Shown here: in pieces, positions 1 through 64,000 of the stretch
Layout: each line of letters opens with the position of its first letter
Position numbering within the stretch: position 1 is the stretch's first letter
Origin: a virus
Taxonomy: Duplodnaviria > Heunggongvirae > Uroviricota > Caudoviricetes
Virus record (IMG/VR): IMGVR_UViG_3300024272_001997
Strand: one strand, 5' to 3'
Length of the DNA stretch: 64,000 nt
The notes under the pieces: model-generated
Seen by the model: the letters and a program-made list of their open reading frames with translations, nothing else
Database searches by the model: none
Told to the model about the DNA's origin: nothing
Translations under genes and position numbers: made by a program

Positions 1-143
1 CAAAGGATAATGCACAGGATCATAACATCCCAAGCACATTCCAACAGAGCAATGAAAATGCCTATGCCGCAAACGCAGGCTATTACAATGCTTAGAATGA
101 AGATGAAATTGAGAATCAGACGGGCAAAGAATTCTTTCATTAG
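1..143 (-). CDS. membrane protein, partial (start at 143, runs off window edge)
   Basis: ATG at 141-143 on minus strand; translation MKEFFARLILNFIFILSIVIACVCGIGIFIALLE... is hydrophobic; no stop before position 1. Confidence 0.4.
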
Positions 144-188
144 TTGATTTTCCTTTCTTATTTTTGTATAATTTATTTAGAAAAGAAA

Positions 189-560
189 TCAATCGCAGAA
201 GCAATCTGCGTCGTCATCATCATATATGCCATCTTCATCTTCTTCATCAAGGAGGACACCATCATGAACGGGAATTACCTTATAAGTAATCCAACCTTCG
301 ACTTCTTCAGTCATGCGATCATCAACATCCTCGGGATCAACCTGTTCGATGTCGCCATCATACAGTTCATCAGCAATTTCCTGGCGCATGGAATCCCAGG
401 TATAAAGGCCATGATAGCCGCCATAGGATTCATACTCTTCCATTGCCAGTTCACGAGCATACTGCTCAGCGTCAGCATGATCAATGAACTCATCGGTGCA
501 ATGATAGTGAGCACCGCCAAAACCACCGGACAAACCGGCATAAATCTTAAACTTGGGCAT
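189..560 (-). CDS. acidic hypothetical protein (123 aa)
   Basis: Track ORF; GGAGAGG RBS upstream of ATG; Asp/Glu-rich C-terminus; tightly packed with neighbours. Confidence 0.6.
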   Translation of the reverse strand: MPKFKIYAGLSGGFGGAHYHCTDEFIDHADAEQYARELAMEEYESYGGYHGLYTWDSMRQEIADELYDGDIEQVDPEDVDDRMTEEVEGWITYKVIPVHDGVLLDEEDEDGIYDDDDADCFCD

Positions 561-921
561 ATCTTACATCCTCTCCGACTACAGGGCAGTCACGCCGCAC
601 ACATTCCACGACTACCTTAGGCCATGTGTCTAATTCAGAACCGTCTTCAAATGCGATGGTCCAAACGGGACATTCACCGCACCACTGGCAAGGGCGCACA
701 GTGCGGGCGGCAATGCGCTCGATAGTATGGACCGCCGCATAATTACCAGCAAAACCAATGCCAGCCATCGCCGCAGTTAGTTCGCTCTTGGGCTTATCGT
801 TGAACGCTTTTTTCCATTCTTCAGAGCCGATGCATTTGATCATCTGCTCCATGAACTCATCTCGATAAACGAGAACCTTATCCTTCTCCATAGAAGTTAT
901 CTCCATGCAGAGTGAAGTCAA
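547..921 (-). CDS. hypothetical protein (start uncertain, alternative Met at 906 or 891)
   Basis: Track ORF overlapping both neighbours; CxxC pair near C-terminus. Confidence 0.5.
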   Translation of the reverse strand: MTSLCMEITSMEKDKVLVYRDEFMEQMIKCIGSEEWKKAFNDKPKSELTAAMAGIGFAGNYAAVHTIERIAARTVRPCQWCGECPVWTIAFEDGSELDTWPKVVVECVRRDCPVVGEDVRYAQV

Positions 922-1309
922 TGGTATTCAGCTTGGCAATATCCTCCGCAGGATAGAACCAACCATTCCACTTGCTTTCGGAGGCCGCAATCACTTTTTC
1001 GTAGGCTTCGTTATAAGTATTGACCTTGTCGTAATAGTCGTATCGCACATATTCATTATCAGAATATACAACGGTATTGTAATACAGCATCAGGTCGTCA
1101 TAACGAACAGTCAGATAATTCAGGTCGCTCTTGGCCGCGGCGTTCAGGGCGATGCAGAAGATAGCAAAGATGATTGCGACAACCAATGCACCACTGACGA
1201 TACCCTTAGCGAGCTTAGTGGGATGAAGCCAAATAGAGATGGCTGCGACAGTCATTACTACGATTGCGCCCAGTAGAATAAAAAAAGGAATCATATTCAA
1301 TCTCTCCAA
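878..1309 (-). CDS. membrane protein (143 aa, 2-3 TM helices)
   Basis: Track ORF; hydrophobic stretches IPFFILLGAIVVMTVAAISIWL and GALVVAIIFAIFCIALNAA. Confidence 0.6.
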   Translation of the reverse strand: MERLNMIPFFILLGAIVVMTVAAISIWLHPTKLAKGIVSGALVVAIIFAIFCIALNAAAKSDLNYLTVRYDDLMLYYNTVVYSDNEYVRYDYYDKVNTYNEAYEKVIAASESKWNGWFYPAEDIAKLNTIDFTLHGDNFYGEG

Positions 1310-1770
1310 TTCGTTTTTTGATTTTTACAACCGCAACCTTCTTGTTTGCGGCAGAATGTATTTGTATCCAGACCATCTTCATTGAAGCACTCGCACTTGG
1401 CGCAGGTTGCCATGACTCGCTTCGGATTCATGATCTGTGTCTGCATAATCATATTGCCTTGTCGCACTTCATGCATGATGAATGGTGGCTCTTGGCAGGT
1501 ATGATCGGTCTGGAAGTAGCAAACATTTGCGCGGGTGCAGGTTTCGCATGGGGTTGCGCTGAGACAGTTGCGGCAAATGATATGAGTATTGCCATCTTGA
1601 TCGTAATCAATGATTGGCTGGCTCATGATGATGTTGCCGCAAAGAGCGCATTTAGTTATCGTGGTTGAGAAGATGGGGCATCCCGGTGTTTCGACCGGCA
1701 TTTCTCGTCCAAAGACAGGACACTTCCCGTCTTGAAGCGCCTTATAGGCGCACTCGCCGCAAATTTTCAT
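1297..1770 (-). CDS. cysteine-rich (about 24 Cys) putative zinc-binding protein
   Basis: Track ORF 157 aa with many CxxC pairs (CGEC, CALCGN, CRNC, CETC, CAKCEC, CGCK). Confidence 0.65.
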   Translation of the reverse strand: MKICGECAYKALQDGKCPVFGREMPVETPGCPIFSTTITKCALCGNIIMSQPIIDYDQDGNTHIICRNCLSATPCETCTRANVCYFQTDHTCQEPPFIMHEVRQGNMIMQTQIMNPKRVMATCAKCECFNEDGLDTNTFCRKQEGCGCKNQKTNWRD

Positions 1771-1988
1771 GCTGTCAACATCTCCTTGAAAAATTCCATC
1801 TTATCATCGGGGATCTCAAAGTAGGAATCGAATGCTTGAATATCAATGCGCACTGACCCGGGAAATTCATCTTCAATTTCATGGCAGGCTTCAGCAATAG
1901 AATTTGCAAAAGTGAAGCCATTATAGTGTTTTATAACATCTGTCTCGTAGAAATATACTGTATAGAGAATCGCGTATGCCTTGCCCAT
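1767..1988 (-). CDS. hypothetical protein (73 aa)
   Basis: Track ORF, 4-nt overlap with downstream gene (coupled). Confidence 0.5.
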   Translation of the reverse strand: MGKAYAILYTVYFYETDVIKHYNGFTFANSIAEACHEIEDEFPGSVRIDIQAFDSYFEIPDDKMEFFKEMLTA

Positions 1989-2191
1989 TACTTTACACCA
2001 TTCTTTCTGATAGACTCTTCCATCAAATCCATCAAGCGATTGAAATAAATGGAAGCCATAGTTTCATCGTCAGCCTGATACTTGTTGGTGCTGTCGTCCA
2101 GCCAGGTGATAACGATCTTGTCGCCATCAAGACCAATGTCTTTGATGTTTTTGACATTGATACCCCAGTTCTTATTTACTCTTGCAATCAT
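1988..2191 (-). CDS. hypothetical protein (67 aa)
   Basis: Track ORF; GGAGG RBS (plus-strand 2197-2203 CCTCC). Confidence 0.5.
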   Translation of the reverse strand: MIARVNKNWGINVKNIKDIGLDGDKIVITWLDDSTNKYQADDETMASIYFNRLMDLMEESIRKNGVK

Positions 2192-2194
2192 TGG

Positions 2195-2629
2195 TTATAC
2201 CTCCTTCCGGCATACTCCGTAGATGTCTACGGGTTCGTTGTCATAGTCGCAGAGGAAACAATTCAGAATCTCATCGTAGAAACAATGAGCACAGAGTTCA
2301 CAACTGCGCTGGTCGTCGGGGATTTTGAGGATACAATCCCGACGAATAATCTTGGCGAGAGCAGGATCTTGCTTCTTTACATCACTCCAACGCTCCCAGT
2401 GATACTCGGGGTTGTCGGTGATGTCGCCGGTAATATCGTAAATGCGGCCTTCGATTTCAGTTGCGAAGTGATTGGCCACCTGGTCATACATGATGGGGCA
2501 GTGGAGCGATCCGAAGCGATGCCGCAGAATAACTGTGAAGTGAAAGCACATTCCATTGGAAAATGCATTTTCTGCGCCCAAGTCTCGGAACTGCTTGATG
2601 AAATCGAGGATCAGTTCTTGTTTAGTCAT
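2195..2629 (-). CDS. hypothetical protein (144 aa, Cys/His-rich)
   Basis: Track ORF; GGAGGTAATCGTT-ATG RBS. Confidence 0.6.
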   Translation of the reverse strand: MTKQELILDFIKQFRDLGAENAFSNGMCFHFTVILRHRFGSLHCPIMYDQVANHFATEIEGRIYDITGDITDNPEYHWERWSDVKKQDPALAKIIRRDCILKIPDDQRSCELCAHCFYDEILNCFLCDYDNEPVDIYGVCRKEV

Positions 2630-2634
2630 AACGA

Positions 2635-2886
2635 TTACCTCCGCTGAATACCGGTTTTGAGGATGGGTAAAGAAGGAGAACGATGGAGAACCCAGTATGC
2701 TTCATCCAGTTTCCCTTGGTTTTCCTTAGCAGTGCCGGTGATAGGATAAGTAATGCTCTGGCCTTTGTATTCGATACTGACGACGGCATACTCGGGATTG
2801 ATAGCTTCACAGATTTCAATGGATTCAATGAAGTCCATGTTGAAATCCCGTCCCGCAATACGAATGAAATTACGATAACGATTCAT
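2635..2886 (-). CDS. hypothetical protein (83 aa)
   Basis: Track ORF; C-terminus overlaps RBS of the next gene. Confidence 0.45.
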   Translation of the reverse strand: MNRYRNFIRIAGRDFNMDFIESIEICEAINPEYAVVSIEYKGQSITYPITGTAKENQGKLDEAYWVLHRSPSLPILKTGIQRR

Positions 2887-2887
2887 A

Positions 2888-3157
2888 TTAGAAACCTCCT
2901 GCGAAATTCAAACAGATGTGATGAAGGTGACGATTTTCGATCCAAGCGAAAGATACGGATGCGCCGGAATTATCGGGGTAGGGATCAACGATCTCATTCC
3001 ACTGGAAGAGAGGATCTTCATATTCCAAATTTTCAAAGTATTCTTCAACGACATGAAGGGCGTCTTTGGTATATTCTTTGGAAGACACAAGATGGTCTAC
3101 CTGCTCGCAGATGTTATATACTTCATCTTCAATAACAGACGGGGTGAAGCCTACCAT
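2888..3157 (-). CDS. hypothetical protein (89 aa), first gene of leftward operon
   Basis: Track ORF; GGAGGTAAAAGAATT-ATG RBS at 3166-3176. Confidence 0.6.
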   Translation of the reverse strand: MVGFTPSVIEDEVYNICEQVDHLVSSKEYTKDALHVVEEYFENLEYEDPLFQWNEIVDPYPDNSGASVSFAWIENRHLHHICLNFAGGF

Positions 3158-3188
3158 AATTCTTTTACCTCCTGGCGTATTATTCAGT

Positions 3189-3201
3189 CTTACTCAGTAA
3201 G
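3189..3201. promoter_or_regulatory. perfect 13-bp palindrome CTTACTCAGTAAG in 5' UTR of leftward operon (operator candidate)
   Basis: Self-complementary sequence read directly; loop too small for an RNA hairpin, so protein-binding site is more likely. Confidence 0.4.
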
Positions 3202-3293
3202 ATTTTGTATTACGCTCGGTACACGGAATTTTACTTTTCTGACGGAGCGCATTACCTTTTCTTTTACTATCTTTTCCTTTACTTTACATATAT

Positions 3294-3322
3294 ATTATAT
3301 CATAAAATTTTTACAAAATCAA
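3294..3322 (-). promoter_or_regulatory. sigma70-type promoter (class 2: TTGATT-17-TATAAT with T-rich spacer) for leftward operon
   Basis: Reverse complement reads TTGATTttgtaaaaattttatgaTATAAT. Confidence 0.5.
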
Positions 3323-3350
3323 TTAAGATACAATTAATTAGAATATAAAT

Positions 3351-3390
3351 GTAATACGTTGTAATACAGTGTAGGACAACGTAATACAAT
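3351..3390 (+). promoter_or_regulatory. three direct GTAATAC repeats (plus inverted copy at 3207-3213) overlapping putative rightward promoter TTGTAA-17-TAATAC; operator candidate
   Basis: TGTAATACGtTGTAATACAgtgtaggacaACGTAATACA; outer copies form an imperfect inverted repeat. Confidence 0.45.
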
Positions 3391-3431
3391 TTTTCTTTCC
3401 TAATTTTCAATAATCATACGGAGGTGATTAT

Positions 3432-3569
3432 ATGACCGTTATTACTGTAAGACTTGATGATATTGAAAAGCAATTATTACAGCAATATGCAGAAGATGAA
3501 GATCTATCTGTGTCATAGATTATAAGACGTCTAATAAAAGAATTTTTAGACGAGAAAGTTAGAAACTAA
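3432..3569 (+). CDS. ribbon-helix-helix (CopG/Arc/MetJ-like) DNA-binding protein, 45 aa, with in-frame TAG at 3516-3518
   Basis: GGAGGTG RBS 7 nt upstream; MTVITVRLDDIEKQLLQQYAEDEDLSVS[TAG]IIRRLIKEFLDEKVRN matches beta-strand/helix1/helix2 of the RHH fold; TAG falls where RHH proteins have E/Q (xSxS-E/Q-xIRxxI). Confidence 0.6.
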
Positions 3570-3584
3570 AAAGGAGCTTGTGAA

Positions 3585-3764
3585 ATGCCAAATTCAAAAG
3601 TAAAAATTGTATACTCTTTAAGAATCCATATTGGTTTACAACAATTAGGATTTTCTTATATAACAGAAATGAAGAATCCCAAGAATCCGCATCTGAATTG
3701 TTGGGTGTATCAAGAGACTCCCGCACTTCTGAAAGCGTTTGACTCCTTGGTAAAGGAGGGGTAA
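3585..3764 (+). CDS. hypothetical protein (59 aa)
   Basis: AAGGAG RBS 8 nt upstream of ATG; codon walk gives 60 codons ending TAA at 3762-3764; below the ORF-track length cut-off. Confidence 0.5.
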   Translation: MPNSKVKIVYSLRIHIGLQQLGFSYITEMKNPKNPHLNCWVYQETPALLKAFDSLVKEG

Positions 3765-4153
3765 TGATGAGCGCTATTGAAACATTTGTGGTTCACAAAG
3801 AATGGTTAGATAGTATTGCTGGATTACCCTGTGAGACTCAGGATAGAATCATTGCGGAGTTCGTTCGATATGGCTGTGGACTGGACCCTGCGCACCCTGA
3901 GGACGCAATCGCGCAGTCTTTTGTGAATATTTTGAAAAATAGAATTGATTATAGTAAGGATCAATATGCAAAGAAAGTTGCAATGGGAAAAACTGCTGGG
4001 GCTAAGAAGAAAATTGATGACAGACAAATTTATGAGTTGGCGCAAGAAGGAAAAACTGCAACTGAAATTGCAACAATTTTGAATATATCTAAATCTTCTG
4101 TTGACCACAGTGATGGTTGGAGAAAGAGAAGAGAAAACGAATTTGTATTTTGA
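3764..4153 (+). CDS. helix-turn-helix DNA-binding protein (129 aa)
   Basis: Track ORF; AAAGGAGGGG RBS; C-terminal segment IYELAQEGKTATEIATILNISKSSV resembles sigma region 4 / LuxR-type HTH. Confidence 0.65.
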   Translation: MMSAIETFVVHKEWLDSIAGLPCETQDRIIAEFVRYGCGLDPAHPEDAIAQSFVNILKNRIDYSKDQYAKKVAMGKTAGAKKKIDDRQIYELAQEGKTATEIATILNISKSSVDHSDGWRKRRENEFVF

Positions 4154-4154
4154 T

Positions 4155-4313
4155 TTGCAAAATTTGTTGCAAAGTTGCAAAAATTGTAACAATATATTCG
4201 TGCAAAGTTTGCATTTTGCATTGCATTGTACAAATCTAACTTATAACTTACAAATGCAACAATTTTGCAAATTGAATTGCAATTTTGCAACTTAATTTTT
4301 GCAATAAATTGCA
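4155..4313. repeat. array of at least 9 perfect and about 6 variant TTGCAA palindromic hexamers at roughly 9-12 bp spacing (iteron array)
   Basis: Perfect copies start near 4155, 4167, 4175, 4265, 4276, 4285, 4297, 4308; variants TTGTAA, TTGCAT, ATGCAA between; lies immediately after the HTH gene stop. Confidence 0.8.
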
Positions 4314-4322
4314 AAAATTTTA

Positions 4323-4344
4323 GGGGACCCCTCCGGGGATCCCC
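4323..4344. other. GC-rich hairpin GGGGACCCCtccGGGGATCCCC (9-bp GC stem, one bulge)
   Basis: Read from sequence; not followed by a U-tract on either strand. Confidence 0.4.
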
Positions 4345-4366
4345 ATCATAAAGGAGATAATGGAGA

Positions 4367-4594
4367 ATGATATATCAAAGACCGAAAGGTAATGTAAGAT
4401 TTGCTTATGGTAGATTTGATGATTTACCATATGGAGCCGAAGAAGTAAAGATATTTATGGTACCTGGGGATCCAGTATTATATGTAGTACCAATTGGAGA
4501 TATTCCATATGCGTATGAGAAAAATGAACCAGAAATTCCAATGTCAGATAGGCAGTGTGAGGAGTTATTGGATTATTTTAGAGAGTACGTATAA
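4367..4594 (+). CDS. hypothetical protein (75 aa)
   Basis: Track ORF; AAGGAG at 4351-4356. Confidence 0.55.
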   Translation: MIYQRPKGNVRFAYGRFDDLPYGAEEVKIFMVPGDPVLYVVPIGDIPYAYEKNEPEIPMSDRQCEELLDYFREYV

Positions 4595-4601
4595 TCTTTA
4601 T

Positions 4602-4630
4602 TTGATTTTATAAAAAAATATTGTTATAAT
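4602..4630 (+). promoter_or_regulatory. sigma70-type promoter TTGATT-17-TATAAT
   Basis: TTGATTttataaaaaaatattgtTATAAT; a second candidate (TTGGAT-16-TATAAT) lies at 4568-4595. Confidence 0.45.
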
Positions 4631-4665
4631 TATTATAGTATAAAAGAAAAGGTGGAAAAGGTTAT

Positions 4666-4830
4666 ATGATGCTTGTAGATGAAGGTTATCTTCATGACAA
4701 TACTATCGTGCGCATCGGGGAAGAGATGGGAATCTTTAGAAAACCCGATGAAAGCAAAGTAGAATATGTCATGAGGGTCATTCAAGAACTTCAATTCAAA
4801 AAGCCCTATGTAGGGGTATTCAAAAAATGA
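4666..4830 (+). CDS. hypothetical protein (54 aa)
   Basis: AAAAGGTGGAAAAGG RBS; 55 codons to TGA at 4828-4830; below ORF-track cut-off. Confidence 0.4.
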   Translation: MMLVDEGYLHDNTIVRIGEEMGIFRKPDESKVEYVMRVIQELQFKKPYVGVFKK

Positions 4831-4887
4831 ATTGAAAAAATGAAATGAAAACCGAGGAACAAAATAAAAAATGAAATGAAAATCCGA
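4822..4887 (+). repeat. three tandem copies of AAAAAATGAA(A/T)TGAAAA (start-stop mini-ORFs) in leader of 4905 gene
   Basis: Copies at about 4822, 4835, 4866; last two extend to ...AAAA(C/T)CCGA. Confidence 0.5.
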
Positions 4888-4904
4888 TTGAAAGGAAAAG
4901 TAAA

Positions 4905-5360
4905 ATGGTTTTTAGCTATAATAATTTAATGTCTGCCGCAAAGTCTGGTCAGAGACTTGGTAAGTGGAAGGATTTGCCGGTCTTTTCTTGTGATAGAATG
5001 GGACTGGCGCAAAAAGGCAATGGTGCTTATTATGTCGTCTATGATGATGACAATGCTTTCGTGAAGAAGAGCGGTTCTATGTGGTTCAGATTTGGTTATC
5101 TGGATAAGGAAGGCTCTGTTCATGAGGACACTAAGCGAGAATATTTCCCCATCCGCACAGAGAAGGACAAGGAAGTCTTCTATTATAATGAGAAGAAAGC
5201 TACAGTGGAGTTTGCGCCTGTACCGACCGTACATACTACTGCTTCTTCTGGAACTACGACTGCGGATGTGAAACTGGAGATTGACGTTGAGGGAACCTTG
5301 AAGAAGGCGAGGGAAATGACTATTGAAGATTTGCTCGCAGGATTCAACTACGGACTCTAA
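4905..5360 (+). CDS. hypothetical protein (151 aa)
   Basis: Track ORF, GAAAGGAAAAG RBS. Confidence 0.6.
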   Translation: MVFSYNNLMSAAKSGQRLGKWKDLPVFSCDRMGLAQKGNGAYYVVYDDDNAFVKKSGSMWFRFGYLDKEGSVHEDTKREYFPIRTEKDKEVFYYNEKKATVEFAPVPTVHTTASSGTTTADVKLEIDVEGTLKKAREMTIEDLLAGFNYGL

Positions 5361-5453
5361 GTGGACTCGCTTCTGGAATAAAGTATTTCCGATCGTTGAG
5401 TGGTTAGAAGATTTGGGGGAGCTTATTGTGCTCTTGGATGATATATTTGATTA

Positions 5454-5479
5454 AGGAGGACTTCGGTCCTCCTTTTTTT
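5454..5479 (+). terminator. rho-independent terminator
   Basis: AGGAGGActtcgGTCCTCCT followed by TTTTTTT. Confidence 0.7.
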
Positions 5480-5571
5480 GTTGCTTTTGGAAGAGAATTG
5501 TGAGATTGTTCTGGCCGATCGGCCCCTGGACTATCCGATCGCTTTTCCTCGTCACCGTTACCGTTGGGGCA

Positions 5572-5606
5572 TAAAAAAATCCACCCTCATTTTCAGAGGG
5601 TGGGTT
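5572..5606 (-). terminator. rho-independent terminator for gene 5693..6160
   Basis: Minus strand reads CCCACCCTctgaaaatGAGGGTGG followed by ATTTTTTT. Confidence 0.65.
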
Positions 5607-5692
5607 CTAAAATTATCTTAGCGTAGCTCTTCTCTTGGTAGTTGTAGCTTAGTCAGAAATCATCTTATGAGAATTTCTTCACAACGAGAATC

Positions 5693-6160
5693 TTACTTCA
5701 TAATTTGAGCCAAAAATTCCTTTAGAGCTTCATCATCGCTCTTGGCGTGAATGGTGGCGGAACGCTTCTTAGGATTTAGACCAACCAGCTTATCCTCGGG
5801 GATAGCATCGATTGCGGTCTTCAGTTCCTTCATTGCGCCCATCAGGGCGAAAGTCTGATCCAGGGCCTCAACCAGAGTGTCCAGGTCATCGTCAGTGATT
5901 TCCATCTCATCCATGGCGGTGTTGCCAGTCAGATCAGCGTAATCACGGAACAGGTCGACCATCTTCAGACCCAGATCCTTTTTCTTTGCGGCCAGCTCCA
6001 CCTTGGCGACACGCTCTGCCTCGGCCTTACGGGCGGCCTCCTGCTCAGCACAGAAGTCAGACATTGCGGCGTTCATGGCATCTGCCATGGCCTGACCAAT
6101 TGCATTGATATCCTGACCATTGCGCAACTGGTCCAGGAAATAGTTCTTATCATAAACCAT
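5693..6160 (-). CDS. hypothetical coiled-coil protein (155 aa)
   Basis: Track ORF trimmed to Met with GAGGT RBS (MVYDKNYF...); the upstream Met lies inside the promoter. Confidence 0.6.
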   Translation of the reverse strand: MVYDKNYFLDQLRNGQDINAIGQAMADAMNAAMSDFCAEQEAARKAEAERVAKVELAAKKKDLGLKMVDLFRDYADLTGNTAMDEMEITDDDLDTLVEALDQTFALMGAMKELKTAIDAIPEDKLVGLNPKKRSATIHAKSDDEALKEFLAQIMK

Positions 6161-6197
6161 TGGTATATACCTCACATTTCTTATTTATTGTACTTAT

Positions 6198-6226
6198 ATT
6201 ATATCAAAAAATTTTATAAAAATCAA
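6198..6226 (-). promoter_or_regulatory. sigma70-type promoter class 2 (TTGATT-17-TATAAT, spacer tttataaaattttttga)
   Basis: Read on reverse complement. Confidence 0.5.
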
Positions 6227-6242
6227 ATCCGATCGGCGCTTT

Positions 6243-6273
6243 CTGCGTTCTCCGAACGCAGATTGGATTTTTT
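6243..6273 (+). terminator. hairpin CTGCGTTCtccGAACGCAG followed by attggaTTTTTT; overlaps candidate plus promoter TTGGAT-18-TATAAT (6264-6293)
   Basis: Read from sequence. Confidence 0.35.
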
Positions 6274-6299
6274 ATAAAAAAAATGTTATAATAAAAAAA

Positions 6300-6500
6300 A
6301 AGAACATTTTTACCGATCGGGACTTTCAATTCAATGTTTCGCCATATGAGAATTCCCGATCGGCCCTCCGGGGTGGGGTGCTAGATTTCGGGAGAACGGG
6401 GCATATGCGGAAGTCGCTAGAAGTAGCAGAAAAATTCCATATGGGGTATACCGATCGGAAAATCGGGCCCTGACCTCCGTTCAGGGCCCGTTGAACCACA
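6300..6500. ncRNA. ORF-less GC-rich segment apparently transcribed from both strands (minus class-1 promoter at 6506-6534, plus promoter at 6264-6293); contains CCGATCGG motifs and a 9-bp GC hairpin at 6467-6490
   Basis: No plausible ORF (6326..6517 begins inside the -10 element); hairpin GGGCCCTGAcctccgTTCAGGGCCC; CATATGG repeated. Confidence 0.3.
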
Positions 6501-6505
6501 CCCTT

Positions 6506-6534
6506 ATTATACCACAAGTCGAGGTATTTGTCAA
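6506..6534 (-). promoter_or_regulatory. class-1 consensus promoter TTGACA-17-TATAAT with no ORF downstream
   Basis: Reverse complement GGGGTTGACAaatacctcgacttgtggTATAATAAGGG. Confidence 0.6.
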
Positions 6535-6551
6535 CCCCTAAATCAAAAAAA

Positions 6552-6573
6552 AATCGACTGATTTCTCAGTCGA
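6552..6573 (-). terminator. terminator hairpin overlapping stop of gene 6566..6736
   Basis: ATCGACTGAgaaaTCAGTCGAT followed by TTTTTTTTT on minus strand. Confidence 0.55.
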
Positions 6574-6736
6574 TTTCTAAACAGCCATCCCAATGGAAGT
6601 GCGCCGTCACATGGAGGCTTGCACCGCACTCGGGGCAGATTGTGTAGGAAGTGCCGGTGACAAAATCGCCGTTGTCTTCCAGATCGTCGAACTCGTCCAC
6701 ATCAAAGGACGCACCGCAGTAAGGACATTCACCCAT
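6566..6736 (-). CDS. zinc-ribbon protein (56 aa, CxxC...CxxC)
   Basis: GGAGGTATGAAAA RBS; MGECPYCGASFDVDEFDDLEDNGDFVTGTSYTICPECGASLHVTAHFHWDGCLEID; below track cut-off. Confidence 0.5.
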   Translation of the reverse strand: MGECPYCGASFDVDEFDDLEDNGDFVTGTSYTICPECGASLHVTAHFHWDGCLEID

Positions 6737-6749
6737 TTTTCATACCTCC

Positions 6750-6938
6750 TTAGCAATCATAGGTGTAGCAACCTTCGTAGGGGTCGAAGCCGAAGTCATC
6801 GTCAATGTCTTCGGGTTCGTAGTCATCGTCGTACTCACAGGGGGCGGGAGTGCCATCATCGGGATAGTGGCAACGGGGGTATTCTTCGTCCTCGTCCTTC
6901 CAGTAGTAACCGCAATTAGAATCAGCACAGGTAGCCAT
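6750..6938 (-). CDS. acidic Cys-containing protein (62 aa)
   Basis: Track ORF; GGAGGAAAAC RBS. Confidence 0.5.
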   Translation of the reverse strand: MATCADSNCGYYWKDEDEEYPRCHYPDDGTPAPCEYDDDYEPEDIDDDFGFDPYEGCYTYDC

Positions 6939-7015
6939 TTTGTTTTCCTCCTTGTTTGATTTTCTTTATTATACCATGTCGGGGGGCATTTGTCAAGCCC
7001 CCCGACAACTTTTTT

Positions 7016-7609
7016 TTAGAAAGGCAGTTCGTCTGCCAGTCCGGCAACCTCATTCCATTCCTCGACAATCGCAGGAATATCGATGAAAGGACGGCTTGCC
7101 ATGTAGTCCGCCATGTGGACACATCTGTCCACATTGGTAAAGGGTCTGTCCTCTTTCTCGGTAGACCACTGACCCATGTGAGCGCAGACAGCGTTCAGAA
7201 GCAGAAAATGGGGTTCGCCGTAACCAGTGACCAGACAGTAATCACGGAAAGCAGTCGCCGCATTTCTGGCGTGATTCTTGTACTCGGCCTTGTCGAAACC
7301 ATCCAGACCATACTTGACAGTATCGTGAATGATACAGGCGACAATGACGAAATCCTTGTATTCTTCCTTCATGTATGCGTAAGAACTCATGCGGAGCAGT
7401 TCTTCGGCGAACATGACAACCGCCTTGGTGTGGCGAACCAGACCGCCAACGCCCTGGGACATCTTGGGGTGATACTTGCCAGAACTGGAAGCACCGTCTG
7501 TCCAGAAGTAGTCGGGAACTCGGTCGATCAGGTATCCCTTGACCGCCATGCGGAGATCCTCGTCCAGGATGAGGGACAGTTCCCTCTCAAAAAGCTTGAT
7601 GTTCTTCAT
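7016..7609 (-). CDS. HD-domain phosphohydrolase (197 aa)
   Basis: Track ORF trimmed to Met preceded by GAGGAATTGATACCC; contains H...HD motif (GKYHP, IIHDTVKYG) typical of the HD superfamily. Confidence 0.7.
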   Translation of the reverse strand: MKNIKLFERELSLILDEDLRMAVKGYLIDRVPDYFWTDGASSSGKYHPKMSQGVGGLVRHTKAVVMFAEELLRMSSYAYMKEEYKDFVIVACIIHDTVKYGLDGFDKAEYKNHARNAATAFRDYCLVTGYGEPHFLLLNAVCAHMGQWSTEKEDRPFTNVDRCVHMADYMASRPFIDIPAIVEEWNEVAGLADELPF

Positions 7610-7656
7610 GGGTATCAATTCCTCTCTCATTTGATGTACTCATTATAGCATAGGAT

Positions 7657-7833
7657 TTAGAGTTTGTCAAGTACTTTTTTAGAAAATTCTGTGTATTCAA
7701 TACACATTTTCAAAGTATCTTTTTCAACTGTCACACGCACAGAACTAACAAGGGGATTTTGTATCATCAGTTCGCCGGCCATTTTCTTGACCTCTGAATA
7801 GGGGATACCCTTACCAATTTCAATTCTAGCCAT
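7657..7833 (-). CDS. hypothetical protein (58 aa)
   Basis: Track ORF trimmed to Met with GGAGGG RBS. Confidence 0.45.
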   Translation of the reverse strand: MARIEIGKGIPYSEVKKMAGELMIQNPLVSSVRVTVEKDTLKMCIEYTEFSKKVLDKL

Positions 7834-7857
7834 TGTTTTTCCCTCCATGGTTCTGGG

Positions 7858-8028
7858 TTACCCCAGAACCACAAAATTTTTGCCGTAGTGGTCGTGAACG
7901 CCTTCTTCTACATTGTAGGTGATGGACAGTTCATCCATGTAAATGACCTTGGAATCACCAAAACCGAGTTCTTCCATGGTCTGAAGCTGGCGGAGCAGTT
8001 CACTAACAGTAATGCACTTTTTATTCAT
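7858..8028 (-). CDS. hypothetical protein (56 aa)
   Basis: GAGGAGGTAACC RBS; MNKKCITVSELLRQLQTMEELGFGDSKVIYMDELSITYNVEEGVHDHYGKNFVVLG; below track cut-off. Confidence 0.45.
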   Translation of the reverse strand: MNKKCITVSELLRQLQTMEELGFGDSKVIYMDELSITYNVEEGVHDHYGKNFVVLG

Positions 8029-8149
8029 GGGGGTTACCTCCTCTTGATTTATAATACAATTATACCACCGATTCCGGGAAAATCAAGTTGGAGTATTGCA
8101 CAAAAAATGCGCCCCAAAAATTGTTGGAGTTGGTTATTTTGCCGAAAAA

Positions 8150-8236
8150 CCGGCCCGCGCGCACGTAAAGGGCCGGCCGAAATTTGTGCAAATTGCACAA
8201 AAACGAAGAAAAACCGGGATTTTTCCCGGTTTTTCT
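8150..8236 (+). ncRNA. degenerate copy of GC-hairpin/terminator cassette
   Basis: Hairpin CCGGCCC-13nt-GGGCCGG then GCCGAAATTTGTGCAAATTGCACAAAAA then bidirectional terminator AAACCGGGAtttttCCCGGTTT; upstream promoter degenerate. Confidence 0.25.
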
Positions 8237-8603
8237 AACTTTTTGCCTTTCTTTTTGCGATTAAAGTCAATTCGTAGGCATTTTCACCAATTTTGAAGCT
8301 AATTTGACGAGTTTTGTTGGTGATTTCCACTGAAACGTAGCCTTTTTCCGCTAAAAAGTGGGCGATTTCCGCAATTACAGCCTCTTTTTCCGGATTTTCG
8401 GTGGGTTTTCGTGCGGATTTGGTGGTTTTTGGCGATTTTGTGTCCGCATTAGCGTTTTTCATAGCCAGTTTGTGTGCTTCTGGACTCAAATCAAAGTCCA
8501 TTTGCTCTCCCCTGTCGATGCATTTATCATCGGCAAGAATGGCTTCGGCTTCGCTTCTGGAACACTTGAGAGAACGCATGATGCGTTCGATTTGGCTATC
8601 CAT
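8235..8603 (-). CDS. hypothetical protein (122 aa), paralog of 11293..11649; TAG is its stop codon
   Basis: Track ORF; shares N-terminal SR(S/E)EAIxLxD(D/E)DKxIDRGE motif with its paralog; stop codon TAG at 8235-8237 followed by the terminator. Confidence 0.6.
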   Translation of the reverse strand: MDSQIERIMRSLKCSRSEAEAILADDKCIDRGEQMDFDLSPEAHKLAMKNANADTKSPKTTKSARKPTENPEKEAVIAEIAHFLAEKGYVSVEITNKTRQISFKIGENAYELTLIAKRKAKS

Positions 8604-8702
8604 GGTGGTTGCCCCCTTTCCTTACTTAGTATAGCACATTTGGGGGGATTTGTCAAGAGGAAAGTTTGGGGGAGAATTTCTCCCCCTCTCCCCTCTCTCT
8701 GG

Positions 8703-9095
8703 TTAGACCAGAGAGAAGAAAGCCTTTCTCTTGTCCTCGGTTCTCTTGACCTGGCCTGCATCAACCATCTGGCGAACCAGAGCGGACATTCTCTGGTTGG
8801 TCATGGTGTCAGGCAGGTTGGGAACCTTTTTCAGCAGTTCGGACACGGTGAACAGCTGATTGGGATTGGCTTCCATCACAGCCAGAACACCGGCCTTGAT
8901 GGTTGCGTTGGCTTCCTGCTGAGCGGTGGGCTTCTTCTCAGCGGAGTTCTTCTTGGCCAGCAGTTCCTGCTCGTGGGCGATGAACTCAGCCAGCATGGGG
9001 TTGTTGGCGACTTCGGGGATGTTCGCAATCATAGCGAACTTCTGAGCCTTGGTCAGCTTGGTGGATGCGGAAGCGGAAGAAGTAGTGTTAGCCAT
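8703..9095 (-). CDS. putative winged-helix protein (130 aa), paralog of 11729..12106
   Basis: Track ORF; about 70 percent identity to paralog over whole length; GAAAGGAATTGATACT-ATG leader. Confidence 0.65.
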   Translation of the reverse strand: MANTTSSASASTKLTKAQKFAMIANIPEVANNPMLAEFIAHEQELLAKKNSAEKKPTAQQEANATIKAGVLAVMEANPNQLFTVSELLKKVPNLPDTMTNQRMSALVRQMVDAGQVKRTEDKRKAFFSLV

Positions 9096-9366
9096 AGTAT
9101 CAATTCCTTTCGGTTTTAGCGACTTGAACCTGTCGATGATTTATTCTGTAAGAGGTGTTCCTCTTTACATTCTTATTATAGCACATTCGGCTCGGTTTGT
9201 CAAGAACTTTTTTTCTTTTTTTTTCTTGACCTTGGAGGGTTGCCCCTCTCTTTTTGTACCCTCATTGTATCACATCTTGGGCGGTTTGTCAAGAGGTTTT
9301 TTCAACTTTTTTTTTCGCTCGGCTCGCTCTGTCCTGCGTTGTTGCCTGTCCCTCACTGACAAGGGT

Positions 9367-9395
9367 ATTATACCATAGCCAGAAGCGGATTGCAA
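9367..9395 (-). promoter_or_regulatory. orphan promoter TTGCAA-17-TATAAT, back-to-back with plus promoter at 9454
   Basis: Reverse complement TTGCAAtccgcttctggctatggTATAAT; no ORF downstream before next promoter. Confidence 0.45.
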
Positions 9396-9453
9396 TAGGC
9401 AAAGTATACAAAATCGGGAGAAATAATTTGTGCATTTTTTTCGCATTTTCCTC

Positions 9454-9482
9454 TTGACAAATTGCTGGGGGTATGGTATAAT
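9454..9482 (+). promoter_or_regulatory. orphan consensus promoter CCTCTTGACAAA-17-TATAAT on plus strand
   Basis: TTGACAaattgctgggggtatggTATAAT; fires toward 3' end of the convergent gene 9569..10006. Confidence 0.65.
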
Positions 9483-9488
9483 GGAAAT

Positions 9489-9576
9489 TCTGCCCGGGCA
9501 CACTCGCGCCCGGGCCGCCGAAATGTCAATTGGTAATTTTGCACAAAAAAGTGAGGGTTGCCCCTCACTCATTTTT
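9489..9576 (+). ncRNA. candidate small RNA: 5' GC hairpin GCCCGGGC-acactcgc-GCCCGGGC plus terminator hairpin GTGAGGGttgcCCCTCAC-tcaTTTTT
   Basis: Starts about 7 nt after -10, ends at intrinsic terminator that also terminates the minus gene; no ORF. Confidence 0.35.
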
Positions 9577-10006
9577 GAATGACCGTTTCCAGATTGATTC
9601 CGGCGCTGACTTCTTCCCAGTTCTCCACATTGTCAACATGGACAACCTTGTGACAGCCATTGACCATCATCAGAGAATAGGTTGCGTTCTCATAACCGCA
9701 CAGAACCTGGACAACCTCTTTGCCGATTGCCATGCCGAAGCCGGCTTCCCATGCCGTACCAGAGTCGGAATACATACCGAAGTTGAGAACCATGACCACA
9801 TCACAGTCATGGATGGCTTCAATGTCCATTTCAAAGACACGCTTTGCCCAGTCAGAGTTCGGCAAGTCCCATGCGTTGGGAACTTCATGCTCCTGGGGTA
9901 CATGAACCGGATAACCTGCGGAGCGCAGACGAGAGATGGTTTCCTTGTAGACTACCAATTCAGTAGCATTGAAGAACGGCGAAGCCAGATAGATTTTCTT
10001 TTTCAT
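9569..10006 (-). CDS. nucleoside 2-deoxyribosyltransferase-like protein (145 aa)
   Basis: Track ORF trimmed to Met after GGAAAGGAACTGAACACT; KIYLASPFF...MVLNFGMYSDSGTAWEAGFGMAIGKEVV matches the NDT/Rcl family signature. Confidence 0.65.
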   Translation of the reverse strand: MKKKIYLASPFFNATELVVYKETISRLRSAGYPVHVPQEHEVPNAWDLPNSDWAKRVFEMDIEAIHDCDVVMVLNFGMYSDSGTAWEAGFGMAIGKEVVQVLCGYENATYSLMMVNGCHKVVHVDNVENWEEVSAGINLETVIQK

Positions 10007-10062
10007 AGTGTTCAGTTCCTTTCCTTTTTGTATTCTCATTATACCATGAGAAAAGGCTTTTG

Positions 10063-10398
10063 TCAAGCCTTTTCTACTCGGTAGAAGAAAAATTTATTGA
10101 CAATTCTTTTTGCCTTTTTGTCGTGGCAAAAATAAATACTTCCGAACAGATGTGTGGAATCGTCCATCAATTTGAGATTTTGAATTGCTTCCAATTTCAC
10201 AGGCTTGCTTACATTGCGGAAGAGTTTCCAGAAGAAAACGAATGGGAAAAGCAGGATTTCCAGAATAATTTCCAGAATACCAGTGATGAGCAGATAGGGA
10301 AGCTGGATGAAGTTCATCCATCTCTGGCCCCACAGTTCTTCGTGAATGAAAGACAGGATAATGTATCCGGCAAGAATACCTAATAAGAAATTCAACAT
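10063..10398 (-). CDS. membrane protein (111 aa)
   Basis: Track ORF trimmed to Met with GAGGTG RBS; two TM helices. Confidence 0.5.
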   Translation of the reverse strand: MLNFLLGILAGYIILSFIHEELWGQRWMNFIQLPYLLITGILEIILEILLFPFVFFWKLFRNVSKPVKLEAIQNLKLMDDSTHLFGSIYFCHDKKAKRIVNKFFFYRVEKA

Positions 10399-10462
10399 TT
10401 TACACACCTCATTTGTTTTTCTTTATTATAGCATGAATTGGGGGTTTTGTCAACCCCCAATT

Positions 10463-10771
10463 TTACGGAAGTTCATCGGGATAGCAGAAGCATTCCCATG
10501 CGATACTCTCCCAAGTTTCCATACACTTGGAAGTGTTGCACAGCCAGATCGTGACAAAGAAAGTATTGACAACAGGCAGACCAATCATCAAAGCGCACTG
10601 GATGAGACTGATGAAAGTCTTTGCCCAGTTCGTAGGCTGTTTGACCCTGACCATGCCCTTGGCCTTGCACTCCTTAAAAGTGGGAATCATAGCCAGACTG
10701 GCGAACACGAACAGATACAGGAAAGCCAGAATTGCGCTTGCGACATAGACCCAGAAGAAAATTTCTAACAT
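10463..10771 (-). CDS. membrane protein (102 aa)
   Basis: Track ORF trimmed to Met with GAGGT RBS; 3 hydrophobic helices. Confidence 0.5.
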   Translation of the reverse strand: MLEIFFWVYVASAILAFLYLFVFASLAMIPTFKECKAKGMVRVKQPTNWAKTFISLIQCALMIGLPVVNTFFVTIWLCNTSKCMETWESIAWECFCYPDELP

Positions 10772-10843
10772 AACATTTACCTCACTCATTTAATTTTCTT
10801 TATTATAACATAGGTTTGCGAATTTGTCAAGAGTTATTTTGTA

Positions 10844-11056
10844 TCAAAGGGACATTTTCTGTCCCCAGATACAACGCTCAAAGGCAGGCTTGTAGACATT
10901 GTTCCAAATGAACTCCATCTCGTTGTAAGCTTCTCTGTCCTCCACAATCATTGCGTAGAACTGAACTGCTCCGAACGCCTGATGAATCCACAGTTCTTTG
11001 CCGTCCTTCTGGCACTGAGCCAAAAGCCAATCGATGTGCTGTTTCAGTTTATCCAT
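10844..11056 (-). CDS. hypothetical protein (70 aa)
   Basis: Track ORF trimmed to Met after AGGAGGTAATCACC; upstream Mets lie in promoter. Confidence 0.5.
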   Translation of the reverse strand: MDKLKQHIDWLLAQCQKDGKELWIHQAFGAVQFYAMIVEDREAYNEMEFIWNNVYKPAFERCIWGQKMSL

Positions 11057-11175
11057 GGTGATTACCTCCTTGATTTGTACCCTAATTATAGCATAGGTTT
11101 CGGGATTTGTCAAGGGGTTTTGCAAAAATAATTTTTGCAAGAAAAATTGCTGAAATAGGGGGTTAGTAGCGAAAT

Positions 11176-11234
11176 GCCGGGCGCCACACTCGTCAGCGCC
11201 CGGCCATTATACCACATTCTTTTGAAAATGTCAA
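11176..11234 (-). promoter_or_regulatory. class-1 promoter immediately abutting GC hairpin GCCGGGCGC-cacactcgtca-GCGCCCGGC (inverted-orientation copy of the cassette)
   Basis: TTGACAttttcaaaagaatgtggTATAAT then hairpin 1 nt later; no terminator follows. Confidence 0.4.
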
Positions 11235-11263
11235 GCATTATTTTTTCGTCAAAATGCACAAAA

Positions 11264-11294
11264 AATCTGTCCGCGCTGGGCGGACAGATTTCTC
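11264..11294 (-). terminator. terminator for gene 11293..11649
   Basis: TCTGTCCGCccagcGCGGACAGA followed by TTTTTTGTGC on minus strand. Confidence 0.55.
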
Positions 11295-11649
11295 AGGAGC
11301 GGGGACACGCAAGGGTGACTTTGTACTTCGTGCCGTTGTGGGTGAACAGGAACTCACGCTCGGCATTGGTGACATTGAACTCGGTGATTCCCAGTCCATT
11401 CAGACCTTCCATCATTGCGGAACACAGCTCTGCCTTTTCCGGCTTGGCTTTCTTCTCTCTTTTGGTGGTGGTCTGCTTGCGGTCTGCCTGTCGTGCTTTC
11501 TTTGCGCCCGCTTCCAGTTCGGGGTCAAGCTCAAACAACTTTTCGCCCCTGTCGATTCGCTTGTCTTCGTCCATCAGTTCGATGGCTTCCTCACGGCTGA
11601 TGTTCAGCGACTTCATCAGCTTCTGGATTTTCTCTTCCATCGGGGTCAT
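11293..11649 (-). CDS. hypothetical protein (118 aa), paralog of 8235..8603
   Basis: Track ORF. Confidence 0.6.
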   Translation of the reverse strand: MTPMEEKIQKLMKSLNISREEAIELMDEDKRIDRGEKLFELDPELEAGAKKARQADRKQTTTKREKKAKPEKAELCSAMMEGLNGLGITEFNVTNAEREFLFTHNGTKYKVTLACPRS

Positions 11650-11728
11650 CTCCTTTCTGTACTAAGTATAGCACAGATTGCTGGATTTGTCAAGGGGAAA
11701 TTTTGGGGGAGTTTCCTCCCCCATCGGG

Positions 11729-12106
11729 TTACGCAATGGCGAAGAACGCCTTGCGCTTGTCCTCGGAGCGGACAACCTGACCCGCATCGACCATCTGACG
11801 GACGAGTGCGCTCATGCGCTGATTGGTCATGGTGTCGGGCAGACCGGGCACTTCCTTGAGCAGTTCGGACACGGTGCGCTTCTTGCCGTCAGCCAGAACC
11901 TCCAGAACGGCGGTCTTGATTACGGCATTTGCCTCCTGCTGGGCAGTGGGCTTCTTGTCGGCGGAGTTCTTCTTTGCCAGAAGCTCAACTTCGTGGGCGA
12001 TGAACTCGGACAGCATGGGGTCAGCCTTGACGGCGGGCAGTTCAGCCAGAATGGCGAACTTCTGAGCCTTGGTCAGACGAGCGGAAGAAGAAGTAGTGTT
12101 AGCCAT
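11729..12106 (-). CDS. putative winged-helix protein (125 aa), paralog of 8703..9095
   Basis: Track ORF trimmed to MANTTSS... matching its paralog's start. Confidence 0.65.
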   Translation of the reverse strand: MANTTSSSARLTKAQKFAILAELPAVKADPMLSEFIAHEVELLAKKNSADKKPTAQQEANAVIKTAVLEVLADGKKRTVSELLKEVPGLPDTMTNQRMSALVRQMVDAGQVVRSEDKRKAFFAIA

Positions 12107-12284
12107 AGTATCGATCTCCAATCTTGCGGTAGGTCGCAACCCAAATTTGATTTATCTGTAAGAGGTGTTCCTCTTTACATTCTTATTGTATCACATCTTG
12201 AGCCAGTTGTCAAGAGGTTTTTTGAATTTTTTTTTGGCTTTCACTCCACCTAGTCCCTAATACAGCCTCGGGATTGGTTCACAT

Positions 12285-12380
12285 TTATATTCCGCACAAC
12301 GGAGCGACCGTGCGGTCGAGGACTTTGTCGTCATGGTCTGACACGACTCTCGTGGGTCTTGTCTCAACGACTTCTGCCAT
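12285..12380 (-). CDS. possible micro-protein (31 aa)
   Basis: Sits 17 nt downstream of a class-1 promoter with the conserved leader GGGTACAAAAGAGGGAAGC-ATG; MAEVVETRPTRVVSDHDDKVLDRTVAPLCGI. Confidence 0.25.
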   Translation of the reverse strand: MAEVVETRPTRVVSDHDDKVLDRTVAPLCGI

Positions 12381-12689
12381 GCTTCCCTCTTTTGTACCCT
12401 TATTATAACACATCTTGGGGAGTTTGTCAAGAGGTTTTTTTTCAGATTTCCTTCTGTTCGGTCATCTTGTGGTCACTTGCTCCGCAAGCCCTACCGCCTC
12501 CGACCACGGCTAACCTCTTGACTTCTCTTACATTGTATCACAACTTGGGGGATTTGTCAAGGGGTTTCTTGAAGTTTCTTCAAGAAAGTTGCGTGCCGGA
12601 AGGTTGGGTCGTACACAGCCTCTGCCAACAGTTCGACGCCTAGCGTGGGTTTCCCAACTCCCGAGGCGTTCCCTCCCCTTGACACCAAT

Positions 12690-12718
12690 ACTATACCACA
12701 TCTGCCCCCAGATTGCAA
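12690..12718 (-). promoter_or_regulatory. orphan promoter TTGCAA-17-TATAGT back-to-back with plus promoter at 12776
   Basis: Same architecture and flanking sequence as 9367-9395. Confidence 0.4.
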
Positions 12719-12775
12719 TTGGCAAAATACACAAAATCGGGAAAAATAATTATTTATTATTTGTGCAATTTTCCT

Positions 12776-12805
12776 CTTGACAAATTGGCTGGCGGTGTGG
12801 TATAA
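12776..12805 (+). promoter_or_regulatory. orphan consensus promoter on plus strand (18-bp spacer)
   Basis: CCTCTTGACAaattggctggcggtgtggTATAAT. Confidence 0.6.
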
Positions 12806-12811
12806 TAAAAT

Positions 12812-12875
12812 TTCGGCGCCCATCAACCGTGGGCGCCGCGCCGAAAAAGCCACCCCAAAAATGGGGTGGCTTTCG
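12812..12875 (+). ncRNA. candidate small RNA: hairpin CGGCGCCCA-tcaaccg-TGGGCGCCG then GCGCCGAAAAA then terminator hairpin AGCCACCCCAaaaaTGGGGTGGCT
   Basis: Same architecture as 9489..9576 with compensatory stem changes. Confidence 0.35.
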
Positions 12876-12877
12876 TA

Positions 12878-13306
12878 TCAGCTGGGCAGACCTCCGCCCA
12901 TAACCTGAATCACCTTCAAAACCATGTCCTCGGCTGACATACACTCTTCGGGTTCCTCGGGGGGCAGGAGTTCGGCTTTCTGCTGTTCGGCCAGGGCGGA
13001 CATGACCTCGAAAATGTTGGGGATGATTTCTCGCTCGACCTCGAGTTCGGGTTCGGGGATGGGTTCCTCGTCCTGTTCCCAGAGGTGCTTCATCAGCACC
13101 CCCAGAATCATCAGAGAGAACTCGTCCGTGGCGAACTGGTCGGGGTGGTTCACCAGAGCCAGAACCTCGCCGGTGTAGCCGTCGCACACATGGGCATGAT
13201 TGCCGTTCGTGTCAGCTCTCAGCAGTTCCAGGATTGCGATTTCGGGGTCGTCAGTCTTGACAGTGACCTCAGCGTCGGAGTAAAAAACAGAGATTACATA
13301 CTTCAT
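12878..13306 (-). CDS. acidic hypothetical protein (142 aa)
   Basis: Track ORF; AAAGGAAAGGAACTGATACCT-ATG leader. Confidence 0.6.
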   Translation of the reverse strand: MKYVISVFYSDAEVTVKTDDPEIAILELLRADTNGNHAHVCDGYTGEVLALVNHPDQFATDEFSLMILGVLMKHLWEQDEEPIPEPELEVEREIIPNIFEVMSALAEQQKAELLPPEEPEECMSAEDMVLKVIQVMGGGLPS

Positions 13307-13405
13307 AGGTATCAGTTCCTTTCCTTTGTTGTACCAACATTATAACATGGATTAGTTGGTTTGTCAAGAGGTTTTTGAAAAATTTTTTTTAGGGGATGGG
13401 GCGGA

Positions 13406-14077
13406 TTACTCCGCCCACTTGGGGAAACACTTGTTGTATTCCTTGCCCTTGGCATCCCAGCAATGCACATTCTTGGTGAACTTCTTGTGTGTCCGCAGAC
13501 AGCGGACAAAAATCTGCATTTCAATCATGGCATCAGCCAGAGCCGTGTGTTCCTCGATGAAGTCGGGGTCGTTAGTGATGAACGCATACACGGCTTCCGC
13601 AGTGGTCGCACAAGTGTTCTTGCTTCTGGACTGGAAGCCATTTGCACGGCAAAACTTGGCATAGCCTTTCTGGTGGCAGATGGTCTGGGTTGCCATCAAC
13701 CAAAGGTCGATGAACTCGAACTCCTCAGCCAACGCACGGCAGGCAGTTTTGGTAAGGTCGAAAGCGGAATTGTAAGCACAGATGTACTTGACGCCGTAGA
13801 AGTGGCACAGATTGGAAACAATGCTGACTGCCTCGGCTTCGGTAGTCACCGCAGACATTTCACCGCTTGCCAGTCTCTTGGCATAGATGGGGAAGTTCTT
13901 CTTGGCATAGTCATCGTTGCGGATTTCCTCATAGTGTTCCATCACCAGAAGATTGGTGGTTGCGAAGATGTTACCCTCTCTGTCATGGATGGTACAGCCG
14001 ACATTGTACATTCCGGAGGGAGTGGAAGCACCGCCTACAGTCTCGGTGTCCAGAGTACAGAAAATTGTCTTATTCAT
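13406..14077 (-). CDS. DEDDh (DnaQ-like) 3'-5' exonuclease (223 aa)
   Basis: Track ORF trimmed to Met after AAAGGAAAGGAATTGATACCA; Exo I FCTLDTETVG, Exo II YNSAFDL, Exo III HTALADA. Confidence 0.75.
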   Translation of the reverse strand: MNKTIFCTLDTETVGGASTPSGMYNVGCTIHDREGNIFATTNLLVMEHYEEIRNDDYAKKNFPIYAKRLASGEMSAVTTEAEAVSIVSNLCHFYGVKYICAYNSAFDLTKTACRALAEEFEFIDLWLMATQTICHQKGYAKFCRANGFQSRSKNTCATTAEAVYAFITNDPDFIEEHTALADAMIEMQIFVRCLRTHKKFTKNVHCWDAKGKEYNKCFPKWAE

Positions 14078-14145
14078 TGGTATCAATTCCTTTCCTTTGA
14101 TGAACTTATTGTATCACAAAATAGCCGGTTTGTCAAGGGATTTTT

Positions 14146-14595
14146 TTAGAATCCCTGACACATTTTTTCCAGCTTCGCCCAGTTGACGGAGAAGACATTG
14201 CGGAAACCCTCAAACTCCATCTCGGCGTAGTCCATGAAGTTCCGCAGTTCAGAGTAGCAGGGCAGATGGCCATCGAACCGCAGACCGAACTCACGAGCCA
14301 GCTTCTTGCACCACAGTTCATCCAACTGGTCTTCGGTGAACTTCTCGTGGGTCTTGGGGTTGATAACCACACGGACTTCCTTGTGGTAGGTAGTCTTCTC
14401 AGTGCGGACGACCTGCACCAGACCATACTCCCGGGCAGTTTCCAGACAGACGGAAGCGGAATAGGGATAGCGACCATCGGAGAAGCGGTCACGAACCTCA
14501 TTGAACTGCTTCTTGGTGAACTCAACAGGCAGAGCCTTGAAGGTTTCACGAGTCTTGGGAGCCAGTGCCATCATAGAAGAGAAATTGTGTGCCAT
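14146..14595 (-). CDS. hypothetical protein (149 aa)
   Basis: Track ORF preceded by class-1 promoter at about 14660-14688. Confidence 0.6.
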   Translation of the reverse strand: MAHNFSSMMALAPKTRETFKALPVEFTKKQFNEVRDRFSDGRYPYSASVCLETAREYGLVQVVRTEKTTYHKEVRVVINPKTHEKFTEDQLDELWCKKLAREFGLRFDGHLPCYSELRNFMDYAEMEFEGFRNVFSVNWAKLEKMCQGF

Positions 14596-14969
14596 AATAT
14601 TTTACCTCATTTCATTTATTTGGTGGGGCTTACCATCGTTTCCCTCACCTTGTATTTGTATTATAGCATAGATTGTTTGGTTTGTCAAGAGGTTTTCTCA
14701 AAAAATTCCGGACTTTTTTGATTATCTCCGATACTTCTTGCCTCAAAAGACCTGTTTTAGATTGTTGCCCCAGCTCATTCCTTGTACCCTCGGGCAAGGA
14801 CTATGTCAGTCCGCAACTTCTCTCTTTCCGCTTTCTCTTGGCGATTTTCTCCGTCGAGGTTCCCCTCTTGACACAGTCATTGTACCACAGATTTTGGGAT
14901 TTGTCAACTCGTTAAAATACACAAATAATCGCCGAAAATAAATGCCTAGGTTGGTTATTGTGCCAAATT

Positions 14970-15058
14970 CGGCGCGCCTGGACCGTGGGCGCGCCGCCGA
15001 ACTTTTGTGCAAAATGACGAAAAATCCCTTTCCATTTCTGGAAAGGGATTCCAAAATC
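14970..15058 (+). ncRNA. degenerate hairpin/terminator cassette
   Basis: CGGCGCGCC-tggaccgtg-GGCGCGCCG then GCCGAAC...; terminator ATCCCTTTCCAtttcTGGAAAGGGAT; upstream promoter weak (TATTGT -10). Confidence 0.25.
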
Positions 15059-15428
15059 AAATCACATTGAAAAGGACAATCTTTTCGGGAATGTCCTTCC
15101 ACTCGTTCCGACCGACCTGGATGCGGAGGGTGCGTCCGGTGATGAACTCAGTGCGCTGGACTGCGCCGACCTTGACCAGCTTCCGCACATTCTGAGAAAT
15201 CAGCTGAACAGTGGGAGCATGATACTCGGGGTTGTACTTCTCCATCGGGTAGCCGTAAGACTCCCATCTCTTTCTGCCGACTACCTCGGCAATCTGTGTG
15301 GCAGTAGCACCGCACTCGCCGAAACCAGATAAGGCGCTCAGAATGTCGGACAGGTACTTGTATCTTTTTCGGTTCTCACGGGTAGAACACTCAGCGACAG
15401 CAACATGGGCAAGATTAGGATTATTCAT
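15057..15428 (-). CDS. putative winged-helix DNA-binding protein (123 aa)
   Basis: Track ORF; GATATQIAEVVG...LVKVGAVQRTEF pattern; GAAAGGAATTGATACT-ATG leader. Confidence 0.55.
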   Translation of the reverse strand: MNNPNLAHVAVAECSTRENRKRYKYLSDILSALSGFGECGATATQIAEVVGRKRWESYGYPMEKYNPEYHAPTVQLISQNVRKLVKVGAVQRTEFITGRTLRIQVGRNEWKDIPEKIVLFNVI

Positions 15429-15503
15429 AGTATCAATTCCTTTCAGTTCTCTTTTGTTGTAATTATTGTATCATAGGTTTTCGGATTTGTCAAGAGGAAA
15501 TTC

Positions 15504-15944
15504 TCAGATTTCTCTGAGAATTTCCATGATGTTCTGTACATCGTGGGGGATGCCAGTCCATCCAGTTCTGTTCCGTTCCTCATCATCGAACAGAATGTCG
15601 AGAGGGGTTCGGCAGAACATTTCCTTAGGAGTGCCATAGGGAACGATGTTGATTTCATCCCAATGGACGGAGGGCAGATGTTCCGCAAGCCAGACCTTTT
15701 TGACTTCGGTAACTCTTGCGTTGTACTCTTTGCTTCCGCTCTTGGAAGTCCAGGAGATAACGGAGAGCCGATAGCCTTGCTTCTGGAGTGCGTTCAGCTT
15801 GCGAGCCAGAGCGGAGAGGTTCAGCAGAGGTTTTGCGATTGCGTAGGGAGTGGTATCTTCAGCTTCCAGATAGGGGAGCCAGTTCTTGACACCGTAGAGG
15901 TCAGCGATTGTGCCGTCCATGTCGAAGTTAATTGTAACAGTCAT
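15504..15944 (-). CDS. HAD-superfamily 5'(3')-deoxyribonucleotidase-like protein (146 aa)
   Basis: Track ORF; N-terminal FDMDGTIADL (DxDGT motif I); size and motifs fit the NT5C family. Confidence 0.65.
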   Translation of the reverse strand: MTVTINFDMDGTIADLYGVKNWLPYLEAEDTTPYAIAKPLLNLSALARKLNALQKQGYRLSVISWTSKSGSKEYNARVTEVKKVWLAEHLPSVHWDEINIVPYGTPKEMFCRTPLDILFDDEERNRTGWTGIPHDVQNIMEILREI

Positions 15945-15994
15945 TTGATTCAGTTCCTTTCCTTTTTTGTACCTTAATTATAACACGGAATACC

Positions 15995-16195
15995 TCATTT
16001 GTCAAGAGGTATTCCAACAATTTTTCTGATTTCTTCATCTTTTTTGTAGTGTGTGAAAGACTTGTCAAAGCAACATTCCACGATCCACAAATCATCTCCG
16101 GTGGAGTAGTTCACGACTTTCCACATTGTACCATGTTCGGGGAACACCAGACCGCACCGCACATGAGTCAGGGATCTACATTTAATTTTATCCAT
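15995..16195 (-). CDS. hypothetical protein (66 aa)
   Basis: Track ORF; AAGAGGTGAGATAA-ATG. Confidence 0.5.
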   Translation of the reverse strand: MDKIKCRSLTHVRCGLVFPEHGTMWKVVNYSTGDDLWIVECCFDKSFTHYKKDEEIRKIVGIPLDK

Positions 16196-16250
16196 TTATC
16201 TCACCTCTTGATTATTGTATCATAGTTTGGAGATTTTGTCAAGCCCTTTT

Positions 16251-16811
16251 TTAGTAGGGCTTGGCAACTCTCTTTGCTTCCTTGGGGTCAATCAGAACAC
16301 CAACAAAGCGGTCATTCAGCTGATAGGCTTCTTCATACTTGCCGATGAAATAAGCACGCATCCGACTTTCACAGGCGATTGTGGCGGAGAGGTTGTGGCA
16401 GGGTTCGCACATTACAACTTCAAGCCGAACTTTTGCACCTGCCAACTTTTCATACTCGGCGACTTCCTGCTGAAATCTTTCCTGCGGTTGTTCGCTTGTA
16501 CCAATCTTGCTTGCGTACAGCAGACCAGATTCCACAAAGTACACATGGAGCAGATAGCAAGCAGAGCCGAACACTTCCCGCACCTTCCAATCAATGTAAT
16601 GCTTGGTGTGGTTGGTTCTACCTCTTCCGCACTTAAAAGCGACCTTGTCTTTTTCCTTGACGGTGAACCGCTTCATCCATGCTTCATACTGATTTGCCTT
16701 GTAAGCGGTCAGAACTGCTTTCCATGCCTTCTGGATGTGTCCTGCGGACAAGCCTGCGTTCTTACGGCGATTGTATTCTTTTACCAGACCCTCAAAAATA
16801 ACCTCATTCAT
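16251..16811 (-). CDS. hypothetical protein (186 aa); weak GIY-YIG-like segment
   Basis: Track ORF trimmed to MNEVIFEGL with AAGAGGAACACAAA RBS; VYFVESGLLYASKIGTS...ERFQQE loosely resembles GIY-YIG. Confidence 0.55.
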   Translation of the reverse strand: MNEVIFEGLVKEYNRRKNAGLSAGHIQKAWKAVLTAYKANQYEAWMKRFTVKEKDKVAFKCGRGRTNHTKHYIDWKVREVFGSACYLLHVYFVESGLLYASKIGTSEQPQERFQQEVAEYEKLAGAKVRLEVVMCEPCHNLSATIACESRMRAYFIGKYEEAYQLNDRFVGVLIDPKEAKRVAKPY

Positions 16812-16930
16812 TTTGTGTTCCTCTTTCCGGGTTGCCCCTTGATTTATAAGCCTAGTATACACTATAAATCACGATTTGTCAAGCATTATTTTGGGATTTT
16901 TCAAAAAAAGTTTTTTGTGCAAATTGCCTA

Positions 16931-16959
16931 TTGACAAATTGGCTGGGCTGTGGTATAAT
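16931..16959 (+). promoter_or_regulatory. orphan consensus promoter on plus strand
   Basis: TTGACAaattggctgggctgtggTATAAT. Confidence 0.6.
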
Positions 16960-16965
16960 GGAAAT

Positions 16966-17030
16966 AACGCGCCGGCTGGGTCGTGGGCGGCGCGCCGAAA
17001 AATAAAGTGAGAATTTCTTCTCACTTTACA
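16966..17030 (+). ncRNA. candidate small RNA: hairpin CGCGCCG-13nt-CGGCGCG then CCGAAAAA then terminator AAGTGAGAAtttcTTCTCACTT
   Basis: Third intact copy of the cassette. Confidence 0.3.
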
Positions 17031-17208
17031 GCTTGGTTCCAGAAGGTGACCGGAAAATCATTTCAGTTTTCTTGTATGTGATTTCTGCGGTGGCTCCGCA
17101 ACCACATTTGAATTTGCGATACAGCTGATGGGAAGTTTCTCCCTCGTAAACTACCTTGAACTGTGCGGTGCTTCCGCAATTAGGACATCTCTCAACCATT
17201 ATTATCAT
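17026..17208 (-). CDS. zinc-ribbon protein (60 aa)
   Basis: Track ORF trimmed to Met downstream of TSS; CPNCG...CGCG. Confidence 0.5.
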   Translation of the reverse strand: MIIMVERCPNCGSTAQFKVVYEGETSHQLYRKFKCGCGATAEITYKKTEMIFRSPSGTKL

Positions 17209-17255
17209 TTCCTTTCCTTTTGTTGTACTTATTATACCATGTAATTGGGGATTTG

Positions 17256-17534
17256 TCAATCCCCAATTTCACAACATTCGTAAGTATTTTGCGGGATGAT
17301 GCAGTCCATCACATCAAACTTCTGTGCGTTGCCATGAATGAGATAGACATGAGCATTGGGAAACTCCCTCTGAATGTCTTCCAGATAATTGTAGAAGCCA
17401 TTACACAGTTGTTCAAACCGTTCCTGTCTTTCGTCAATGCGTTCCTCGCACATCTGAGCGAGTGCCCGCAACTGTTCTTTGTTCATGTTTTTGACATTGT
17501 CGCAGAGGTCTGCGAATCTAACTGGATTCAACAT
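17256..17534 (-). CDS. hypothetical protein (92 aa)
   Basis: Track ORF trimmed to Met after AAAGGAGAATGATACC. Confidence 0.55.
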   Translation of the reverse strand: MLNPVRFADLCDNVKNMNKEQLRALAQMCEERIDERQERFEQLCNGFYNYLEDIQREFPNAHVYLIHGNAQKFDVMDCIIPQNTYECCEIGD

Positions 17535-17539
17535 GGTAT

Positions 17540-17686
17540 CATTCTCCTTTCTTGAACTTCTGGCGATTGTATCGCTTGCCACTTTCTACCTTGCTTCCTC
17601 TCTTGCGGAAGTTCAGCCACTGCTGAAGTTCTTCGCCCTCTTTCTTGAATACTCGGCGATCCAGTTCCTTTTTCTTCTTTGCCATT
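17540..17686 (-). CDS. small basic protein (48 aa, Lys/Arg-rich)
   Basis: AAGGAGTTGACAACA-ATG; MAKKKKELDRRVFKKEGEELQQWLNFRKRGSKVESGKRYNRQKFKKGE; below track cut-off; class-1 promoter at about 17716-17744. Confidence 0.45.
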
Positions 17687-17763
17687 GTTGTCAACTCCTT
17701 TGTTTTTCTATAAATATTATAACATACTTTTTATTTATTGTCAAGGGGAATTTTTCATTCCCC

Positions 17764-18078
17764 TTACATTCTCAGCAGAAACGCATACTTTTCATTGTTC
17801 TTGCGGACTCTGTTCTTCAATGCCACAGGCATCTTTTCATTGTAGTAGAAGGAAGAAACCTGAGCCATCGTTCCCATGTATCCGGTGATGAGGGTATCAT
17901 CCTTGACTACCAAAATGATTCCGGTATCAGTCAGCTTTCTGGTTGCGTATTCGCCATGCCGGTAGCTTGTCTGTTCTCTGATGATTTCATTGAATCCCAG
18001 ATGTTGGATGCAAGCGGTGAGTCTGTCAATCCGTTCTTCCTTAGCGTGGTAGGTCATTTCAAATCTCATAGTAGCCAT
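17764..18078 (-). CDS. hypothetical protein (104 aa)
   Basis: Track ORF; AAAGGAGATAAAAACA-ATG. Confidence 0.55.
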   Translation of the reverse strand: MATMRFEMTYHAKEERIDRLTACIQHLGFNEIIREQTSYRHGEYATRKLTDTGIILVVKDDTLITGYMGTMAQVSSFYYNEKMPVALKNRVRKNNEKYAFLLRM

Positions 18079-18164
18079 TGTTTTTATCTCCTTTTGTTTT
18101 CCTTTTTTGTACCTTTATTATAACATGAGTTTCGGGATTTGTCAAGGGGTTTTTTATTTATTTT

Positions 18165-18344
18165 TCAAAACCCCATCAGACAGAACAGAATCATAACAAC
18201 CAGACCTGTGAGGGTCAGACCCAAGGCCGCAAGGAAGTTTTCAAACATTTGCTTGTAATTCTTGCGATTGTCCACAGGACACCAGTCTGCGTAATAGATG
18301 TTCCGGCAGATGCGGAAGCGGATGTATTTGAACAGTTTCTTCAT
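18165..18344 (-). CDS. small membrane protein (59 aa)
   Basis: Track ORF trimmed to Met after AGAGGAG; C-terminal TM helix. Confidence 0.45.
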   Translation of the reverse strand: MKKLFKYIRFRICRNIYYADWCPVDNRKNYKQMFENFLAALGLTLTGLVVMILFCLMGF

Positions 18345-18411
18345 GGCTCTTGGCTCCTCTCTTTTGTTGTCTTCATTATAACACAAAAGAGGCTTGTTGT
18401 CAAGCCCCTTT

Positions 18412-18687
18412 TTAGAAAATTCTAATAATTTCATCGTCGTAAATGTCATTTGTACCCATGTCATCAAACTCAATCCAGACCTGCTGCCCCAGTTCGAAGG
18501 ATTCTCCCTCTTCCAGTTCCCAGACCCAGACCTCGCCAGAAGCATCCTCAAAAGCAACAGCCTCTGCATTGACTTCGCACACAGTAGCACTTACTTCATT
18601 AGCATCACTGTAGAGACAGTCTACGAGCATCCATCCGCACACCATAGCCAGAGCCAGCATTCCTACGCACAGTACTTTTCTAATCAT
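18412..18687 (-). CDS. secreted/membrane-anchored acidic protein (91 aa)
   Basis: Track ORF trimmed to Met after GAAGGAGATAATGACA; N-terminal hydrophobic signal. Confidence 0.5.
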   Translation of the reverse strand: MIRKVLCVGMLALAMVCGWMLVDCLYSDANEVSATVCEVNAEAVAFEDASGEVWVWELEEGESFELGQQVWIEFDDMGTNDIYDDEIIRIF

Positions 18688-18851
18688 TGTCATTATCTCC
18701 TTCGTTGTTTGTACCTGTATTGTATCATGAATTATGGGATTTGTCAATCGTCAAAATACACAAAAGAATTGCGTTTTTTATTTGCTGAGTTGTGCATTTC
18801 GCCGAAGTCTAGGCAGGTGGCGGTCGTGTGCGGAGACAAGTAAAGGTCTGC

Positions 18852-19070
18852 TTATTTGCAGACCTTCATGATTAGTCTCTCATAGCTTAGTCCTGCCACA
18901 GCACACAGAGACCGCAGGTTCTCTTTGACGTACAGCTTCTCTGCATAGGCAAGTGTGCCCTTCGGCTTGTCCATCATGCGCATGATGTAGTTGTACTGAT
19001 AGGTCTCGCGCAGGCTAGGCTTGCGCTCTGTGATGATGTCGAGCATCTTGTTGATGGCTGTCTTGTTCAT
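18852..19070 (-). CDS. hypothetical protein (72 aa)
   Basis: Track ORF; AAAGGAGGCACACACA-ATG. Confidence 0.5.
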   Translation of the reverse strand: MNKTAINKMLDIITERKPSLRETYQYNYIMRMMDKPKGTLAYAEKLYVKENLRSLCAVAGLSYERLIMKVCK

Positions 19071-19083
19071 TGTGTGTGCCTCC

Positions 19084-19251
19084 TTTACTTGATGGTGATG
19101 GTGGTGTGCTTGGTGTACTTGCTAGTCTTTACATCTACGATGGTATCCTGGTAGGCTCTGTTGCTGATGCTGTGGAACTCTACGGTGGTGTTCTTGTCTT
19201 CTACCTTGTTCAGCAGAGCGATCAGTTCAGCGACGGTCATGGTGTTCTTCA
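19084..19251 (-). CDS. hypothetical protein (55 aa)
   Basis: GTAAAGGAGATACACACT-ATG; MKNTMTVAELIALLNKVEDKNTTVEFHSISNRAYQDTIVDVKTSKYTKHTTITIK; below track cut-off. Confidence 0.4.
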
Positions 19252-19424
19252 TAGTGTGTATCTCCTTTACTCTTGGGTTGTGTCCCTCTCTCTTTGTGTC
19301 TTTATTATAACATTACAGGAGTTATTTGTCAAGCTTTTTTTTATTATTTTACACACTTTTTTTTCTACAGCCTAGCCCTACGGGCCAGTTAGGGAGCCTG
19401 TGGGTCGTGGTCGGTGGCTACTCC

Positions 19425-19796
19425 TTACAGAGTAGCCATTACCTTAGCAAGCTCTTCAGTACTCATGCTCTTGTAGTGTTCCATGATAGCCTTGAGCATC
19501 TTGTTGCGCTTAGTCTCTTCTTCTCTCTCTGTGTTGCGCTGTGCTCTGTACTCGTCACGCTCAGCCTCTGTGTCGAACCACGTGTACTGTCCGTAGAGGT
19601 AGCCAACCTTCTTGCCCTGTGCGGTGTAGATGTTGATGATGCCTTTGTTGTTGTTGATGTACATGACCTCGGACCAACCACCTTCGTTGTGGATGTCATA
19701 GATGTTACGCTTGGGGATGTTGTGGGCTTCGATGTAGTCCTTGGTGTAGAGCTTCTGTCCGTTGATGTGGTACAGTTCGTTTACGTTGTGCATCAT
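19425..19796 (-). CDS. hypothetical protein (123 aa)
   Basis: Track ORF; AAAGGAGATAATCACT-ATG; class-1 promoter at about 19850-19878. Confidence 0.55.
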   Translation of the reverse strand: MMHNVNELYHINGQKLYTKDYIEAHNIPKRNIYDIHNEGGWSEVMYINNNKGIINIYTAQGKKVGYLYGQYTWFDTEAERDEYRAQRNTEREEETKRNKMLKAIMEHYKSMSTEELAKVMATL

Positions 19797-20185
19797 AGTG
19801 ATTATCTCCTTTACTTTGTGAGGTGTGTTCCTCTGTTTTTTGTAGCTTTATTATAACACACGGGTGAGAGTTTGTCAAGGGGTTTTAGGAAATTTTTTTA
19901 TTATTTTTTTTCTTTGGAATGTGGCAAAATTTTCTCGAACCTCTCAAGATAACGCAAAATCGGCTCTGCGCGCACGTCGCCGAGCCGAGCAATTAGGGGG
20001 TGCTTTGTAGGGGGTGGGTATCTGTCATGTGTCAGAGAGTTTAGAGACATGGACAATAGACTCTGTATTTTCTGCCGGATGAAAAACCGGGGGTGTATTT
20101 CGGGAAAAACTTTTTTTTCGATAGGCCAAAACTTTTGCGCTGGGCAATACAATCTTGAAATCAATTTTCAATTTCGGAATACGAT

Positions 20186-20226
20186 TCTGGGATAAAAAAA
20201 AGGAGAACGGTATTTTACCATTCTCC
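20186..20226 (-). terminator. rho-independent terminator of leftward operon 22364-20235
   Basis: Minus strand AGGAGAAtggtaaaataccgTTCTCCT followed by TTTTTTTTT. Confidence 0.65.
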
Positions 20227-20234
20227 TCAAATTT

Positions 20235-20738
20235 TTACTGGCGCGCAAATGTGACTGCCGTCGCACTGGTTGGGTCGGCGCAATTGCTTGTAACATATGT
20301 AATTGTATCGTTCATAACGCTCCAATTAGCCTCTGTGTTTCCCAAGATTCGTCTCAATACTTCCTCGTCCAATGTTACACTGAAGGAGTCCCCTGGCATC
20401 GCGTAGGCAGAGGCCGCCGCAAGCGTCTCTTCTTCTCTTGGATCTTCAAAGACAGTATTCATTCTGGCAAAATAGTGCCAAACATATCCATATCTATCTT
20501 CGCAAGTTCCAATGTAGTCGCAATCCATCCAAACCTCGTCCGGTAAATCCCAACCGGTACCCCAGGCCACAATATCCCAACTTCTCTTGGCGTGGCGATT
20601 ATTGCCATCCAAATCTACAACACCCCAGACCGTTGGTAAATTATCCTGGAGTCCTACATGCAGCCAATCAATAACATGGTCATTGATAGTCACAACTTCG
20701 CCATCTCTTGGCAGTCTATACTTATAAATTTTCTGCAT
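20235..20738 (-). CDS. hypothetical protein (167 aa)
   Basis: Track ORF; 17-nt overlap with upstream AbrB-like gene. Confidence 0.6.
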   Translation of the reverse strand: MQKIYKYRLPRDGEVVTINDHVIDWLHVGLQDNLPTVWGVVDLDGNNRHAKRSWDIVAWGTGWDLPDEVWMDCDYIGTCEDRYGYVWHYFARMNTVFEDPREEETLAAASAYAMPGDSFSVTLDEEVLRRILGNTEANWSVMNDTITYVTSNCADPTSATAVTFARQ

Positions 20739-20976
20739 TTTGCTTTTCCCTTTCAGCCTCAGTTGCTTCTTTATCCAATCTTACACATAAAAACCAGCTA
20801 TTGTCAATAAAAGCAGTAAAATATTCTACTCTATCGCCAATTTCAATTTGGAACTTATTTCTCAAATGCGCCGGGATGATAATTCGACCAGAACCGTCAA
20901 CCTTGTAATTCATGTTCTCAGGAATCAACTGAACACCATTAATCCATCCGCTTTGTGGCATTGGTACAACCTCCAT
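20722..20976 (-). CDS. AbrB/MazE/SpoVT-family swapped-hairpin DNA-binding protein (84 aa)
   Basis: Track ORF; GRIIIPAHLRNKFQIEIGDRVE matches the AbrB/MazE domain signature. Confidence 0.6.
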   Translation of the reverse strand: MEVVPMPQSGWINGVQLIPENMNYKVDGSGRIIIPAHLRNKFQIEIGDRVEYFTAFIDNSWFLCVRLDKEATEAEREKQNAENL

Positions 20977-21250
20977 TCTTATAGAAAATACACATCATGC
21001 TACAGTTTCCATCGCCTGTTTCGCACGGACTGTAACCATATTGTTCTATTAGATCCAGAATGTGCGGACAGCGCTCCACAAACATCCGGAAGTAATCATA
21101 TCCATACATATCTAAAATGCGGCGAGCCTTATAAAAATCTCGTTCTCGTCTGTAATCCTCGGTCATTGGATACCATGCGGCCGACATACGCTCACGAGAT
21201 CCTTCCCACATTTCTTCCACTTCTAATAAAATACTTACCCACTTATCCAT
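20939..21250 (-). CDS. hypothetical protein (103 aa)
   Basis: Track ORF overlapping both neighbours. Confidence 0.5.
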   Translation of the reverse strand: MDKWVSILLEVEEMWEGSRERMSAAWYPMTEDYRRERDFYKARRILDMYGYDYFRMFVERCPHILDLIEQYGYSPCETGDGNCSMMCIFYKNGGCTNATKRMD

Positions 21251-22022
21251 CCTTAAGCTCCTTAGCTTTCACAACATTTTCCAAGAGAGCCAATCGTGTC
21301 AATAAACCAACACCTCCGGGGACTGGAGTTACATTGCGCCCCTCGGTATTGTAACAATCTCCAACTAGCTTTCCATCTACAAAATTTATGCCCACATCGA
21401 CAACTGGAACATGAATTGGATAACAATTCAAAAATCCCGGTTTGCCGACGGCGCTTACAATCAAATCACTACTATACAAATGATTTGACAATTTGGAATG
21501 ACTATGACACAAGGTGACCGTTGCGTCCCTATCAGTCATCATTTTTGCGAGAGGCTTACCGACAATATCACTTCTGCCGATAATCATGACTTCTTTACCT
21601 TCAAAATTGAAACCACAATAATCCAAATAATTCATAATTCCAAGAGGAGTTGCGGGTTGGAATAAACTATCACATCTAAATCCATCCACATCTTTTTCTC
21701 TGGGGATTGCGGCCTGCGCGACCTTGACGCGGATATGGGGCGGGAGTGGTAGTTGCACTATGACGCCGTCATAAAATTCAACCATATGCTCTAATTGGTC
21801 ATCTAATTCAAATTCAGTGGTTTCTGTGGGATAAAAATAAGTGTGTGCGGTGATGCCGATTTCATCACAATCTTTCATCTTATTTCTAATATAACGATTT
21901 GATGCTTCATTCTCACCAACTTGGACAATTGCTAGGGTGGGAGGAAATTCCATTTTAGAAACTTTTTCCTTCAACTCTTGTTTGCGTTCATTTACATAAC
22001 TCTTAATATCCTTTAGCTCCAT
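21243..22022 (-). CDS. folD: bifunctional 5,10-methylene-tetrahydrofolate dehydrogenase/cyclohydrolase
   Basis: Track ORF 259 aa; LAIVQVGENEASNRYIRNKMK, DGVIVQLPLPPHI, KDVDGF, IGRSDIVGKPLAKMM, DVGIN, PVPGGVGLLT all match conserved FolD motifs. Confidence 0.9.
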   Translation of the reverse strand: MELKDIKSYVNERKQELKEKVSKMEFPPTLAIVQVGENEASNRYIRNKMKDCDEIGITAHTYFYPTETTEFELDDQLEHMVEFYDGVIVQLPLPPHIRVKVAQAAIPREKDVDGFRCDSLFQPATPLGIMNYLDYCGFNFEGKEVMIIGRSDIVGKPLAKMMTDRDATVTLCHSHSKLSNHLYSSDLIVSAVGKPGFLNCYPIHVPVVDVGINFVDGKLVGDCYNTEGRNVTPVPGGVGLLTRLALLENVVKAKELKDG

Positions 22023-22227
22023 CGTCGCTCCATCCTTCCGGTAAAAAACAATCTAAAAGTGCCTCAAGCACATTTGCGGCCGCGAATATTGGGCCACCAA
22101 TAATGAAAATCAATCCTACTGCCAATCTATCACCTTCCGATAAATCTTTACACAAAGGTGCATATTCAATCATTGCCAGGAGCGACATAACAGCCCATAA
22201 AATGGTAATCACTATCGTTTGTGCCAT
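22003..22227 (-). CDS. small membrane protein (74 aa)
   Basis: Track ORF; two TM helices. Confidence 0.5.
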   Translation of the reverse strand: MAQTIVITILWAVMSLLAMIEYAPLCKDLSEGDRLAVGLIFIIGGPIFAAANVLEALLDCFLPEGWSDDGAKGY

Positions 22228-22364
22228 ATATATCCTTCCTTCGGAGTATACTCAGAAGTTACACTAAGATTATCGTAGGTATTTTTTGGCACTCTTGAAG
22301 TCCAAAAATAAAAAGCCGTTGCGGCGACCGTTATAAACATCCATAAGATTATTGTAATCTCCAC
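22212..22364 (-). CDS. small membrane protein (50 aa, GTG start); TAG is its stop
   Basis: AAAAGGAGTGTAAGA-GTG; VEITIILWMFITVAATAFYFW...; stop TAG at 22212-22214 overlaps next gene start. Confidence 0.35.
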   Translation of the reverse strand: MEITIILWMFITVAATAFYFWTSRVPKNTYDNLSVTSEYTPKEGYIWHKR

Positions 22365-22394
22365 TCTTACACTCCTTTTATTATTTTCTTATAA

Positions 22395-22430
22395 TTATTA
22401 TATCAAAAAATTTTTTCTTTGTCAAGTTTC
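22395..22430 (-). promoter_or_regulatory. class-2 promoter TTGACA-17-TATAAT (spacer aagaaaaaattttttga) for leftward folD operon
   Basis: Near-identical inverted copy of the rightward promoter at 22509-22540. Confidence 0.55.
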
Positions 22431-22508
22431 TTGTCCGAGGTCAAAACCTGTTTATCAAAAAATATTCTCTTTCATAAATAAAAAGTGTCAAAATTTTTCC
22501 GGAAAAAC

Positions 22509-22540
22509 TTGACAATGAAAAATTTTTCTGGTATAATAAT
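22509..22540 (+). promoter_or_regulatory. class-2 promoter TTGACA-17-TATAAT (spacer atgaaaaatttttctgg) for rightward late module
   Basis: Followed by GGAGGTAAGATAATC-ATG. Confidence 0.55.
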
Positions 22541-22567
22541 ATCAATGAGACTGGAGGTAAGATAATC

Positions 22568-23620
22568 ATGTTGAAATTAGATTATACTTTAGAATCTCCA
22601 GAAGAGAGAAGAGAATTGGTTGAAAAAATTCTAGCTGAAACCCCTAATCCCTCAGAGGCGTATCTAGAAACTTTAGCTGATTATCTAGTTCTCTGTATGG
22701 AGAAACAAGAGAAAAAGGAGCGCAAACTATTAACTGATAACCGTATGGCTACAGTCAATAAGCGAGAAACTTCTTATGAAGGTCTTGTTTCCCAGCTAGA
22801 GAATGGCGAAGACGGCATTTATAATATGATAACTAATAATAAGAATACGATTTTCCAGCCAAAAGTAATGATAACTAAACAAGATGTAGAAGAAATACCC
22901 GGTATGTAGCAATTGCGCGACGCCATCAAAATGTGGGAAACAAAATTAAAGAGTGCCTCCGGGCGAGAAGCATTTATTATTAAGAGTACAATTATTGAAT
23001 TGCGAAAAGATCAATATGTTTTGAAGAACGCTTATCGTAAACCAATTGTACCAACTAAAATCACTCGTTCAAGACACGATATTCCTTTAGATGATGATTT
23101 CTGGTTTGATGACGAAGGCTATATTGTTCCAGAGGGTGTTTCTTTATGTAATCCAAAAGTAGTCTCAGCAATTCTTTGTAACTACTCCTTATGTAAACAA
23201 GAAAGTTGGGGAGAGTTTGAAAAAGATTTATGGTACTTGATGGATGACTTTGACAGAGTTGCGGATGCTGCTTTGAAAAATTATCCATTGTATGAACGAA
23301 TTGTTGAGTATAAAATTGATGGATTACAAAATATTGATATTCAAGAAAAAATCCAAATGGAGTTTGGGATCAAGCATAGTTTGGAATATATCTCAAGTTT
23401 ATGGCGTAATAAAATTCCAAAGATCATTGCGTCCGAGGCGGAAGATAGACTCTTAAATTGGTACTTCATGAATGAAATGAAGGGCAAATACAAAAAGTGC
23501 AGTCGTTGCGGGCAAGTCAAATTAGCTCACAATAAATACTTTAGTAAAAATAAGACAAGCCGAGATGGTTTTTATAGCATTTGCAAATGCTGTAGAAATG
23601 CGAAGGCCAAAAGCGTGTAA
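22568..23620 (+). CDS. hypothetical protein (350 aa) with C-terminal Cys4 zinc finger; one in-frame TAG at 22907-22909
   Basis: Track ORFs 22568..22909 and 22913..23620 are in the same frame, separated only by TAG; ends CSRCGQ...CKCCRN. Confidence 0.55.
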
Positions 23621-23664
23621 TTCCTCGCTGCTATTTTCATATTTTGTAAAGGAGGAATTTATAT

Positions 23665-24864
23665 ATGGCCCAAGAATCTTATTACTGTGAAAAATGTAAT
23701 AGAACAATGGCGGCCGACCAGTTCTACGGTACTAATAATTTAGAAAAATATCCTGATGGTAAATTGCGCATTTGTAAGAAATGTATGACAATGCACGTAG
23801 ACAATTTCAATCCGGATACTTATTTATGGATTTTACAAGAATGCGATGTTCCATATATTCCAGAAGAATGGAATAAATTATTGGCATCATATGGTAAAGA
23901 CCGCAGTAAACTGACTGGTCTGTCAATTATTGGTAGATATCTATCAAAAATGAAATTGAAGCAATTCCGAGATTATCGCTGGGAACACACCGAGCATCTT
24001 CAAGAAGTTGCGAATAAGAAAATTGAAGAGACGATGAAGCGTCAAGGATATGACGCAGTTGAAATCGCTCAAGCTGTCGCTCAGGCGACTGTCCCCGTCC
24101 CGCAGGGCATCATCGAACAACCAAAGTATGAAGAACCTAATCCATTCTTGGCATCTGGTGAAGAAGATTATTTTTCAGAGCAAAATGGTGGTCAAGATGA
24201 CTTTGTTGATGATTTGACTGAAGAGGATAAAACCTATTTGCGTTTGAAATGGGGAAAAACTTATAAACCCGAAGAATGGGTTCGATTAGAACAGCTATAT
24301 GAAGAAATGATGGCATCATATGATATTCAAGGTGCCGGACACATCGATACACTAAAATTGGTATGTAAGACATCTCTAAAGGCGAATCAATTAATCGACA
24401 TTGGCGATATTGAAGGCTTCCAAAAGATGAGCAAAGTTTATGATAGTTTGATGAAGTCTGGTAAGTTCACCGCACAACAGAATAAAGCTGAAAGTGGTGA
24501 CTTCGTTGATTCAATTGGCGAACTAATTGAAATGTGCGAAAAACAAGGATATATTGAAAGATATTATATTGAATCTCCAAAAGATAGAGTTGATATGACA
24601 ATTGCGGATATGCAGAGATATACTAAAACTCTGGTTGAAGAAGAAACCAATTTGTCAATCATGGTTGAAAAGGCTCTACGTGATATTGAGAAAGAAGATA
24701 AGGCTGAAGCTGAAAATACTGAAGATACAATTATCGATGATATTGATTTGAGTCTTGAGGATTTGGAAAAGACCTTGAAAGATCAAGATTATGTGGATTT
24801 CCAAGACTTCTTAGATGAAGAAGCTGAAGCTGACTCTGATTACTTGAATCGAGGTAGACGGTAA
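23665..24864 (+). CDS. hypothetical protein (399 aa), N-terminal zinc ribbon, acidic C-terminus; possible small terminase or DNA-packaging accessory
   Basis: Track ORF, no TAG; sits immediately upstream of terL with ATG overlapping TAA (TAATG). Confidence 0.55.
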   Translation: MAQESYYCEKCNRTMAADQFYGTNNLEKYPDGKLRICKKCMTMHVDNFNPDTYLWILQECDVPYIPEEWNKLLASYGKDRSKLTGLSIIGRYLSKMKLKQFRDYRWEHTEHLQEVANKKIEETMKRQGYDAVEIAQAVAQATVPVPQGIIEQPKYEEPNPFLASGEEDYFSEQNGGQDDFVDDLTEEDKTYLRLKWGKTYKPEEWVRLEQLYEEMMASYDIQGAGHIDTLKLVCKTSLKANQLIDIGDIEGFQKMSKVYDSLMKSGKFTAQQNKAESGDFVDSIGELIEMCEKQGYIERYYIESPKDRVDMTIADMQRYTKTLVEEETNLSIMVEKALRDIEKEDKAEAENTEDTIIDDIDLSLEDLEKTLKDQDYVDFQDFLDEEAEADSDYLNRGRR

Positions 24865-26603
24865 TGGCTTTACAAGATTTACTTGATTTATCAACATCCC
24901 GGAGAAAGATTGGTCTTTCTCCGGAACGTGTTGAGGCTGTTATGCCTACAATACGAAAGTACATAGCCTTTTGGAGAGAATATCCTGATTTATTCGTTGA
25001 CTTTATGGTACGTGGAACTAGTACCGAAGTAAAAGATGGAGAATTCTGTTTTTATTTCTATCAAAGAGTTTTCCTTCGTTGCGTTATGAGATATTAGTAT
25101 GTGTATGCGGTTTTTCCTCGTGCATATTCTAAATCTTTCTTGACTGTTATGGCATTGATGTGCCGTTGTATTTTATATCCCAATGCTCACTTGTTTGTCA
25201 CTTCTGGTGGTAAGGAGCAGGGTGCTTCTATTCTACAAAGTAAAGTAGAAGAAATTTGTAAATTGATTCCCAGCTTTGAAAGAGAAATTGACTGGGGACG
25301 AGGTAAGACTTTAACTGGTAAAGATAAAGTCCGATATGTATTTAAGAATGGTTCTGTTCTGGATAACCTTGCGGCCCGTGAATCTACGCGTGGTCAGCGT
25401 CGTCATGGCGGCGTAATGGAGGAATGTGTTGGTATTGATGACCAAATCCTTCGCGAAGTTATTATCCCTGTTATGGCTATCTCTCGTCGTGCGAAAGATG
25501 GTACTACTAATGAAAAAGAACCTTTGAATAAATCTCAGATTTATATTACAACTGCTGGATATAAAGGAACTTATCCATATGATAGATTGATTGGTTTCTT
25601 GGTTCGTATGGTCACTCAGCCCGATCGCTGTATTGTGCTTGGTGGTACTTGGAGAACGCCAGTGGCAATGGGATTACAGAGTAAAACATTCATTACCGAC
25701 CAGAAGAATGAAGGTACTTATAATGAAGCCTCTTTCGAGCGTGAGTATGAGTCTAAGTGGTCTGGTACTGTTGAAGATGCATTCTTCAATGGAGAACATT
25801 TTACTCGTAATAGAAAATTATTACAACCTGAATATGAACATTCCGGAAGGTCTGCGGCCGGCGCTTATTATGTGCTATCAGTCGACGTAGGTCGTAAGGG
25901 ATGTGATTCTGTTGTTTGTGTATTCAAGGTGACGCCGCAGGCGCAAGGCCCTGCTATCAAGTCTTTGGTAAATATTTATACAATGGCTGATGAACACTTT
26001 GAAGATCAAGCAATTAAGCTGAAAAAACTGTTCTATAAGTATAAAGCTAGAACTCTCGTAATCGACGGTAATGGTGTTGGTTTGGGTCTAATTGATTATA
26101 TGATTAAATCTTAGAATGATGAAAATGGAGACTTCTATCCTGACTTTGGCGTTCAAAACGACGATGAAGGTTATTATAAAAAGTATAGAACAGCTAATAC
26201 TGAATATGATGCTATGTATATTATCAAGGCAAATGCGCCAATCAATACAGAGTGTCACGCAAACGCACAAAGCCAACTTGCGGCCGGTAAGGTAAAATTC
26301 TTGATTGATGAAAGAACAGCAAGAGAAAAATTACTGGGAACCGCAAAAGGTTAGAAAATGAAGCCTGAGGAAAGGGCAGAATACCTTCAACCATTTACCC
26401 TAACTTCCATATTGAAAGAGGAAATGATGAATTTGCGTGAAGAAAATGAAGGCATAAATATCATTTTGAAACAAGCAAATCGTGGAATTAGGAAGGATAA
26501 GTTTTCTGCGTTTGAATATGGTTTGTATTATATAAAACAAGAAGAAGATAAAAAGAAGAAGAAAAAGAGATTTAACGCTGCTGATTGGGCGTTTTATAAT
26601 TAA
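24864..26603 (+). CDS. terL: terminase large subunit (about 579 aa) with 3 in-frame TAG codons (25098, 26112, 26352)
   Basis: Three same-frame track ORFs joined by TAG; N-terminal ATPase-like region (VFPRAYSKSF) and C-terminal RNaseH-like nuclease (YYVLSVDVGRKG...LVIDGNGVG). Confidence 0.7.
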
Positions 26604-26614
26604 GGAGGGTTGAC

Positions 26615-26971
26615 ATGAGAGCATCTCGCGGTGAGATTAAGATTGAAGAAATCTTAAAAGAAGCTGAGCTTACTTTTAAGATGGAATATATCTTCCCTGA
26701 CTTAAAGAGCCCCAATGGTCGCCCTTTAAGATTTGATTTTGTCGTTTTTGATGATGATGGTAAAATTGATTTTATTATTGAATATCAAGGAAAACAGCAC
26801 TATGAACCAAGTGCGAAGTTCGGTGGTAAAAAAGGATTTTATCAACAGCAATACAATGATAATCAAAAGCGACGCTTTTGTGCTTTACATGATTTTCGTT
26901 TAATTGAAATACCATATACAGATGAAAACTTGATCTCTTATGACTATATCATGAAATTAGCAGGATATTAA
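26615..26971 (+). CDS. putative PD-(D/E)xK-like (DUF559/Vsr-like) endonuclease, 118 aa, TAG-free
   Basis: Track ORF; RFDFVVFDDDGKIDFIIEYQGKQHY resembles REase-like core; between terL and portal, a common homing-endonuclease site. Confidence 0.45.
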   Translation: MRASRGEIKIEEILKEAELTFKMEYIFPDLKSPNGRPLRFDFVVFDDDGKIDFIIEYQGKQHYEPSAKFGGKKGFYQQQYNDNQKRRFCALHDFRLIEIPYTDENLISYDYIMKLAGY

Positions 26972-26985
26972 AAGGAGGTGGAGTT

Positions 26986-28584
26986 TTGGATAAGTTAACT
27001 AGACAAGAAGAAATTCGTGCCAAAGGTTTTGACATGGGTGGAACTACCTATGGTAAAATTAAAATTGGAACTAAAACACTTGAAGATGCCGTTTTGAATT
27101 TAGGTTCAATTCAAAAGGAAACTAGAAACATCATCAATAAAGGCGTTATTTATCGTGCGCTTGCGGATAATGATGTTGAGAAGTTAAGAGAGATTTCTAA
27201 TTACTTCTATAAGACCAGCGGTATCTATCAAAGAGTATGTAATTATTTCGCTACTATGTATCGTTATGATTGGTATGTTGTTCCAGAAGTATACGATGAA
27301 AGTATCAAAGAAGAAAAGATTGTTGGAGATTTCCATAAGGTCTTGAACTTCTTAGATAATTCATATGTCAAAAAAGTTTGCGGTGATATGGCTCTTGGCG
27401 TTATCAAGAATGGCGCTTATTATGGATATATCGTTCCCACCTCAAAAGGAATTATTATTCAAGAGTTGCCTGTAAATTATTGCCGTTCTCGTTTTAGTTT
27501 GAATAATTTACCAACTGTTGAGTTCAATATGAAGTTTTTTGATGTTATGTTCCCAGATACTGGATACAGAATGAAAGTATTGAATTTGTTCCCAGAAGAG
27601 TTCAAGAAGGGATATGCTGCTTACAAGAGTGGTAAGTTACTTCCTGAAAGTCCATGGGATAGAGATAGTGGTTGGTATTTGTTGGACCCAGAGAAAACCG
27701 TGAAATTTAGTTTTAGTAATGGTGGATTCGGCGGTGTCGATTTACCATTATTTATCAATGCGATTCCTCTTATTTTGGATTTGGATGCGGCTCAGGATTT
27801 GGATCGTAGAAAGCAAATGCAAAAGTTATTGAAAATTGTAGTTCAGAAACTCCCATTAGATAAAAATGGTGATTTGATTTTTGACGTCGATGAAGCAAGA
27901 GATATTCATAATAATGCTGTTTAGATGTTGAAGCGTGCGGTTGGTGTTGACGTATTGACTACTTTCGCTGATATTGAAAGTATTGATATGTCTGATAAGA
28001 ATACTACTACTACTCAAGATGACTTGATGAAAGTTGAGCGTAGTGTATATAATGCTTTTGGTGTTCCGCAAAGTTTATTTAACTCTGATAGTAATTTAGC
28101 AATGAATTTATCTGTGCTAAATGATGAAGGTGCGGTCCGCACCTTGTTGCTACAATTTGGTGTTTTCTTTGATAGACTAACACAGAATTTTGGTGCGAAT
28201 AAAAAGAAATACAATTTTAGATTCTATATGCTTGAGACTACTCAGTATAACTACAAAGAGTTGTCTAAGATGTATAAAGAATGTGTTCAGTTAGGATATT
28301 CTAAGATGTTGCCTCAAATTGCTTTAGGCCATTCTCAGAGTGCTATCTTGAATACTGCTTACTTTGAAAATGAAGTTTTACATTTGAGTGAAGTTATGAT
28401 TCCTCCGCTGATGTCTTCTACTATGAATATGCAAGACTTAAAGGGCAATTCTAATCAAACTCAAACTAACAAAACTCAAACTAAATCAGGAGGATAGTCT
28501 TCTGAGAAGTCTGCGGGCCGACCGGAGAAACCAGACAATCAAAAGAGCGATAAGACTATCCAAAATAAAGAATCTATGAGCTAA
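26986..28584 (+). CDS. portal protein candidate (about 532 aa), TTG start, 2 in-frame TAGs (27922, 28495)
   Basis: AAGGAGGTGGAGTT-TTG; two same-frame track ORFs joined by TAG; position after terL. Confidence 0.55.
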
Positions 28585-28595
28585 GGAGGAGCAAG

Positions 28596-30122
28596 ATGCA
28601 TACAAGTATTAAGTTAGATACACCTGTTGAGTTTATCAACATTACTCCTCTCAATCCTTTGATTTCTAAATGTCAGATTAAGGTGTGCTACGTAAGCGAT
28701 GAACCAAATCGTAACCGTAGTATCATCACCAAAGAAGTTGCAAAGCAAATGGCTAATTCATTGCCAGGATGCCCTATCGTTGGTTTTTATAATGAAGATA
28801 AGGGCGACTTTGAGGAGCACAATCGTATCATTGATATTTCCAATGGAAAGTTCGAGATCAAGGATACTACTCGCCCATACGGTTTCGTTGATTTGAGTGC
28901 GAAAGTTTGGTTCCAAAAGTTCTTGGATGATGGAATGACTGAGCGAGAGTATATGATGACTGAGGGCTGGTTATGGACCGGCCAATATCCAGAGTGCCGC
29001 AGAATCCTGGCACATGGAAATAATCAATCCATGGAATTGGATGAAGGTACATTAGATGCTCATTGGTCAAAAGATGGTAATGGAGATCCCAAATTCTTTA
29101 TTATCAATGAAGCAATTATTTCAAAACTTTGTACTCTTGGTGAAAGTAATGAACCCTGCTTCGAGGGTGCCAACATTACTGCACCTACCATTCAATTCGC
29201 TTTTGAAGATGGCTTTAAAGAGCAACTATTCTCTATGATGAACGAATTGAAAGAATATTTGAATAAAGGAGGAGAAAAAGTGTTTACTAGATATGCTGTT
29301 GAAATCGGTGACGCTTTATGGACCGCTCTTTATAGTCGCGTTGAAGATGCTTACGTTATTGAGAGCGTATGTGAAGATGGTGAGCAGAAGTTCGCTGTTG
29401 TTACTGCCGATGATAAGTATTACCGTTTAGATTTCTCCATCGCTGAAGACGGCGTAATTGAGTTCGCTGCTGAACCTGTTTTGATGGAAGAGTATACTCC
29501 ATCTGAAGAGCCTCAGTTTGATCCTGTCGCTGTTGATGAATATGCCAAGTCTAAGAAGGCCGCCAAGAAGGATGAAGATGATGACGAGCCTGAAAAGAAA
29601 GATGGCGAAGGCGAGGAAGAAAAGTGCCCTAAGTGCGGCAAGCCTAAGTCTGAGTGTGAATGCGAAGACGAAGATGACGACGATAAAAAGAAAAAGGGCA
29701 AGAAAGAAAAATACAATCTTGATGAAATTCAAGAATATGTAGAGCTAAGCTCCAAATATTCTGACTTGGAGACTAATTATAATGCTGCTCAGGAAAAAAT
29801 CGCTGACCTAGAAGCTCAGATTGGTGAGTTGACTGCATTTAAGAAGTCCATTGAAAAGGCAGAAAAAGAGAAAATGATTGACAGTTTCTATATGCTGTCT
29901 GATGATGACAAGAAGGATGTTATTGAGAACATCGATACTTATTCTCTGGATGATATTGAAGCTAAGCTATCAATTATTTGTGTTCGCAACAAGGTCAGTT
30001 TCAACCTTGATGATGATAAGAACAATGGCGTAACCACCTATAATTTGGATGGTGGAGTTCCTGCGGACGAGACTGTTCCCGCTTGGATTAAAGCCTTGCG
30101 TTCTGTTGCGAGTGAAATGTAA
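28596..30122 (+). CDS. scaffolding / prohead-maturation protein candidate (508 aa), TAG-free
   Basis: Track ORF; acidic low-complexity linker, CPKCGKPKSECEC motif and C-terminal coiled coil. Confidence 0.5.
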   Translation: MHTSIKLDTPVEFINITPLNPLISKCQIKVCYVSDEPNRNRSIITKEVAKQMANSLPGCPIVGFYNEDKGDFEEHNRIIDISNGKFEIKDTTRPYGFVDLSAKVWFQKFLDDGMTEREYMMTEGWLWTGQYPECRRILAHGNNQSMELDEGTLDAHWSKDGNGDPKFFIINEAIISKLCTLGESNEPCFEGANITAPTIQFAFEDGFKEQLFSMMNELKEYLNKGGEKVFTRYAVEIGDALWTALYSRVEDAYVIESVCEDGEQKFAVVTADDKYYRLDFSIAEDGVIEFAAEPVLMEEYTPSEEPQFDPVAVDEYAKSKKAAKKDEDDDEPEKKDGEGEEEKCPKCGKPKSECECEDEDDDDKKKKGKKEKYNLDEIQEYVELSSKYSDLETNYNAAQEKIADLEAQIGELTAFKKSIEKAEKEKMIDSFYMLSDDDKKDVIENIDTYSLDDIEAKLSIICVRNKVSFNLDDDKNNGVTTYNLDGGVPADETVPAWIKALRSVASEM

Positions 30123-30149
30123 TAAAAACTAATAAGGAGGAAAATAGAA

Positions 30150-30968
30150 ATGCTTAGAGAATTATTGAAGAAGCATATTAAGTCTCAGGCAGAGTTCGTA
30201 GAAGTCGGCTACGGTCAGGTTGAACCCAACCACCTAAGCGCTCAGAGAACTGCTCAGATTTATGCTCAGTTGCCTGCTGATCCTGCTATTAAGGTTCTAG
30301 AGCAGGGACAGTTTGTTAAGTATGACTATGCAGCTGGCCTTGTAAACTTTACTGGTGCAGGCGAGTGGATGCTTGTTTATAACGAAATCAAGTTGTATCG
30401 TGAGCATCAGTTAGATTGCGAGTTCGCAATGTTAAAAGACAATTATCAGGCTCGTGTTTATAGCCCATTGGATCACACCAAGCCTGAGGAGATGTACGGT
30501 CCTACCCGTTTCATGAACGGCGTAAGAGAGCGTTATAATCCTACTACCGGCGCTTTCGAGCAGTTGGATGAAATCAAGAATCCTGAGACTGGCGAAGTTG
30601 CTGATTACAGCGTTATTTCTAGCGTACATGACTACTATGAGATGAACGACATCAACAATCCTGAAATCGAGGGAGACGCTCGTAAGAGATTGTTCATGAA
30701 GTTGCGTGATTACCAGGAGAAGATGATGCCCGCAGGTACTACTATGGTTCCTCGTGTATTCAAGACTAATGTTGGTGACCACTACACTACCAACCTAATC
30801 CATGCTGAACCCGGCTCTTTGAAGGAGTTCGATCTATTGGCTCCTCGTGCTGCCGATGGTATCTTAGAGCCTGTTGCTGATGCTTCTGGCGATATGGTAT
30901 GGCAGGTTGCTAAGGTTTACACTATGCCTGACCACCAGCCTGGTGTCAAGGTTATTAGAATTAAGTAA
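30150..30968 (+). CDS. structural protein (272 aa), TAG-free
   Basis: Track ORF; GGAGG RBS; highly expressed-type codon usage. Confidence 0.55.
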   Translation: MLRELLKKHIKSQAEFVEVGYGQVEPNHLSAQRTAQIYAQLPADPAIKVLEQGQFVKYDYAAGLVNFTGAGEWMLVYNEIKLYREHQLDCEFAMLKDNYQARVYSPLDHTKPEEMYGPTRFMNGVRERYNPTTGAFEQLDEIKNPETGEVADYSVISSVHDYYEMNDINNPEIEGDARKRLFMKLRDYQEKMMPAGTTMVPRVFKTNVGDHYTTNLIHAEPGSLKEFDLLAPRAADGILEPVADASGDMVWQVAKVYTMPDHQPGVKVIRIK

Positions 30969-30987
30969 TTGAAAGGAGAGAAGTATA

Positions 30988-32127
30988 ATGGCTTTAGATA
31001 AGAAAAATTTAGTACAGCTGGCAAAGACTGTAGCAAAAGCTGACCCTTCTGCTCCTGTTTCTTACAGCTTCAATGGCGAAAGTTTTAACTATGAGACTCT
31101 AAATGAGACTCTACGCCGTGAATTCAATGAGATTGCTGGTACTTACGCTTTGTATCGTGAGAACAAGCACCTGATCTTCGCAGTTATCGAAGAGACTATG
31201 GACGAGGTTCTGCCTAAGAAGGTTGAGCAGGCTTATATGCAGTTTGCTGAGACCAAGCAGTTCGCTCAGGGCGACAAGCCTATTTTCCGTCGTAAGAGAG
31301 ACGTTCGTCAGCGCGCTAAGCAGTTCGTAACTCGCGTTGGTCTAGCAGGTATTTACGAAGTCTTCAAGCTAGGTCCTAGTGAAGAAGAGAGCTTCGAAGT
31401 CCGCACTAGCGCCATCGGTGGAGCTGCTCAGATCGGCTTCGAAGAGTTCTTGGATGGACGTGTTGACTTCGCTGAAGTAACTAATATCGTCATGGAAGGC
31501 ATGAACGAGTTGATCATGAAGGAAGTTGGTCATGCACTAGCTGCTTCTATCAATCAGTTGCCTCCTGCTAATATCGCTGTTGTTAATGGTTTCGACGAGC
31601 AGGAATTCGATCGCTTGTTGGTTATCGCTTCTGCTTACGGTGAGCCTACCATTTACTGCACTTACGAGTTTGCCGTAAAGATGGTTCCTACCGAGGGTTG
31701 GAGATACACTGAGTCCATGAAGCAGCAGTTGTGGGATACTGGTCACTTGGCTACTTACAAGGGACGTAAGGTTGTTATTCTACCCCAGGGCTTAGAGGAT
31801 GAGACCAATATGCGCAAGGTAATCAATCCTGGTTACTGCTACATCATCCCCGCTGGTGCTGACACCAAGCCTGTGAAGATTGCTTTCGAGGGTAATACCA
31901 TTGTTGACGAGTTCAATAACTATGACCGTTCTCGTGATATTCACGTCTATAAGAAGGTCGGCGTTCTAGCTATGTTGGCTAACAACATCTGCGCTTACGC
32001 TGATGCTAGCTTGTTGGGTCAGATGGATATTGCTGGCTCTGTTTGGGATAGCACTGCTTATGTAAGTGAAGTTAAGGCTTATGCTGAGTCCACTTACAAT
32101 CCTAACTACGAGTTCCCAAAGGTTTAA
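30988..32127 (+). CDS. major capsid protein candidate (379 aa), TAG-free
   Basis: Track ORF after scaffold; GGAGAGAAGTATA-ATG; followed by the strongest terminator in the window. Confidence 0.6.
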   Translation: MALDKKNLVQLAKTVAKADPSAPVSYSFNGESFNYETLNETLRREFNEIAGTYALYRENKHLIFAVIEETMDEVLPKKVEQAYMQFAETKQFAQGDKPIFRRKRDVRQRAKQFVTRVGLAGIYEVFKLGPSEEESFEVRTSAIGGAAQIGFEEFLDGRVDFAEVTNIVMEGMNELIMKEVGHALAASINQLPPANIAVVNGFDEQEFDRLLVIASAYGEPTIYCTYEFAVKMVPTEGWRYTESMKQQLWDTGHLATYKGRKVVILPQGLEDETNMRKVINPGYCYIIPAGADTKPVKIAFEGNTIVDEFNNYDRSRDIHVYKKVGVLAMLANNICAYADASLLGQMDIAGSVWDSTAYVSEVKAYAESTYNPNYEFPKV

Positions 32128-32152
32128 TTTAATATAAAATAATTAGTTTAGA

Positions 32153-32190
32153 GGGGGAAGAGGGGATATCCCCACTTCCCCCTATTTTTT
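32153..32190 (+). terminator. rho-independent terminator after capsid gene
   Basis: GGGGGAAGaggggatatccccaCTTCCCCC followed by TATTTTTT. Confidence 0.75.
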
Positions 32191-32215
32191 ATTATGAGAA
32201 AAAGGAGATAATACA

Positions 32216-32800
32216 ATGGCTATTTTTAATGTAAAGAACAGAGGTGCTAGTTGGGTCACCTATAAGATTCCAGAAGACGGAATCCGCAGAAGTTTTGCTC
32301 CCGGCGAAGTAAAGAAAGTTAGCGATGTTGAATTGGAAAAGCTAACTTATCAGCCTGGTGGTATGGTTATTCTTTCCCAGTTCCTTCAGATTCAAGACGA
32401 AGTTGCTCTAAGAAATTTGAATATTCGTACTGAGCCTGAGTATCATATGAGCGAAGCAGATGTTGCTGCTTTGATTAGAACTGGTTCTTTAGATGCTTTC
32501 TTAGATGCTCTTGATTTTGCTCCAGCTGGAGTTATTGATTTGATCAAGAAGTTGAGCTTGGAAATTCCTCTAATGGATTTGGGTAAGAGAAAGGCTTTGA
32601 AAGATAAGACTGGTCTTGATGTCGATGCTGCTCTAAAGAACAGAGAAGCTGAGAAGGAAGACGAGAATGGTGGAAATACCATCCTAAAGCAGACTGAGCG
32701 TAGAGTGAAGACTGAGGAAGTCGCTCCTGGTCGTCGTACCACTACTCCTAAGTACAATATTATTAAGACAGAGCCAGCAGCTGATAAAGCTACTGAATAA
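32216..32800 (+). CDS. structural protein (194 aa), TAG-free
   Basis: Track ORF; AAAAAGGAGATAATACA-ATG. Confidence 0.55.
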   Translation: MAIFNVKNRGASWVTYKIPEDGIRRSFAPGEVKKVSDVELEKLTYQPGGMVILSQFLQIQDEVALRNLNIRTEPEYHMSEADVAALIRTGSLDAFLDALDFAPAGVIDLIKKLSLEIPLMDLGKRKALKDKTGLDVDAALKNREAEKEDENGGNTILKQTERRVKTEEVAPGRRTTTPKYNIIKTEPAADKATE

Positions 32801-32822
32801 TAAAATATAAGGAGGCAATTAT

Positions 32823-33401
32823 ATGACATTATTTTCGTCTGTCTATAATCGCTTTCTTGGACAAGTTACCGATGACCTCTATCTAGAGCTCACTCCAGAA
32901 GATACATTAAGAGATTTACAAAATCTTTTGCTTAATGCAATTCCGGGTTTTGAATTTCCTAGACAAAATCTTTATGATTATACTCTTAATTTGACAGAAA
33001 AGCTGGAAAGTGATGTAACCCCTGATGAATTTATTTTAGGTACTATCTGGGGTAATTTAGATGGAGAATTATTAGAAACTCCTAAAGTCCTAGTAGATAA
33101 TTCACATTTTAATGTTGAACTTACTGCTGAGGAAATTAATATCTTGGCGCTTTTAATGAAACAAGGTTGGGTTCAGCGTCAAGTAACTTCAATTGAAAAT
33201 ACTCGTATGAAATATAGTGGAAGCGATTTTAAAATGACTTCTCAAGCTAATCATTTATCTAAGTTATTAGCTTTGTTAGAAGAGAGTCGAAGAGATTCTT
33301 TCCATATGCAAAGACTATATAAGCGTCGTAAATTTACGGCCGATGGTAAATATGCCTCCAACTGGGGCAGTTTAATGGAGACTAGTGCTCTTGATTACTA
33401 A
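32823..33401 (+). CDS. head-completion/adaptor candidate (192 aa), TAG-free
   Basis: Track ORF; AAGGAGGCAATTAT-ATG. Confidence 0.55.
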   Translation: MTLFSSVYNRFLGQVTDDLYLELTPEDTLRDLQNLLLNAIPGFEFPRQNLYDYTLNLTEKLESDVTPDEFILGTIWGNLDGELLETPKVLVDNSHFNVELTAEEINILALLMKQGWVQRQVTSIENTRMKYSGSDFKMTSQANHLSKLLALLEESRRDSFHMQRLYKRRKFTADGKYASNWGSLMETSALDY

Positions 33402-33700
33402 GTATGGTTTTGAATTTCGTGTGTATGATATTGAAGTAAATGTTCGTCGCTTAACCAACCAATTATGGAAGCTAATTCCAATGCGCGAACACGAAGAAGA
33501 TTGGCTGAAACAATTAGATACAGTAACTATTGAGATTGCGGGACTGAATGAAATTTTTACAGGCCCGCAATTTTTACAGATGTTATGTAAATTAGAGGGA
33601 TTAAAGACCTAGGAAACAGAATTTGAGCTATATCGCAAAACTGTGTTTGAATGCATTAGTTTATTGTAGGAGCTAAACCATGGCATCAGGTTATGATTTA
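33391..33700 (+). CDS. hypothetical protein (about 103 aa; TTG or GTG start; 2 TAGs)
   Basis: Frame +1 relative to previous gene; GGAG 10 nt before TTG; reads through TAG at 33610 and 33676 to TGA. Confidence 0.3.
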
Positions 33701-34726
33701 AGTAGTCAAATCCCTTTTAGATTGATGAAAGGCCGATTAGGAGTTTATGATAAAAGAAAGTTTGATCCAAAGAAGAGTGGGGTTGATGGAGTTCTTCATC
33801 AATCAGCTCGTATGGGACAAGCTGGCGGTAATCTATAGCAAGAGCGAATGATTAAAGATAAACGTCGTTCTTTAGACCATGCGGTTTGGTATTCTTATCA
33901 AGGTGCAAAAGTTATTCCTGTAGATGCGAGCGATCGGACGCCGATCCGCGCACTTATCAATCCGAATAAGTTGAAAATGGATTATGATGATAAAATTATT
34001 TCAGTGGGCTATGAATATAACTTTGCTCCTGGAACGGTTTTTGAGTGGGTTGGTACAGGAACTTATTGGATTGTACAATTACAAGATTTAACTGAATTAG
34101 CTTATTTTCGTGGAGATATAAGAAGATGCCGTTATGAAATTGCTTGGGAAGATGAAAACGGTAAGCATAAAACTTATGCGGCTGTTAGAGGTCCCGTTGA
34201 AACGAAAATCAATTATATTCAAAAGCATGGAATAAGTGTTGATACTCCTAATCTTTCGCTGAATCTTTATTTACCATTAAATGAAGATACAAAAAATTAT
34301 TTCAAACGTTATTCTAAATTTTATTTGTAGAATGATGATACTTGTTGGCGTGTTGAAGCTCTTGATTGGATTTCTACTCCTGGTATTTTAGAGATTGCCG
34401 CAGTTGAATATTATGCAAATGAATTTGAAGATGATGTTGAAAATGGTGTTGTAGATGGATTAATTGAAGAAATTCCAGATCCAAATGTAGCTGGTGGTAA
34501 GATTATTGGTGATACCTTCATTAAAATTAGACAACCTGCTGTGTTTAAATTTGATGGTAATATTGGAGCAGTCTGGGAAGTGGATAAAAAATATCCTGTG
34601 ACCTTAGATATTGATAAAGATGATCCTCGTATAGTAGTAGTTACCTGGGAAGGATCATTCAGCGGTTAGTTTGAATTGAGATATTCAAAATATAGTAAGA
34701 CTATTGTAGTAGAATCTCTATTTTAA
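33680..34726 (+). CDS. structural protein (about 348 aa) with 3 in-frame TAGs (33836, 34331, 34667)
   Basis: GGAG then ATG at 33680; track ORF 33848..34330 is its middle fragment; ends TAA. Confidence 0.5.
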
Positions 34727-34752
34727 GAACTAAGAGTAAAAGGAGTGTTTAT

Positions 34753-35343
34753 ATGAAAATTGAAACTTATACATATCCTAAGTCTAGTTTTTTAGCTTTA
34801 GAAAAGGATATGGGTATTATTGTTTAGATGATTATGAAAAATGATCGTTTAAAGAAAATGCTTTATTACACAACCAAGGATTGTTTAGATAGACCAAAAC
34901 TAACTAAAATGTAGACCAATAGTTTATTTGGAGAGCAAATAAAAATTGTTCCAAAATTATATATAGATCATTCTGTATTAAATTATATTATCGTTAGTTT
35001 TGATAATTTTGTACCAAATCGTACTAATCCAGAATTTAGAGATAATATTATTGAATTTGATATTATTTGTCATTATGATCAATGGCATATGAAAGATTTT
35101 GAATTGCGTCCATATAAAATTGCAGCAGAATTAGATTCTATGTTTAGTGAATAGCATTTAACTGGCATTGGTAAATTAGAATTTAATGGTGCTAATCAAA
35201 TTTTACTTACCGATGAATATGCTGGTTTATGTATTACTTTTAGAGCAATCCATGGAGAAGAAGATAAAAAATTTATGCCGAATCCAATGGATGAAGAGGC
35301 ATTTATTGAGAACTTTAATGCAATTTTTAATGAGGATAAATAA
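34753..35343 (+). CDS. structural protein (about 196 aa) with about 4 in-frame TAGs
   Basis: AAAAGGAGTGTTTAT-ATG; continuous frame to TAA at 35341-35343. Confidence 0.5.
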
Positions 35344-35345
35344 TT

Positions 35346-36071
35346 ATGGATACTAGATTAGCTCTAATGTGTGGAGCTGATTATCCAGTTCCAGAATTAT
35401 AGATTACAGTTCATTAGCCTCAAATAAAAGAAATTGCATATATTGGGGAGACAGATTTTTTCTCAGGAGTTCAATGTTTGTGTTTGAATAAATCTATGTT
35501 TGTAAAGGACGAAAGTGATTTACTCAATACGAGCAACTTTTAGATATTTATGACGATAATGTCAGAAAAAGAAGCGGCAGATAAAAAAAGAGCTGTTTAG
35601 CAAGTTTGTTCTTTGTTTTTTCCAAAACATAGATTGCTGATGACACCACGCTCTGTGCTATTAAGTGATGGCTCAGCAAATATTCAAATTGATGAAACTA
35701 ACTTTGAATTTTTACAAAATGCTATATCAACTATTTGCTGTTTAAAAACTGGCCCTATGGATCAGACAACTTTCAATCCCGCAGATGCTAAAGCGAGAGA
35801 GATCGCTGAAAAACTTATGCGAGGACGTTAGAGAGTTGCGGCTCAAAAGGGCGAAACTAACACAAGTATATTTAGCCAATATCTTTCAATCATTACTGTA
35901 GGACTACATTCAATGTCTCTACAAGACGCGACTGAATTGACCATGTTCCAATTATACGATTTAGTTGAAAGATATATGCTATATATTAATTGGGATATGG
36001 ATATTCGGTCTCGGTTGGCTGGCGCAAAGCCGGATTCTTAGCCGGATAACTGGATGAAAAATATCCACTAA
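35346..36071 (+). CDS. structural protein (about 241 aa) with about 8 in-frame TAGs
   Basis: ATG overlaps previous TAA (TAATTATGG); track ORF 35613..35831 is an internal fragment; ends TAA at 36069-36071. Confidence 0.5.
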
Positions 36072-36094
36072 TATTTTTAAGGAGGATACTACCT

Positions 36095-37147
36095 ATGAAA
36101 TTTGGCGTTCGCGAAATTTGTGATGTCGTTCTAAAGGCAAAGGCCGCTCAGAAGGTTGGTAATAAAGTCTTCTATAAGAATGAGCCTGTTATTTATTTCG
36201 ACACTTTGAAGACTTCCAGCATGGAAGGTACTGCTACTACTTCTTACGCACAGGGCGGTCGTGGTAACTCTCGTCTAATCGCTTGGGAAGGTGAGAGAAC
36301 TGTTACTTTCACTATGGAAGATGCATTGATCTCTCCCGCTGGCTTCATGATTCTATCTGGTGCTGGCTTGGTTGAGGCTACTTCTAAGAACACTCTAAAG
36401 GTTCACACTACTGAGCAGACTAATAAGGTTAGAGTTGAAGGTACTGAAGTTCAGATTGTTTTGACTCAAAAGCCTTACGTTGGTAAAATGAATGCTGATG
36501 GTGCTTTAGTTGGTGCTCATGAAGATTTAATTTATGTTATGAAGTTAGATAATGGCGAAGTTGCTACTGAACCATATATTCCTGATCACAATGCTGTTAC
36601 CGCTGTTGTCTTTGATGAAGAGAGCGATTGGTATGCACCTATGGCTGATGGTACTTCTGAAGACGAGGCCGATGGTTGGATGATTGTATTGAATGGTGCC
36701 GCTGTCACTGGCGCAAGACCTTCTCGTGAAGCTAACCCTGGTTTTGATGAAGTAAATGTATTTGCTAACGAAGATGTCGTATTGGTCGACTATTATGTTG
36801 AACACGCATCTGCCGCACAGCAGATTGAGATTACTCCCGACAAGTTCGGTGGTAACTACTACTTAGAGGCTTCTACTCTATTCCGTGATACTAACGGTGT
36901 TGATATGCCTGCTGAGTTCATCATTCCTAACTGCAAGATTCAGTCTAACTTCACTTTCACCATGGCTTCTTCTGGTGATCCATCTACTTTCACCTTCACC
37001 ATGGACGCATTCCCAGACTACACTCGCTTCGATCCTACTAAGAAGGTTCTAGCTGCTATCCAGATCATCCAGACTGGTAACGCTGCTGAAGTCGGAGCAC
37101 GTACTCGTACTTCTCACGATCCTGCTCACGAGAAGTATTTGATGTAA
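36095..37147 (+). CDS. major tail (tube/sheath-like) protein candidate (350 aa), TAG-free
   Basis: Track ORF; AAGGAGGATACTACCT-ATG; followed by strong terminator. Confidence 0.55.
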   Translation: MKFGVREICDVVLKAKAAQKVGNKVFYKNEPVIYFDTLKTSSMEGTATTSYAQGGRGNSRLIAWEGERTVTFTMEDALISPAGFMILSGAGLVEATSKNTLKVHTTEQTNKVRVEGTEVQIVLTQKPYVGKMNADGALVGAHEDLIYVMKLDNGEVATEPYIPDHNAVTAVVFDEESDWYAPMADGTSEDEADGWMIVLNGAAVTGARPSREANPGFDEVNVFANEDVVLVDYYVEHASAAQQIEITPDKFGGNYYLEASTLFRDTNGVDMPAEFIIPNCKIQSNFTFTMASSGDPSTFTFTMDAFPDYTRFDPTKKVLAAIQIIQTGNAAEVGARTRTSHDPAHEKYLM

Positions 37148-37170
37148 TTTACAATTAAATAACTTTTTAG

Positions 37171-37203
37171 GGGAGAGATAAGAAATTATCTCTCCCCTTT
37201 TTT
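37171..37203 (+). terminator. rho-independent terminator
   Basis: GGGGAGAGATAagaaaTTATCTCTCCCC followed by TTTTTTGTTTT. Confidence 0.7.
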
Positions 37204-37231
37204 GTTTTATCCGGAGAGAAAGGAGAAAATA

Positions 37232-38557
37232 ATGGGTATTGGTAGTGAATTTGCTAGAAGAAATATTATTGAAGGATATGCCGATAAAAATCCTTTTTGG
37301 GACCCTTATAGCGGAACTCCATAGTATTCTTTATTAAACCAAGTTTCAGTGCCAGATAACACTGCAATTAGAAACTATTAGATTGCAAAAATTCGTGAAT
37401 GTGAAAATGCAATAATGGATTCTAAATTTAAAAACTTAGATGGTTTGGGTAAAGAAAATTTTCAAACTGTAATAGATTCATTTGAAGGAGACGAAGCAGA
37501 TAGAATCAATGAAATGATAGAGCACTTTGTCACGACAATGAATAGATTTTATTGGGCAAGTAAAGATGAATAGAAAAGTCAAAATGCATGGAAATATTTA
37601 CAAAATGCTTTAAAAGCCTTAGAAAAATCATTAACTGAATTAATGACTGAATTAAACATTTCTTCTGTAAATGAATTTGGAAATCAAACTGTAATGGGAG
37701 CAACTCTTGAAAAAGTTCAAACTGCATTAAATGCTTGCGGCATTACTTCATTTGATAGTGGTGTTGTAAATGAATTTTTAAAAAATGTAAATCAAATGAA
37801 GGGTGATACATTAGAAGAATTAGGTGTTGCTTTTTTTAGAAAATTAAAGATCCCAAATATTGAAAGTATTCGTTTAGGTAGTGTTTATTTAAATACAGAT
37901 GGTAGAAAAGGTAGACATAGAGGTTAGTTAATTCAAGACTTAATTGCTTTTGATATTACTAGTCCAGATATTTTAAATGATATAGAGGTTGAATATCGTC
38001 CAGTAGGATCTGATAAATATATAAAAGCTCCTTTGTCTAAATTATTTTAGGATATAGAAGCCGCCAATGGTCAAAATAAATAGATTTCAATCACAGATGA
38101 GACTTATGACGTACTTACTAATTTACAATCTATTAATATTCAGGCTAAGTCTGGTAAGAATCAGTTGCCATGGAACTAGAATGCTTCTACAAGTGTTTCT
38201 ATTGGCGAATATGGTGAAGATAATTTAGATATATCAGTACGAAGAACTTTTTAGTTATTGAGTACTTTAAATGATGCTGAAAATGAAAAATAGCCTTGGG
38301 TTGTAAAAGATAGCAGTCCTGACTACAATGCCTTAGCAAATTACGGTCTTGCTACTGTTATGCATAAAGTTTTACATTTATCAGAAGAGGGCAACCAGTA
38401 TGTTTTAACTCCTTACGGCTTTATGACATTCTCTAAAAGAATGGAACAGCTATTAAAAACTGAAAATTATATTGCTTTAATTCAAGGTAATGTTGTTCTA
38501 GAAGGCGATAAGACTATGACTGATAAGCGTAAGGTTGGTATTACCAAAGGAAATTAA
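37232..38557 (+). CDS. tail protein (about 441 aa) with about 9 in-frame TAGs
   Basis: AAAGGAGAAAATA-ATG; track ORFs 37643..37927 and 38360..38557 are same-frame fragments. Confidence 0.5.
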
Positions 38558-38562
38558 AATTT

Positions 38563-38592
38563 GACTCGCTCAAATTTTTTTGATATAATATA
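38563..38592 (+). promoter_or_regulatory. class-2 promoter TTGACT-17-TATAAT
   Basis: TTGACTcgctcaaatttttttgaTATAAT, near-identical to 48727-48756. Confidence 0.5.
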
Positions 38593-38619
38593 TAAAAAGA
38601 GATAAAGGAGTGTTTATAA

Positions 38620-39159
38620 ATGGCAAAAATTCCATTTTCTAAACTTGATATGAAAATCAATTCTCGTGATTTTGTTATGTGTCACGAAAATTCAAAGGGA
38701 GAAGTTATCCAGTATGAAGTAAAAAACTATCTTCCTATTAAAGAAAAAATGGATTTAGTTTCTCGTATTATTAATCAGTCTACTGATGATAATGGTTTCT
38801 ATAATCCTATGAGAGTAAAGTTATATACTACTTTAGAAATGGTATATACTTATACTAATTTAACTTTCACTCCAAAGCAGAAAGAAGATCCTTTTAAATT
38901 GTATGATTTATTAGTAAGTACCGGTTTATATAATGATATTACTAGTCATATTTGTACTGAAGATTTAGAGGAATTGGAAGGAAGTATTTGGGATACTATT
39001 AAAAGTATTTATAATTATCGTAATTCTGCTATGGGTATTTTAGAAAATATTACTGCAGATTATAGTAATTTAAATTTAGATGCAACTGAAATTCAGAGTA
39101 AGTTAGCTGATCCAAATAATATGGCTTTATTAAAGGATGTATTGGCTAAATTGGGCTAA
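38620..39159 (+). CDS. tail assembly chaperone candidate (179 aa), TAG-free
   Basis: Track ORF immediately upstream of tape measure gene. Confidence 0.45.
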   Translation: MAKIPFSKLDMKINSRDFVMCHENSKGEVIQYEVKNYLPIKEKMDLVSRIINQSTDDNGFYNPMRVKLYTTLEMVYTYTNLTFTPKQKEDPFKLYDLLVSTGLYNDITSHICTEDLEELEGSIWDTIKSIYNYRNSAMGILENITADYSNLNLDATEIQSKLADPNNMALLKDVLAKLG

Positions 39160-39204
39160 TTACATTTATTAACCTATCTAGATTTTCAATCTATTTAGGA
39201 ATAA

Positions 39205-39245
39205 TCGCCGGTTAGATTATTTCAATCTAACCGGCTTATTTTTAT
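39205..39245 (+). terminator. terminator/attenuator hairpin
   Basis: GCCGGTTAGATTatttcaATCTAACCGGC followed by TTATTTTTATTTT. Confidence 0.55.
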
Positions 39246-39283
39246 TTTGCAAAATAAAAATTGGAGAGAAAGGAGTATTTTAA

Positions 39284-42200
39284 ATGGCTAAACAGTTAAA
39301 TGTAGATTTGCGATTTACGGCAAGTAATACACAAGCTAAACAGCAAATCCAAGATTTACAAAGTGCTTTAAATAATTTAATGACTACTGCAAGTAAAAAT
39401 ACCACAGGCCTTGGTATTACTAAAGATATAGCTTAGGCAACTAATGAAGTCGCTAAATTATAGGCAATGTTAGAGTCTTCTAAAAATGCATCTGGTGGTT
39501 TAGATTTAGGTAAATTTAATCAGAGCTTAAGTTAGGGACAAACAAAAATTTCTGATTATGCCAGAACTCTAAGTTCTTTAGGTCCATAGGGAGATCAAGC
39601 TTTTGCTAAATTAGCAAAAGCAATTATTAACGCTGAAGTTCCTTTAAAAAGAACAAATAGTGTATTAAAAGAATTTAAAACTTCTCTTATGAATACTGCT
39701 AGATGGCAATTGTCTTCTAGTATGTTACATGGTTTTATGGGAGCGGTACAATCTGCCTATGGTTACGCGCAAGATTTAAATGAATCTTTAAATAATATTC
39801 GTATTGTTACTGGAGCAAATATTGATGAAATGTCACGATTTGCAAAAGAAGCTAATGCGGCAGCTTAGGCTTTAAGCACAACTACTACAGAATATACTAA
39901 CGCTTCTTTGATTTTTTATCAATAGGGTTTAAGTGATGAAGAAGTTGCCAAGAGAACAGAAGTAACTGTAAAAATGGCAAATGCCGCAGGTGAAAGTGCT
40001 TAGAAAATTTCTGATCAATTAACTGCTGTTTGGAATAACTTCTATGACGGTTCCAAATCTTTGGAATATTATGCTGATGTTATGACTGCTCTTGGTGCAG
40101 CAACTGCATCTAGTACTGATGAAATTGCAGGCGGTTTAGAAAAGTTTGCGGCAATTGGTTAGACTATTGGTTTAAGTTATGAATATGCTGCTTCTGCATT
40201 AGCAACTATTACTTCTAACACTCGTCAAAGTGAAGAAGTTGTTGGTACTGCATTAAAAACTATTTTTGCACGTATTCAAGGTTTAAATTTAGGTGAAACT
40301 CTTGAAGATGGAACTTCTTTAAATAAATATTCAGAAGCTTTATCAAAAATTGGAATTAGCATTTTTGAGTAGAATGGCGAAATCAAAAAGATGGATAACA
40401 TTCTAAATGAAATGGCTGAAAAATGGGGAACTTTAGCGAAGGATCAACAAATTGCTTTAGCATAGACTGTTGCTGGCGTTCGTCAATATACTTAGCTAAT
40501 TGCTTTAATGGATAACTGGAATGCTGGAGATTCTGATAGTATGACAGCTAACTTAAATACTGCTTATAATGCCACTGGCACTTTACAAGAACAAGCAGAT
40601 ATTTATGCAGAATCTTGGGAAGCTGCAAAAGATAGAGTTACTGCAGCGGCAGAAGAAATTTATAACCAATTATTGAACGATGAATTTTTTATTGATTTAA
40701 ATAATGGTTTTGCAGGTTTCTTAAATATTATCTCTGATACTATCGACACTCTTGGTGGATTACCTGGAGTACTTACTGTTGCATCTAGCCTCATGATTAA
40801 AATGTTTGGTAAAGATATGGCAAAAGCGATTGATGATTGGGGATATAATATTAAATTGCGCTCTAAAGAGGGCGTTTAGTCTTTAATGGAGCTTAGAGAG
40901 CAAGCAAAAAATTCTTTAAAAACAATGTATGCAGATAATGTAGACACTGGTCCTATAAATTCTGCATCTCAAATTGCTTTCAGTGAATATGCTTCTTTAA
41001 CAGATGTAGTATTAGCAAAACAAAAAGAATTAACTGCTCAAGGTTAGATGCTTTCAGAAGAAAATCAAAAGCAAGTTCAATATTTATTACAAGCAAATGA
41101 AGCATATGGAGAGCAAGCAATTCTTGCTGCAAAATCTTTAGAGGCAGCTGAACAGTAGACTCGAGAAAATGAGATGCAATTAAGATATGCTGTTTAGAAG
41201 CAAAATACAAAAAATCCTGAAGACAAAAAAGTTGATTTTAAAACAACTTTAAAACCTCAGATTGATGAAGCTCAAAAAGCTTAGATGTAGTATTCTTCTT
41301 TGTATGATGTTTTTTTGAAATTAAAACAATTACAAAATAAAGGTTTAGATAGTGCAACAATAATTAAAGAACTGACTGAAATGAGTAATTAGGCTAAAGC
41401 GGCAGGCCTTGATATTTCACATTTTGATGCCATTTTACACTCTTTAAATAACGGAGATAGCGTAGTAGTTACTTTAAATGCAATTGAAAGCAATTTAGAT
41501 GATCTTGCATTGGAAGCTTTAAATACTGCAGAAACTGTTAAAAATTCTTTAACTGGAATGGGAATGGATGGCACTCAAGTTGATGCAATTCTTGATTAGT
41601 TAATTGAATCTTGGAGACAGCAAGGTATTGTTACTGCGGATTTAGCAGAAAAATTAAAAAATATAAAAGTTAATGGAGATGCTGCGGCAGAAGCTATTAG
41701 TGGAATGCAAGGTCCTCCACCAACTGTCGGCCAGAAATTTATGGCAGTTGCAAATACAATTAGTAATATTGCTATGAGTATTAATGTAGTAAAAGGATTA
41801 ATTGATACTTGGAATAATGAAGATATGAGTTTTGGAGAGAAATTACTTTCCACTTTTACATCTCTTGGAATGGTTATTCCAATGGTTACAACTGCTTTTA
41901 CTGGAAACAATCTTGCAATGTTAGGTAGTGTTTCTTCTTCTATTGTTGCAGCAGCAGGTTTTGATGGTGTTGCTATTTCTGCAAAAGTTGCTGCAGGTGG
42001 TGTTGGAGCATTGTGGGCAGCTTTATGGCCTATTGCATTAGTAGTTGCAGGCTTGACGTTAGTAATTACTGCATTAGCAGCTGGAGTAAAATATTTATCT
42101 GATGAATATAATAAAGATGCTATTGCTGCTAACAAAGCTGCTGAAGCAGCAAATAATTTGAAAGAAGCATATGAAGAAACTAAGAAATCTTATGAAGATA

Positions 42201-45200
42201 TGATTTCTGCTATGGAAAATTATCAAAGTGCTAGAGACAGTCTTGATAATTTAACTAAGGGTACTGAAGCATATCGAGATGCCTTAAACGGAGCGAATGA
42301 AGCAGCTTTACAATTAATTAAAGCTGGTAATTTGATTCGTGGAGAAGATTACGATATTGTCGGTGGAGAAATCATTATTAAACAAGAATCAATTGATGCG
42401 GCTAAAGAAAATCAATATGGAAAAGTTCAAGAAGCATATGCTGCAAGTACAATGGCAAATGCAAATGCTAGTCGTTTAAAAGCTGAGGCAGATCAAACTA
42501 AACTTACTCGAACTGATGATAAATCTATTTGGTAGGGCGTAGTTGAAGGTATGGTCACAGGAATGGCTGCAATGATGATTACTGGTAATGCTCCAGCAGT
42601 TTTAGCAGGTGCATTAACGGGTGGAGTTGTTGGAGCTATTGATACTGCTCTTATAAATAAAGCTAGTAATGAAGCACAACAAAAACAAATTGATGATTTA
42701 GTAGCTCTTTATGATGAAATGGGAGAAGCTGCTTTTGATTCTGTAGAACTTCAAAAATTAGGCATTGATACTGCTAATGAAGAATATATTAATTCTTTAA
42801 AAGAAATTGTTCGTGCTACCCATCAGGCTGCAGAAGAAATGGAAGTCGCCGCTGAGTTAGCCGCAACCTCTATTTTGAGTCAAGATGAGCGTTTTGCAAA
42901 GTCTCAAGATAGTGAAGAATTATATGCAGCAAGTGGAGAAATATATAATAAATTATATCAAGATAATTTAAAAAAATATCAAGAAGTTGATATTGCCAAT
43001 TGGGTAGGAGCTGGAACTGAAGATGCTAAAGATTTATGGAATAAATATTTAGAGGCTTCTGGCTTAGACGAACTAAGAGGAATTAAAGCCACCAATTTTA
43101 GAAAAGATAATACTGTTGACTATGAGTATTATGATGAAGAGGGTAAGAAGCAAGAAGCTAATGTTGATTTGGCTACAATGGCTGCGGCAGTTGCAGCTGC
43201 AGAAGCAAATAATTTATTAGCTGATTCAGCAAATGTATTACTAGGAATATTTAATGAATTAAATAATTCTGGTAATGAAGCTGCTTAGGCATTAAAAAAT
43301 ATTATCGCTTATGAAAATGTTGAAAAATCAACTAGAGCTGAGTTTGATGATTTAAAAAATGAATATGAATCAGCAGAAGATAAAACTGCTTATTTAAATG
43401 AAGCTTTTGGTGGTGCTGATGGTGTTATTGATGAAGCTGAATTAAAGGCTTTGGGGTATGATTCCATAGAAGCTTTATAGGCAGGAATTGAATAGGCCAT
43501 TGAAGATGGTGAAGATGCTTGGGATGATGTTGGTAAACATTTAACTAGCACTGCAAAAAAAGCATTTAAAAATTCTATGGATTCTGGTATTTTTGATGAT
43601 TTGACTTTAGAACAAACTAATCAAATGGCAGATCTCTTCCAAGATGCTTTCGCCAAGGGTGGAGTTGAAGGTTTAGATTCTCTATAGAATAGTTTAAATG
43701 TAATGTTTGAGAAGTCTGGTCAAGATGCTGGAAAAATGGCTGCAATCTTAGCAAATGTTGATTGGCAAACTACTAATATTGAAGATTTAACTGCAATTTT
43801 AGAAGACGCAGGCATTGAAACTGATGGTTTTGCTAATGAGCTAGAAAACTTAATAGACTTAATGCAAGAGGGTCAAAACATTGGTTTTGACGGTGCGGCC
43901 GATATTTATAAAACTGCTCATGAGATTATTGATGATCTTAAAACTGGAGATACTATTTCTAGTGAAGATTATGATAATCTTAAAACTATGGGCATTAATA
44001 TGTCTGACTATTTTGTTCAAATGGCAGATGGGTCTTATAAATTAACTGCTGATGCAAAAGAATTCTATGATGTTGTTAATGCTAAAACTTTAGAACAATT
44101 CCAAAATAATATTGACGCTTTACGCGGTCAAAAAGCAGATGTAAATAATTTACAAAATAGTACCTATGATAAGGATTCTATTGCTACAATGGATACTAAT
44201 ATGATAGGTATGATTAAACAAGATAATGATAAATTAGGAGATCAATTAACTTTCTTAAAAGCAATTGGTTCTGATTTAGAAAATCTTGATAGCTATATTC
44301 AAGAGATTGAAGCTGGTAGACAATTAACCCAACGTCAATTAAGAGAAATTCGCAACGAACTTGAAGAAAATGCTTGGCAATGGGATAATTTATCTCAAGT
44401 AACTGAAGGGTTTGATGCAGAAATCCAACGTAATATGGATGCATATGCTATGTCTGCAACTACAGTTGGAGATTTAAATGATATGCTTCGCGAAGGATTA
44501 ATTAATGCTGAAGCATATAATAAAGCAATTGAATCCGTAATGGATGTGGAATTTGAGGCTGAAGGGTTAGATGTAGAAGCCGCTAATGATGTAGCAGATG
44601 CTTTCCGTGAAATGGCAGATGCTGGTGAAGCAGGCACAGAAGCTTTAAAAGACAATGAAGAAGCTGTTAAAGATGCTACTGTTCGTTATATGGAACTTAA
44701 CGAAGCTATTACTGATATTTATGATAATTATGATGATTATATAGATGTTTTAAAAGCAGCAAGAAAAGCTTCAACTCCTTTAGAAAAAGCTAACCTATTA
44801 AATGAAAAATCTGCTAGATCTTTAAGAACTTCTTTGGCAGGTTTGCTTGGCACTACAGAAGATTTAATTGATGCAGATTTAATGGCAGCAATTAATCCAG
44901 CAGATTTCGAAGCAGCTGCAAACGGTAGTGTTGAAGCTATTGATAGAATTAGAGAGGCTTTTATAAAATTATAGATTGAAGGTATTGATGGAATTACACT
45001 TGATGGCTTAATGGCTGAATTAAATGCATTTAATGATGGTGCTTATATTGATTTAGACAATATGCCAATGCTATGGTCTTTAATTGAAGCAAAGGTTGCC
45101 GCAGGTGCAACTGCAGCTGACATTGAAGCTTTGTTAAGTGGTTTGAACATCGATGCTGATGTTAGTGATTTCTATGGTACGATGGAAGAAATGGCAGCTA

Positions 45201-48200
45201 TTGCAGAGCAAGCTGGTTCTCGTGTAGTACAAGCTACTTCTTTCTCTCAAACATCAACGACTGAAACTGAAGCTACTCCACGTACAGTTGATAATGTAAA
45301 TTTCACTGAAACTGTTACAACTACTAATCATCCGTCTATTGCGGCAGTGCCTATGACAAATGGTTTTGGACCATTAATTTATGGTACTAATATGGTTAGT
45401 TATTAGAAGTCTGTAAGTGTTGATCCAGTAAGTTATCAAACTCAAGATACTGCAACTGCTACTGAAGTTGTCACTGAGAACGCTGCGGGTGAAGAAGGTA
45501 AAGTTCGTGGTATTTAGATAAATGGTGCTCATAAAGCTCCAACTGCTTCTAGAACTCCAAGTCCAACTAATACAACCAGAAAACCTGTATCATCAGGCAG
45601 TGGCGGTGGTGGTAGTAGTGGTAGTAAAGCAAAAGAACCTTCTAAACCAAAATAGATGGATACCACTAAACAAACTGATGTAGTAAAAAGATATAAAGAA
45701 ATTGATGATGCGCTTGATGATTTATCTGATGAATATGATAGAGCTTCTAAATCTGCAGATAGATTATGGGGCGAACATCGTTTAGATGCTCTTCGTGAAC
45801 AAAATGCTTTAATTGAAGAGTAGCAAGAATTGTTAGCTGAAAAATAGCGTCAAGCAGAACGCTATATGAAACAAGATCAAGTTGCTTTACAATAGGCTGC
45901 AGCTGCAGCGGGATTAGCCTTCTCATTTGATGATAAAGGTAATATTACTAATTACACTGACTAGATGACTGTCCTTTATAATCAGTTAGCTGCCGCAGAA
46001 TCTCGTTACAATTCTCTTGCTACTGGTGAAGCTCAAGAGTCTTATGAAGAAACTATTCTTGACCCTCTAAAAAATAAGATCCAAAACATTGAAGATGCAA
46101 TGGAGTTATACGAAGAGAGTAAAGAATTATTTGAAGAATTGGGTATTAACATTGAAGATCTTCAAGATTAGATTATGCAAAATAATTATGATATTATAAT
46201 GGACGGTTTAGAGCTTCATATTGGTTTTAATGAAGAAGATTTAGAAATAATTAATTATTATTTATCTAAGATTGAAGATGATTTTTATTCTATGGCTGAA
46301 GCTGCTGCTTTAATAGCAAATCCAAAAGGAAATAGTCAATTGACTGAGTATATTTCTAATTTAGAAGAATATGAATCTTCTCTTCAAGGATTAAATAAAG
46401 CTTATGTCGCAGGAGAAATTACTGAAGCAATGTATCAAGAAGGCTTAGAAGAAGTCCGTTCTGGTATTAGAGATAATTTAAGTTCTTTAGTTGAATTAGA
46501 TAATACTATGAAAGAGTATTATAGTAAAACTCTAAATATGGCCTAGGAAGAATTAGCGAAGTATACTGACCGTATGGAGCATCAAACTGAAGTTCTAGAA
46601 CATTATCAATCTTTAATGGAAATTCTTGGCAAAGAAACTGACTATAACGGTTTAGGAATTATTCTTGAAGGTCAAGCAAAAACTATTGAAAATCAAATGA
46701 AGGTTGCTAAAGAAGCATATGCTATGTATCAATCTGAAGCAGATGAAAAGAAGAAATTGCTTGATTAGGCTATTGCCACAGGAAATACTGAAGCTGCAGA
46801 AGTATATCAGAAAGAATGGGAAGCTGCTAATGCTGCTGCCATGGAAGCTCAACAAGATATGCTTGATAAAACTGAAGAGTGGGCTGATGCATTACGAGCA
46901 ATACTGGAGAATAAACTATCTGGTTTCGCTCAAAATTTAGAGAACGCTCTGACCGGAGGCACATCTTTTGATACTTTAACTACTTCTATGGAGCGAGCAG
47001 CTAGTCTACAAGAAGAATATTTAACAACGACTAACCAAATTTATGAGACTAATAAGTTGATGCGCGTTGCACAGCAAGCTATTGATAATTCCACTAGTAG
47101 TATTGCAAAGCAAAAACTAAAAGGATTTATTAATGAAACTAAGCAATTGCAAGATCAAACAAAGTTAAGTAAATACGAGTTAGAAATTCAGCAAGCAAAA
47201 TATAATTTATTATTGGCTGAGATGGCTCTAGAAGATGCTCGTGATGCGAAAACTGTTGTTAGATTAAAGCGTGATAATGAAGGCAATCTTGGTTATGTAT
47301 ATACCGCAGATCAAGATAAGTTGGCCGAAGCGCAACAAGAGTTAGAAGACGCACAAAATAGTTTATATAATATTGGATTGGAAGGCGCTAATGAATATAG
47401 TGAAAAGTATCAGCAAACCATGAGTGAAATGTATGATACATTTACTGAACTCCAAGAGCAGTATTTGAGTGGTGAATTCGAAACTGAAGCTGAATATCAA
47501 GATGCTATGTTAAAAGCTAAGGAATATTATTATGAAAAATTGAAGAGTTATTCTTCTCTGCATCAAATAGCATTGACTACAGATAGTCGAGTCATTGCAG
47601 ATGCTTGGTCTTCTGATTATAGCGAAATGATTTTCAATACTGAAGATTGGATGCGCGCAGTTACTGAATATGTTGGTAATGTAAATCTTGCATTTGACGA
47701 ATGGGAAGAAAATGTTGATACTATTACTAATGAGACTCTTGGACCAAATCTTGATACTCTTGAAGATAACGTTAAAGATATTACAGATGCTAATGATGCT
47801 TTAACTGATTCTATCGTAAAAGATGGCGGCGTTATTGACGCTATTGAGTCTGAATTGGATCAAGTTAGTGAATTGACTGGTAAATACGCTAATTTAAGAC
47901 AATAGATTCAGGGACTGATTGCGGATCATGAAACTCTTATGGTACGTATTGGCAATGAACCTAATCCTTACACTCCTCCTGGAACTGGTACTTCTGGAAG
48001 TTCTTCTTCTAGCGGAGGTAGTAGTGGAAGTTCTAATTCTGGTAATTCTTCTAGTGGTAGTGGTCGAGGTTCTAGTACAGCAAGCACATCTTCTGGAACT
48101 AGTACTAAAGAAGCAAGTGCTCCAGAATATAGTGACACTACTAAGCAAGGAGTTGCTCTCGCAATTTGGAATGGTGGTTTTGGTTGGGGTAACGGTACTA

Positions 48201-48673
48201 CCCGCCGCAACCGGTTGGATGAAAAAGGATTTGATCCCGAAGAAATCCAGCGTATTGTTGATATTACTAATCCTAATGGAGATTGGCGTACTCGTTATGG
48301 AATTTCTGACTTAAGTAAGTATGCTTATTCTAGTTTTGATACTGGTGGTTATACTGGAGCTTGGGGTTCTTATGGTAAGTTCGCTATGTTACATGAAAAA
48401 GAATTGATTTTGAATCCAGGTGAAACTGAAAACTTTTTAGCAAGTATGGAAGTATTGCGTAGTATTATCAAGATGATTGACTTACAAAGCACTGCTTCTC
48501 AGCTAGGTGGATTGTTACATAGTCCTGGATATTACGCTCCTCAAACTTCTGAGGTATTAGAGCAAAATGTTCATATTGAAGCTAGCTTCCCTGAAGTAAC
48601 TGATAGATATGAAATTGAAGCTGCTTTGACTTCTATCGTCAATCGTGCTTCTCAATACGCTAACCGTAAATAA
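39284..48673 (+). CDS. tape measure protein, single 9390-nt frame (3129 aa) with at least 35 in-frame TAGs
   Basis: All 10 track ORF fragments (40508, 41705, 42551, 43703, 45011, 45965, 46175, 46574, 46841, 47939) share frame 2 with the ATG at 39284; no TAA/TGA for 9.4 kb; Ala/Gln/Leu-rich helical repeats; Ser/Gly linker at about 47990-48110 then a globular C-terminal domain. Confidence 0.8.
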
Positions 48674-48679
48674 ATTTTT

Positions 48680-48713
48680 GGGTAGGTTGTAGAAATACAA
48701 CCTACCCTTTTTC
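48680..48713 (+). terminator. rho-independent terminator after tape measure
   Basis: GGGTAGGTTGTagaaaTACAACCTACCC followed by TTTTTC. Confidence 0.7.
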
Positions 48714-48726
48714 TTATTTGGTCTAA

Positions 48727-48756
48727 TATAAAAAATTGACTTTTCTAAATTTTTAT
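48727..48756 (+). promoter_or_regulatory. class-2 promoter TTGACT-17-TATAAT
   Basis: TTGACTtttctaaatttttatgaTATAAT then AGAGAGAAAGGAG leader. Confidence 0.5.
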
Positions 48757-48794
48757 GATATAATAGATTATAAGAGAGAAAGGAGATATTGGTT

Positions 48795-51700
48795 GTGGTA
48801 ATAGATTATGCTGAGGAACTGTTAAAAGCAGTTGATATAGTTGTAGAATAGCGTATTCGAAATATCCAAATGGATACTACAATTATTTGTACTGTTACTG
48901 ATAATACAGAAAAGAAAAGTGGCATATATCAGGTAACTGATGGTGCCGCAAAATTTACTGCCAAAACCGATGCCAATAGTAGATATTATAATGTCGGAGA
49001 TACTGTAAGAGTTCTTGCTATTAAAGGCGATTTGGGTAACTGTTATATTAGTGGTAAATATTCTTATAATGATGACAGTGATCCCTTAACTTATATTTCT
49101 CCATCTGAAACTGTTGTTGATATGACTGATAATCTGATTCCAGGTAAAGTAGATGCTTGGGGCATTACCGCAAATGGCGATGAAACTCAACTTCCTCTTT
49201 GGAGTGTAAATTTATCTAATTCAGATTATAAAGATTTACAAACTAACAGTATTTATAATACTCTTAATCTAAAGGCAGATTTTAAATGTCTTTTATCTAA
49301 TTATAAAATGAAAACAGGTACTTATGGTTTAATTTTACGATTAGATGTTAGACCAACAAATGATAATAGCCAAACAATTAGTCAATGGGTATCATTAGAT
49401 TCCACAGATATGTTTGGTAATCCATATGCATTTATGGTATATTCTACACAAGAAGCCACATTCGATATTTCTGGATTGGGCACAATTGAAAGTCTTCAAT
49501 TATTTTTATATCAAAATGATGATTTTGAATTTTATAATGATAAAGGTTTCCCTGAGCGGTTACCTGCGGTTGATTTCAGTAATATTCTTGTGAAGAATAT
49601 TTATTTGAGTTTTGGCTCAGATTTAACTAAAGTAGAAGATAATACTTTACAAATTTATACTGGCGATAGTGCTATTTATAATATTAGCGACGATGGTAGT
49701 AATTCTCGTGACATCGGATTGCTATGGTATAATAAAGACGAAGATAATACTTATATTGGTTTTAGTGATGGTATTTATGACCCCGGTTATGATGAAATTA
49801 CTTATTTAGAAATAAGTGAAGTTGATAGTCGTTTGGTCGCTCAAATGGGCAAGGACGTTCCTAATGATGAAATTGCATTAGGGATTTCAGCTGATATTGA
49901 AGAGGCTCAACCGATTTTCAAAAATCTTCGTAATGCTTTAACAAGAGATTTAAGAAATAACTTAACTTCTTATCGAGATTAGATTCAATCAATTGAGACT
50001 TTTAAAGACGATTTTGAACTTCTGTTATCTGAAATTTCAATTGTCGGTTAGCAAATTGAAGAAGATCAAAAAACTATGACAGAAGAATATGCTACAATTT
50101 TATCTGCGGCAAAAAAAATTCAAGATGGTATTGTTGTAGCTAAACCAAATCAAACTGTTACAATTGATAAGATAAAAGAAAAAGTAAATTCTGTTATTGG
50201 GGATACAGATGCTTTATTGTCAGCAACAGAGACTGAAATAAAAGATAAATATACTGGTTTTGTAAGTATATATGATACTTATGAGGCTCGTATTGAAAAA
50301 GTCAAAAAGTCAATTACTGGTTATATCGATCAGCTGAATGCATTATTAGCTGATGATGCCAATAAGATGGATGCTTTCTTCCTGCCAGGTTATAATTTTG
50401 AGCCTTATGGAAGAACTGATTTTAGTGAATATGATAATAAATACTGTATTTACTGGTATCGGTATGAACCTGGTTATGCTAACTTAGAAGAAAGATTCCT
50501 TGAAACAGGATGGCATAGATTATCAAAAAAATTAAATGTTGGATTGCCTTCTGCAAAACTAAGTGAAGATAGTATTTATAATGCTAAAAAAACATTAAAT
50601 CCAGAAGGAATTTTAGAAGTAGAATTAGATACTCAATACGTAGAAGAAAAATATATGGCAGTATTATTCTTTAATCATAATATGTATAAGAGTAATATTC
50701 TAACTTTTACAAATGCAAATCCTCCTGTAGATGAGAAGATTGTAGACTAGGCTGATGCTTGTCGCATTGAGCATGGAGATAACTCTCAACCTTCTTATCA
50801 AGTTTATGGATTAAATAACTTATTAGTAAATGCGGCCGATGGTTATCGTAAACGCGAACTGTTATTGCGCTATGAGGGCTTGACCGCAGGTGATGAAGCA
50901 TTATACGGAGCGCAGATTTTCTGGTACATTCCTAAAAATTCAACTATGTTGAAATATGAACTTGAAGATTTTGACAGTTCTTGGTCTAATGATGAAAAGG
51001 CTATGCCTGGAGTAACTTCTCCTTATTCTAAGACTGGTTATGTATGCTTCTATAAAACAATCGGTGGTACAGAAAGCACTGACGAAGATGGAAAAGTTCA
51101 TTATGAAATTGCAAATCGAGACAGATATTTTACATACCGCATAAAAGATTATTATTCTCAAAGTTTTACAAATAATACAATTTATTGTAGAGTTGTAAAA
51201 CCTAATTATTATGACTGCAATGCAGAGATTTCTTTAATATTTAGTAGCTTTGGTACTTCTGGAACAGATTATACTTTAGTAATTTCTCCTAATACCGCAA
51301 AAGCTGCGGCAGATGGTGTATTAGAAGATGGAGCTAATCTTCCTCTTGGTCTGGCATTATATGATTATGATAATAATCGAATTAAGATTTTGGATAGTGC
51401 TCCGGCAGTTGATAATCCAGATCCATACTTAGCAAGTTTAGAATGGATTGGTCCTACTGGATATTATGCCGCACCAGTCTACAATAGTGATCCTAAAGGA
51501 TATGGTGTTGAAAGAATTAATATCACCTTAAAAGAGAGCGAAGGTCCATTGCAAAAATACTATAATGGTATTTTGAAAGCGACAGTCCCTTACCCTATTG
51601 ATGAATTAGGTGAAATTATCAATTTAATTTCTATTTATACTGTTCCTTATACAGCTGGAAATTATTATATTGAAGGTCCTGGTATTGTAGTTTATAACTC

Positions 51701-54374
51701 TGATGGAGTTAATCCTACTTATTATAAAAATCCATATAAGATTTTTAGACGTAAGGAAGAAACTGATGCTGATGGTAATGTAATCCATGAAGCTGATTCT
51801 GAAGTTACTGGTGTAACTTGGAAGATTATGTATTATAAAGAAAATGGCGATATTATGACTGCCACAGATTGGGGTCAATCACAATATGCTGTTTTACAAA
51901 GTTATATGCCTAAATTGAATGAGCGAAATTGCTTGATTCCTTGTCATATTTTCTTAGAAAATAATGGTGGTACAATGGTTTATCCAGTTGTTACTTGTGA
52001 AGATGAGGATGCAGTAGTAATTTGGGCTCAGCCAATTTATTGTATGAAAAATAGATACGCTTCTGCTATGATCAATAAATGGGACGGTAGTCTAGTTATT
52101 GATGAAGAGAATGGAACTATTATGTCTACTATGGTAGGTGCGGGCCGCAAGAACTCAGAAAACCAATTTGAAGGTGTTTTACTGGGCGATGTAAATACCG
52201 CCTCTGAAGATAATGCTACTGGCGTAGGCTTATATGGTTTCCACAAAGGAGCGCAAAGCTTTAATTTCAATGTTGATGGTACTGCTTTTATCGGTAAATC
52301 TGGTAGAGGTAGAATCAAGTTTGATGGAAATACAGGTACTATTACAAGTGCTTCGTATGAACAAGCAAAAGATTCTTCTGGAATGAAAATTGATTTAGAT
52401 GATGGTATCATTGACATGAAAGGAGATAAAATTGATGCTACTACTGGTAAGTATGTAGCAGATACTGCAAGTCATATTCATATTGATGTAAAAAGTCCTT
52501 ATTTCAAGATTGATAGTGTTAAAGGTAAAACTTTAATGTTTATCGGCGGAGAGAAAGAAGGATATTATTTACAATCTGACGAATATAATGAAACAAAATT
52601 TACTTTGAATGAGACTGAATCTAATGGCTTAACTACACCAACTACTGATACTACTGGTACCGGTATGCGATTGGATTTAAAAAATGGTACATTAGATGCA
52701 TTTGATTTTTATTTAACTTCAAAGAATGTAATGTTAAATTCAAAAGATTCAAGTAAACCTTATTTTGTTATTAAAGATAATTGTAACAATATGCTTATGC
52801 ATATTGGTGGTACTAAGTTCTGGCTAAAATCTGCTGATTATAGTGAGACTGCAGCTGGTGAACCTGAATCTGGTATGAAAATTGATTTATCTACTGGTAA
52901 AATTGATGCTTTTAATTTTTCATTAGTTTCTAGTAGAGTTAAATTGAGTACTAGCGGAACAGTAACAAAACCTTATTTAGAAATTGTTGGTAATGATATA
53001 ACTTTAATGCATATTTCTGAAGCGGGACAATATATTCGTTCTAATACTTTTATTCGAGAGGCTGCTGGTACTCCTGGAACAGGTATGGAAATTAATCTTG
53101 GTACTGGAGAATTTACAGCTTATACATTTAATTTAAAAGCTGGTAATGCTTCTACTGGTCAATTAAGAATTGATAGTAGTGCCGCACAATATCCTTTGTG
53201 GATAGGTACAATTGATAAAACCTATGATCCTGAAAATGATGATCCAGAAGATATAATTCCTAATTTTAAAGTTGATTGGGCCGGCAATTTTTATTCACAA
53301 GGTGGTAAATTTACCGGAGCAATTCATGCAACTAGCGGTACTCTTGGTAGTTTAACTGTTAGTGGTGTTTTGACAGGTGGTACTATTTCAGGTGCTACTA
53401 TTGAAGGTGGCGTGTTAAAAGTAGGTCCAACCTCAGGAGAAACTGGTTATCAGTTATATGCTGATAACAAAGAGGTTGTAATTAAAAATGCAAAAATTAT
53501 AAATTGTGATATTTAGAGCGGCGATGGAGCTCCCACAGGTACTGGTGGATTTAGTGTCACTCCAGCGGGTATTATGAAAGGTTTTGGTTGTAGTTTAACA
53601 AATGGATCTTTTACCACTTGTACTGTAATTGATTCTTTATATATCGGAGGAACTGTGGATGGAAAGACCGTTTCTGGCAATATTTATTTAAATGGTAATA
53701 ATAAAATATATTTTGGTTCTGGTACTGGTAATTATTTATATTTTTCAGATGATGGTCGTGTTTCAGTAAGTGCTTTAACGGCTTTTTATGCTAATAAAAT
53801 AAATGCTTCAAAAATAACTGCTTATCAAATTGTTGGTGCGCTAGAATCGAATGGCATGGAAGACTATAATACTCAAGTGTTATTTACTTCAGGAGCAAAA
53901 GTAAAAGGTCATTATTTATCAGCAGAAAATTCTTCTGGAGCTTTACTATTTTCAGCAGGTGATAATACCGCTGGTTTATATGCTAGTAGCGTTTATTTAG
54001 GTGGTACTAAGACCGCTTCTGTTAATGTAGCAGATGGTAATGGTAGTGTTGTAAGCTTAGAGGCATATATAAAATCAATAATAAAAGATAGCGTTACAGT
54101 ATCTGTGACTTCTGGAGCTAGTGATACAACAGTAACTGGTGGAACAGATGGGGTTTATACAGTAACAACAACAGATAATAAAACTGTTACAGCATCTTAG
54201 ACAATTTGTTGTTATACATATACACAACCTTCTGGAGGTTATTTTTCTACTACTGAAACAGCTGGTAGTCCGCCATCAGGTTCTTACTATACTTATTGTA
54301 CTAAAGATAAATCTCAAACAAAAGATGTTTCAACTTCTGGTACAATTCAAGTAGCTGTTACTATTAAAGATTAA
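48795..54374 (+). CDS. giant distal tail / baseplate-fibre protein (about 1860 aa; GTG start at 48795 or ATG at 48870) with about 5 in-frame TAGs
   Basis: Track ORFs 48870, 50076, 50865, 53574 all frame 0; no TAA/TGA until 54372-54374. Confidence 0.5.
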
Positions 54375-54399
54375 AAAGGAGAAAAAGGAGATATACGTT

Positions 54400-54765
54400 A
54401 TGAAAATGACAAATTTAGAAATTTATAATACTGCAAGTCACCTTATGGAGGCTTTCAGTGATGGTAATCAAAAATTACCTGTTAAATTGAATTTCTTCTT
54501 ACAGAAGAATAAAAAGACTTTATTGGGTTTAGCTCAAGAAATTGAAGAGGCTCGTTTGAATGTTGCTAAAGAACTCGGCGTTCAAAATGAAAATGGTGGA
54601 TATACCGTCGAACCTGAAAATGTTGATAAGGCCCAAGCTGAATTAACTCAGTTGTTTAATATTGAGCAAGAGGTTGACATTGCTATGATTAGTTATGATG
54701 ATCTCGATCCTGGTATGACAATGACTGCTGCCCAGATGGAAGCATTATTGTTCATGATTAAGTAA
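54400..54765 (+). CDS. hypothetical tail-associated protein (121 aa), TAG-free
   Basis: Track ORF; AAAAGGAGATATACGTT-ATG. Confidence 0.5.
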   Translation: MKMTNLEIYNTASHLMEAFSDGNQKLPVKLNFFLQKNKKTLLGLAQEIEEARLNVAKELGVQNENGGYTVEPENVDKAQAELTQLFNIEQEVDIAMISYDDLDPGMTMTAAQMEALLFMIK

Positions 54766-54769
54766 TTAT

Positions 54770-54806
54770 ATGGGCTACTGGAAATTTTCCAGTAGCCCAA
54801 TTTTTT
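54770..54806 (+). terminator. rho-independent terminator
   Basis: GGGCTACTGGAAAtttTCCAGTAGCCC followed by AATTTTTT. Confidence 0.7.
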
Positions 54807-54827
54807 AGAGAGAAAGGAGTTAGAGTT

Positions 54828-57674
54828 ATGAAATTACATCCACCTGTTATAGATGGTAAATTACCTGCTTTTGCGGGAACCTCAATGAATATTCCTTTTA
54901 TGTTGAATCGTGCAGTTGCTCTATCTGATTTGAATGAAGCCACTCCACTAAAATTGAAAATTAAAACTGTAAAAACCAACAGAGAGATTGGTACTTTTAG
55001 TGGTCAATATATATACAATAAAGCTACGGGTAATTATCATGCTAACTTTATTTTATCTGAAAAGAAAAATGAAATAAAATTTGGTACTTTTTATAAAGTT
55101 CAAATTGCTTTTGTTTCTAAGGATAATACTGTGGGTTATTATTCTACCGTAGGAATTATTAAATGTACTACATACCCCATCGTAAAAGTTTAGGGACAAA
55201 GTGATAATTTATCTAATAGTTATGAATATGTTGGTGTTTATCAACAGCCAAGCGAAGGTAATAAGTATGATACAACAGAAAAAGCTTACTCTTATTGTTT
55301 TGAATTAAGGGACATTGATGGAAATATTGTTTCTACAAGCGGAACTCAAATTCATAATAGCTCTTATGATACGGAGCCAGAAGAGATGCATGACCACTGG
55401 GTTTTGCGAAAGAATTTGAAAGAAGGAGTTCCTTATTATCTTACTTATAAAGTAACTACTACCAATGGATTAGAATGTGAAAGTCAAAGTTATCCAATTG
55501 TTACTCAAGAAAGCGTAGACTCTTCTCTTCAAGAGAAATGTGATTTAATTGCCACTTCTAATTTTGAAGATGGTTTTATTCGTTTAAGTTTACGTCCAAA
55601 AGTGAAGCATGGTGTTATTGATGGTAGCTTTGTTTTGTCTCGTTCTTCTAGCGAAGATAATTTTGATAGCTGGAATGAGATTTACCGATTCTCTTATAAA
55701 AATCTTCATGTATATGGAGATATTGGAGAATCTGCGGACTTATTAACAACTCACCCAGATTTTTGGGATAAGAATGATTTAATCCTTTGGGAAGATTTTA
55801 CTGTGCAACAAGGTGTTCAATATGTTTATTCTATTCAAGCATTCAATGCTCAAGGATTATTTTCTAATCGAATGATAAATCATAAATGGACACTAGCTTA
55901 TCGTGACAATGATATGAATGCCGCAGGCGACTATGAAGAGCCTGATGGTTATGATGAATACCGCAGAGGATATTATTTTGACAGCACTCCAGAAACTATT
56001 ACAGTTGATTTTGAAGATATGTTCTTATTTGATGGCTCTCGTCAATTAAAGATTAGATTTAATCCAAAGGTTACTTCTTTTAAGTCTACTGTTTTGGAAT
56101 CTAAAATTGATACTTTAGGCGGTAAATATCCATTCGTATTTAGAAATGGTAATGTAGAATATAAAGAATTCCCTGTATCTGGATTATTATCTCTCATTAG
56201 TGATCCAAATGAGTTCTTCTTAAAAGGTATTTAGACTGAGAAGTTATTATATCGTTCTTAGGCTAATGGCGATGAAATTATCGGTCCAGGAGATACTCAT
56301 GTAACTATGGATAATTTACGCAGAGAACGCGAATTTAAAATGGAGGCTTTGTCTTGGCTAACAAATGGCAAGCCTAAGTTGTTCCGCTCTCCTAGCGAGG
56401 GTAATTTTATTGTTCGTATTATGAATGTATCCATGTCTCCACTTGATGTAGTGGGACGTATGCTTCATAGCTTTAGCGGAACTGCTTACGAGATTGCGGA
56501 ATGCACTTTTGATAATCTAAATACATATGGATTTATTTCTGCTCCTGATAGAGATAATCGCGATCTGAAAATCGGTTAGATTAGACTTGCGGACGCCGCA
56601 GATCCCAAAAAAGATGTACAAGGATTTAGTGCAGAAGGTAATAAAATTACCACTCCCGCAATTTATCGAGCTAGCTTTACTGGTGTCGCTCCTGGAACAA
56701 TTTTTGCATTAAACTTTGAAGATGGATATGGTAATGTTGAAATTGAAATTGGCTATACGGGTACTTATTATGTACAAGTACAGGATAAACCAATTACTTC
56801 AATTACTTTATTAAAATCCGCAGATATTGATAAATTAGATTATACTAAGAAACCTGAGACCGATGATTGGAGAGACGCATATTTAACTTTCTGTTATTAT
56901 GATAGTAATCCTACTGATAATTTTAGTAAGATTACAAGCATCGCAGTACAAGACGAATTTAGACAATTTATTGGCACTGGCTTTAATGCTAATCTTATTT
57001 CTTTTTTGGAAGATATTCGTCGATAGACTGGTAGATTCCATTATTTGCGAATTAGCGAAAGACCAATTCGTCAGATTTATAAAGATAGTAACGGAGTTTG
57101 GTTCTTTAATCCACAGTTCACCGATCGTATATATGATACTGAATGGGATGCTAGTGTAATTTATCAAGTCGGAAATTCAGGAACTTATTATAGCGGTAAA
57201 CCTCGTTCTCCCATGGGTAAGCCTGATTATCGTCTAAAGATTGTAAATGGTGATGGCGAGTATGAGGATGAAATCAAATTCGATGGTAGAAAATCACCTG
57301 GCATCGAATTAGATAAATGGTGGCCTACTAATTCTTATAATAATGGTCGTATCAATAAATCTTCTGGTACTCACAGTAGAATTGATGCGATTACTGGTGT
57401 TGATAAAATTGATGGAATTTATATTGGCACTGGTTTAATGGTTGAGATGGCTTATCGTGTTAAATTCTTAGGATATGATGTTGAGACTAGTAGTAGTGCA
57501 GTTAGAAATGCTAAAGCAACTTGGCAGGCTGCAATTGAGAATTGGGAAGCTGTCACTGGTGATGCAGAATCTACCAGAGAACAAATTGATGCTAGTTTAC
57601 AACAAATTGAATCTGCTTATGCAAAATATATAGAAGCACTTGAATATGCTTTGGCACAGGAGGTTGAAGATTAA
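54828..57674 (+). CDS. tail/baseplate protein (about 948 aa) with about 6 in-frame TAGs
   Basis: Track ORFs 54828, 55386, 56307, 57045 share frame 0; ends TAA 57672-57674. Confidence 0.5.
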
Positions 57675-60571
57675 TGGTTTATGATAAAAATTTTTTATTA
57701 GAGTTAGATAGAGATAAAAACAAAACCATTTATGCTCGTATCACAGCTTTGCGCTTTGATGAATCTCCTATTGAATTTATTGAAGGTCGTGTAACGCAGG
57801 GTTCCATCAATATCGATGGAACCTCTGCCATCAGACGCTCTTGTTCTTTAACCATGGTCGCCGCAGATTTTGATTATCGAAATTATTATTGGGGACTGAA
57901 TACTAAATTCAAGTTAGAAATTGGATTGGAAAATTATATCAATCCTGCCTACCCAAAAGTATGCTGGTTTGATTAGGGTGTCTTTTTAATTACTCAATTT
58001 AATACAAGTCGTAATGCCTCAAGTTTTAATATTTCTGTATCTGGTAAAGATAAGATGTGTTAGCTAAATGGTGAAATTGGTGGTAATTTTGAATCTTCTG
58101 TTGATTTCGGTCAAATTGAAGAACAAAATCCTGATGGCTCTTGGAAAATTACTAAACTTCCAATTCATCGTATTATTCGCGAAATGATTCACCAATACGC
58201 CGGAGAGCCTTTTCACAATATTATTATCAATGATTTAGAAGAATATGGTTTAGAGCTTTTAGAGTATCAATACGATGTTCCAATGTTTTTATACAGACAT
58301 ATTGATTCTCCAATTTATACAAACGCTTTATTAAAAGGTGAAGTCGAATGTAAGGTAGACAGAGTTAATCCAGAAACAAAAGAAGTAGAGCGAGTATCCA
58401 TTCAAGTAAAAGATTTAACTAATACAGAATTAGAAATGTTAGTTGATCCATTGACTGGAACACCTAATCCCTCTGAAGTATGGATTTGGGACAGTGAAGA
58501 AAAGCAAGATATTCCTTATTATTTTGCTAAGATTGAAACTAATTAGACTGCAGGTTATCGAACTACTGAGTTAACTTACCCAGGTGATTTGATTGCGGCC
58601 GCAGGTGAAACAGTTACTTCTGTTTTAGATAAGATCGTAAATATGCTTGGTGAATTCGAGTATTTTTATGATTTATAGGGACAATTCATTTTCTAGAAAA
58701 AGCGTTCTTTTGTCAATACTTTATGGTCTCCATTGGTTGATAGTAGTTCCGATGATGAGGATGGTTCTTATGATGAACAATATGTAGAAAGCTTGGCGAT
58801 TGCTTCCTCTCAAAGTTATGTATTCCATGAAGGAGAGCTAATTACTGCTTTCAATAATAATCCTAATTTGACTAATATGAAAAATGATTATTCAATTTGG
58901 GGTACTCGTGCTTCCGTTCAAAATACTGAAATTCCAATTCATATGCGCTATGCAATTGATAAGAAACCAACCTTCTACCGCACATATGACGGAAGTAAAT
59001 TCTTTACAACTGAGAAAAAAACTGATGAAGATTTATATAATGAAATCTTTAGCGAGCTATATGAAGAATTTACTAAAAAGCCAAATCCAAATGGATTACC
59101 GGAAGATTGGTGGGATATTATGGATTGGGCTGAAAGATATAAAATGCTAAAAGGTTTTTATCCTCCTGGACGTATTGGCCAATACTGTTCTGAAGCAGTA
59201 AGTAAAAGAATTGATTTAAATTCTTATTTCCCTGCTCCTCCTGAGGATTAGAATTTGAATGATAGTAGAGGTAAATGGAATCATTATCGTGACATTTATA
59301 TCTTTGATGTAGAAAGTGATGGAACTCTTGGATATTATGGACATTATAATGGATGTACTCATTATTATGAATATTTCTTAGAAAGAGCGTTAGAAGGATT
59401 AGGAACTTCTTACATTTATAAGCCAGAAATTCCCGAATCTGAAGGCGGCGATGTAAGTAATATTGTTGTTGATATTATGAAAAATCGTGTTTATAATCAA
59501 GATTGGCGAGAAATTATTTATCAAATGGCTTTAGACTATTATCAGCATGGTCAAGAAGAAGATTTTGAGCAACGGATTATTGAAAATAATTATCCTTATT
59601 ATCCTACTGGATTGACTGGATATGAATCTTATTATATTGATTTACAAGGCTTTTGGAGACAGTTATATTATCCCATTGAAAGAACTGTGCAAGAATACCA
59701 AGATGAAAAAGCAAAATTAATGGAAGAGAAAGGGTTCATTGGAAATTTTATTTATACTCCTGAATATATTGAAGAGAACAAAGAAGCATTATCTAACCTA
59801 GATAAGAAATTTGATTATTTCTTCTATGTAAGAAAAGAAAAGGACGAAGAAGGCGTAGTGCATGAGCTAGATCGATTTGGACCTGAGCAAGAAGAAGATG
59901 AAACAGATGACGCTTATGCGGAAAGAATAGACGCATTGTTATTACAATTCCAAGATGCTTTATACGTCACTTTAACTGAAATTGAAGAGCTTATTGCGAA
60001 GTGCGATACAAAAATTGAAGCAGTTGAAGAAGAAAGCTCTTATTATTATACCAAAGATGAACTTTATCCTCATTGGCGTAAAGATGTTTATGAATCTCCT
60101 TAGAGCTTGAATTTCTGGTTTGACTTTTTAGATACAGATGGAGAACTGGCACAATTCAATGTGTAGAATGTCGGTCGTAGGCCAAAAGTTGTAAATGATT
60201 CAAGTGTAAAATCCATTTATTTTAGAGATACACCGGACATTATTTTTAGAACTGCTGATGAGGGAGAAATAATGACTGGTTATAGATACATTTAGGCTCC
60301 AATGATTGAGACCATGTTTAAGATTAGTACTCAAGGCAAATCCGCAAAAGATAAGTTAGATGAACTAATTTATACTCATGGATATTGCATTGAAAATGCT
60401 ACAATTACAACTATTCCAATCTATTATTTGGAACCTAATATTCGTGTGCATTTATATGACAACGAAACCAATCTATGCGGAGATTATATTATTAGCAAAT
60501 ATACTATTCCATTAGCATATAATGGAACAATGAGTATTACTGCTACTAAAGCCGCAGAAAATATTGTTTAA
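57674..60571 (+). CDS. tail/baseplate protein (about 965 aa) with about 9 in-frame TAGs
   Basis: ATGA overlap with previous stop; track ORFs 57674, 58184, 58733, 59255, 60302 share frame 2. Confidence 0.5.
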
Positions 60572-60587
60572 AAGGAGGACGGACGAA

Positions 60588-60956
60588 TTGAAAGCTATTA
60601 GACAATTTAGATATTATGGATCTGATTTGATTAATAATGAATTTGCCAAAATAAATAATTATCCAAATGATCCTTCTTTCCCAGAAAGATTGATCGGTGG
60701 TAATATTTTTAATGAATATAGCGCAATCACAAAGCTTGGTATTCAAGGTCGTCCAGGTACAATGTTCTATTTGAATGATAGTAATTACCCAATCGTCATT
60801 GGCGAGACAGGTATTTATGAGATTGATTTAGAAGGTTATGGACAGATTTTCCGTATCAAATTTGACGGTCCTTCATTGAAGTGGTACGATGAAGATGGCA
60901 AAGGCGACCGTCTTCTAATTGACATTGTATTTGAAGGGTCAGGTGGAAGCGCATGA
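60588..60956 (+). CDS. hypothetical protein (122 aa, TTG start), TAG-free
   Basis: AAGGAGG 8 nt upstream of TTG at 60588; ends TGA. Confidence 0.45.
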   Translation: MKAIRQFRYYGSDLINNEFAKINNYPNDPSFPERLIGGNIFNEYSAITKLGIQGRPGTMFYLNDSNYPIVIGETGIYEIDLEGYGQIFRIKFDGPSLKWYDEDGKGDRLLIDIVFEGSGGSA

Positions 60957-63109
60957 GTTTTTATGGTAGCATATATTACCAATTAGTTGATGCTTTCAAT
61001 CGACTATGGTTTAGTAACTAGGGAAAAGACAGCATTATTTTCCCCGGTGAAGATAAATTAGTAAATCCAAATCCTGCTGAGGGTGTTCCAGAAGATACTT
61101 TTGAATATCATTCTCCTGGACGCCAAGGTGTTATCGACTTAAAGTCTGGTAACAGATGGATTGTTTTTACTTAGAATGAAGAAGATAAATCTTTCAAGAT
61201 TTGGCATAGAGAAGCAGATGCCGAGAGTAATGTTCCTGGTAATGGTTTTTATCATGTTCCAAATATGTATTTGGTTGTTTAGCAAGATGGAGAAAAAATC
61301 GAATAGGTTATTGATAGATGTATTCAAGAAACTTCTGACAGAATTGCAGAAGAGGGCGGAACTTTTACTTTAGAAGAGGGCTGTAGAGTAGTTGTTGAAA
61401 TTCCAAGCAAAGAAGATAATGTTGATCCTTCTCATGCAATCTATAAATATACTATTGATGGTGAATGGGAAGAGGAATTAGAAGCAACTCAAGGAATGGT
61501 AACCATTCTAAATCCCGATGATTTCTTTGTAACTACTGAATCTTATGCTGTAGATGGAGCAGGACATATGATTCCTGGTACTCGTCATTTATACAAGATG
61601 CCAAAGTCTGATGTTCAAGAAGAAATTGATGCTCTAAAGGCTCGTATGACGAAGAATGAAGAGCACGATGGAGAGCAAGACGACGATATTGATCTATTGG
61701 AAGAATATGTCGGTGATTGGAATCTATACAGAGGCGCAACCAATGATAAAGGATTTAATTATTGGATGCCGGGTGTCTCTGATGCCATTGGCGATATGTG
61801 TGAATTAATCGCAGGTCACCAAAATACTTTTAATGAAGATGGAAGCGTCAAAGATGTTTGGTCTGACTGGGAAGACCATCGTGATGTTAATATTGCTCGT
61901 GTTATCGGTAACTTAACACTATTAAGAGAAAGCTTAAAATCTTTTGATAATGCTCATTTTAGAGTTGATGATACTAAAATGAGTGATATTAGCTTGATTG
62001 ATGTTATTTTGTATATTAAAGATAATTTAGTTGCGACAAATACAACAACTCTTACTGGTCATAAAGGAAGACTTGATAACTTAACTGACGATATTAATAG
62101 ATTAACTTCAGATACTTTAGCTTTGACAAAACGTGCAGATGACTTAGAAGCAAAAGATATTGAAATTGAAGCTGATATTGATGCAATTAACGATCCTGCT
62201 ACTGGCATTTTGATTACTGCTAAAAATTATACTGATAGTTTAGCCAATGGCGCTGTAAAAGCAAATACTGATGCCATTGCCGCGATTAATGATCCTACTA
62301 CAGGTATTTTAGCAAATGCTAAGTCTTATACTGATAATTTAGCAAATGGAGCAGTAAAAGATAATACTAATGCTATTACCGCAATTAATGATAGTGAAAC
62401 TGGTATTTTAGCAAAGGCTAATAAGTATACAGATGAATTAGCCAATGGTGCAGTAACAGATAATGCTAATGCTATTATTGCAATTAATGATGGCGAAACT
62501 GGTATTTTAAAATCTGCAAATAATTACACTGATGATGAAATTGATAAATTAGATTATACTGACAGTGCTGCCGATGGACAATATGTCTATTCTGTAAATG
62601 AAACTGATGGTATTATTGCAGTTGAGCATAAAGCTCTTCCTACTTATACTTTAACTTCTGGTAGTACCAATGGTACAGTCGCTTTCAATGGATCTGATGT
62701 AATTGTAAAAGGATTAGGTACTGCTGCTTATTCTAATACAGACGCTTTTGATGCGGCTGGTGCGGCCGCAACTGCCAAGAACGAGGCAATTGCTGCAGCT
62801 AAAACCGAAACTGAAAATCAGATATAGGCATTAACTGAAGGCGCTATTGCAACTGCCAAGAGTGAAGCAATTGCTGAAGCCAAAACTGAAACTGAAAACC
62901 AAGTAAAAGCATTGGCTGAAGGTGCTGTTGCAGACAACAGTGCAGCAATTGAAGATTTAGAATTATTGCTTCAAAATTACAATGAACTGGTTGCGAAGGT
63001 AGCTGAGCTAGAAGGCAGAATTGCTGCCCTAGAACCCGCACCCGAAGAACCAGATCCAGAAGAACCAGATCCCACTCCAGGAGATGAAGGTTCTGAACCC
63101 ACTACATAA
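60953..63109 (+). CDS. tail fibre protein (about 718 aa) with about 5 in-frame TAGs and four tandem repeats of about 32 aa
   Basis: ATG overlaps previous TGA; repeats AINDxxTGILxxAxxYTDxLANGAVxxNxxAI at 62190-62520; C-terminal coiled-coil and Pro/Glu-rich tail. Confidence 0.55.
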
Positions 63110-63172
63110 TTTCTTTCTATTGAGAAATTAATATATATAAGTAAATAATTTTTAGGAAGGAGAGAGATTATA

Positions 63173-64000
63173 TTGGCAAGATACGTTAAGTTTATGCGAG
63201 GTACTCCTACACAGTACGCCGCTTTGGTTGAAAAAGATATTGATACCCTGTATTTTATTGCTGAACCTACTGCTAGTGAAGGTTGCTTGTACTTAGGTAA
63301 TAAGTTAATTGCTGGTAATGGCGAAAGCAATAGCGGAGATCTATCTGAATTACTAAGTTTAAACGACTTATCTGATGTCATTGTAAATTCCTTAGACTTA
63401 TCTGATGCTTCCTTTCTAATCTACAATCAATCTCAAGGTGCTTGGGTAAATTGTAGTAAAGAAGCATTAGTATTTGTTGGCTCTTCTTCTTTGTCCGACG
63501 GTAAGGCTGGCCTAGTGCCAGCCCCCGCAAAGGGCGAAGAAAATATGTTCTTGCGTGCGGACGGCACTTGGGCCGTTCCTGAAGGCGCAGGAGCTGCTTC
63601 TAATGCTGTTGTTTATCAAGTAACCGCAGAAGCAGATGAGAGCAAGGAGGCCGCAATCGTTCGCATCGTAAATGGTGCTGAATTGCATAAAAATGATGTA
63701 GCAATCGTAAGAGTCTTAATTGCTAATGATATGTATGAGCATACTGCTTATGTATATGACGGTACAAATTGGGCCGCCATGGATGGCAATTATAACGCTG
63801 AAAATGTTTACTTCAAAAGCGATTTTGTATTTACTGAAAATGTAGGTACAGTAAAAATTCCAGAGTCTGGTAATATTGAAGTTCAGGCCGCAGGTTTGAA
63901 TGTTGCTGAGTTCTTTAATAAGTTGTTCTCTGAGGTAAAAGATCCAACAATTACCGATGTAGAGTTCACTGTCTCCTGGGATGGAACTAAGACTTCTTAT
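63173..64000 (+). CDS. tail fibre / receptor-binding protein, partial (TTG start), runs off window end
   Basis: AGGAAGGAGAGAGATTATA-TTG; MARYVKFMRGTPTQYAALVEKDIDTLYFI N-terminus; open to position 64000. Confidence 0.5.
   Translation, partial: MARYVKFMRGTPTQYAALVEKDIDTLYFIAEPTASEGCLYLGNKLIAGNGESNSGDLSELLSLNDLSDVIVNSLDLSDASFLIYNQSQGAWVNCSKEALVFVGSSSLSDGKAGLVPAPAKGEENMFLRADGTWAVPEGAGAASNAVVYQVTAEADESKEAAIVRIVNGAELHKNDVAIVRVLIANDMYEHTAYVYDGTNWAAMDGNYNAENVYFKSDFVFTENVGTVKIPESGNIEVQAAGLNVAEFFNKLFSEVKDPTITDVEFTVSWDGTKTSY

Follow-up and report, generated by a model that had tools for sequence, protein, structure and literature searches.

Turnover of promoter-flanked genes is already known from T4-like phages, in the form of PeSL (promoter-early-stem-loop) elements. 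These were described in the T4-type phages RB49/phi1, PST/T4 and nt-1/KVP40 (Arbiol et al. 2010, PMC2839356; Comeau et al. 2014, PMC4122927), and follow the order A/T tract, stem-loop, near-consensus sigma-70 promoter (N17), Shine-Dalgarno (SD) sequence and ATG, among small ORFans (PMC4122927, PMC2839356). The array analyzed here is an analogue in an unrelated lineage. In a 13-kb stretch of the window (the whole 64,000 nucleotides studied, from an uncultured gut phage) there are 30 bacterial promoters of near-perfect sequence, roughly one for each small early gene. The region is likely the early part of a large phage genome, with a Firmicute as the probable host.

With the PeSLs the array shares the element order, the TTGACA-N17-TATAAT promoter, the location between small ORFan genes of a variable region, and insertions, deletions and replacements between relatives with junctions inside the elements. 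It differs in the lineage of the phage, which has TAG-recoded late genes as well as terminase and portal-like proteins resembling those of large Firmicutes siphoviruses and phAss-1. Further differences are the extended -10 (TRTGn) type of the promoters, the position of the -35 box inside a hairpin loop and not downstream of the stem in six units, a leader that is a long anti-16S complement, and a density of roughly one unit for each gene across 13 kb. The resemblance to PeSLs suggested in the original prediction extends to the architecture, which matches the published elements; since the phage is not T4-like, the array is an analogue outside that set.

Stewart and colleagues reportedly described SPO1's host-takeover module in 1998 as 12 operons with early promoters PE1-PE12, and we know of no description of cassette turnover at these promoters. 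Both this module and the window array are clusters of small early genes, mostly of unknown function, with promoters and ribosome-binding sites typical of highly expressed genes and transcription by the host sigma-A polymerase, presumed for the window (PMC6873191). Per gene, the window array has roughly double the number of promoters, and no homology of its proteins to SPO1 proteins was seen. The cultured large siphovirus Tsamsa (Bacillus phage vB_BanS-Tsamsa, KC481682), whose relatives share a portal/prohead-like protein with the window phage, has TTGACA-N17-TAtAaT promoters that its genome paper does not mention, 21 in about 31 kb and all on one strand. Their flanks are conserved in a version of their own (cgcTTGACAAGAG), the start region is (G)TA(C)AACAA and the SD is GGAGATG; unlike in the window, density is lower (0.7 per kb), operons are multi-gene and the flanking consensus is a different one. 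Gram-positive mRNAs also carry 5' stabilizer SD elements, such as the SP82 polypurine stabilizer and the cryIIIA STAB-SD. The window leaders resemble these in their polypurine GAAAGGA(G/A) near the 5' end of a short leader and in their long complementarity to the 16S 3' end, but, judged by its canonical distance to the ATG, the window element would be a functional SD.

Promoters and leaders

On the minus strand, a regex scan (TTGAC[AT]-N16-18-TA[TC]A[ACG]T) identified consensus sigma-70/sigma-A promoters at 30 sites from 6506 to 19878 (Table 1), in full agreement with the original prediction of about 30 leftward copies at 6.5-19.9 kb. The plus strand of this region had three matches (at 9454, 12777 and 16931), and the other 50 kb of the window one on the minus and four on the plus strand. 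An independent consensus scanner found 33 sites with at least 11/12 hexamer matches at 5.5-20.5 kb, and 56 sites with at least 9/12, versus 18.6 +/- 4.1 in shuffles. For CCTCTTGACAAA with up to two mismatches, 25 matches compare with 8.0 +/- 2.6 expected.

Table 1. Features of the early array and its surroundings. Promoter positions run from -35 to -10; hairpins, terminators and RNAs are predictions.
Feature	Position	Strand	Remarks
Genes g01-g30	5693..19796	-	30 small leftward genes, 48-223 aa; calls from identical contig L055
g01 promoter	19850..19878	-	12/12 + TG; -10 to ATG 53 nt; g01 = 19425-19796
g02+g03 bicistron promoter	19304..19332	-	
g04 promoter	18719..18747	-	11/12 + TG
g05 promoter	18375..18403	-	-35 within 12-bp hairpin
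g06 promoter	18117..18145	-	-35 abutted by hairpin
g07+g08 bicistron promoter	17716..17744	-	-35 abutted by hairpin
g09 promoter	17231..17259	-	-35 in hairpin loop
g10 promoter	16854..16882	-	
g11 promoter	16214..16242	-	-35 abutted by hairpin
g12 promoter	15977..16005	-	-35 in hairpin loop; contains g11 stop codon
g13 promoter	15465..15493	-	hairpin ends 2 nt before -35
ORF-less promoter	14879..14907	-	about 190 nt to next promoter
g14 promoter	14660..14688	-	64-nt leader with hairpin
g15 promoter	14108..14136	-	-35 abutted by hairpin
g16 promoter	13339..13367	-	
Promoter, no called ORF	12532..12560	-	tandem set upstream of g17
Promoter, only 31-codon ORF	12402..12430	-	tandem set upstream of g17
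g17 promoter	12185..12213	-	78-nt leader with 5' hairpin
g18 promoter	11665..11693	-	
Promoter, no ORF	11206..11234	-	GC-rich hairpin RNA
g19 promoter	11085..11113	-	
g20 promoter	10802..10830	-	
g21 promoter	10425..10453	-	-35 in hairpin loop
g22 promoter	10038..10066	-	-35 in hairpin loop
Promoter, no ORF	9264..9292	-	tandem set upstream of g23
g23 promoter	9175..9203	-	79-nt leader with 5' hairpin
g24 promoter	8628..8656	-	
g27 promoter	7642..7670	-	
g28+g29 bicistron promoter	6968..6996	-	-35 in hairpin loop
Last array promoter	6506..6534	-	then 345 nt ORF-free with four CCGATCGG palindromes
Weaker promoter, g25+g26	8059..8086	-	10/12
Weaker promoter in M6	9367..9395	-	10/12, TTGCAA
Weaker promoter in M4	12690..12718	-	9/12
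g30 promoter	6198..6226	-	10/12, AT-rich spacer; resembles promoters at 22425, 22509, 38561, 48736
Antisense promoter	9454..9482	+	12/12; short GC-hairpin RNA
Antisense promoter	12777..12806	+	12/12; short GC-hairpin RNA
Antisense promoter	16931..16959	+	12/12; short GC-hairpin RNA
Punctuation module M1	18715..18865	-	terminator region, TTTGTG(C/T)A motif, promoter (alignment)
Punctuation module M2	16850..17035	-	alignment; relatives 88-91% identical
Punctuation module M3	14875..15060	-	degenerate antisense promoter
Punctuation module M4	12685..12885	-	
Punctuation module M5	11200..11300	-	hairpin unit inverted
Punctuation module M6	9360..9575	-	
Punctuation module M7	8055..8240	-	holds palindrome TTGTGCAATTTGCACAA
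Segmental duplication, copy 1	8615..9224	-	promoter, g23, promoter, g24 start; 74% identical to 11652-12235
Segmental duplication, copy 2	11652..12235	-	promoter, g17, promoter, g18 start

The spacer measures 17 bp in 30/30 promoters, and TG at -15/-14 is present in 29 of them (TRTG in 20/30). TTGACAAA occurs in 26/30, C at -36 in 25/30, and both hexamers are perfect in 19/30. The 20 nt upstream are 76% A+T, versus 53% regionally, so that the A/T tract, spacing and TGn-TATAAT box were correctly described from the start. The spacer had also been called GC-rich, but its mean GC is 41%, versus about 47% in the region; just a C-rich patch (ATCCC) occurs, in roughly every second unit. Nor are the units near-identical, as had been claimed: over 84 nt, their pairwise identity has a mean of 49% and a maximum of 75% (random 25%). 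Not every leftward gene between 6.5 and 19.9 kb has its own unit either: 24 of the 29 have a strict promoter, and the remainder are four second cistrons and one gene with a 10/12 promoter. Six strict promoters lack a called ORF (14907, 12560, 12430, 11234, 9292, 6534). Between -10 and ATG there are mostly 24-38 nt.

The leader GGAAAGGAAyTGAtAC is common to 7-10 genes. Allowing up to three mismatches, GGAAAGGAATTGATAC has seven copies, all on the minus strand with an ATG following 1-4 nt later (0.87 expected by chance; 0/100 shuffles reach 7), and there are two or three looser copies; at least eight genes had been proposed originally. This leader is an extended SD complementary to the 16S rRNA 3' tail, with pairing of up to about 13 nt; bipartite pairing of the leaders with GAUCACCUCCUUUCU has a dG of -9 to -15.6 kcal/mol in 29/30 genes. 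The information content of the units lies on known RNA polymerase (RNAP) contacts, namely the UP-like A tract, -35, TRTG/TGn and -10. Because the conserved positions are mostly RNAP contacts and the leader is an extended SD, selection for maximal expression explains most of the similarity, which had been thought to go far beyond the needs of sigma-70.

In at least 11 units a hairpin lies at the -35 box, enclosing it in six and abutting it in at least five. In relatives, the -35-in-loop design was found in 23/354 units, versus 4.4 in controls. All seven punctuation modules combine a predicted terminator with a GC hairpin, and in three of them there is an antisense promoter in addition. As a consensus scan predicted only about seven canonical intrinsic terminators on the minus strand, much read-through is possible.

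Array genes and a model for their expression

Pfam gave no match for 25 of the 30 array proteins. The other five matched HD, nucleoside 2-deoxyribosyltransferase, NT5C-like, AlkZ-like (g17, weak) and zinc ribbon (g29) families; g27 is the HD-domain protein, and its true start is probably at 7609. For g15, without Pfam match, JGI annotations name homologues "DNA polymerase III epsilon subunit-like". Array genes end in TAA (17), TGA (12) or TAG (1), and in-frame TAG is absent from the early genes (standard code), whereas late genes are TAG-recoded.

Each cassette would be one small early gene, occasionally a pair, self-contained for expression. Its parts would be a UP-like tract rich in A/T, a -35 box in extended form (cTTGACAAA), a spacer of exactly 17 bp with T(A/G)TGn at its end, TATAAT, a short A-rich leader, the extended SD, the ATG and a standard-code frame rich in GC-ending codons. 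Upon infection, unmodified host RNAP with sigma-A would fire all of the approximately 30 promoters simultaneously from the start sites that the motifs predict, giving many short, efficiently translated mRNAs. Within blocks, transcripts may be bounded by the hairpins at or around the next -35 box, and the larger punctuation modules, with their putative terminators, would set the blocks apart. Since every gene would bring its own promoter and ribosome site, expression would persist when cassettes are inserted, lost, duplicated or change places.

Cassette turnover among relatives

Arrays of the same type, about 2 per kb, are found in dozens of related contigs, and a close relative is present on a 178.6-kb contig. 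A comparison with relatives at cassette boundaries, the test put forward with the original prediction, was positive. The close relative L143 is 84-98% identical to the window at the nucleotide level in shared blocks and differs by cassette insertions and replacements whose junctions fall on -35 boxes, within leaders or on ATGs. It has an extra 123-aa cassette between two promoter units; at a one-cassette indel, the window's g07+g08 promoter combines parts of two L143 units as a hybrid. For g10, the junctions on either side of the replacement lie at -35 boxes, the left one directly after TTGACAAAT in the g10 promoter and the right one starting 3-4 nt before the -35 of the g11 promoter. The replacement of g02-g04 extends from the leader, 21 nt after the -10 of the g02+g03 promoter, to the g05 ATG, and the g05 promoter of the window is absent upstream of the L143 homologue of g05. 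g19-g20 and g25-g26 are also replaced, and homology breaks exactly at the -10 end of the ORF-less promoter at 12532..12560. In the more distant relatives L012/L047, a two-cassette indel has its switch point exactly at TTGACAA. L003/L010 have a permuted gene order, and relatives carry the duplicated gene pair (g17-g18/g23-g24 type) two or three times. More than 20 assemblies of the window phage itself are at least 99.9% identical and therefore uninformative on ongoing rearrangement.

This cassette-by-cassette turnover, with junctions in shared promoter or leader sequence, is what PeSL cassettes of T4-type phages exhibit, and we consider it quite probable that the window region is an early array of the host-takeover type and functions as they do. 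The recombination-ready array proposed originally is borne out as far as turnover is concerned, but not by breakpoint statistics within intergenic DNA. Breakpoints are enriched in units relative to the whole region (12/20 versus 21%, P = 1.5e-4), but not relative to an intergenic-only null (10/17, P = 0.6), because units fill 60% of the intergenic DNA; for the same reason, recombination within promoters is inseparable from avoidance of gene disruption. The promoter units may themselves be the recombination substrate. Identical stretches common to units are short (about 8-30 nt), so that any recombination would occur at short or micro-homology.

Alternative explanations

The result for the intergenic-only null would also be expected if the units were alike solely through selection toward the optimum of host RNAP and ribosome, and if breakpoints lay at boundaries because illegitimate recombinants with disrupted genes do not survive, with no role of promoters in recombination. 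This is a serious possibility, although we regard it as rather unlikely. Conserved positions fall on known RNAP and ribosome contacts, identity elsewhere is just 37-40%, one indel (L040 versus L047) lies outside any promoter, and Tsamsa has its own promoter version with different flanks. However, several junctions fall within a few bases of a shared -35 box or leader-ATG boundary, an indel between two promoter copies has left the hybrid promoter in the window, and a few pairs of promoters that precede unrelated genes are more alike than expected from the consensus. A dedicated shuffling system, with the GGGG...CCCC hairpins at -35 or the whole unit as sites for a phage recombinase in an integron-like cassette platform, appears very unlikely. 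The family-wide enrichment of -35-enclosing hairpins and the strong differences in cassette content between relatives would fit, and the same idea was raised for the GGGG...CCCC stems of PeSLs (PMC2839356); against it, Pfam revealed no recombinase or integrase domain among the array proteins, 24/30 units have no -35-in-loop hairpin, and junctions vary (-35, ITS, leader, ATG) instead of using one fixed site.

The six strict and three antisense promoters that drive no ORF, and the tandem stacks upstream of g17 and g23, could indicate a polymerase sink, in which the 30+ consensus promoters mainly titrate host RNAP off host genes and the products are secondary. We think this improbable, as 24 promoters are followed, after a short and fixed distance, by a strong SD and an ORF with many GC-ending codons, and many array proteins are conserved in relatives; a PeSL-like array of expressed cassettes is the reading we prefer. 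GC content shifts abruptly around 20-22 kb, as it would if a promoter segment of about 47% GC had been misjoined to a phage genome of about 34% GC. Such a chimera is hardly credible: JGI, ENA and Logan contigs have the same junctions at 99.9-100% identity, diverged relatives have the same junctions and layout, and the GC difference between the array and the rest mainly concerns third codon positions. GC3 is 0.34-0.77 in array genes (at least 0.45 in 27/30) and 0.16-0.49 in late genes.

A dense array of near-consensus promoters

Searching with the pattern TTGAC[AT]-N16-18-TA[TC]A[ACG]T, we found 30 minus-strand sites between 6506 and 19878, a motif that is also visible on reading the minus strand from 6.0 to 21.5 kb. 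The array region contains only three plus-strand sites (9454, 12777 and 16931), and the other 50 kb of the window one minus-strand and four plus-strand sites. Between 5.5 and 20.5 kb, an independent consensus scanner listed 33 sites in which 11 or more of the 12 hexamer positions match; sites with at least 9 of 12 matches numbered 56, versus 18.6 ± 4.1 in shuffled sequence. The element CCTCTTGACAAA was found 25 times with up to two mismatches (8.0 ± 2.6 expected). We regard the array as a genuine, statistically overwhelming set of predicted strong early expression cassettes.

The hexamers are separated by exactly 17 bp in all 30 promoters (named here by the highest coordinate of their core, so that promoter 17744 is 17716..17744 on the minus strand), and both are perfect (12/12) in 19. 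TG is present at -15/-14 in 29 promoters, the full TRTG in 20, TTGACAAA in 26 and C at -36 in 25, and the 20 nt on the 5' side are 76% A+T. About 30 copies with an A/T tract and TGn had been predicted originally, and this was borne out. With TG, TRTG and 17-bp spacing, the promoters show the features of Gram-positive extended -10 (TRTGn) sigma-A promoters.

Promoters were assigned to the small leftward genes of the array (g01 to g30) using gene calls from an identical public contig. A strict promoter of its own was found for 24 of the 29 genes between 6.5 and 19.9 kb, with mostly 24-38 nt from the -10 box to the ATG. The expectation that every leftward gene would have its own unit (promoter plus leader up to the ATG) thus applies to most genes, not to all: g03, g08, g26 and g29 are second cistrons, the g25 promoter is weaker (10/12), and six strict promoters precede no called ORF (table). 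Several of the latter are stacked in tandem 5' of the paralogous genes g17 and g23. What makes the array stand out is the ratio of about one promoter per gene, the invariant 17-bp/TGn geometry and the hairpins that hold the -35 box in their loop.

Conserved positions are polymerase and ribosome contacts

The units had been described as near-identical, with a GC-rich spacer. Alignment of the upstream regions (84 nt) does not agree with this description, as the mean pairwise identity is 49% (maximum 75%; random 25%), and 37-40% outside the polymerase-contact positions. Spacers average 41% GC, which is below the regional value of about 47%, and a C-rich ATCCC patch is present in about half of the units. 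Information content is highest at the A tract on the 5' side, at the -35 box together with the AAA that extends it, at TRTG and at the -10 box; a GTACAA-like start region adds a weak peak. The sigma-70/sigma-A holoenzyme makes contact through the UP element and through sigma regions 4, 3 and 2, and the peaks of the array other than the start region are these known polymerase contacts.

A leader common to at least eight genes had also been proposed. With up to three mismatches, GGAAAGGAATTGATAC occurs seven times (0.87 by chance), each time on the minus strand with an ATG following after 1-4 nt, and two or three looser copies exist besides. In a computed duplex, this leader pairs bipartitely with the 16S rRNA 3' tail GAUCACCUCCUUUCU, with GAAAGGA and TGAT paired across a 2x2 internal loop (dG about -13 kcal/mol). 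Other array genes have leaders of the AAGGAGGT or AAAGGAGAT type, and the predicted SD pairing amounts to -9 to -15.6 kcal/mol in 29 of the 30 genes. Each unit is a nearly full set of optimal polymerase and ribosome contacts. Since the conserved positions are polymerase contacts plus an anti-16S leader, the similarity that had seemed to go far beyond sigma-70 recognition is mostly explained.

Codon use differs along the window. The GC3 of array genes is 0.34-0.77 (at least 0.45 in 27 of 30) and that of five late ORFs sampled beyond 43 kb is 0.16-0.23; two ORFs at 30.1-32.1 kb, taken to be highly expressed capsid genes, have values of 0.47-0.49. High GC3 in both the array genes and the presumed capsid genes suggests codon selection for high expression. 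Overall composition is split as well (about 47% GC in 6000-20000 versus about 34% in 22000-64000), and the pattern suggests that codon choice tracks either expression level or a code switch. An assembly chimera as the source of the GC jump was rejected on comparison with other assemblies and with diverged relatives.

Gene cassettes turn over among relatives

The same phage is present in more than 20 assemblies, which at 99.9-100% identity to the window are uninformative on gene-content variation. Relatives from IMG/VR have 65-77% nucleotide identity in common genes and promoter arrays of about two promoters per kb. They contribute 354 distinct units, 86% of them with TG, and the spacer is 17 bp in 614 of 641 pattern hits. 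Their gene content is mosaic and partly permuted; for example, two relatives (L003 and L010) have the order g15-g12-g07 versus g07...g12...g15 in the window.

Duplication is also evident. The window contains a promoter-gene-promoter segment duplicated at 74% identity. The pair formed by g17/g23 (about 125-130 aa) and g18/g24 (about 115-122 aa) is present twice (table), and it occurs in two or three copies in the relatives L001, L002, L003, L029 and L039. In front of each copy are stacked promoters and a long leader that has a hairpin at its 5' end.

Relatives at intermediate distance were taken from the 90% cluster of g15, which has 186 members. L143 is part of an ENA contig of 178.6 kb and has 84-98% identity with the window in common blocks. 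L145 to L148 stem from metagenome assemblies in ENA, of which at least two carry a pig gut label; in L145 and L146 there are 42-43 promoters each in about 20 kb.

Comparison with relatives for gene gain or loss at cassette edges, suggested with the original prediction, did find such events. Between g06 and g07, L143 has an additional cassette of 123 aa with a promoter unit on either side. Promoter 17744 of the window equals the left of these units through the -10 box and start region, and switches to the right one in the A-rich leader. In the place of g10, L143 has an unrelated gene; identity stops directly after TTGACAAAT of promoter 16882 and is regained 3-4 nt ahead of the -35 box in promoter 16242. 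Five small ORFs replace g02-g04; the exchanged stretch starts 21 nt past the -10 box of promoter 19332 and ends exactly at the g05 ATG, and g05 is without its own promoter in L143. Two further replacements concern g19-g20 (starting at the g19 ATG and stopping 21 nt upstream of promoter 10453) and g25-g26 (from the weak promoter 8086 to 9 nt upstream of promoter 7670). Between the relatives L012 and L047 (92-93% identity), L047 has two additional cassettes, and the switch is exactly at TTGACAA. An indel between L040 and L047 lies in the 3' end of a gene and carries no promoter. Cassette-by-cassette gene turnover is evident from these sequence comparisons.

Promoter units as seams or as possible recombination sites

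Homology boundaries between the window and L143 fall within units in 12 of 20 cases, while the share of units in the region is 21% (P = 1.5e-4); with L145, 9 of 16 boundaries do so (P = 0.002). Units, however, represent 60% of all intergenic DNA, and against a null restricted to intergenic sequence there is no enrichment (10/17 for L143 and 8/14 for L145, P about 0.6-0.7). Tests on HSP ends share the weakness of the whole-region null for the same reason: 10 of 22 upper HSP ends between the window and distant relatives lie within 25 nt of a -35 box (2.4 ± 1.4 expected), and the test among relatives gave 26 of 48 (10 ± 2.9 expected, with reciprocal pairs counted twice). We therefore make no claim of recombination hot spots at the promoters. 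Of the recombination-ready array that had been envisaged, the cassette-wise turnover is observed and junction enrichment beyond the intergenic-only null is not. The stretches common to units are short (about 8-30 nt), and the junction alignments make it plausible that the units themselves serve as recombination substrate.

Maximal host-dependent early expression combined with PeSL-like modular gene turnover (after the promoter-early-stem-loop elements of T4-type phages) is the best explanation for the array. Units spreading as a mobile, MITE-like repeat were rejected, because 49% identity is too low and no terminal repeats were found on reading the sequence. A far-reaching alternative would see the array as a purpose-built platform, used across the family of TAG-recoded gut phages, on which early anti-host genes are kept as cassettes, a counterpart of the integron. 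Units, and especially G/C hairpins with the -35 box in the loop, would then be favoured sites of recombination, on which a phage protein might act; the blocks would be insulated by the repeated terminator/antisense-promoter modules, and co-infecting relatives would exchange cassettes far faster than by ordinary recombination. Taken as a whole, we judge this reading improbable.

Hairpins and intergenic modules

Folding of 77 nt around each -35 box placed the box inside a G/C hairpin in six units, and in at least five more a hairpin ends at the box or within 2 nt of it (table). In several other units the hairpin is further upstream, and about one third have no evident stem. Among the units of relatives, the -35-in-loop arrangement was found in 23 of 354, versus 4.4 in controls with arms paired from different units. 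Most -35-associated hairpins are without a U tract.

Canonical intrinsic terminators are predicted on the minus strand only about seven times, and their places are seven larger intergenic modules, which can be aligned with one another as a family of repeats. Each module combines the terminator, a GC-rich hairpin with TTTCGGCG in front of it, a TTTGTG(C/T)A motif and a promoter. Three of them have a perfect antisense promoter as well (table), which would produce a short RNA with a GC-rich hairpin, then (C)GCCGAAA, that extends into the convergent gene's terminator. The relatives L002, L003, L013, L016 and L030 retain the hairpin of the antisense module, with stem sequences that differ yet stay complementary. 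Rfam searches gave no matches at gathering thresholds and, with E-values up to 1, only sub-threshold matches on terminators; promoter-only transcripts thus match no known RNA family.

Coordinates of promoters, modules and motifs in the window
Feature	Position	Strand	Remark
Strict promoters without called ORF	14907, 12560, 12430, 11234, 9292, 6534	-	promoter names
G/C hairpin encloses -35	18403, 17259, 16005, 10453, 10066, 6996	-	promoter names
Hairpin ends at or within 2 nt of -35	18145, 17744, 16242, 15493, 14136	-	promoter names
g23-g24 and g17-g18 pairs	8235-9095, 11293-12106
Perfect antisense promoter modules	9454-9570, 12777-12880, 16931-17030	+	3 of 7 modules
Related copies of antisense module	8130-8200, 14960-15010, 11150-11234
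TTGTGCA/TGCACAA sites	8103-8217, 9428, 9546, 11261, 12761, 15005, 16915, 18790
A/T-rich-spacer promoters	22397-22425, 6198-6226	-
A/T-rich-spacer promoters	22509-22537, 38561-38589, 48736-48764	+
Palindrome CCGATCGG	6229-6458, 5515		four copies in the first interval

A recoded phage with a standard-code, presumably early region

Megablast of the region against 50,697 phage records gave no nucleotide match. At the protein level, the terminase and the portal/prohead-like protein match large Firmicutes siphoviruses and phAss-1, the latter protein also human-gut phage contigs and large Bacillus, Lactococcus and Enterococcus siphoviruses. A T4-like myovirus as carrier of the array was rejected, as these matches lie elsewhere.

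The late plus-strand half (22500-64000) is TAG-recoded. Reading TAG as sense raises long-ORF coverage there from 76% to 97% and fuses fragments into ORFs of 3129, 1866, 970, 967 and 724 codons, the longest (39284-48673) with 36 in-frame TAGs. The terminase (24840-26603) has four, and on read-through its PHROG matches extend across the TAG positions, with E-values going from 1e-38 to 9e-61 for one family and from 3e-13 to 6e-50 for another; a Pfam search with the read-through terminase found nothing. phAss-1 is a TAG-recoded phage (PMC10607447), and UAG-to-Gln recoding is known in gut phages (PMC10879173). Array genes have no in-frame TAG and end with TAA or TGA in 29 of 30 cases. With late genes recoded and array genes free of in-frame TAG, the array is the standard-code, host-readable part of the phage. 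ARAGORN detected no tRNA in the window.

TTGACA/TATAAT promoters and strong SDs speak against a Bacteroidota host, so that a Firmicute is favoured. A search of 185,579 genomes with the phage FolD gave mixed Firmicutes and Bacteroidales as cellular matches (36-48% identity), and the best matches were short contigs, probably mis-binned phage.

For 25 of the 30 array proteins Pfam gave no match, and no informative homology for a host shut-off role was found. The other five matched HD, nucleoside 2-deoxyribosyltransferase, NT5C-like nucleotidase, AlkZ-like (g17, weak) and zinc ribbon families. g15 is without a Pfam match, and some of its homologues are named "DNA polymerase III epsilon subunit-like protein" by JGI.

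Comparison with known systems

Published PeSL elements consist of an A/T tract, a G...C stem-loop, a sigma-70 N17 promoter, SD and ATG, and are found in hyperplastic regions (PMC2839356, PMC4122927). The PeSL stem-loop is an effective transcription terminator, and neighbouring PeSL elements recombine to give mini-circles. The array resembles them in its near-consensus TTGACA-N17-TATAAT promoters, in the A/T-rich tract upstream and the SD and start codon at the 3' end of its units, and, for part of the units, in a stem-loop just 5' of the promoter. It too is located among ORFans, with gene content and order variable among relatives, and indel or replacement junctions fall in its units, albeit without enrichment over the intergenic-only null. 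The likeness to PeSL that had been noted originally thus extends to architecture, setting and junctions, but the phage is not T4-like. By analogy, the array would work like PeSL, yet it stands outside the PeSL set.

SPO1's host-takeover module packs 26 small early genes into 12.4 kb, and its promoters and RBS are characteristic of high expression (PMC6873191); the array is likewise a small-gene cluster with promoters and RBS of the high-expression type. Modules of the SPO1 type lie in the terminal region of the genome, and their products shut off host processes. Tsamsa, a cultured Bacillus siphovirus, has a sparser version of the array with 21 promoters in 31 kb and conserved flanks of its own; its genome paper does not mention the promoters. 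The first 50 kb of phAss-1 contain only four such promoters, so that the array is not common to phAss-1, at least in this part. The lineage that carries it is an undescribed, TAG-recoded one.

The PeSL idea, that strong early promoter/terminator units double as seams for accessory-gene shuffling, comes from T4-type phages of Gram-negative hosts and is extended here to unrelated, uncultured recoded gut phages: array signals are of the Gram-positive type, and the lineage belongs to the large stop-codon-recoded gut phages. In a recoded phage, the 30 units point out which genes use the standard code and would be expressed early, ahead of the code switch; the proteins of this set are good candidates for host-takeover or anti-defence functions. 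Given their predicted strength, the units are also a ready set of very strong, compact promoter/RBS modules, and promoter arrays could flag early regions in related metagenomic contigs.

Additional sequence elements

A second promoter class, TTGAC(A/T)...AAATTTTTnTGATATAAT, has an A/T-rich spacer (table) and may represent a different temporal class; two of its members form a divergent pair at 22.4-22.5 kb, the early/late boundary. Between the array and the late genes lies an operon of lower GC (20235-22022, minus strand) for a FolD-like methylene-THF dehydrogenase/cyclohydrolase, a MazE-like protein and a DUF7352 protein, which is predicted to be driven by the promoter at 22425.

TTGTGCA/TGCACAA occurs 11 times, always within 8.1-19.8 kb and nearly always in the larger intergenic modules; its single palindromic form is the near-perfect TTGTGCAATTTGCACAA at about 8200. 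It may be the operator of some regulator. Another palindrome, CCGATCGG, has four copies within 230 bp, in a 345-nt ORF-free stretch 3' of the last array promoter (6534), plus one copy nearby and none elsewhere in the 64 kb.

For the HD-domain protein, the public gene call starts at 7630, within the conserved leader. Translation more likely begins at the ATG at 7609, which immediately follows GAGAGGAATTGATACCC, and an ENA call of 197 aa is consistent with this.

Follow-up and report, generated by a model that had tools for sequence, protein, structure and literature searches.

The region from 7016 to 22022 of the 64,000-nt stretch of viral DNA analyzed here (the window) encodes FolD, a nucleoside 2-deoxyribosyltransferase (NDT), an NT5C-like phosphatase, a DEDDh exonuclease, and an HD hydrolase. 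This raises the question of whether the five enzymes remodel the phage DNA with modified bases or serve another function early in infection. An earlier note had read them as an early gene set enriched for nucleotide-pool enzymes, reminiscent of modified-base or Z-genome modules. All five ORFs were indeed found on the minus strand, at or near the coordinates given in the note, with family evidence for each of them. Having five such genes among about 33 early ORFs is, however, nothing out of the ordinary at this phage size.

The phage, a large gut siphophage, belongs to an SPbeta/phAss-1-like, code-15 group, and contigs carrying it or its close relatives cluster at 164–185 kb. TAG is a sense codon in its late genes, and its tape-measure gene has about 3,100 codons. 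The 21 late ORFs contain 89 in-frame TAG codons and all end at TAA, whereas the 42 minus-strand ORFs of the window, including 33 at 5.6–22.4 kb, are free of in-frame TAG. Perfect TTGACA-N16-19-TATAAT sites were observed 24 times, versus 0.14 expected, and all of them are located at 6.5–22.5 kb. Promoter repeats were found 5′ of most early genes. Therefore, on the basis of the sigma-A-type promoters and the codon use, with TAG absent from early ORFs, the region belongs to the early arm, as the earlier note had supposed. This arm is promoter-dense and GC-richer, as in phAss-1.

The first leftward early operon is headed by a consensus promoter (TTGACA-N17-TATAAT) at 22397..22425, and the next perfect minus-strand promoter downstream follows at 19850–19878. 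FolD (21243..22022, minus strand, 259 aa) is the third gene of this tightly packed operon. It is preceded by two small ORFs (22212–22364 and 22003–22227) and accompanied by minus-strand genes for a Cys-rich protein of 103 aa (20939–21250), a MazE/AbrB-like protein (20722–20976), and a DUF7352 protein (20235–20738); the order of these four genes is the same in relatives. The assignment as methylene-THF dehydrogenase/methenyl-THF cyclohydrolase rests on Pfam and PDB matches. Both PF00763 and PF02882 were above the gathering score, with E-values of 2.4e-39 and 1.5e-24 and scores of 86.9 and 134.7 bits versus cut-offs of 32.8 and 27. A FolD in the PDB was matched with an E-value of 3e-44, and the alignment includes the conserved motifs. 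When compared residue by residue with PDB 6v6y, the protein shows all of YxxxK, QLPLP, KDVDG, GRSxIVGxP, and PVPGGVG, which we take to be the catalytic and cofactor motifs. The score remained below every NCBIfam equivalog cut-off (best 192 bits versus 333–544), which shows that this FolD is divergent, and it is also short.

The gene for the NDT (9569..10006, minus strand, 145 aa) follows a consensus promoter at 10038..10066. The protein matched PF05014 with an E-value of 7e-19 (68.5 bits versus a gathering cut-off of 28.8) and the type II NDT of Bacillus psychrosaccharolyticus (PDB 6evs) over its whole length with 2.6e-15. In this alignment, DSGTAWEAG is placed opposite DTGTAWELG, so that the glutamate of the DxGTxxExG motif, presumably the catalytic nucleophile, is aligned. 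The CMP N-glycosidase 4jen also matched (1.3e-4), and thus, the putative base-exchange transferase may alternatively be a hydrolase only. NDT homologues are widespread in phages of Lactococcus, Lactobacillus, and Enterococcus, and identity to the NDTs of cultured phages is only about 27–37%.

The NT5C-like HAD phosphatase (15504..15944, minus strand, 146 aa) is encoded directly downstream of a consensus promoter at 15977..16005. Its match to PF06941 was marginal (25.1 bits versus a cut-off of 24.8) and covered only residues 50–131, it matched phrog_2643 with 2e-7, and a sequence search of the PDB yielded no match. A precomputed PF06941 match is present in most of the listed homologues, and HAD motifs I–IV (DxDxT, S/T, K, DD) are kept across the family. 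Residues D8, D10, and T12 of the DMDGT motif as well as S64, K107, D120, and D121 did not vary among 16 sequences with identities as low as 43%. The protein is thus a putative 5′(3′)-deoxyribonucleotidase, predicted to act on deoxyribonucleoside monophosphates.

The DEDDh (DnaQ-like) 3′-5′ exonuclease (13406..14077, minus strand, 223 aa) is preceded by a promoter-repeat copy of family D2 with a TTGACA ... TACAAT variant (14106..14146). It had no Pfam or NCBIfam match at E ≤ 0.01, but the Exo-motif residues D10, E12, D107, H177, and D182 were invariant in 76 homologues, and the AF2 model (pLDDT 95.2) has an RNase H-like exonuclease fold. Foldseek retrieved ERI3, REXO2, TREX1, DnaQ, and the DinG exonuclease domain with 1e-4 to 1e-3, and the family profile weakly matched the PolC exonuclease, DnaQ, and Exo X.

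The fifth gene encodes an HD-superfamily metal-dependent hydrolase (7016..7609 within the ORF 7016–7630, minus strand) and lies downstream of a consensus promoter at 7642..7670. Translation probably starts at 7609 (Met-8), which results in a protein of 197 aa, in agreement with the gene calls of the source contigs. The protein matched PF01966 (2.4e-9), and the extended pattern H...HD...H...H...D, a putative two-metal motif, is invariant. The closest solved fold to the model was the HD nuclease domain of YhaM, a 3′-deoxyribonuclease/exoribonuclease from Bacillus subtilis (PDB 9h3f), and not that of dNTPases; the resemblance to a DatZ-like dNTP triphosphohydrolase considered in the earlier note was thus not supported. 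In contrast to YhaM, which carries an OB domain at residues 20–90, the phage protein (197–204 aa) consists of the HD domain only and lacks an N-terminal OB-fold nucleic-acid-binding domain. The HD and DEDDh proteins look like nucleic-acid 3′-end hydrolases, so that the statement of the earlier note that all five enzymes act on nucleotides or on one-carbon supply is not supported.

The general part of the earlier reading did stand, in that the genes are early and deal with nucleotides or one-carbon units. In addition, relatives have kept three of them as a set. Among 11 related lineages, whose HD proteins are 49–75% identical, an NT5C-like homologue was found in all 11 and a DEDDh homologue in nine, whereas most other early genes occurred in only one to five (exceptions are p130 and p122, nine each, and p157, six). 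This trio is the conserved syntenic core, and it is kept with or without NDT. NDT and FolD are variable members. NDT is missing from all 11 IMG/VR lineages compared, but some relatives carry it between their exonuclease and HD genes, and two further contigs repeat the gene order NT5C-like, DEDDh, NDT, HD.

Two relatives are informative about thymidylate synthesis. With phAss-1 (OQ749652), of the “Caudoviricetes code 15 clade” (PMC10607447), the phage shares TAG as a sense codon in late genes, the long tape-measure gene, SPbeta-type head genes (major capsid protein and terminase both 46% identical), an NT5C-like gene (40% identity), and DEDDh genes, of which phAss-1 has paralogues. In contrast, phAss-1 (136 kb) lacks homologues of HD, NDT, and FolD and is annotated with ThyX, NrdD, NrdG, Nampt, PRPP synthase, and 36 tRNAs, none of which is present in the window. 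Enterococcus phage EF1 (MF001358), an SPbeta-like relative without stop-codon recoding (PMC10607447), has a capsid protein of 40% and a FolD of 37% identity, but no HD, NT5C-like, DEDDh, or NDT homologue in the first 50 kb of its 142 kb. In EF1, the genes for ThyA and DHFR are no more than 6 kb away from that for FolD, and two ribonucleotide reductases are nearby, whereas FolD of the phage analyzed here is encoded in the early operon described above. This linkage of FolD with thymidylate genes was seen in the EF1 lineage only; in the other viral contigs that carry FolD, neither ThyA nor DHFR homologues were detected by tblastn up to 10 kb away.

Genes for the synthesis of modified bases were sought in the window, its 10-kb flanks, and the fetched loci of relatives, using tblastn with queries that included SPO1 gp29, EF1 ThyA, and the ThyA-like, kinase, and deaminase proteins of CPAS-15. 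These searches detected neither a homologue of ThyA, hydroxymethylase, dCMP deaminase, P-loop kinase, or NrdD nor any sequence matching the ThyX fragment of phAss-1; for the phage itself, they covered about 84 kb (window plus flanks), less than half of the genome. Among the window ORFs that were scanned with Pfam, none matched an adenylosuccinate-synthetase-type PurZ or a MazZ/MazG-type family. The earlier note, too, had seen no PurZ, thymidylate synthase, or hydroxymethylase, and its idea of a modified-base module, which it had marked as an inference and accompanied by the appropriate checks, was not supported in the searched DNA. The wide occurrence of NDT in phages of lactic acid bacteria, the canonical dTMP cycle implied by FolD beside ThyA and DHFR in EF1, and the ThyX annotated in phAss-1 also speak against such a module.

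Nevertheless, replacement or hypermodification of a base had to be weighed. The HD and NT5C-like proteins would then remove canonical dTTP or dTMP, similarly to the dTTPase and dTMPase encoded by hmU phages (PMC8989533), and FolD would feed a dUMP/dCMP hydroxymethylase encoded elsewhere in the genome. The distribution of the HD family is consistent with this view: among 50,697 phage records, homologues were confined to a few groups, i.e., SPO1, SP8, SP82G, and other SPO1-like phages, the CP-51 group (CP-51, JL, Shanette), four further Bacillus records, an Exiguobacterium herellevirus, Clostridium phage c-st, the haloarchaeal virus HGTV-1, and 52-kb C. perfringens phages. In SPO1-like phages and CP-51, HMU replaces thymine (PMC4113786), and among cultured phages, the family is concentrated in such thymine-replacing phages. 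In SPO1, a distance of 8 kb separates the homologue gp32.6 from the gene for the dUMP hydroxymethylase, and in CPAS-15, one of the C. perfringens phages, the HD gene shares a block with genes for a ThyA-like protein, a glycosyltransferase, a dUTPase, a P-loop kinase, and a thymidine kinase. However, the Bacillus matches are largely SPO1-like and CP-51-like and group together (33–39% identity to the HD protein of this phage), so that the pattern may reflect descent. Furthermore, SPO1 has a dUMP hydroxymethylase, whereas none is visible in the searched DNA of this phage, nor is a dNMP kinase homologue in the window, the 20 kb of flanks, or the relatives' loci, and the structural neighbor of the HD protein is a nuclease. 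Four-base palindromes are underrepresented (GATC observed/expected 0.56), which is weak evidence that the phage DNA is exposed to restriction enzymes. On the evidence from less than half of the genome, base replacement or hypermodification is improbable.

The HD and DEDDh proteins could equally act in RNA processing or in replication and recombination. Both would then be 3′ exonucleases for replication, recombination, proofreading, or the trimming and repair of phage tRNAs, the HAD protein a 3′-phosphatase for damaged ends, and FolD and NDT independent accessories. In line with this and with the nuclease-like folds of both proteins, gp32.6 is located within the SPO1 replication cluster among genes for DNA polymerase, SSB, exonuclease, and ligase, phAss-1 combines its many tRNA genes with two DEDDh paralogues and a HAD gene, and the trio is kept irrespective of NDT. 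We regard this explanation as unlikely, as the genes reside in a promoter-dense immediate-early arm far from recognizable replication genes, the HAD protein matches NT5C and not polynucleotide phosphatase families, and the window is devoid of tRNA genes. Anti-defense loci typically comprise early genes that have their own promoters and lie in a fast-evolving region, as is the case here, and the REXO2/Orn-type enzymes among the fold matches of the DEDDh protein degrade dinucleotides. The hydrolases might thus eliminate immune signals that are based on nucleotides, or the set might restore pools against dNTP-depleting host defenses. There is little chance of this, however, because no match to described anti-defense families was found, the likeness to phosphodiesterases is weaker than that to YhaM, and nothing ties the genes to a particular host defense system.

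Starting from the gene identities, catalytic motifs, promoter architecture, and synteny, we infer substrates, an order of steps, and a link between the genes. We tentatively favor early breakdown of host nucleic acids, combined with the salvage of deoxynucleosides and a supply of one-carbon units for canonical DNA, with a probability of roughly 45%. The roughly two dozen consensus promoters would let host RNA polymerase transcribe the early arm first, and the recoded late genes would come into use afterwards. The DEDDh exonuclease and the putative two-metal HD hydrolase of about 200 aa would attack nucleic-acid 3′ ends, mainly of host DNA or RNA, and release mononucleotides, from which the NT5C-like phosphatase would generate deoxynucleosides by removing the phosphate. 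NDT, where present (in this phage and some of its sister lineages), would move deoxyribose to other bases and rebalance the precursor mix. FolD would interconvert 10-formyl-, methenyl-, and methylene-tetrahydrofolate and thereby contribute to the synthesis of thymidylate and purines and perhaps to the formylation of initiator tRNA. An endonuclease able to start host DNA breakdown was not identified, and dephosphorylation of dNMPs would be counterproductive unless a deoxynucleoside kinase follows, of which none was found in the window or flanks.

The closest functional parallels are the ThyA-DHFR-FolD block of EF1 and the pre-early functions of T5, in which host DNA is degraded under control of gene A1 and the dNMPs are dephosphorylated to nucleosides by Dmp (bioRxiv 10.64898/2026.04.02.716235). 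The parallel to T5 is functional only, and no T5-like phage was among the HD or NT5C-like homologues. In contrast to T5, which excretes the nucleoside products, this phage also has an NDT that could reuse them. Taken together, if breakdown and salvage are the correct reading, the net effect of the early genes would be that precursors are taken over and salvaged for canonical phage DNA.

The AT-rich part of the window (22-64 kb) has a GC content of about 0.34, versus about 0.46 for the GC-richer part at about 6-22 kb. The genuine genes of the GC-richer part are located on the minus strand; its long plus-strand ORFs were rejected as shadows of minus-strand genes, and the same applies to plus-strand ORFs at 144-620 and 1976-2647. 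The late structural block encodes a terminase, a portal and proteins of the Pfam families YonB, YonD_N and YonG_N, the same families as in Bacillus phage SPbeta. This block reads through only when TAG is taken as a sense codon. With that reading, the late genes (22400-64000, plus strand) contain 89 in-frame TAG codons over 21 ORFs, all 21 of which end with TAA. A tape-measure-like ORF of 3,129 codons (39284-48673, plus strand) carries 36 of them, and another of 1,866 codons (48774-54374, plus strand) carries six. The terminase region (23650-26603, plus strand) is split by the standard code into ORFs at 23665-24864, 24864-25097 and 25101-26114; with TAG as sense, the latter two fuse into 24840-26603, which includes four TAG codons. 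No in-frame TAG codon occurs in any of the window's 42 minus-strand ORFs, of which 33 lie at 5.6-22.4 kb. Codon usage differs as well: GC3 is 0.275 in late versus 0.56 in early genes, and the CAG:CAA ratio of 101:36 in the early genes (5600-22400) is inverted to a CAA:CAG ratio of 323:110 in the late genes (22400-64000). ARAGORN detected no tRNA genes in the window, suppressor tRNAs included, and no Rfam family matched anywhere in it. A sister phage from IMG/VR (locus L010) encodes a class-I peptide chain release factor of 360 aa with PCRF and RF-1 domains (12287-13369 of that locus), about 0.6 kb past a homologue of a 531-aa Cys-rich protein that is located upstream of the present window. This factor fits a code-switching machinery.

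When the early region and the head genes were compared by megablast with 50,697 phage records, there was no match, and relatives were recovered by protein-level searches only. Judged by its proteins, phAss-1 (OQ749652, "Caudoviricetes code 15 clade") is the closest described relative: the capsid proteins and the terminases are each 46% identical, and the phAss-1 tape-measure protein has 3,149 residues. The SPbeta-like phages of Enterococcus, for example EF1, are related more distantly (capsid 40% identity). The GC split between early and late genes is the same in phAss-1 and the sister phages. Many metagenome assemblies contain the same phage, and contigs with it or close relatives cluster at 164-185 kb, so that the window is probably about one third of the genome. 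Its long contigs include ENA ERZ27248436 k141_1895590 (183,267 bp) and JGI 3300022654 Ga0216347_10000150 (127,771 bp). The 10 kb past the downstream end of the window encode tail-type late genes; in the 10 kb past the upstream end, no Pfam family is on record for the called genes, and two that were scanned gave no match. A metagenome scan anchored on NrdD of phAss-1 returned near-identical phAss-1 genomes only. A scan of genome collections returned MAG contigs with inconsistent taxa (Acutalibacteraceae, Treponema, Mollicutes). The loci L040-L044, from close relatives with capsid identities of 75-88%, come from MAGs labelled Acutalibacteraceae, Treponema, Bacillota, Mollicutes and Eubacteriales, into which the phage contigs were probably mis-binned; an NT5C-like homologue is also present in a MAG labelled "Bacilli bacterium". 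One IMG/VR record of 402 kb (IMGVR_UViG_3300032167_000002; L050 and L054) contains two distinct HD loci, located near 40 kb and near 244 kb, with 75% and 71% identity to the query, and the second matches a separate contig of 176.6 kb. With two different HD loci, the record was rejected as a single megaphage; it is probably chimeric and joins the genomes of two phages.

The early arm has a very dense set of promoters. Perfect TTGACA-N16-19-TATAAT sites occur 24 times in the window versus 0.14 expected by chance, all of them within 6.5-22.5 kb (6500-22540) and 20 of the 24 on the minus strand. Most have an extended TGn -10 element and the -35 TTGACAAA. Repeat analysis revealed the same extended unit upstream of most early genes, and nearly every early gene has a promoter of its own. 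A perfect promoter directly precedes each of the HD, NDT and NT5C-like genes, the copy at the exonuclease gene is near-consensus, and FolD occupies the third position in a packed operon headed by the promoter 22397-22425. This promoter (minus strand) forms a divergent pair with 22509-22537 (plus strand), which divides the early from the late arm. The relatives have equally dense promoters and a GC-richer early arm. At the level of sequence, the description of this region as early was borne out by the 24 promoters, the lack of in-frame TAG codons and the GC3 of 0.56.

Several small elements are embedded in the leftward early arm. Three plus-strand units (9454-9575, 12777-12870 and 16931-17025) each consist of a consensus promoter, a GC-rich hairpin (TTCGGCGCGCC...GGCGCGCCGAA), a second hairpin and a T-run, and a further hairpin copy is found at 14965-15001. 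The units had no Rfam match; the predicted RNAs of about 60-90 nt would be antisense in direction to the early genes. A module at 8235-9224 is duplicated at 11293-12234, about 3.0 kb apart, with 71-81% DNA identity that includes the promoters. It encodes two small proteins, p122/p118 and p130/p125, and homologues of p122 and p130 were each found in 9 of 11 related lineages, a conservation equal to that of the enzymes.

The assignment of the five enzymes in the earlier note was largely right, but the roles of the HD protein and the exonuclease need correction. FolD (21243-22022) contains both Pfam domains, matches solved FolD structures (3e-44) and retains the YxxxK, QLPLP, KDVDG, GRSxIVGxP and PVPGGVG motifs. 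At 259 aa it is short, and it falls under every NCBIfam equivalog cut-off, which we read as an old phage lineage and not a recent host copy. Its best match in the phage collection, with 43% identity, is MT835556, an unannotated and unverified record whose long ORFs gave no useful context. NDT (9569-10006) matches PF05014 and the Bacillus psychrosaccharolyticus enzyme 6evs (2.6e-15), with the motif glutamate aligned. An NDT with 62% identity occurs on a contig of 483,844 bp (L066; ENA ERZ27297761 k141_408664) next to PcfJ, T4SS pilin, RNA ligase, CinA and DFP genes; this context is that of a conjugative-element-like or giant mobile element and not of this phage group. The NT5C-like protein (15504-15944) scores 25.1 bits with Pfam NT5C, barely above the gathering score of 24.8, and the assignment is backed by a match to phrog_2643, by the recorded NT5C matches of most of its listed metagenomic homologues and by HAD motifs I-IV, which are invariant down to 43% identity. 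No solved structure was detected for it by sequence, and PDB searches with the family profiles gave no meaningful match for either this protein or the HD protein. For these two proteins, several thousand homologues were recovered from metagenomes. The exonuclease (13406-14077) had no Pfam or NCBIfam match, but an exhaustive search yielded 905 relatives, an alignment of 76 of these shows D10, E12, D107, H177 and D182 to be invariant, and the AlphaFold model (pLDDT 95) matches ERI3, REXO2, TREX1, DnaQ and the DinG exonuclease domain. The HD protein had been described as an HD phosphohydrolase; it appears better described as a YhaM-like hydrolase than as a DatZ-like enzyme, and its modelled fold is nuclease-like. 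Beyond the five enzymes, the early side of the window showed no recognizable domains other than a MazE/AbrB-like fold, DUF7352, DUF6291 together with an HTH, and a YunG-like family, the last recorded in the source contigs.

The conservation of these genes was not uniform. Via the HD family, 19 viral loci were fetched, and 11 representative lineages (ten from the HD scan plus L014; HD identity 49-75%) were compared. All 11 carry the NT5C-like gene and nine carry the exonuclease gene; p157 was found in six, most other early genes in one to five and NDT in none. Two further relatives have the gene order NT5C-like, exonuclease, NDT, HD, and sister phages (head proteins 73-89% identity) retain FolD together with its three downstream genes. 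HD, NDT and FolD are absent from phAss-1, which has kept the NT5C-like gene along with two paralogues of the exonuclease. This pattern of presence points to a conserved core of NT5C-like, DEDDh and HD genes, with NDT and FolD as variable additions.

Our preferred reading, to which we give a probability of roughly 45%, is that the early genes serve early breakdown of host nucleic acids, salvage and folate support. The host polymerase would transcribe the early arm immediately after infection, and the DEDDh and YhaM-like HD hydrolases would attack 3' ends of nucleic acids and produce mononucleotides, which the NT5C-like phosphatase would convert to deoxynucleosides. NDT, where present, would swap bases to suit the phage composition, and FolD would balance formyl-, methenyl- and methylene-THF for the synthesis of dTMP and purines and possibly for the formylation of initiator tRNA. 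The nearest functional precedent is T5, in which degradation of the host DNA is under the control of pre-early A1 and the dNMPs are dephosphorylated by Dmp (bioRxiv 10.64898/2026.04.02.716235). The weak points of the salvage reading are that no kinase to recapture nucleosides was seen in the window and its flanks, and no endonuclease to start the breakdown among the genes examined. End-processing roles unrelated to precursor pools are unlikely by comparison, and a function in counter-defence is improbable.

The earlier note had also proposed a modified-base module, and had stated that thymidylate synthase, hydroxymethylase and PurZ are missing from the window. The latter holds: none of these was found in the window, nor were a kinase, deaminase, dUTPase or DpdA. 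Hypermodification received no support from the window, the flanks or the loci of the relatives. The fetched loci contained no homologue of the SPO1 dUMP hydroxymethylase, the EF1 ThyA, the ThyA-like protein of the C. perfringens phage CPAS-15 or the ThyX fragment of phAss-1, and no dUTPase, P-loop kinase or dCMP deaminase homologue. Thymine exclusion of the hydroxymethyluracil (hmU) type by the early genes nevertheless has arguments on its side. In cultured phages, members of the HD family occur in a few groups only, which include SPO1-like and CP-51-like Bacillus phages, and in SPO1-like phages and CP-51 hmU replaces thymine (PMC4113786). The SPO1 homologue, gp32.6, is encoded within the replication cluster at a distance of 8 kb from the gene for the hydroxymethylase, and the CPAS-15 homologue lies in a block with genes for a ThyA-like protein, a glycosyltransferase, a dUTPase, a kinase and a thymidine kinase. 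In addition, dTTPase and dTMPase are known products of hmU phages (PMC8989533), which was counted in favour of base replacement. The other cultured phages with the HD gene are four unclassified Bacillus records, an Exiguobacterium herellevirus, Clostridium phage c-st, HGTV-1 and 52-kb C. perfringens phages. Exiguobacterium phage vB_EalM-132 may also contain hmU, but this was not used as evidence.

Several observations argue against base replacement, which we consider as improbable as counter-defence. phAss-1 is annotated with ThyX, a class III ribonucleotide reductase, Nampt and PRPP synthase, and EF1 encodes ThyA (34.97-35.83 kb), DHFR (37.59-38.09 kb) and FolD (39.82-40.67 kb); DHFR is required only if dihydrofolate is produced by a true thymidylate synthase. 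Phages of Lactococcus, Lactobacillus and Enterococcus commonly encode NDT homologues. Four-base palindromes are under-represented, with an observed/expected ratio for GATC of 0.56 in the window and 0.33 in the early arm. The observed versus expected numbers in the whole window are 131 versus 235 for GATC, 338 versus 484 for TTAA and 41 versus 91 for CGCG, and the deficit is stronger in the early arm (GATC 19 versus 58, TTAA 11 versus 44). This composition weakly suggests that the phage DNA is exposed to restriction. Furthermore, the association of the HD family with hmU is confounded by shared descent among Bacillus phages, and the nuclease-like fold conflicts with a role in the removal of dTTP or dTMP. 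Nevertheless, the association is a real lead. We know of no gene assignment for the dTTP/dTMP-removing enzyme of hmU phages, and SPO1 gp32.6 is unannotated. The HD family (SPO1, SP8, CP-51; about 200 aa) might be this enzyme, and the early trio, supplied with one-carbon units by FolD, might form the first part of a system that excludes thymidine, but we regard this as very doubtful. If it were true, TAG-recoded gut phages of an abundant family would have a non-canonical pyrimidine. The link between the HD family and thymine-replacing phages is flagged here as testable.

Taken together, the genes represent nucleotide and one-carbon auxiliary genes of a known kind, carried by recoded gut phages of a group described before. 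Should the salvage reading be right, the phage would join other large phages that encode salvage and folate functions themselves, an unsurprising result that nonetheless helps annotation. A conserved early core of NT5C-like, DEDDh and HD genes, shared by a widespread group of recoded phages of the gut, is now defined. An early arm that has perfect host-type promoters and genes in the standard code, adjacent to TAG-recoded late genes, is also a clear illustration of the role proposed for recoding in the timing of lytic-gene translation.

Follow-up and report, generated by a model that had tools for sequence, protein, structure and literature searches.

Do the GC-rich hairpins that follow perfect antisense promoters in this phage DNA belong to small-RNA genes, or to a different kind of element in which the promoter is dispensable? 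The window, by which we mean the whole 64-kb stretch that was analysed, comes from an uncultured phAss-like, TAG-recoded phage whose host group is gut Clostridia and whose kin are phAss-1 and large Enterococcus siphoviruses. Within 14 kb of its early region lie nine terminator-module boundaries and ∼30 early promoters of consensus type. Searches of the large proteins against Pfam and PHROGs returned little except structural and terminase matches, and a tRNA and tmRNA search of the window found none.

The preliminary description placed three perfect promoters on the plus strand, opposite to the surrounding genes, at 9454, 12776 and 16931, each with a GC hairpin within about 10 nt. All three are present (the second starting at 12777), far beyond chance; the 30-nt pattern common to them has a chance expectation of 0.01 occurrences. 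They have the form TTGACA-17/18-TGnTATAAT and lie at 9454–9482, 12777–12806 and 16931–16959. The first is an antisense consensus promoter of the sigma-A type (TTGACA-17-TGGTATAAT, conserved spacer AAATTGCTGGGGG), a type that recurs in relatives; the second has an 18-nt spacer, and the third a near-identical copy in L001. At the corresponding modules in relatives all three are kept perfect. A TTGTGCA box on the plus strand at 9428–9434 sits upstream of the 9454 promoter, in the position of an upstream promoter element, and the 11 TTGTGCA sites of the window all fall within 6–21 kb, ten of them inside modules.

A perfectly paired hairpin does begin 7–9 nt after the −10 box of each of these promoters. 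At 9492–9515 (25.2 bits) the stem is 8 bp, GCCCGGGC/8/GCCCGGGC, with the loop ACACTCGC, and it starts 9 nt past the −10 box; its 3′ flank (9516–9529) consists of the conserved CGCCGAAA and then TGTCAA, the remnant of a minus-strand −35 box. The hairpin at 12814–12838 is CGGCGCCCA/7/TGGGCGCCG (9 bp, 7-nt loop, then CGCCGAAAAA), and that at 16968–16994 is CGCGCCG/13/CGGCGCG (7 bp, 27 nt in all, then CCGAAAAA; 47.8 bits); the 3′ halves of these two differ by a single base. The order after each hairpin is (CG)CCGAAA and then a second hairpin, and the 9454 copy folds as two hairpins with z = −4.7.

The second hairpin had been read as a bidirectional intrinsic terminator closing a transcript of 65–90 nt. 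This holds for the 9454 copy, where the terminator at 9550–9569 works on paper in both directions (plus-sense tail CAUUUUUG) and ends the convergent gene; among the three promoter copies it has the only usable plus-sense U tract. At 12849–12870 (minus-strand U tract abutting the hairpin; plus-sense tail UUUCGUAU, with only UUUCG) and 17004–17027 (plus-sense tail UUUACAGC) good U tracts occur on the minus strand alone, so that the predicted length is secure for the 9454 copy only. The same asymmetry is found across promoter-bearing modules, where the downstream hairpin has a U tract (at least 5 of 8 bases) in 35/68 cases in the minus sense versus 6/68 in the plus sense. Judged by its sequence, the downstream hairpin is a terminator for the gene strand and would rarely work as one in the plus sense, and because a plus-sense U tract is so seldom found, most plus RNAs would be open-ended antisense transcripts. 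Their predicted run into the 3′ end of the convergent gene fits the geometry; the RNA would complement the terminator and, where it does not stop, the 3′ coding end as well. The convergent gene at the 9454 copy encodes a nucleoside deoxyribosyltransferase (9569–10009, minus strand; Pfam PF05014, Nuc_deoxyrib_tr), and the convergent genes at the other two promoter copies have no Pfam family. We rejected a type I toxin–antitoxin system because these genes are ordinary; a 27-aa ORF after the hairpin in one relative is not hydrophobic.

The window holds nine modules rather than the seven counted initially, all on the plus strand and antisense to the early promoters. A covariance model run on the window gave eight matches, all on the plus strand, the next best scoring 13 bits. 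The listed copies at 8150 and 14970 stood. Both lack the −35 box: 8150–8176 (51.3 bits) has the left flank TGGTTATTTTGCCGAAAAA, a palindrome TTGTGCAAATTGCACAA at 8184–8200 within the module and a terminator at 8207–8236, and 14970–14996 (55.6 bits) has the stem CGGCGCGCC/9/GGCGCGCCG, the left flank TGGTTATTGTGCCAAATT and a terminator at 15021–15052. The ∼18790 copy (18790–18835) is also present, decayed, with promoter and stem both lost; its counterpart in L017 is intact and promoter-bearing. Two modules had been missed, at 6464–6490 (no antisense promoter; terminator 6549–6578; 41.5 bits) and at 19960–19988 (no promoter; 11 bp with one T·C mismatch; 25.3 bits). The former is faced by a minus-strand consensus promoter at 6534–6506, with 15 nt from the −10 box to the hairpin. 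The copy at 11176–11204 had been described as inverted and lacking a terminator, and is neither: it scores 35.3 bits on the plus strand versus 9.9 on the minus, its left flank is a decayed plus-strand promoter, and a terminator is present at 11259–11295. Its loop, CACACTCGTCA, matches the plus-sense loop of the 9492 hairpin, and a perfect minus-strand promoter at 11234–11206 abuts the hairpin (1 nt) and fires into it. The TGGTTATTNTG flank of the promoter-less copies was considered as a middle or late promoter and discarded, the motif being confined to modules.

Eight of the nine window copies have their hairpin 10–60 nt behind a minus-strand terminator, the 19960 copy being ∼210 nt away, and hairpins of this type are restricted to 6.4–20 kb, the other 45 kb being free of them. 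The modules are early-region boundary elements with a same-facing hairpin behind gene-strand terminators, and they are real and uncatalogued. Rfam 15 gave no family at the gathering threshold in the whole window (weak sub-threshold matches elsewhere only) and nothing relevant in E-value mode for 6.3–20 kb. Against annotated phages, megablast of 8–20 kb gave no match and blastn of one module only promoter-like fragments, and a looser pattern (TTGACA..TGGTATAAT..CCGAAA) in viral contigs returned, beyond the known loci, four unrelated chance matches. Neither the phAss-1 paper nor the annotated phage records yielded a description of the module. A hammerhead-like reading of ‘stem + GAAA’ fails on the absence of the 5′ CUGAUGA core, by reading of the sequence and by the Rfam result.

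Is the hairpin itself under selection? Within the window the compensatory changes first reported are in part due to shifts of register, the GC sequence being of low complexity, but with related phages included the covariation is real. The covariance-model search across related phages, which had been proposed as a check, found the hairpin with its structure conserved, in related IMG/VR phages, in Clostridia MAG contigs and in 72 metagenome loci. Orientation is uniform at every locus (61 matches in relatives and 164 in the 72 metagenome loci, with no mixed-strand locus). Paired cells amount to 93–95%, versus 68% when shuffled and at most 55% with the partners slid. Two covariation tests found double changes in 7/8 and 8/8 stem pairs, figures to be read with the alignment having been fitted to the covariance model, the stems being GC-only and template switching being able to mimic selection. 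Core length is 27 nt in ∼80% of copies. Pairs 2–5 covary freely, while the closing C–G (pair 1), C6–G22 and G7–C21 are conserved; beyond the pairs, a position matrix shows a conserved loop CG(T) and the flanks AAAWT / hairpin / CCNAAA, and position −3 on the plus strand is A in 129/129 copies. Since the arms vary freely with compensating changes, the hairpin is not a sequence-specific palindrome of double-stranded DNA; an operator of that kind was rejected for want of conserved half-sites, only pairs 1, 6 and 7 being conserved. Taken together, the alignments support a structure-selected, covarying element that is conserved in homologous phages.

The stems do not tell which strand folds: they are nearly all G–C or C–G with ∼1% wobble pairs (9 plus-sense versus 7 minus-sense). 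Calling the strand by G·U versus A·C pairs and by folding energies was uninformative (27 versus 24 hairpins, p = 0.61), and the two main classes of loop point to opposite strands. AT-rich inverted repeats surround the hairpin in the L079 subfamily. In phAss-1, which has no covariance-model match, promoters are paired face to face and the GC hairpins with them are other ones.

The second point concerns the promoter. Of 161 distinct modules, 79 have the antisense promoter and 75 have none, and this status is mostly common to corresponding modules in relatives whose genes share 70–77% DNA identity. The distance from the −10 box to the hairpin is 7–9 nt in 74 of the 79, and this fixed spacing places the start site at the hairpin foot. 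In a few modules a promoter faces the hairpin from the other side, at 1–5 nt (or 15), which would put the start site inside the stem. Consensus promoters near modules number 517 on the opposite strand versus 137 on the same strand, and some promoter-less copies keep a −10-like box, TATTNT, with unchanged spacing. In the 75 promoter-less modules the hairpin is perfect, still covaries and has the same loop classes. As the hairpin is equally conserved without the antisense promoter, the conserved core is the hairpin and not a promoter–hairpin–terminator small-RNA gene. Measured as stand-alone small-RNA genes, the modules fit in having their own promoter and a covarying structure, and a same-strand terminator is found, among the window copies, at the 9454 copy only. 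The small-RNA family first proposed thus survives in its conserved, covarying hairpin and its maintained promoters, but not in the 75/161 copies that have no promoter, nor in the plus-sense terminator, which is rare.

The explanation we favour, at a probability of about 0.4, is that a protein-recognised stem-loop marks the boundaries of early operons, and that the promoter-bearing copies specify putative 5′-clamped antisense RNAs resembling lambda OOP. From a stem that covaries freely together with features of fixed sequence we infer that the nucleic acid folds and is recognised by a protein, and the retention of the hairpin in promoter-less copies argues for a separate role of the hairpin itself. 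About half of the copies have a consensus host sigma-A promoter that would start transcription at the hairpin foot, against the early genes. The resulting RNA would have a very stable hairpin at its 5′ end, then an A-rich linker, and after it the terminator of the convergent gene in complementary form. Most such RNAs would not stop there and would enter the convergent early gene from its 3′ end, in antisense; that from the 9454 copy could stop at ∼90 nt. Stem-loops at the 5′ end are RNA stabilisers in other systems, a precedent for such a clamp. Head-on antisense units stabilised by a 5′ clamp may insulate adjacent early operons from one another and may also control early mRNAs at their 3′ ends, by antisense pairing, as with lambda OOP, by polymerase collision, or by both. 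Several observations sit uneasily with this explanation. A function purely of the plus RNA leaves the 75/161 promoter-less modules unexplained, and the wobbles and folding energies favour neither strand. A simple 5′ stabiliser would need neither a conserved loop nor conserved flanks. Near-perfect palindromes could also be accounted for by replication template switching, which makes and keeps them without RNA selection (PMC8794818).

As to what the hairpin does, it is possible, if doubtful, that hairpin and fixed flanks form the site of a phage or host protein and punctuate the early units, the protein being for example a boundary, termination or processing factor, or else a 5′-clamped decoy, with the antisense promoters providing the expressed form. 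In the decoy variant an abundant 5′-clamped RNA would titrate a host hairpin-binding defence protein or an RNA-decay protein.

A somewhat more doubtful proposition is that the element acts at the DNA level, the hairpin being recognised by a phage or host protein as folded single-stranded or extruded DNA of one strand, for example by an HUH nuclease or recombinase, a primosome or helicase loader, or a polymerase of the hairpin-promoter type, and the promoters only aiding DNA opening. DNA is the sole molecular form common to modules with an antisense promoter, an other-side promoter or none, and almost wobble-free stems with no strand bias, the fixed 27-nt length, the conserved flanks and loop, the strictly uniform orientation and the AT-rich inverted repeats of the L079 subfamily would all suit it. 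However, the copies occur only at early-operon boundaries and nowhere in the other 45 kb, a confinement that points to a role linked to transcription rather than replication. In addition, loops of 7–13 nt are unfavourable to cruciform extrusion, the antisense promoter start falls exactly at the hairpin foot, and no phage RNA polymerase, transposase or integrase is reported in the phAss-1 paper.

We regard it as unlikely that the modules are discrete small RNAs, as the preliminary description read them, acting in trans either as decoys or sponges for a host protein or as base-pairing regulators. Each genome would strongly express three hairpin RNAs that display the conserved loop and flanks, and copies without a promoter would be either relics or only weakly expressed. 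The conservation of perfect promoters across the clade is what would be expected, as is the −10-like box kept in some promoter-less copies; a variable stem with constant loop and flank motifs is typical of protein-binding hairpins, and the 9454 copy combines a proper plus-sense terminator with its two-hairpin fold. Against this, ∼90% of promoter-bearing copies lack a plus-sense terminator (U tract in 6/68), the hairpin is conserved equally well without a promoter, and no Rfam family matches.

Distinctly unlikely is an RNA element of the gene strand, a back-up terminator or a processing or binding site in the minus sense that only read-through polymerases would reach. The position of the hairpin behind a minus-strand terminator in eight of nine window copies would agree with it. 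As a minus-strand intrinsic terminator the hairpin has a suitable GC stem, followed by the tail A/U, A/U, UUU, Y, C, of which the first five bases are nearly invariant, and tails of UUUUU or AUUUU are found in some of the promoter-less copies. A simple terminator scan passes one module hairpin only, that at 12838–12814. However, the U tract is short and usually begins with AA, intrinsic terminators do not typically have conserved loops of 7–13 nt, the primary terminators appear to be strong, and the minus-strand promoters between terminator and hairpin (6534 and 11234) would make such an arrangement self-defeating.

It is improbable that the modules have no function of their own and are repeated promoter/terminator cassettes serving as recombination substrates, shuffled in the manner of PeSL (promoter-early stem-loop) elements (PMC4122927), with palindromes kept perfect by template switching (PMC8794818). 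A two-gene cassette has been duplicated between modules (8.1–9.6 kb versus 11.2–12.9 kb, 71–81% identity), the segmental duplication has modules at its borders, and from phage to phage homologous flanking genes adjoin modules of differing type. Against this stand the conserved positions, the fixed length and the strictly kept orientation of 161 distinct copies from many samples, along with the maintained perfect 29–30-nt promoters, and the ∼18790 copy shows what neutral decay looks like.

An RNA anti-CRISPR (Racr) was rejected as very improbable: the module does resemble solitary repeat units (PMC10651486) in its order of promoter, stem-loop and 8-nt CGCCGAAA ‘handle’ with no cas genes nearby, but half of the copies lack the promoter, and in genome contigs the commonest stem plus handle gave single matches at >120 loci, with no array among the matches listed. 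That scan used one stem variant with the handle as query; the matches listed are mostly chance ones in high-GC bacteria, and those in Clostridia are phage-like contigs with modules. To our knowledge, nine stems per phage, 27-nt hairpins and 7–13-nt loops are unlike any CRISPR repeats.

If the promoter copies are expressed, they would constitute a widespread regulatory layer in the poorly known TAG-recoding large phages of gut and rumen, with each early operon closed by a head-on antisense unit that has one conserved hairpin as its core. The 161 natural variants offer a test case for how dozens of consensus-strength promoters are insulated within 14 kb, for whether 5′-terminal GC clamps are stabilisers or protein handles, and for whether covariation in GC palindromes reflects selection or template switching. 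Early regions of metagenomic phage contigs can already be annotated with the covariance model and the motif.

How do the modules compare with known systems? Like REP/BIME elements, attC sites, IS200/IS605 ends and N4 hairpin promoters, they are GC palindromes after genes, strand-specific and conserved in structure. They differ from these in occurring only at early-operon boundaries, tied to consensus promoters, and in having no associated HUH nuclease, recombinase or polymerase identified. Solitary repeat units likewise have a stem-loop directly after a promoter, in a phage and without cas genes; unlike Racrs, the modules have stems that differ between copies and a size and loop unlike those of repeats. 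The lambda nut boxB, HK022 put and LoaP leader hairpins share with them a variable stem and conserved loop between a strong promoter and a terminator. An antitermination leader of that type was nevertheless rejected, as the plus strand has no genes to be expressed for ∼5–13 kb downstream and the hairpin that follows is no terminator in the plus sense; the module hairpin, moreover, also exists without a promoter.

Closer in arrangement are the PeSL of T4-like phages, in which short composite terminator and promoter motifs recur between small early genes of unknown function and the cassettes they flank are duplicated or shuffled. The repeated terminator and early promoter fit that pattern; a promoter and stem-loop on the gene strand, in a T4-like myovirus, do not. 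The modules add a sequence-constrained hairpin and an antisense promoter, and belong to a Clostridia siphovirus with another host polymerase context.

For antisense RNA at the 3′ end of a convergent gene, lambda OOP provides the precedent (PMC5869508). Together with RatA and SR4 (type I 3′-overlapping antitoxins), it shares with the modules an orphan promoter convergent with a protein gene and a short non-coding RNA, complementary to the 3′ end of the mRNA and bounded by the terminator region. Lambda OOP lowers its target through duplexes and RNase III. Here, in contrast, the convergent genes are ordinary early genes, such as that for nucleoside deoxyribosyltransferase, and most copies have no plus-sense terminator. 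Each genome, moreover, has three to four such antisense units, set within a larger boundary module that is itself repeated, and their RNA would begin with a conserved 27-nt GC hairpin.

The perfect plus-strand promoters at 9454, 12777 and 16931, which point against the minus-strand early genes, are real: the 30-nt pattern common to them would be expected 0.01 times by chance. As proposed in the preliminary description, which took them to drive small RNAs, each is followed by a GC hairpin and then a second one; the GC hairpin is perfect and comes 7–9 nt after the promoter, with (CG)CCGAAA between the two. Within the 64-kb window such GC hairpins are confined to 6.4–20 kb. The eight matches that a covariance model built from thirteen 27-nt hairpin copies gave in the window (6454, 8140, 9480, 11167, 12802, 14960, 16958 and 19951) are without exception on the plus strand, and the next best scored 13 bits; together with a decayed copy at ∼18790 these make nine modules. 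The hairpin at 11176 had been thought inverted and lacking a terminator. It is not inverted, since it scores 35 bits on the plus strand against 10 on the minus strand, shares its plus-sense loop with the copy at 9492, and has a decayed plus-strand promoter on its left and, on its right, a perfect minus-strand promoter (11234) and a terminator (11259–11295).

Read along the minus strand, a module consists of an intrinsic terminator, a TTTTGTGCA box, in some copies a minus-strand promoter, intact or as a remnant, the GC hairpin, AAATT, a plus-strand promoter that points backwards (elsewhere a homologous flank without the −35 box), a further TTTGTGCA box and the next minus-strand promoter. Eight of the nine hairpins lie 10–60 nt behind a minus-strand terminator; for the copy at 19960 the nearest (20200–20228) is ∼210 nt away, and the interval (19990–20200) contains no obvious ORF. 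TTGTGCA occurs 11 times in the window, always in the early region and 10 times within modules. The sites span 8103–18790; those in modules mostly precede a −35 box by 9–20 nt or come right after a terminator U tract. At 8184–8200 the motif, which may be a regulator site, forms a perfect 17-bp palindrome, TTGTGCAAATTGCACAA. A two-gene cassette with hairpin modules on both sides is duplicated, 8.1–9.6 kb matching 11.2–12.9 kb; the paralogues (8235–8603/11293–11649 and 8703–9095/11729–12139) have 71–81% DNA identity.

Searching with the covariance model produced 61 matches in related phages and 164 in metagenome loci, with no locus of mixed strand among them. The compensatory changes noticed in the window are partly register shifts in GC sequence of low complexity; stem covariation was strong in both of these wider sets. 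In alignments fitted to the covariance model, 93.2% of cells were paired in the relatives and 95.3% in the metagenome loci, against 68% in shuffles of either set (0/500 reaching the observed value in each) and at most 55% when partners were slid. Seven of the eight pairs in the relatives (58 cells) and all eight in the metagenome loci (234 cells) had changed on both sides. Nearly all stem changes swap G-C for C-G, and only ∼1% of cells are wobble pairs; a single template-switching event can give compensating changes in palindromes (PMC8794818), a caveat for this covariation. Hairpin length is 27 nt in ∼80% of copies, independent of stem length, and the bases conserved are AAA at −4 to −2, C1, C6 G7, C15 G16 (T), C21 G22 and G27, with CC at 28–29 and AA at 31–32 in the 3′ flank. 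Free covariation at pairs 2–5 with fixed bases elsewhere would be expected of a hairpin that a protein recognises in its folded form, and excludes a sequence-specific double-stranded DNA operator.

The antisense promoter is present in 79 of 161 distinct modules; 8 have a promoter from the other side, 1 has both and 75 neither. The −10 box is 7–9 nt from the hairpin in 74 of the 79, so that a plus-strand RNA would start at the foot of the hairpin. Promoters on the opposite side, which are rare, are 1–5 nt away, and their RNA would thus start within the stem and could not fold. Wobble counts (9 plus-sense, 7 minus-sense) and folding energies (27 versus 24 hairpins, p=0.61) are neutral on strand, and of the two main loop classes each favours a different strand. 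Perfect 29–30 nt antisense promoters are maintained at the corresponding modules of relatives. This, with the asymmetry in promoter spacing, favours a plus-sense RNA role where the promoter exists. The hairpin is conserved equally in promoter-less copies, which argues that it also acts either at the DNA level or in minus-sense RNA made by read-through. A purely DNA-level site, which those copies would suit and the promoter spacing would not, is unlikely, and is the strongest of the rival readings.

The second hairpin, downstream of the module, is a gene-strand terminator: of 68 promoter-bearing modules, 35 have a U tract (at least 5 of 8 bases) in the minus sense and 6 in the plus sense. The bidirectional terminator initially described holds for 9550–9569, where the plus-sense U tract is good; the remaining two serve the minus strand. 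Given this bias, a discrete transcript, predicted earlier at 65–90 nt, is plausible (∼90 nt) for the 9454 copy, whose RNA has a predicted fold of two hairpins (z = −4.7). Plus-strand RNA from the other copies should continue, antisense, into the gene that converges on it. The genes facing the three promoters are a nucleoside deoxyribosyltransferase (9569–10009), a 142-aa product (12878–13306) and a small gene (17026–17259). A trans-acting or decoy small RNA, which the terminator and fold of the 9454 copy would suit and the lack of a plus-sense U tract in most promoter-bearing copies would not, is improbable. We give somewhat less credence to a minus-sense back-up terminator or processing site, a role that fits the position behind gene-strand terminators and sits poorly with the minus-strand promoters placed between terminator and hairpin in two copies. 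Passive recombination cassettes like the promoter-early stem-loops of T4-like phages (PMC4122927) might account for the duplicated cassette, less readily for the conserved positions, fixed length and uniform orientation, and seem quite improbable. RNA anti-CRISPRs (PMC10651486) can be set aside as very improbable: scanning genomes of 185,579 species with the commonest stem plus handle, one stem variant, gave only single matches per locus and no arrays among the matches listed.

The window derives from an uncultured phage. Its capsid-like protein (30988–32127) is 46% identical to that of phAss-1 (OQ749652, human gut) and 40% to counterparts in 134–142 kb Enterococcus phages. The late genes (plus strand, 22000–64000) are TAG-recoded, as in phAss-1 (PMC10607447). 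With TAG read through, 39284–48673 (36 in-frame TAGs) becomes an ORF of 3129 codons, of tape-measure size as in phAss-1, and ORFs of 1866, 970 and 967 codons also appear (recoded examples: 39284–48673, 48774–54374 and 24840–26603); a terminase-like ORF is likewise interrupted. ARAGORN found no suppressor tRNA within the 64-kb window. G+C is 43–50% at 6.4–20 kb against ∼34% for most of the remainder (43–50% at 6000–21000, 31–39% for most of 22000–64000); phAss-1 has the same contrast (∼50% at 95–136 kb, ∼35% at 5–35 kb). About 30 perfect or near-perfect TTGACA-17-TGnTATAAT promoters, each preceding a small gene, lie on the minus strand at 6.4–20 kb, an early region dependent on host polymerase. 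These extended −10 promoters (TTGACAAA...TGnTATAAT; 14 kb, 6500–20000) number roughly one per small gene, several standing in tandem before tiny or absent ORFs (9395, 9292, 9203; 12718, 12560, 12430, 12213).

An IMG/VR pattern scan recovered the same promoter-hairpin unit with different stems, and a protein-seeded search yielded sixteen early regions, the largest 20 kb; the longer ones carry 25–33 gene-strand and four antisense promoters each. Of 98 loci from a metagenome scan, ∼70 combine a correctly spaced TTGACA with a GC hairpin that follows the first transcribed bases, GGAAAT(T), without a gap. Consensus promoters around the metagenome modules number 517 on the opposite strand versus 137 on the same strand. 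Multi-copy modules occur on Clostridia MAG contigs (Oscillospiraceae, Acutalibacteraceae, Lachnospiraceae), in agreement with the host range proposed for phAss-like phages (PMC10607447). One such contig (CALZDP010000038, 4029–7941) has six modules within 4 kb, flanked by inverted AT-rich repeats (TATATTATATAT ... ATATATAATATA) that make each one large imperfect palindrome. In the relative locus L004 (4619–4830) a good ribosome-binding site comes after the unit on the same strand, ahead of an ORF of 27 codons (MNCLIRKHHQADFQVGWGRLARPLKSH), the like of which was seen in none of the other copies inspected. A 402-kb record, IMGVR_UViG_3300032167_000002, contains two distinct early regions of the group, ∼200 kb from each other; it may represent a very large element, a concatemer or an assembly chimera. 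In phAss-1 (35715–35860 and 37918–38010), face-to-face consensus promoters ∼32 nt apart enclose a different GC hairpin, which the covariance model does not match, and are followed by a TGCACAAA box and terminator; the module may have such an arrangement as its ancestor or sister. The phAss-1 paper mentions no promoters, hairpins or terminators, and neither Rfam 15 families nor annotated phage records match the element.

The best-supported mechanism is that the module would be a head-on antisense unit. Its plus-strand transcript, presumably stabilised by the 5′-terminal GC clamp, would extend across the terminator and the 3′ end of the early mRNA that converges on it and, by antisense or collision, insulate from one another early operons that are very strong and lie close together; the hairpin is probably a handle for a protein. 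The family is widely distributed and clearly delimited, and lends itself to testing, its function being putative. Lambda OOP RNA likewise overlaps the terminator and 3′ end of a convergent mRNA (PMC5869508), and the element is a fresh variation on phage RNAs acting antisense in cis, on cassettes of promoter and terminator, and on hairpins bound by proteins.

Follow-up and report, generated by a model that had tools for sequence, protein, structure and literature searches.

The stretch of DNA analysed here (the window; 64,000 nucleotides) represents about one third of the genome of an SPbeta-like gut phage of ~183 kb, and a matching public contig of 183 kb (ERZ27248436 k141_1895590) is 99.99% identical to it across 10.5 kb. 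The phage to the left of the window was reached through exact-sequence look-ups among public contigs, and ~105 of the 183 kb were inspected in all. The window contains a leftward early region and a rightward late module, with the following features.

189..22364, minus strand: leftward early region of ~44 small genes; our gene calls agree with recoding-aware public calls on an identical contig.
3432..3569, plus strand: ribbon-helix-helix (RHH) gene, 45 aa, with an in-frame TAG at 3516-3518 (codon 29); the translation reads MTVITVRLDDIEKQLLQQYAEDEDLSVS before and IIRRLIKEFLDEKVRN after the TAG.
8235..8603, minus strand: early gene ending in TAG, with a stem-loop and T-run terminator (8207-8236) directly after it.
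22212..22364, minus strand: first leftward gene, 50 aa, ending ...AAA CGA TAG TGA, where the TAG is followed by an immediate in-frame TGA (tandem stop).
22365..22567, no strand: divergent promoter region at the junction between the TAG-free leftward and the recoded rightward genes, with perfect (12/12) promoters at 22425-22397 (minus) and 22509-22537 (plus).
22568..23620, plus strand: 350-aa gene that opens the rightward module, with a four-Cys motif at its C-terminus; assigned to PHROG 5767 ('sigma factor' by label); TAG at 22907.
23665..24864, plus strand: YonG-like gene; PF27269 (YonG_N) on an identical public contig; PHROG 3314; TAG-free in the window.
24864..26603, plus strand: large terminase gene (terL) of the SPbeta YonF type; PHROG 2 and two 'fragment' PHROGs; TAGs at 25095, 26112 and 26352.
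26615..26971, plus strand: gene for an HNH or homing endonuclease, located between terL and the portal gene; PHROG 9084 and 559; TAG-free.
27034..28584, plus strand: portal; PHROG 2739 (E = 2.5e-83) matches residues 42-514 without a break; TAGs at 27922 and 28495.
28596..32800, plus strand: capsid block (508, 272, 379 and 194 aa), for which gene position alone suggests a scaffold and a major capsid protein; 0 TAG.
33385..36071, plus strand: four head-completion or neck genes with 2, 3, 3 and 6 TAGs, which the PHROG stretches span.
36095..37147, plus strand: virion structural gene (PHROG 2729, 'virion structural protein'), putative major tail protein; 0 TAG; CAA:CAG 1:9.
37232..38557, plus strand: 441-aa gene with 9 in-frame TAGs; GC 0.31.
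39284..48673, plus strand: tape measure, 3129 aa, with 36 TAGs (first at 39434, last at 47903); ends in TAA.
48870..63109, plus strand: tail, baseplate and fibre genes (1834, 121, 948, 965, 64 and 718 aa) with 5, 0, 5, 9, 0 and 5 TAGs.

A sequence-only reading of the window had described large genes that stay in frame through TAG codons from 22568 onwards. The 24 complete plus-strand genes indeed tile the module only when TAG is taken as sense, with 89 in-frame TAGs in 13 of them, and all 24 terminate in TAA (22) or TGA (2), as that reading had noted for the genes it checked. Coverage of the plus strand between 22568 and 64000 by ORFs of at least 100 codons was 98.8% with TAA and TGA as stops, compared to 77.9% with the standard code, and reached 79.6% or 83.3% when TGA or TAA, respectively, was freed instead. 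The tape measure, described earlier as a single frame of 9390 nt with at least 35 TAGs, is free of TAA and TGA, although its composition predicts ~185 of them (log10 P about -83). Counts given previously for terL (3), the portal (2) and the tail genes (5-9 each) were reproduced, the latter carrying 5, 5, 9 and 5. PHROG profiles match through the TAGs as single stretches; 35346-36071, with 6 TAGs, covers positions 1-240 of a 247-position profile, and the match of 22568..23620 runs from residue 32 to 345 across its TAG. Lengths called on public contigs for the tail, baseplate and fibre genes were identical to ours.

The description of TAG codons across the late module nevertheless held for only part of its genes, since the capsid-block genes and one tail structural gene (36095..37147) are TAG-free both here and in relatives. 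The probability that the four capsid-block genes and 36095..37147 jointly lack TAG by chance is 2e-5. In 45-46 recoded relatives the three genes at 30150-32800 contain 0.03-0.10 TAG per 100 aa, compared to 0.8-3.6 for most other genes, and 28596-30122 shows an intermediate density (0.47 per 100 aa). The block has a GC of 0.40-0.46 and encodes glutamine as CAG (CAA:CAG, 8:36). Capsid identity of 30988-32127 is putative and follows from gene order only; a sequence search against the PDB gave no match, and the single-sequence AlphaFold model had a pLDDT of 37.8. A strong terminator (37169-37198) lies downstream of 36095..37147, and the homologue of this gene is likewise unbroken in the table-11 annotation of phAss-1. 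The YonG-like gene has homologues with TAGs in most relatives (mean 5.5). TAG density across the genes correlated negatively with GC3 (rho = -0.50, p = 0.014), and composition, not regulation, could therefore explain part of the pattern.

A consensus sigma-A promoter of its own precedes the first rightward gene; public data contain more than 6,700 homologues of it, and 53 of 54 recoded relatives have one or more TAGs in this gene. Its 'sigma factor' label found no Pfam, NCBIfam or PDB support, either by sequence or with a profile of 13 homologues. A promoter scan of the late module revealed no excess of perfect sites above chance.

In contrast to the late module, where 89 in-frame TAGs fall in 13427 codons, the early region has none in 5049 (Fisher p = 2e-10); public gene calls concur, and 74 TAGs occur in the other two frames of the early genes. 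The region has a GC of 40-50% and prefers CAG to CAA (103 to 39), with CAG making up 2.0% of codons, compared to 0.9% in the late genes. We detected 24 perfect TTGACA-N17-TGnTATAAT sites and 77 promoter-like sites (31.8 expected), and nearly every early gene is preceded by a separate sigma-A type promoter of consensus sequence. Most relatives become similar to the window at the nucleotide level from ~22475-22575 onwards.

Early genes had been said to use TAG as a stop. The genes 8235..8603 and 22212..22364 do end in TAG as described, but they are only 2 of ~50 early genes, and TAG stops are depleted in the region (P = 8e-4) relative to the 21% seen for homologous genes of standard-code relatives (L002, L044, L045, L074 and L075). 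A public call of 184 aa, which reads through the TAG at 8235, was rejected as a caller artefact because the extension runs through two terminator hairpins and the promoter of the next gene. Among 35 recoded relatives, TAG was the stop in 6 of 310 leftward ORFs, and treating it as sense raised ORF coverage from 0.65 to 0.93 in the late regions and from 0.66 to 0.73 in the early ones. The early regions of these relatives are not homologous to that of the window and are also TAG-free, some at a GC of 0.36. Within and just left of the window, about 45 kb of leftward genes are without an in-frame TAG; the ~35 kb that run from the divergent promoter region to the tRNA array likewise have none and carry consensus promoters of host type. 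TAG is almost never a terminator anywhere in the phage. The proposal that two codes meet inside the window is thus better replaced by that of a TAG-free early region which fits both codes and is not a second one; the phage has one code plus a TAG-free zone.

Sense TAGs also turned out not to be confined to the late module, as had been suggested. Left of 22568, the RHH gene is alone in having a genuine sense TAG; it belongs to a short island of rightward genes (3432-5360), and its full 45-aa product gives Pfam RHH_1 and DUF6290 matches on an identical public contig. Four leftward non-structural genes just outside the window, with GC between 0.28 and 0.41, contain one in-frame TAG each.

The earlier suggestion that TAG specifies glutamine was supported by alignment of window TAGs with homologues, which points to glutamine as the most likely reading of UAG in the virion module. 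In 80 relatives, the codons opposite window TAGs were TAG (267), glutamine codons (262) and lysine codons (131), with any other residue at 45 or fewer. In the reverse direction, TAGs of relatives faced glutamine in the window 1227 times, the next residue being found 174 times. Sixteen relatives never use TAG as sense, and in these glutamine accounts for 35% of the facing residues against a background of 4.3% (P = 1e-24). Tail-gene TAG positions in relatives that are 94-98% identical are TAG, CAG or CAA with few exceptions, and codons 24 and 66 of 35346-36071 are TAG or glutamine in almost all relatives.

A search for a suppressor tRNA, proposed as a check on the recoding, identified a tRNA with anticodon CUA on the 183-kb contig, outside the window. 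ARAGORN located it at L103:19877-19951 (L105:10358-10432 is this same gene), at a distance of ~27.7 kb from the left end of the window, where it is the last (distal) member of a leftward-arm array of at least 33 tRNAs; ARAGORN found no suppressor tRNA in the window itself or within 10 kb of either side of terL in 54 relatives. The gene scores 51.5 bits with the general tRNA model of Rfam, as an ordinary tRNA would. A near-consensus sigma-A type promoter (TTGACT-17-TATAAT) is present ~157 nt upstream, and the tRNA appears to be co-transcribed with a Y-RNA-like RNA. As this promoter is host-like, suppression could begin early. The tRNA is closest to tRNA-Met and tRNA-Trp (71-73% identity) and unlike the tRNA-Gln genes of the phage, and its charging identity is therefore not readable from sequence. 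Derivation from a phage tRNA-Gln was considered and is not clearly indicated; the resemblance to tRNA-Trp is weak. No Theta or HDV-like ribozyme was detected beside the suppressor by Rfam, and no genes for RF2 or an aminoacyl-tRNA synthetase were seen in the ~105 of 183 kb.

That the in-frame TAGs are simply untranslated, and reflect pseudogenes, errors of assembly or sequencing, or genes split into separate polypeptides, is effectively refuted. Annotation with table 11 fragments TAG-bearing genes, as in the deposited phAss-1 record, and nothing further speaks for this explanation. Against it, the frames are broken by TAG alone and never by TAA or TGA, 66 relatives from independent assemblies have TAGs in these genes too, and near-identical contigs from independent samples (99-99.99% identical where compared) keep 21 of 21 tested tail-gene TAG positions; the phage also encodes the cognate tRNA. 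Insertion of an amino acid other than glutamine, such as lysine, tryptophan or pyrrolysine, is very unlikely. Lysine is the second commonest residue opposite TAG (131 of ~870 in the 80 relatives and 26 of 108 in a second comparison), the D-arm and anticodon loop of the tRNA(CUA) are tRNA-Trp-like, and ARAGORN labels it 'Pyl'. However, conserved positions such as codon 24 of 35346-36071 and codon 53 of 33680-34726 hold only TAG and glutamine codons, tryptophan never lies opposite TAG, and the gene calls over ~105 kb contained no pylS- or pylBCD-like Pfam matches; the tRNA scores as an ordinary one with the general model of Rfam. Still less probable is that the host itself reads UAG as sense and that the phage follows its code, as code-4 and code-25 phages do. 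We know of no described bacterial lineage in which UAG is read as glutamine. Some relatives in the clade use TGA as tryptophan and are binned with Mollicutes-like MAGs, which is consistent with code-following for that branch. The window phage carries its own tRNA(CUA), and its long stretch of leftward genes contains not one in-frame TAG, whereas in phages of recoded hosts ~90% of the genes use the recoded codon (Borges et al., preprint 10.1101/2021.08.26.457843).

We consider it very likely that the window belongs to an SPbeta-like siphophage of gut-metagenome origin in which UAG is read as glutamine (NCBI genetic code 15), with the timing and TAG avoidance described here as part of the explanation. 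After infection, host RNA polymerase and ribosomes would drive expression of the tRNA array and of the early genes, which lack TAG, a timing suggested by the promoter-like motifs. The accumulating tRNA(CUA), charged with glutamine by a host enzyme, may then outcompete RF1 at UAG and allow full-length synthesis of TAG-bearing products, namely virion proteins, the RHH protein and the regulator-like protein that heads the late module. Genes of high output (early genes, capsid-block genes and the putative major tail protein) would avoid TAG, because suppression is proposed to be incomplete, and low-copy, AT-rich genes would have gained it from CAG and CAA. Recoding without a temporal switch, in which suppression operates from the beginning of infection and TAG is distributed according to composition and expression level only, is a possibility that we rate as somewhat unlikely. 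AT-rich genes of low expression would then have drifted from CAG or CAA to TAG, while GC-rich, highly expressed genes (again the early and capsid-block genes and the putative major tail protein) were kept TAG-free due to inefficient suppression. TAG-free genes occur inside the late module, so that absence of TAG is not tied to timing, and their usage is CAG-rich like that of early genes. The correlation with GC3, the low or moderate GC of all leftward TAG-bearing genes and the host-type promoter of the suppressor favour the same explanation, as does the depletion of TAG stops in early genes, which is expected if read-through affects these genes too. On the other hand, early genes are richer in CAG, one transition from TAG, and yet have no TAG; the TAG-free state recurs in the non-homologous early regions of the 35 relatives, even at low GC; and the regulator-like first late gene retains a TAG in nearly all relatives, though the positions are not conserved.

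Within the preferred reading, that of a phage-encoded suppressor acting after early expression, two small genes of DNA-binding type need UAG read-through: the RHH gene at 3432 and the four-Cys gene at 22568, which has a perfect host-type promoter. The suppressor tRNA might thus serve as the timer of a translational gate on regulators and not only on virion proteins, the most abundant of which would be kept TAG-free so that their output is independent of suppression efficiency. This extension is speculative and we regard it as doubtful. If true, the change of code would form a built-in part of the transcriptional cascade, adjusted to the copy number of the proteins.

The recoding pattern is real, yet is a further example of a published phenomenon, matching the model for alternatively coded phages and the phAss-1 group, and is no new kind of system. 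Gut phages using code 15 include crAss-like, Lak, Garnet, Amethyst and Topaz phages and others (Borges et al., 10.1101/2021.08.26.457843), and insertion of glutamine at UAG has been seen by metaproteomics, in crAss-like phages only (Peters et al., PMC9523058). The window phage shows the features of this class: frames that continue through TAG, glutamine in alignments, a tRNA(CUA), and late enrichment with exceptions. As in those phages, in-frame TAGs are concentrated in the structural and late genes, the standard code suffices to read the early ones, the suppressor tRNA is phage-encoded, TAG stops are depleted, GC is low, and close relatives are standard or TGA-recoded. Unlike them, it belongs to an SPbeta-like lineage, probably infects Clostridia, has a tape measure of 3129 aa, and shows no RF2 or aminoacyl-tRNA synthetase in the ~105 kb. 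A tail tube gene is a preferred site of recoding in crAss-like phages, whereas here the putative capsid genes and the tail structural gene are TAG-free. The arrangement resembles the block-wise dual coding reported with Mgcod (10.1101/2022.06.29.495998) in having a standard-readable block, an amber-reassigned block and a mappable boundary, but differs in that TAG stops are rare in the 'standard' block and that isolated TAG-bearing genes lie beyond the recoded block.

Among the closest known phages is phAss-1, a member of the NCBI 'Caudoviricetes code 15 clade'. The two share terL and a putative capsid protein (46% identity each), a tape measure of ~3100-3200 aa (3149-3209 aa in the phAss-1 group; Babkin et al., 2023, PMC10607447), 33-36 tRNAs including tRNA(CUA) on the leftward arm, probable use of TAG as glutamine in virion genes, and an origin in the human gut. 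In ~105 of 183 kb of the window phage a single tRNA(CUA) was detected, compared to three reported for phAss-1. The proposed genus Phassvirus (phAss-1, ctckW2 and ct6IQ4) is delimited by at least ~80% nucleotide identity across the genome and shared synteny; we do not place the window phage there because it has no megablast-level DNA similarity to phAss-1, its terL is only 46% identical, its genome is larger (~183 kb, compared to 136 kb) and synteny differs. Its homologues of terL, portal and capsid genes, together with the giant tape measure and the large set of tRNAs, instead place it, by sequence comparison, as another recoded branch of the wider phAss-1/SPbeta-like monophyletic group. The packaging and head module (YonG_N domain, YonF-type terL, portal and virion proteins) is common to SPbeta-like phages, including Bacillus SPbeta (YonF/YonG), Enterococcus EF1, H1 and VRE9, and Geobacillus E3, with terL 45% identical by tblastn to the Enterococcus and Geobacillus phages. 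Those phages use the standard code, and the fetched relatives with that code end 21% of homologous genes in TAG.

Megablast of both window halves against the phage collection (including OQ749652) and an exact 40-mer search of IMG/VR each gave zero matches; a protein from locus L083 retrieved no relatives from viral contigs and only short contigs from metagenomes. Relatives of the lineage with the standard code, TAG recoding or TGA recoding span terL identities of ~40-97%, and standard-code and TGA-recoded members are present even at 60-65%. Because these forms coexist, the clade offers a good natural series for studying how a code change arises and what it regulates. MAG bins with related contigs were inconsistent with respect to host (Acutalibacteraceae, Treponema and Mollicutes). 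The phage represents a clean and very abundant case of amber-to-glutamine recoding in a Firmicutes-type SPbeta-like lineage. In practice, table-11 annotation shatters its TAG-bearing genes, and certain PHROG families seem to consist of the resulting pieces.

Standard-code translation of the + strand between 22568 and the window end gave gene fragments. When TAA and TGA were used as the sole stops, the same strand (22568-64000, the late module) resolved into 24 complete genes and one cut by the window end, and coverage by ORFs of at least 100 codons was 98.8%, compared with 77.9% for the standard code; control codes in which TGA or TAA was freed gave 79.6% and 83.3%, respectively. The sequence-only reading, that one frame is kept through TAG codons from 22568 onward, was thus upheld. 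The tape measure (39284-48673), described there as a single 9390-nt frame with at least 35 TAGs, contained 36 TAGs and neither TAA nor TGA, against ~185 expected from composition (log10 P ~ -83). The counts of 3 in terL (24864-26603) and 2 in the portal gene (27034-28584) were borne out, the large tail genes carried 5, 5, 9 and 5, and the module total of 89 in-frame TAGs was spread over 13 of the 24 genes. Every one of the 24 ended in TAA (22) or TGA (2), as had been noted for those inspected earlier, and matches to PHROG terminase, portal and several virion-protein profiles ran uninterrupted across TAG sites. Together, the frame, stop and profile evidence indicates that the read-through pattern is real and far above chance.

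We collected 80 related IMG/VR loci via terL and read the codons aligned to the window TAGs in the 13 genes covered. These TAGs were faced by TAG (267), Gln (262; CAA 233, CAG 29) and Lys (131), with any other residue at 45 or fewer; in the reverse direction, TAGs of the relatives faced Gln 1227 times, Glu 174 and Lys 145. Conserved TAG sites held TAG and Gln codons only, and Trp was never found opposite TAG in these alignments. In the 16 relatives lacking any sense use of TAG, 35% of the facing residues were Gln vs a background of 4.3% (P = 1e-24), and in the tail genes of relatives 94-98% identical, window TAGs corresponded, with few exceptions, to TAG, CAG or CAA. Glutamine, the residue originally proposed, was the commonest non-TAG residue in both directions, and its assignment to TAG is well supported by these alignments.

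No tRNA was found inside the window, or within 10 kb on either side of terL in 54 relatives. Proteins of the window, looked up by exact sequence, led to the same phage in ENA ERZ27248436 as contig k141_1895590 (183,267 bp; 99.99% identity to the window over 10.5 kb), and the suppressor tRNA for which a search had been suggested, absent from the window, was present there. Leftward of the window this contig carries a tRNA array, with 33 tRNAs detected by ARAGORN and two more by Rfam. The final tRNA has the anticodon CUA (51.5 bits, Rfam tRNA model) and is transcribed leftward, ~27.7 kb beyond the left edge of the window (position 1); in L103 and L105, two pieces of the same phage left of the window, this one gene occupies 19877-19951 and 10358-10432, respectively. 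The phage has its own tRNA-Gln(UUG) and tRNA-Gln(CUG), and by sequence the tRNA(CUA) does not appear to be obviously derived from either. It is preceded by a promoter-like TTGACT-17-TATAAT, which it shares with a Y-RNA-like element immediately upstream (YrlA, RF02553; L105:10237-10344) containing a permuted tRNA-like module; this match scored 40.8 bits (E = 1e-7, 500 nt searched), short of the family's gathering score, 69. A full-length ROOL RNA lies within the array, ~23 kb left of the window (L103:15195-15820; RF03087, 323 bits, model 1-574). Directly after the tRNA(CUA) is a gene whose 833-aa product carries the shoulder domain of major vault protein (L105:10519-13020; GC 0.50, CAG:CAA 30:1), and a Thg1-like gene (tRNA-His guanylyltransferase family; L105:20123 onward) lies ~10 kb beyond it.

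Left of 22568, our gene calls and public recoding-aware calls on an identical contig agreed on ~50 genes. The leftward genes contained no in-frame TAG in 5049 codons, yet 74 TAGs in the other two frames (Fisher p = 2e-10 vs late genes). They carry host-type promoters, roughly one per gene: ~24 perfect matches to TTGACA-N17-TGnTATAAT and ~11 near-perfect ones (11/12 positions), many of these paired with intrinsic terminators. A scan of the late module for such promoters gave none above chance. Perfect extended -10 sigma-A sites were very dense at 6500-22430(-), with 77 promoter-like sites vs 31.8 expected. The use of TAG as a stop in early genes was found as described in two cases:

8235-8603, (-), TAG stop with a terminator hairpin directly after
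22212-22364, (-), TAG stop with TGA as the next in-frame codon

These were, however, the only two among ~50 genes. This is a depletion (P = 8e-4), because relatives without TAG recoding use TAG stops far more often in homologous late genes (7 of 34 in standard-code and 12 of 45 in TGA-recoded relatives). In 35 distinct recoded relatives, 6 of 310 leftward ORFs ended in TAG. Since in-frame TAG is absent and TAG stops are depleted, the early region does not use the other code; it forms a TAG-free zone whose reading does not depend on which code is applied.

Recoding had also been taken as confined to the late module, which did not hold. Within the window, codon 29 of the 45-aa RHH gene (3432-3569, +) is TAG and falls midway through its RHH_1/DUF6290 domain. 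This gene opens a rightward island (3432-5360, +) amid the leftward early genes, with a DUF6291 gene next and GTAATAC repeats, operator-like in appearance, just upstream of the RHH gene. Left of the window, in the tRNA array and past it, a single TAG occurs in each of four leftward genes:

GT2 glycosyltransferase, leftward, TAG between the N-terminal SIIIPVYN and VIIVDD segments of one predicted GT2 domain
PDDEXK_5 protein, leftward, one TAG
C1 peptidase, leftward, one TAG
181-aa protein, leftward, one TAG

The claims of two codes and of confinement to the late module were thus overstated. TAG codons in two regulator-like genes may merit specialist attention, as may a clade-wide avoidance of TAG in putative major virion proteins. 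The capsid-block genes (28596-32800, named by gene order) and the putative major tail protein gene (36095-37147) have no TAG, a GC content of 0.40-0.46 and Gln as CAG 45 : CAA 9, resembling early genes, whereas TAG-bearing late genes have a GC of ~0.26-0.38 and prefer CAA. At module-average usage, zero TAG in these five genes has P = 2e-5. The three genes at 30150-32800 showed 0.03-0.10 TAG/100 aa in 45-46 recoded relatives, compared with 0.8-3.6 in most others, and homologues of the TAG-free late genes in phAss-1, a published recoded phage (OQ749652), are likewise unbroken in its table-11 annotation.

Beyond what is shown (sense TAG matched to Gln, a phage tRNA(CUA), early genes free of TAG with host-type promoters, and a late module lacking such promoters), we favour the switch model of Borges et al. 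(preprint 10.1101/2021.08.26.457843), in which host machinery would express the tRNA array together with the early genes; charged tRNA(CUA) would then build up and compete with RF1, allowing full-length products of the TAG-bearing genes. The main alternative is recoding with no switch, in which TAG would build up in low-copy genes of high AT content and be removed where high output is needed. The TAG-free capsid-block genes of the late module, the depletion of TAG stops among early genes and a negative correlation of TAG density with GC3 (rho = -0.50, p = 0.014) all favour this explanation, which we nevertheless consider rather unlikely: across many non-homologous early regions TAG is absent from genes rich in CAG, and in 53 of 54 relatives the first late gene (22568-23620) contains it. 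The switch and no-switch explanations are not mutually exclusive.

The terL of this phage is 45% identical to those of the SPbeta-like Enterococcus phages EF1, H1 and VRE9 and Geobacillus phage E3, and the adjoining gene has the YonG_N domain found in SPbeta-like phages; the terL comparison thus assigns this phage to the SPbeta-like phages. Its terL is 46% identical to that of phAss-1, which NCBI places under 'Caudoviricetes code 15 clade'. phAss-1 reads TAG as Gln and has a tRNA-Sup(CTA), 36 tRNAs and a 3149-aa tape measure (Babkin et al., PMC10607447); its wider monophyletic group includes both recoded and non-recoded phages (PMC10607447). No DNA-level similarity of the window to phAss-1 was found, so the present phage belongs to the wider group as a distinct and larger member, outside Phassvirus. 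Block-wise coding with a mappable boundary has already been modelled (Mgcod preprint 10.1101/2022.06.29.495998), and code 15 in crAss-like phages has been validated by metaproteomics (PMC9523058). As both phenomenon and phage group are already described, the interest of the present case is modest.

Within the same terL clade, at 40-65% protein identity to the window, loci L050, L055, L066, L072 and L076-L082 show TGA in frame opposite Trp (code-4-like), and L002, L044, L045, L074 and L075 use the standard code, so that three codes occur in one phage lineage. Between terL and portal, at 26615-26971, sits an inserted, free-standing gene for an HNH or homing endonuclease; in Enterococcus phages EF1 and EF5 the terL match is in three pieces, split by an HNH homing endonuclease. 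PHROG 15503 and 24618 ('unknown function') separately matched the N-terminal and C-terminal parts of terL, and both probably derive from recoded terminases that table-11 annotation had fragmented. Among 8,000 candidates scored, 22568-23620 had 6,768 homologues at E <= 1e-5, the best 120 all at least 84% identical, a count that points to a phage lineage very abundant in public metagenomes.
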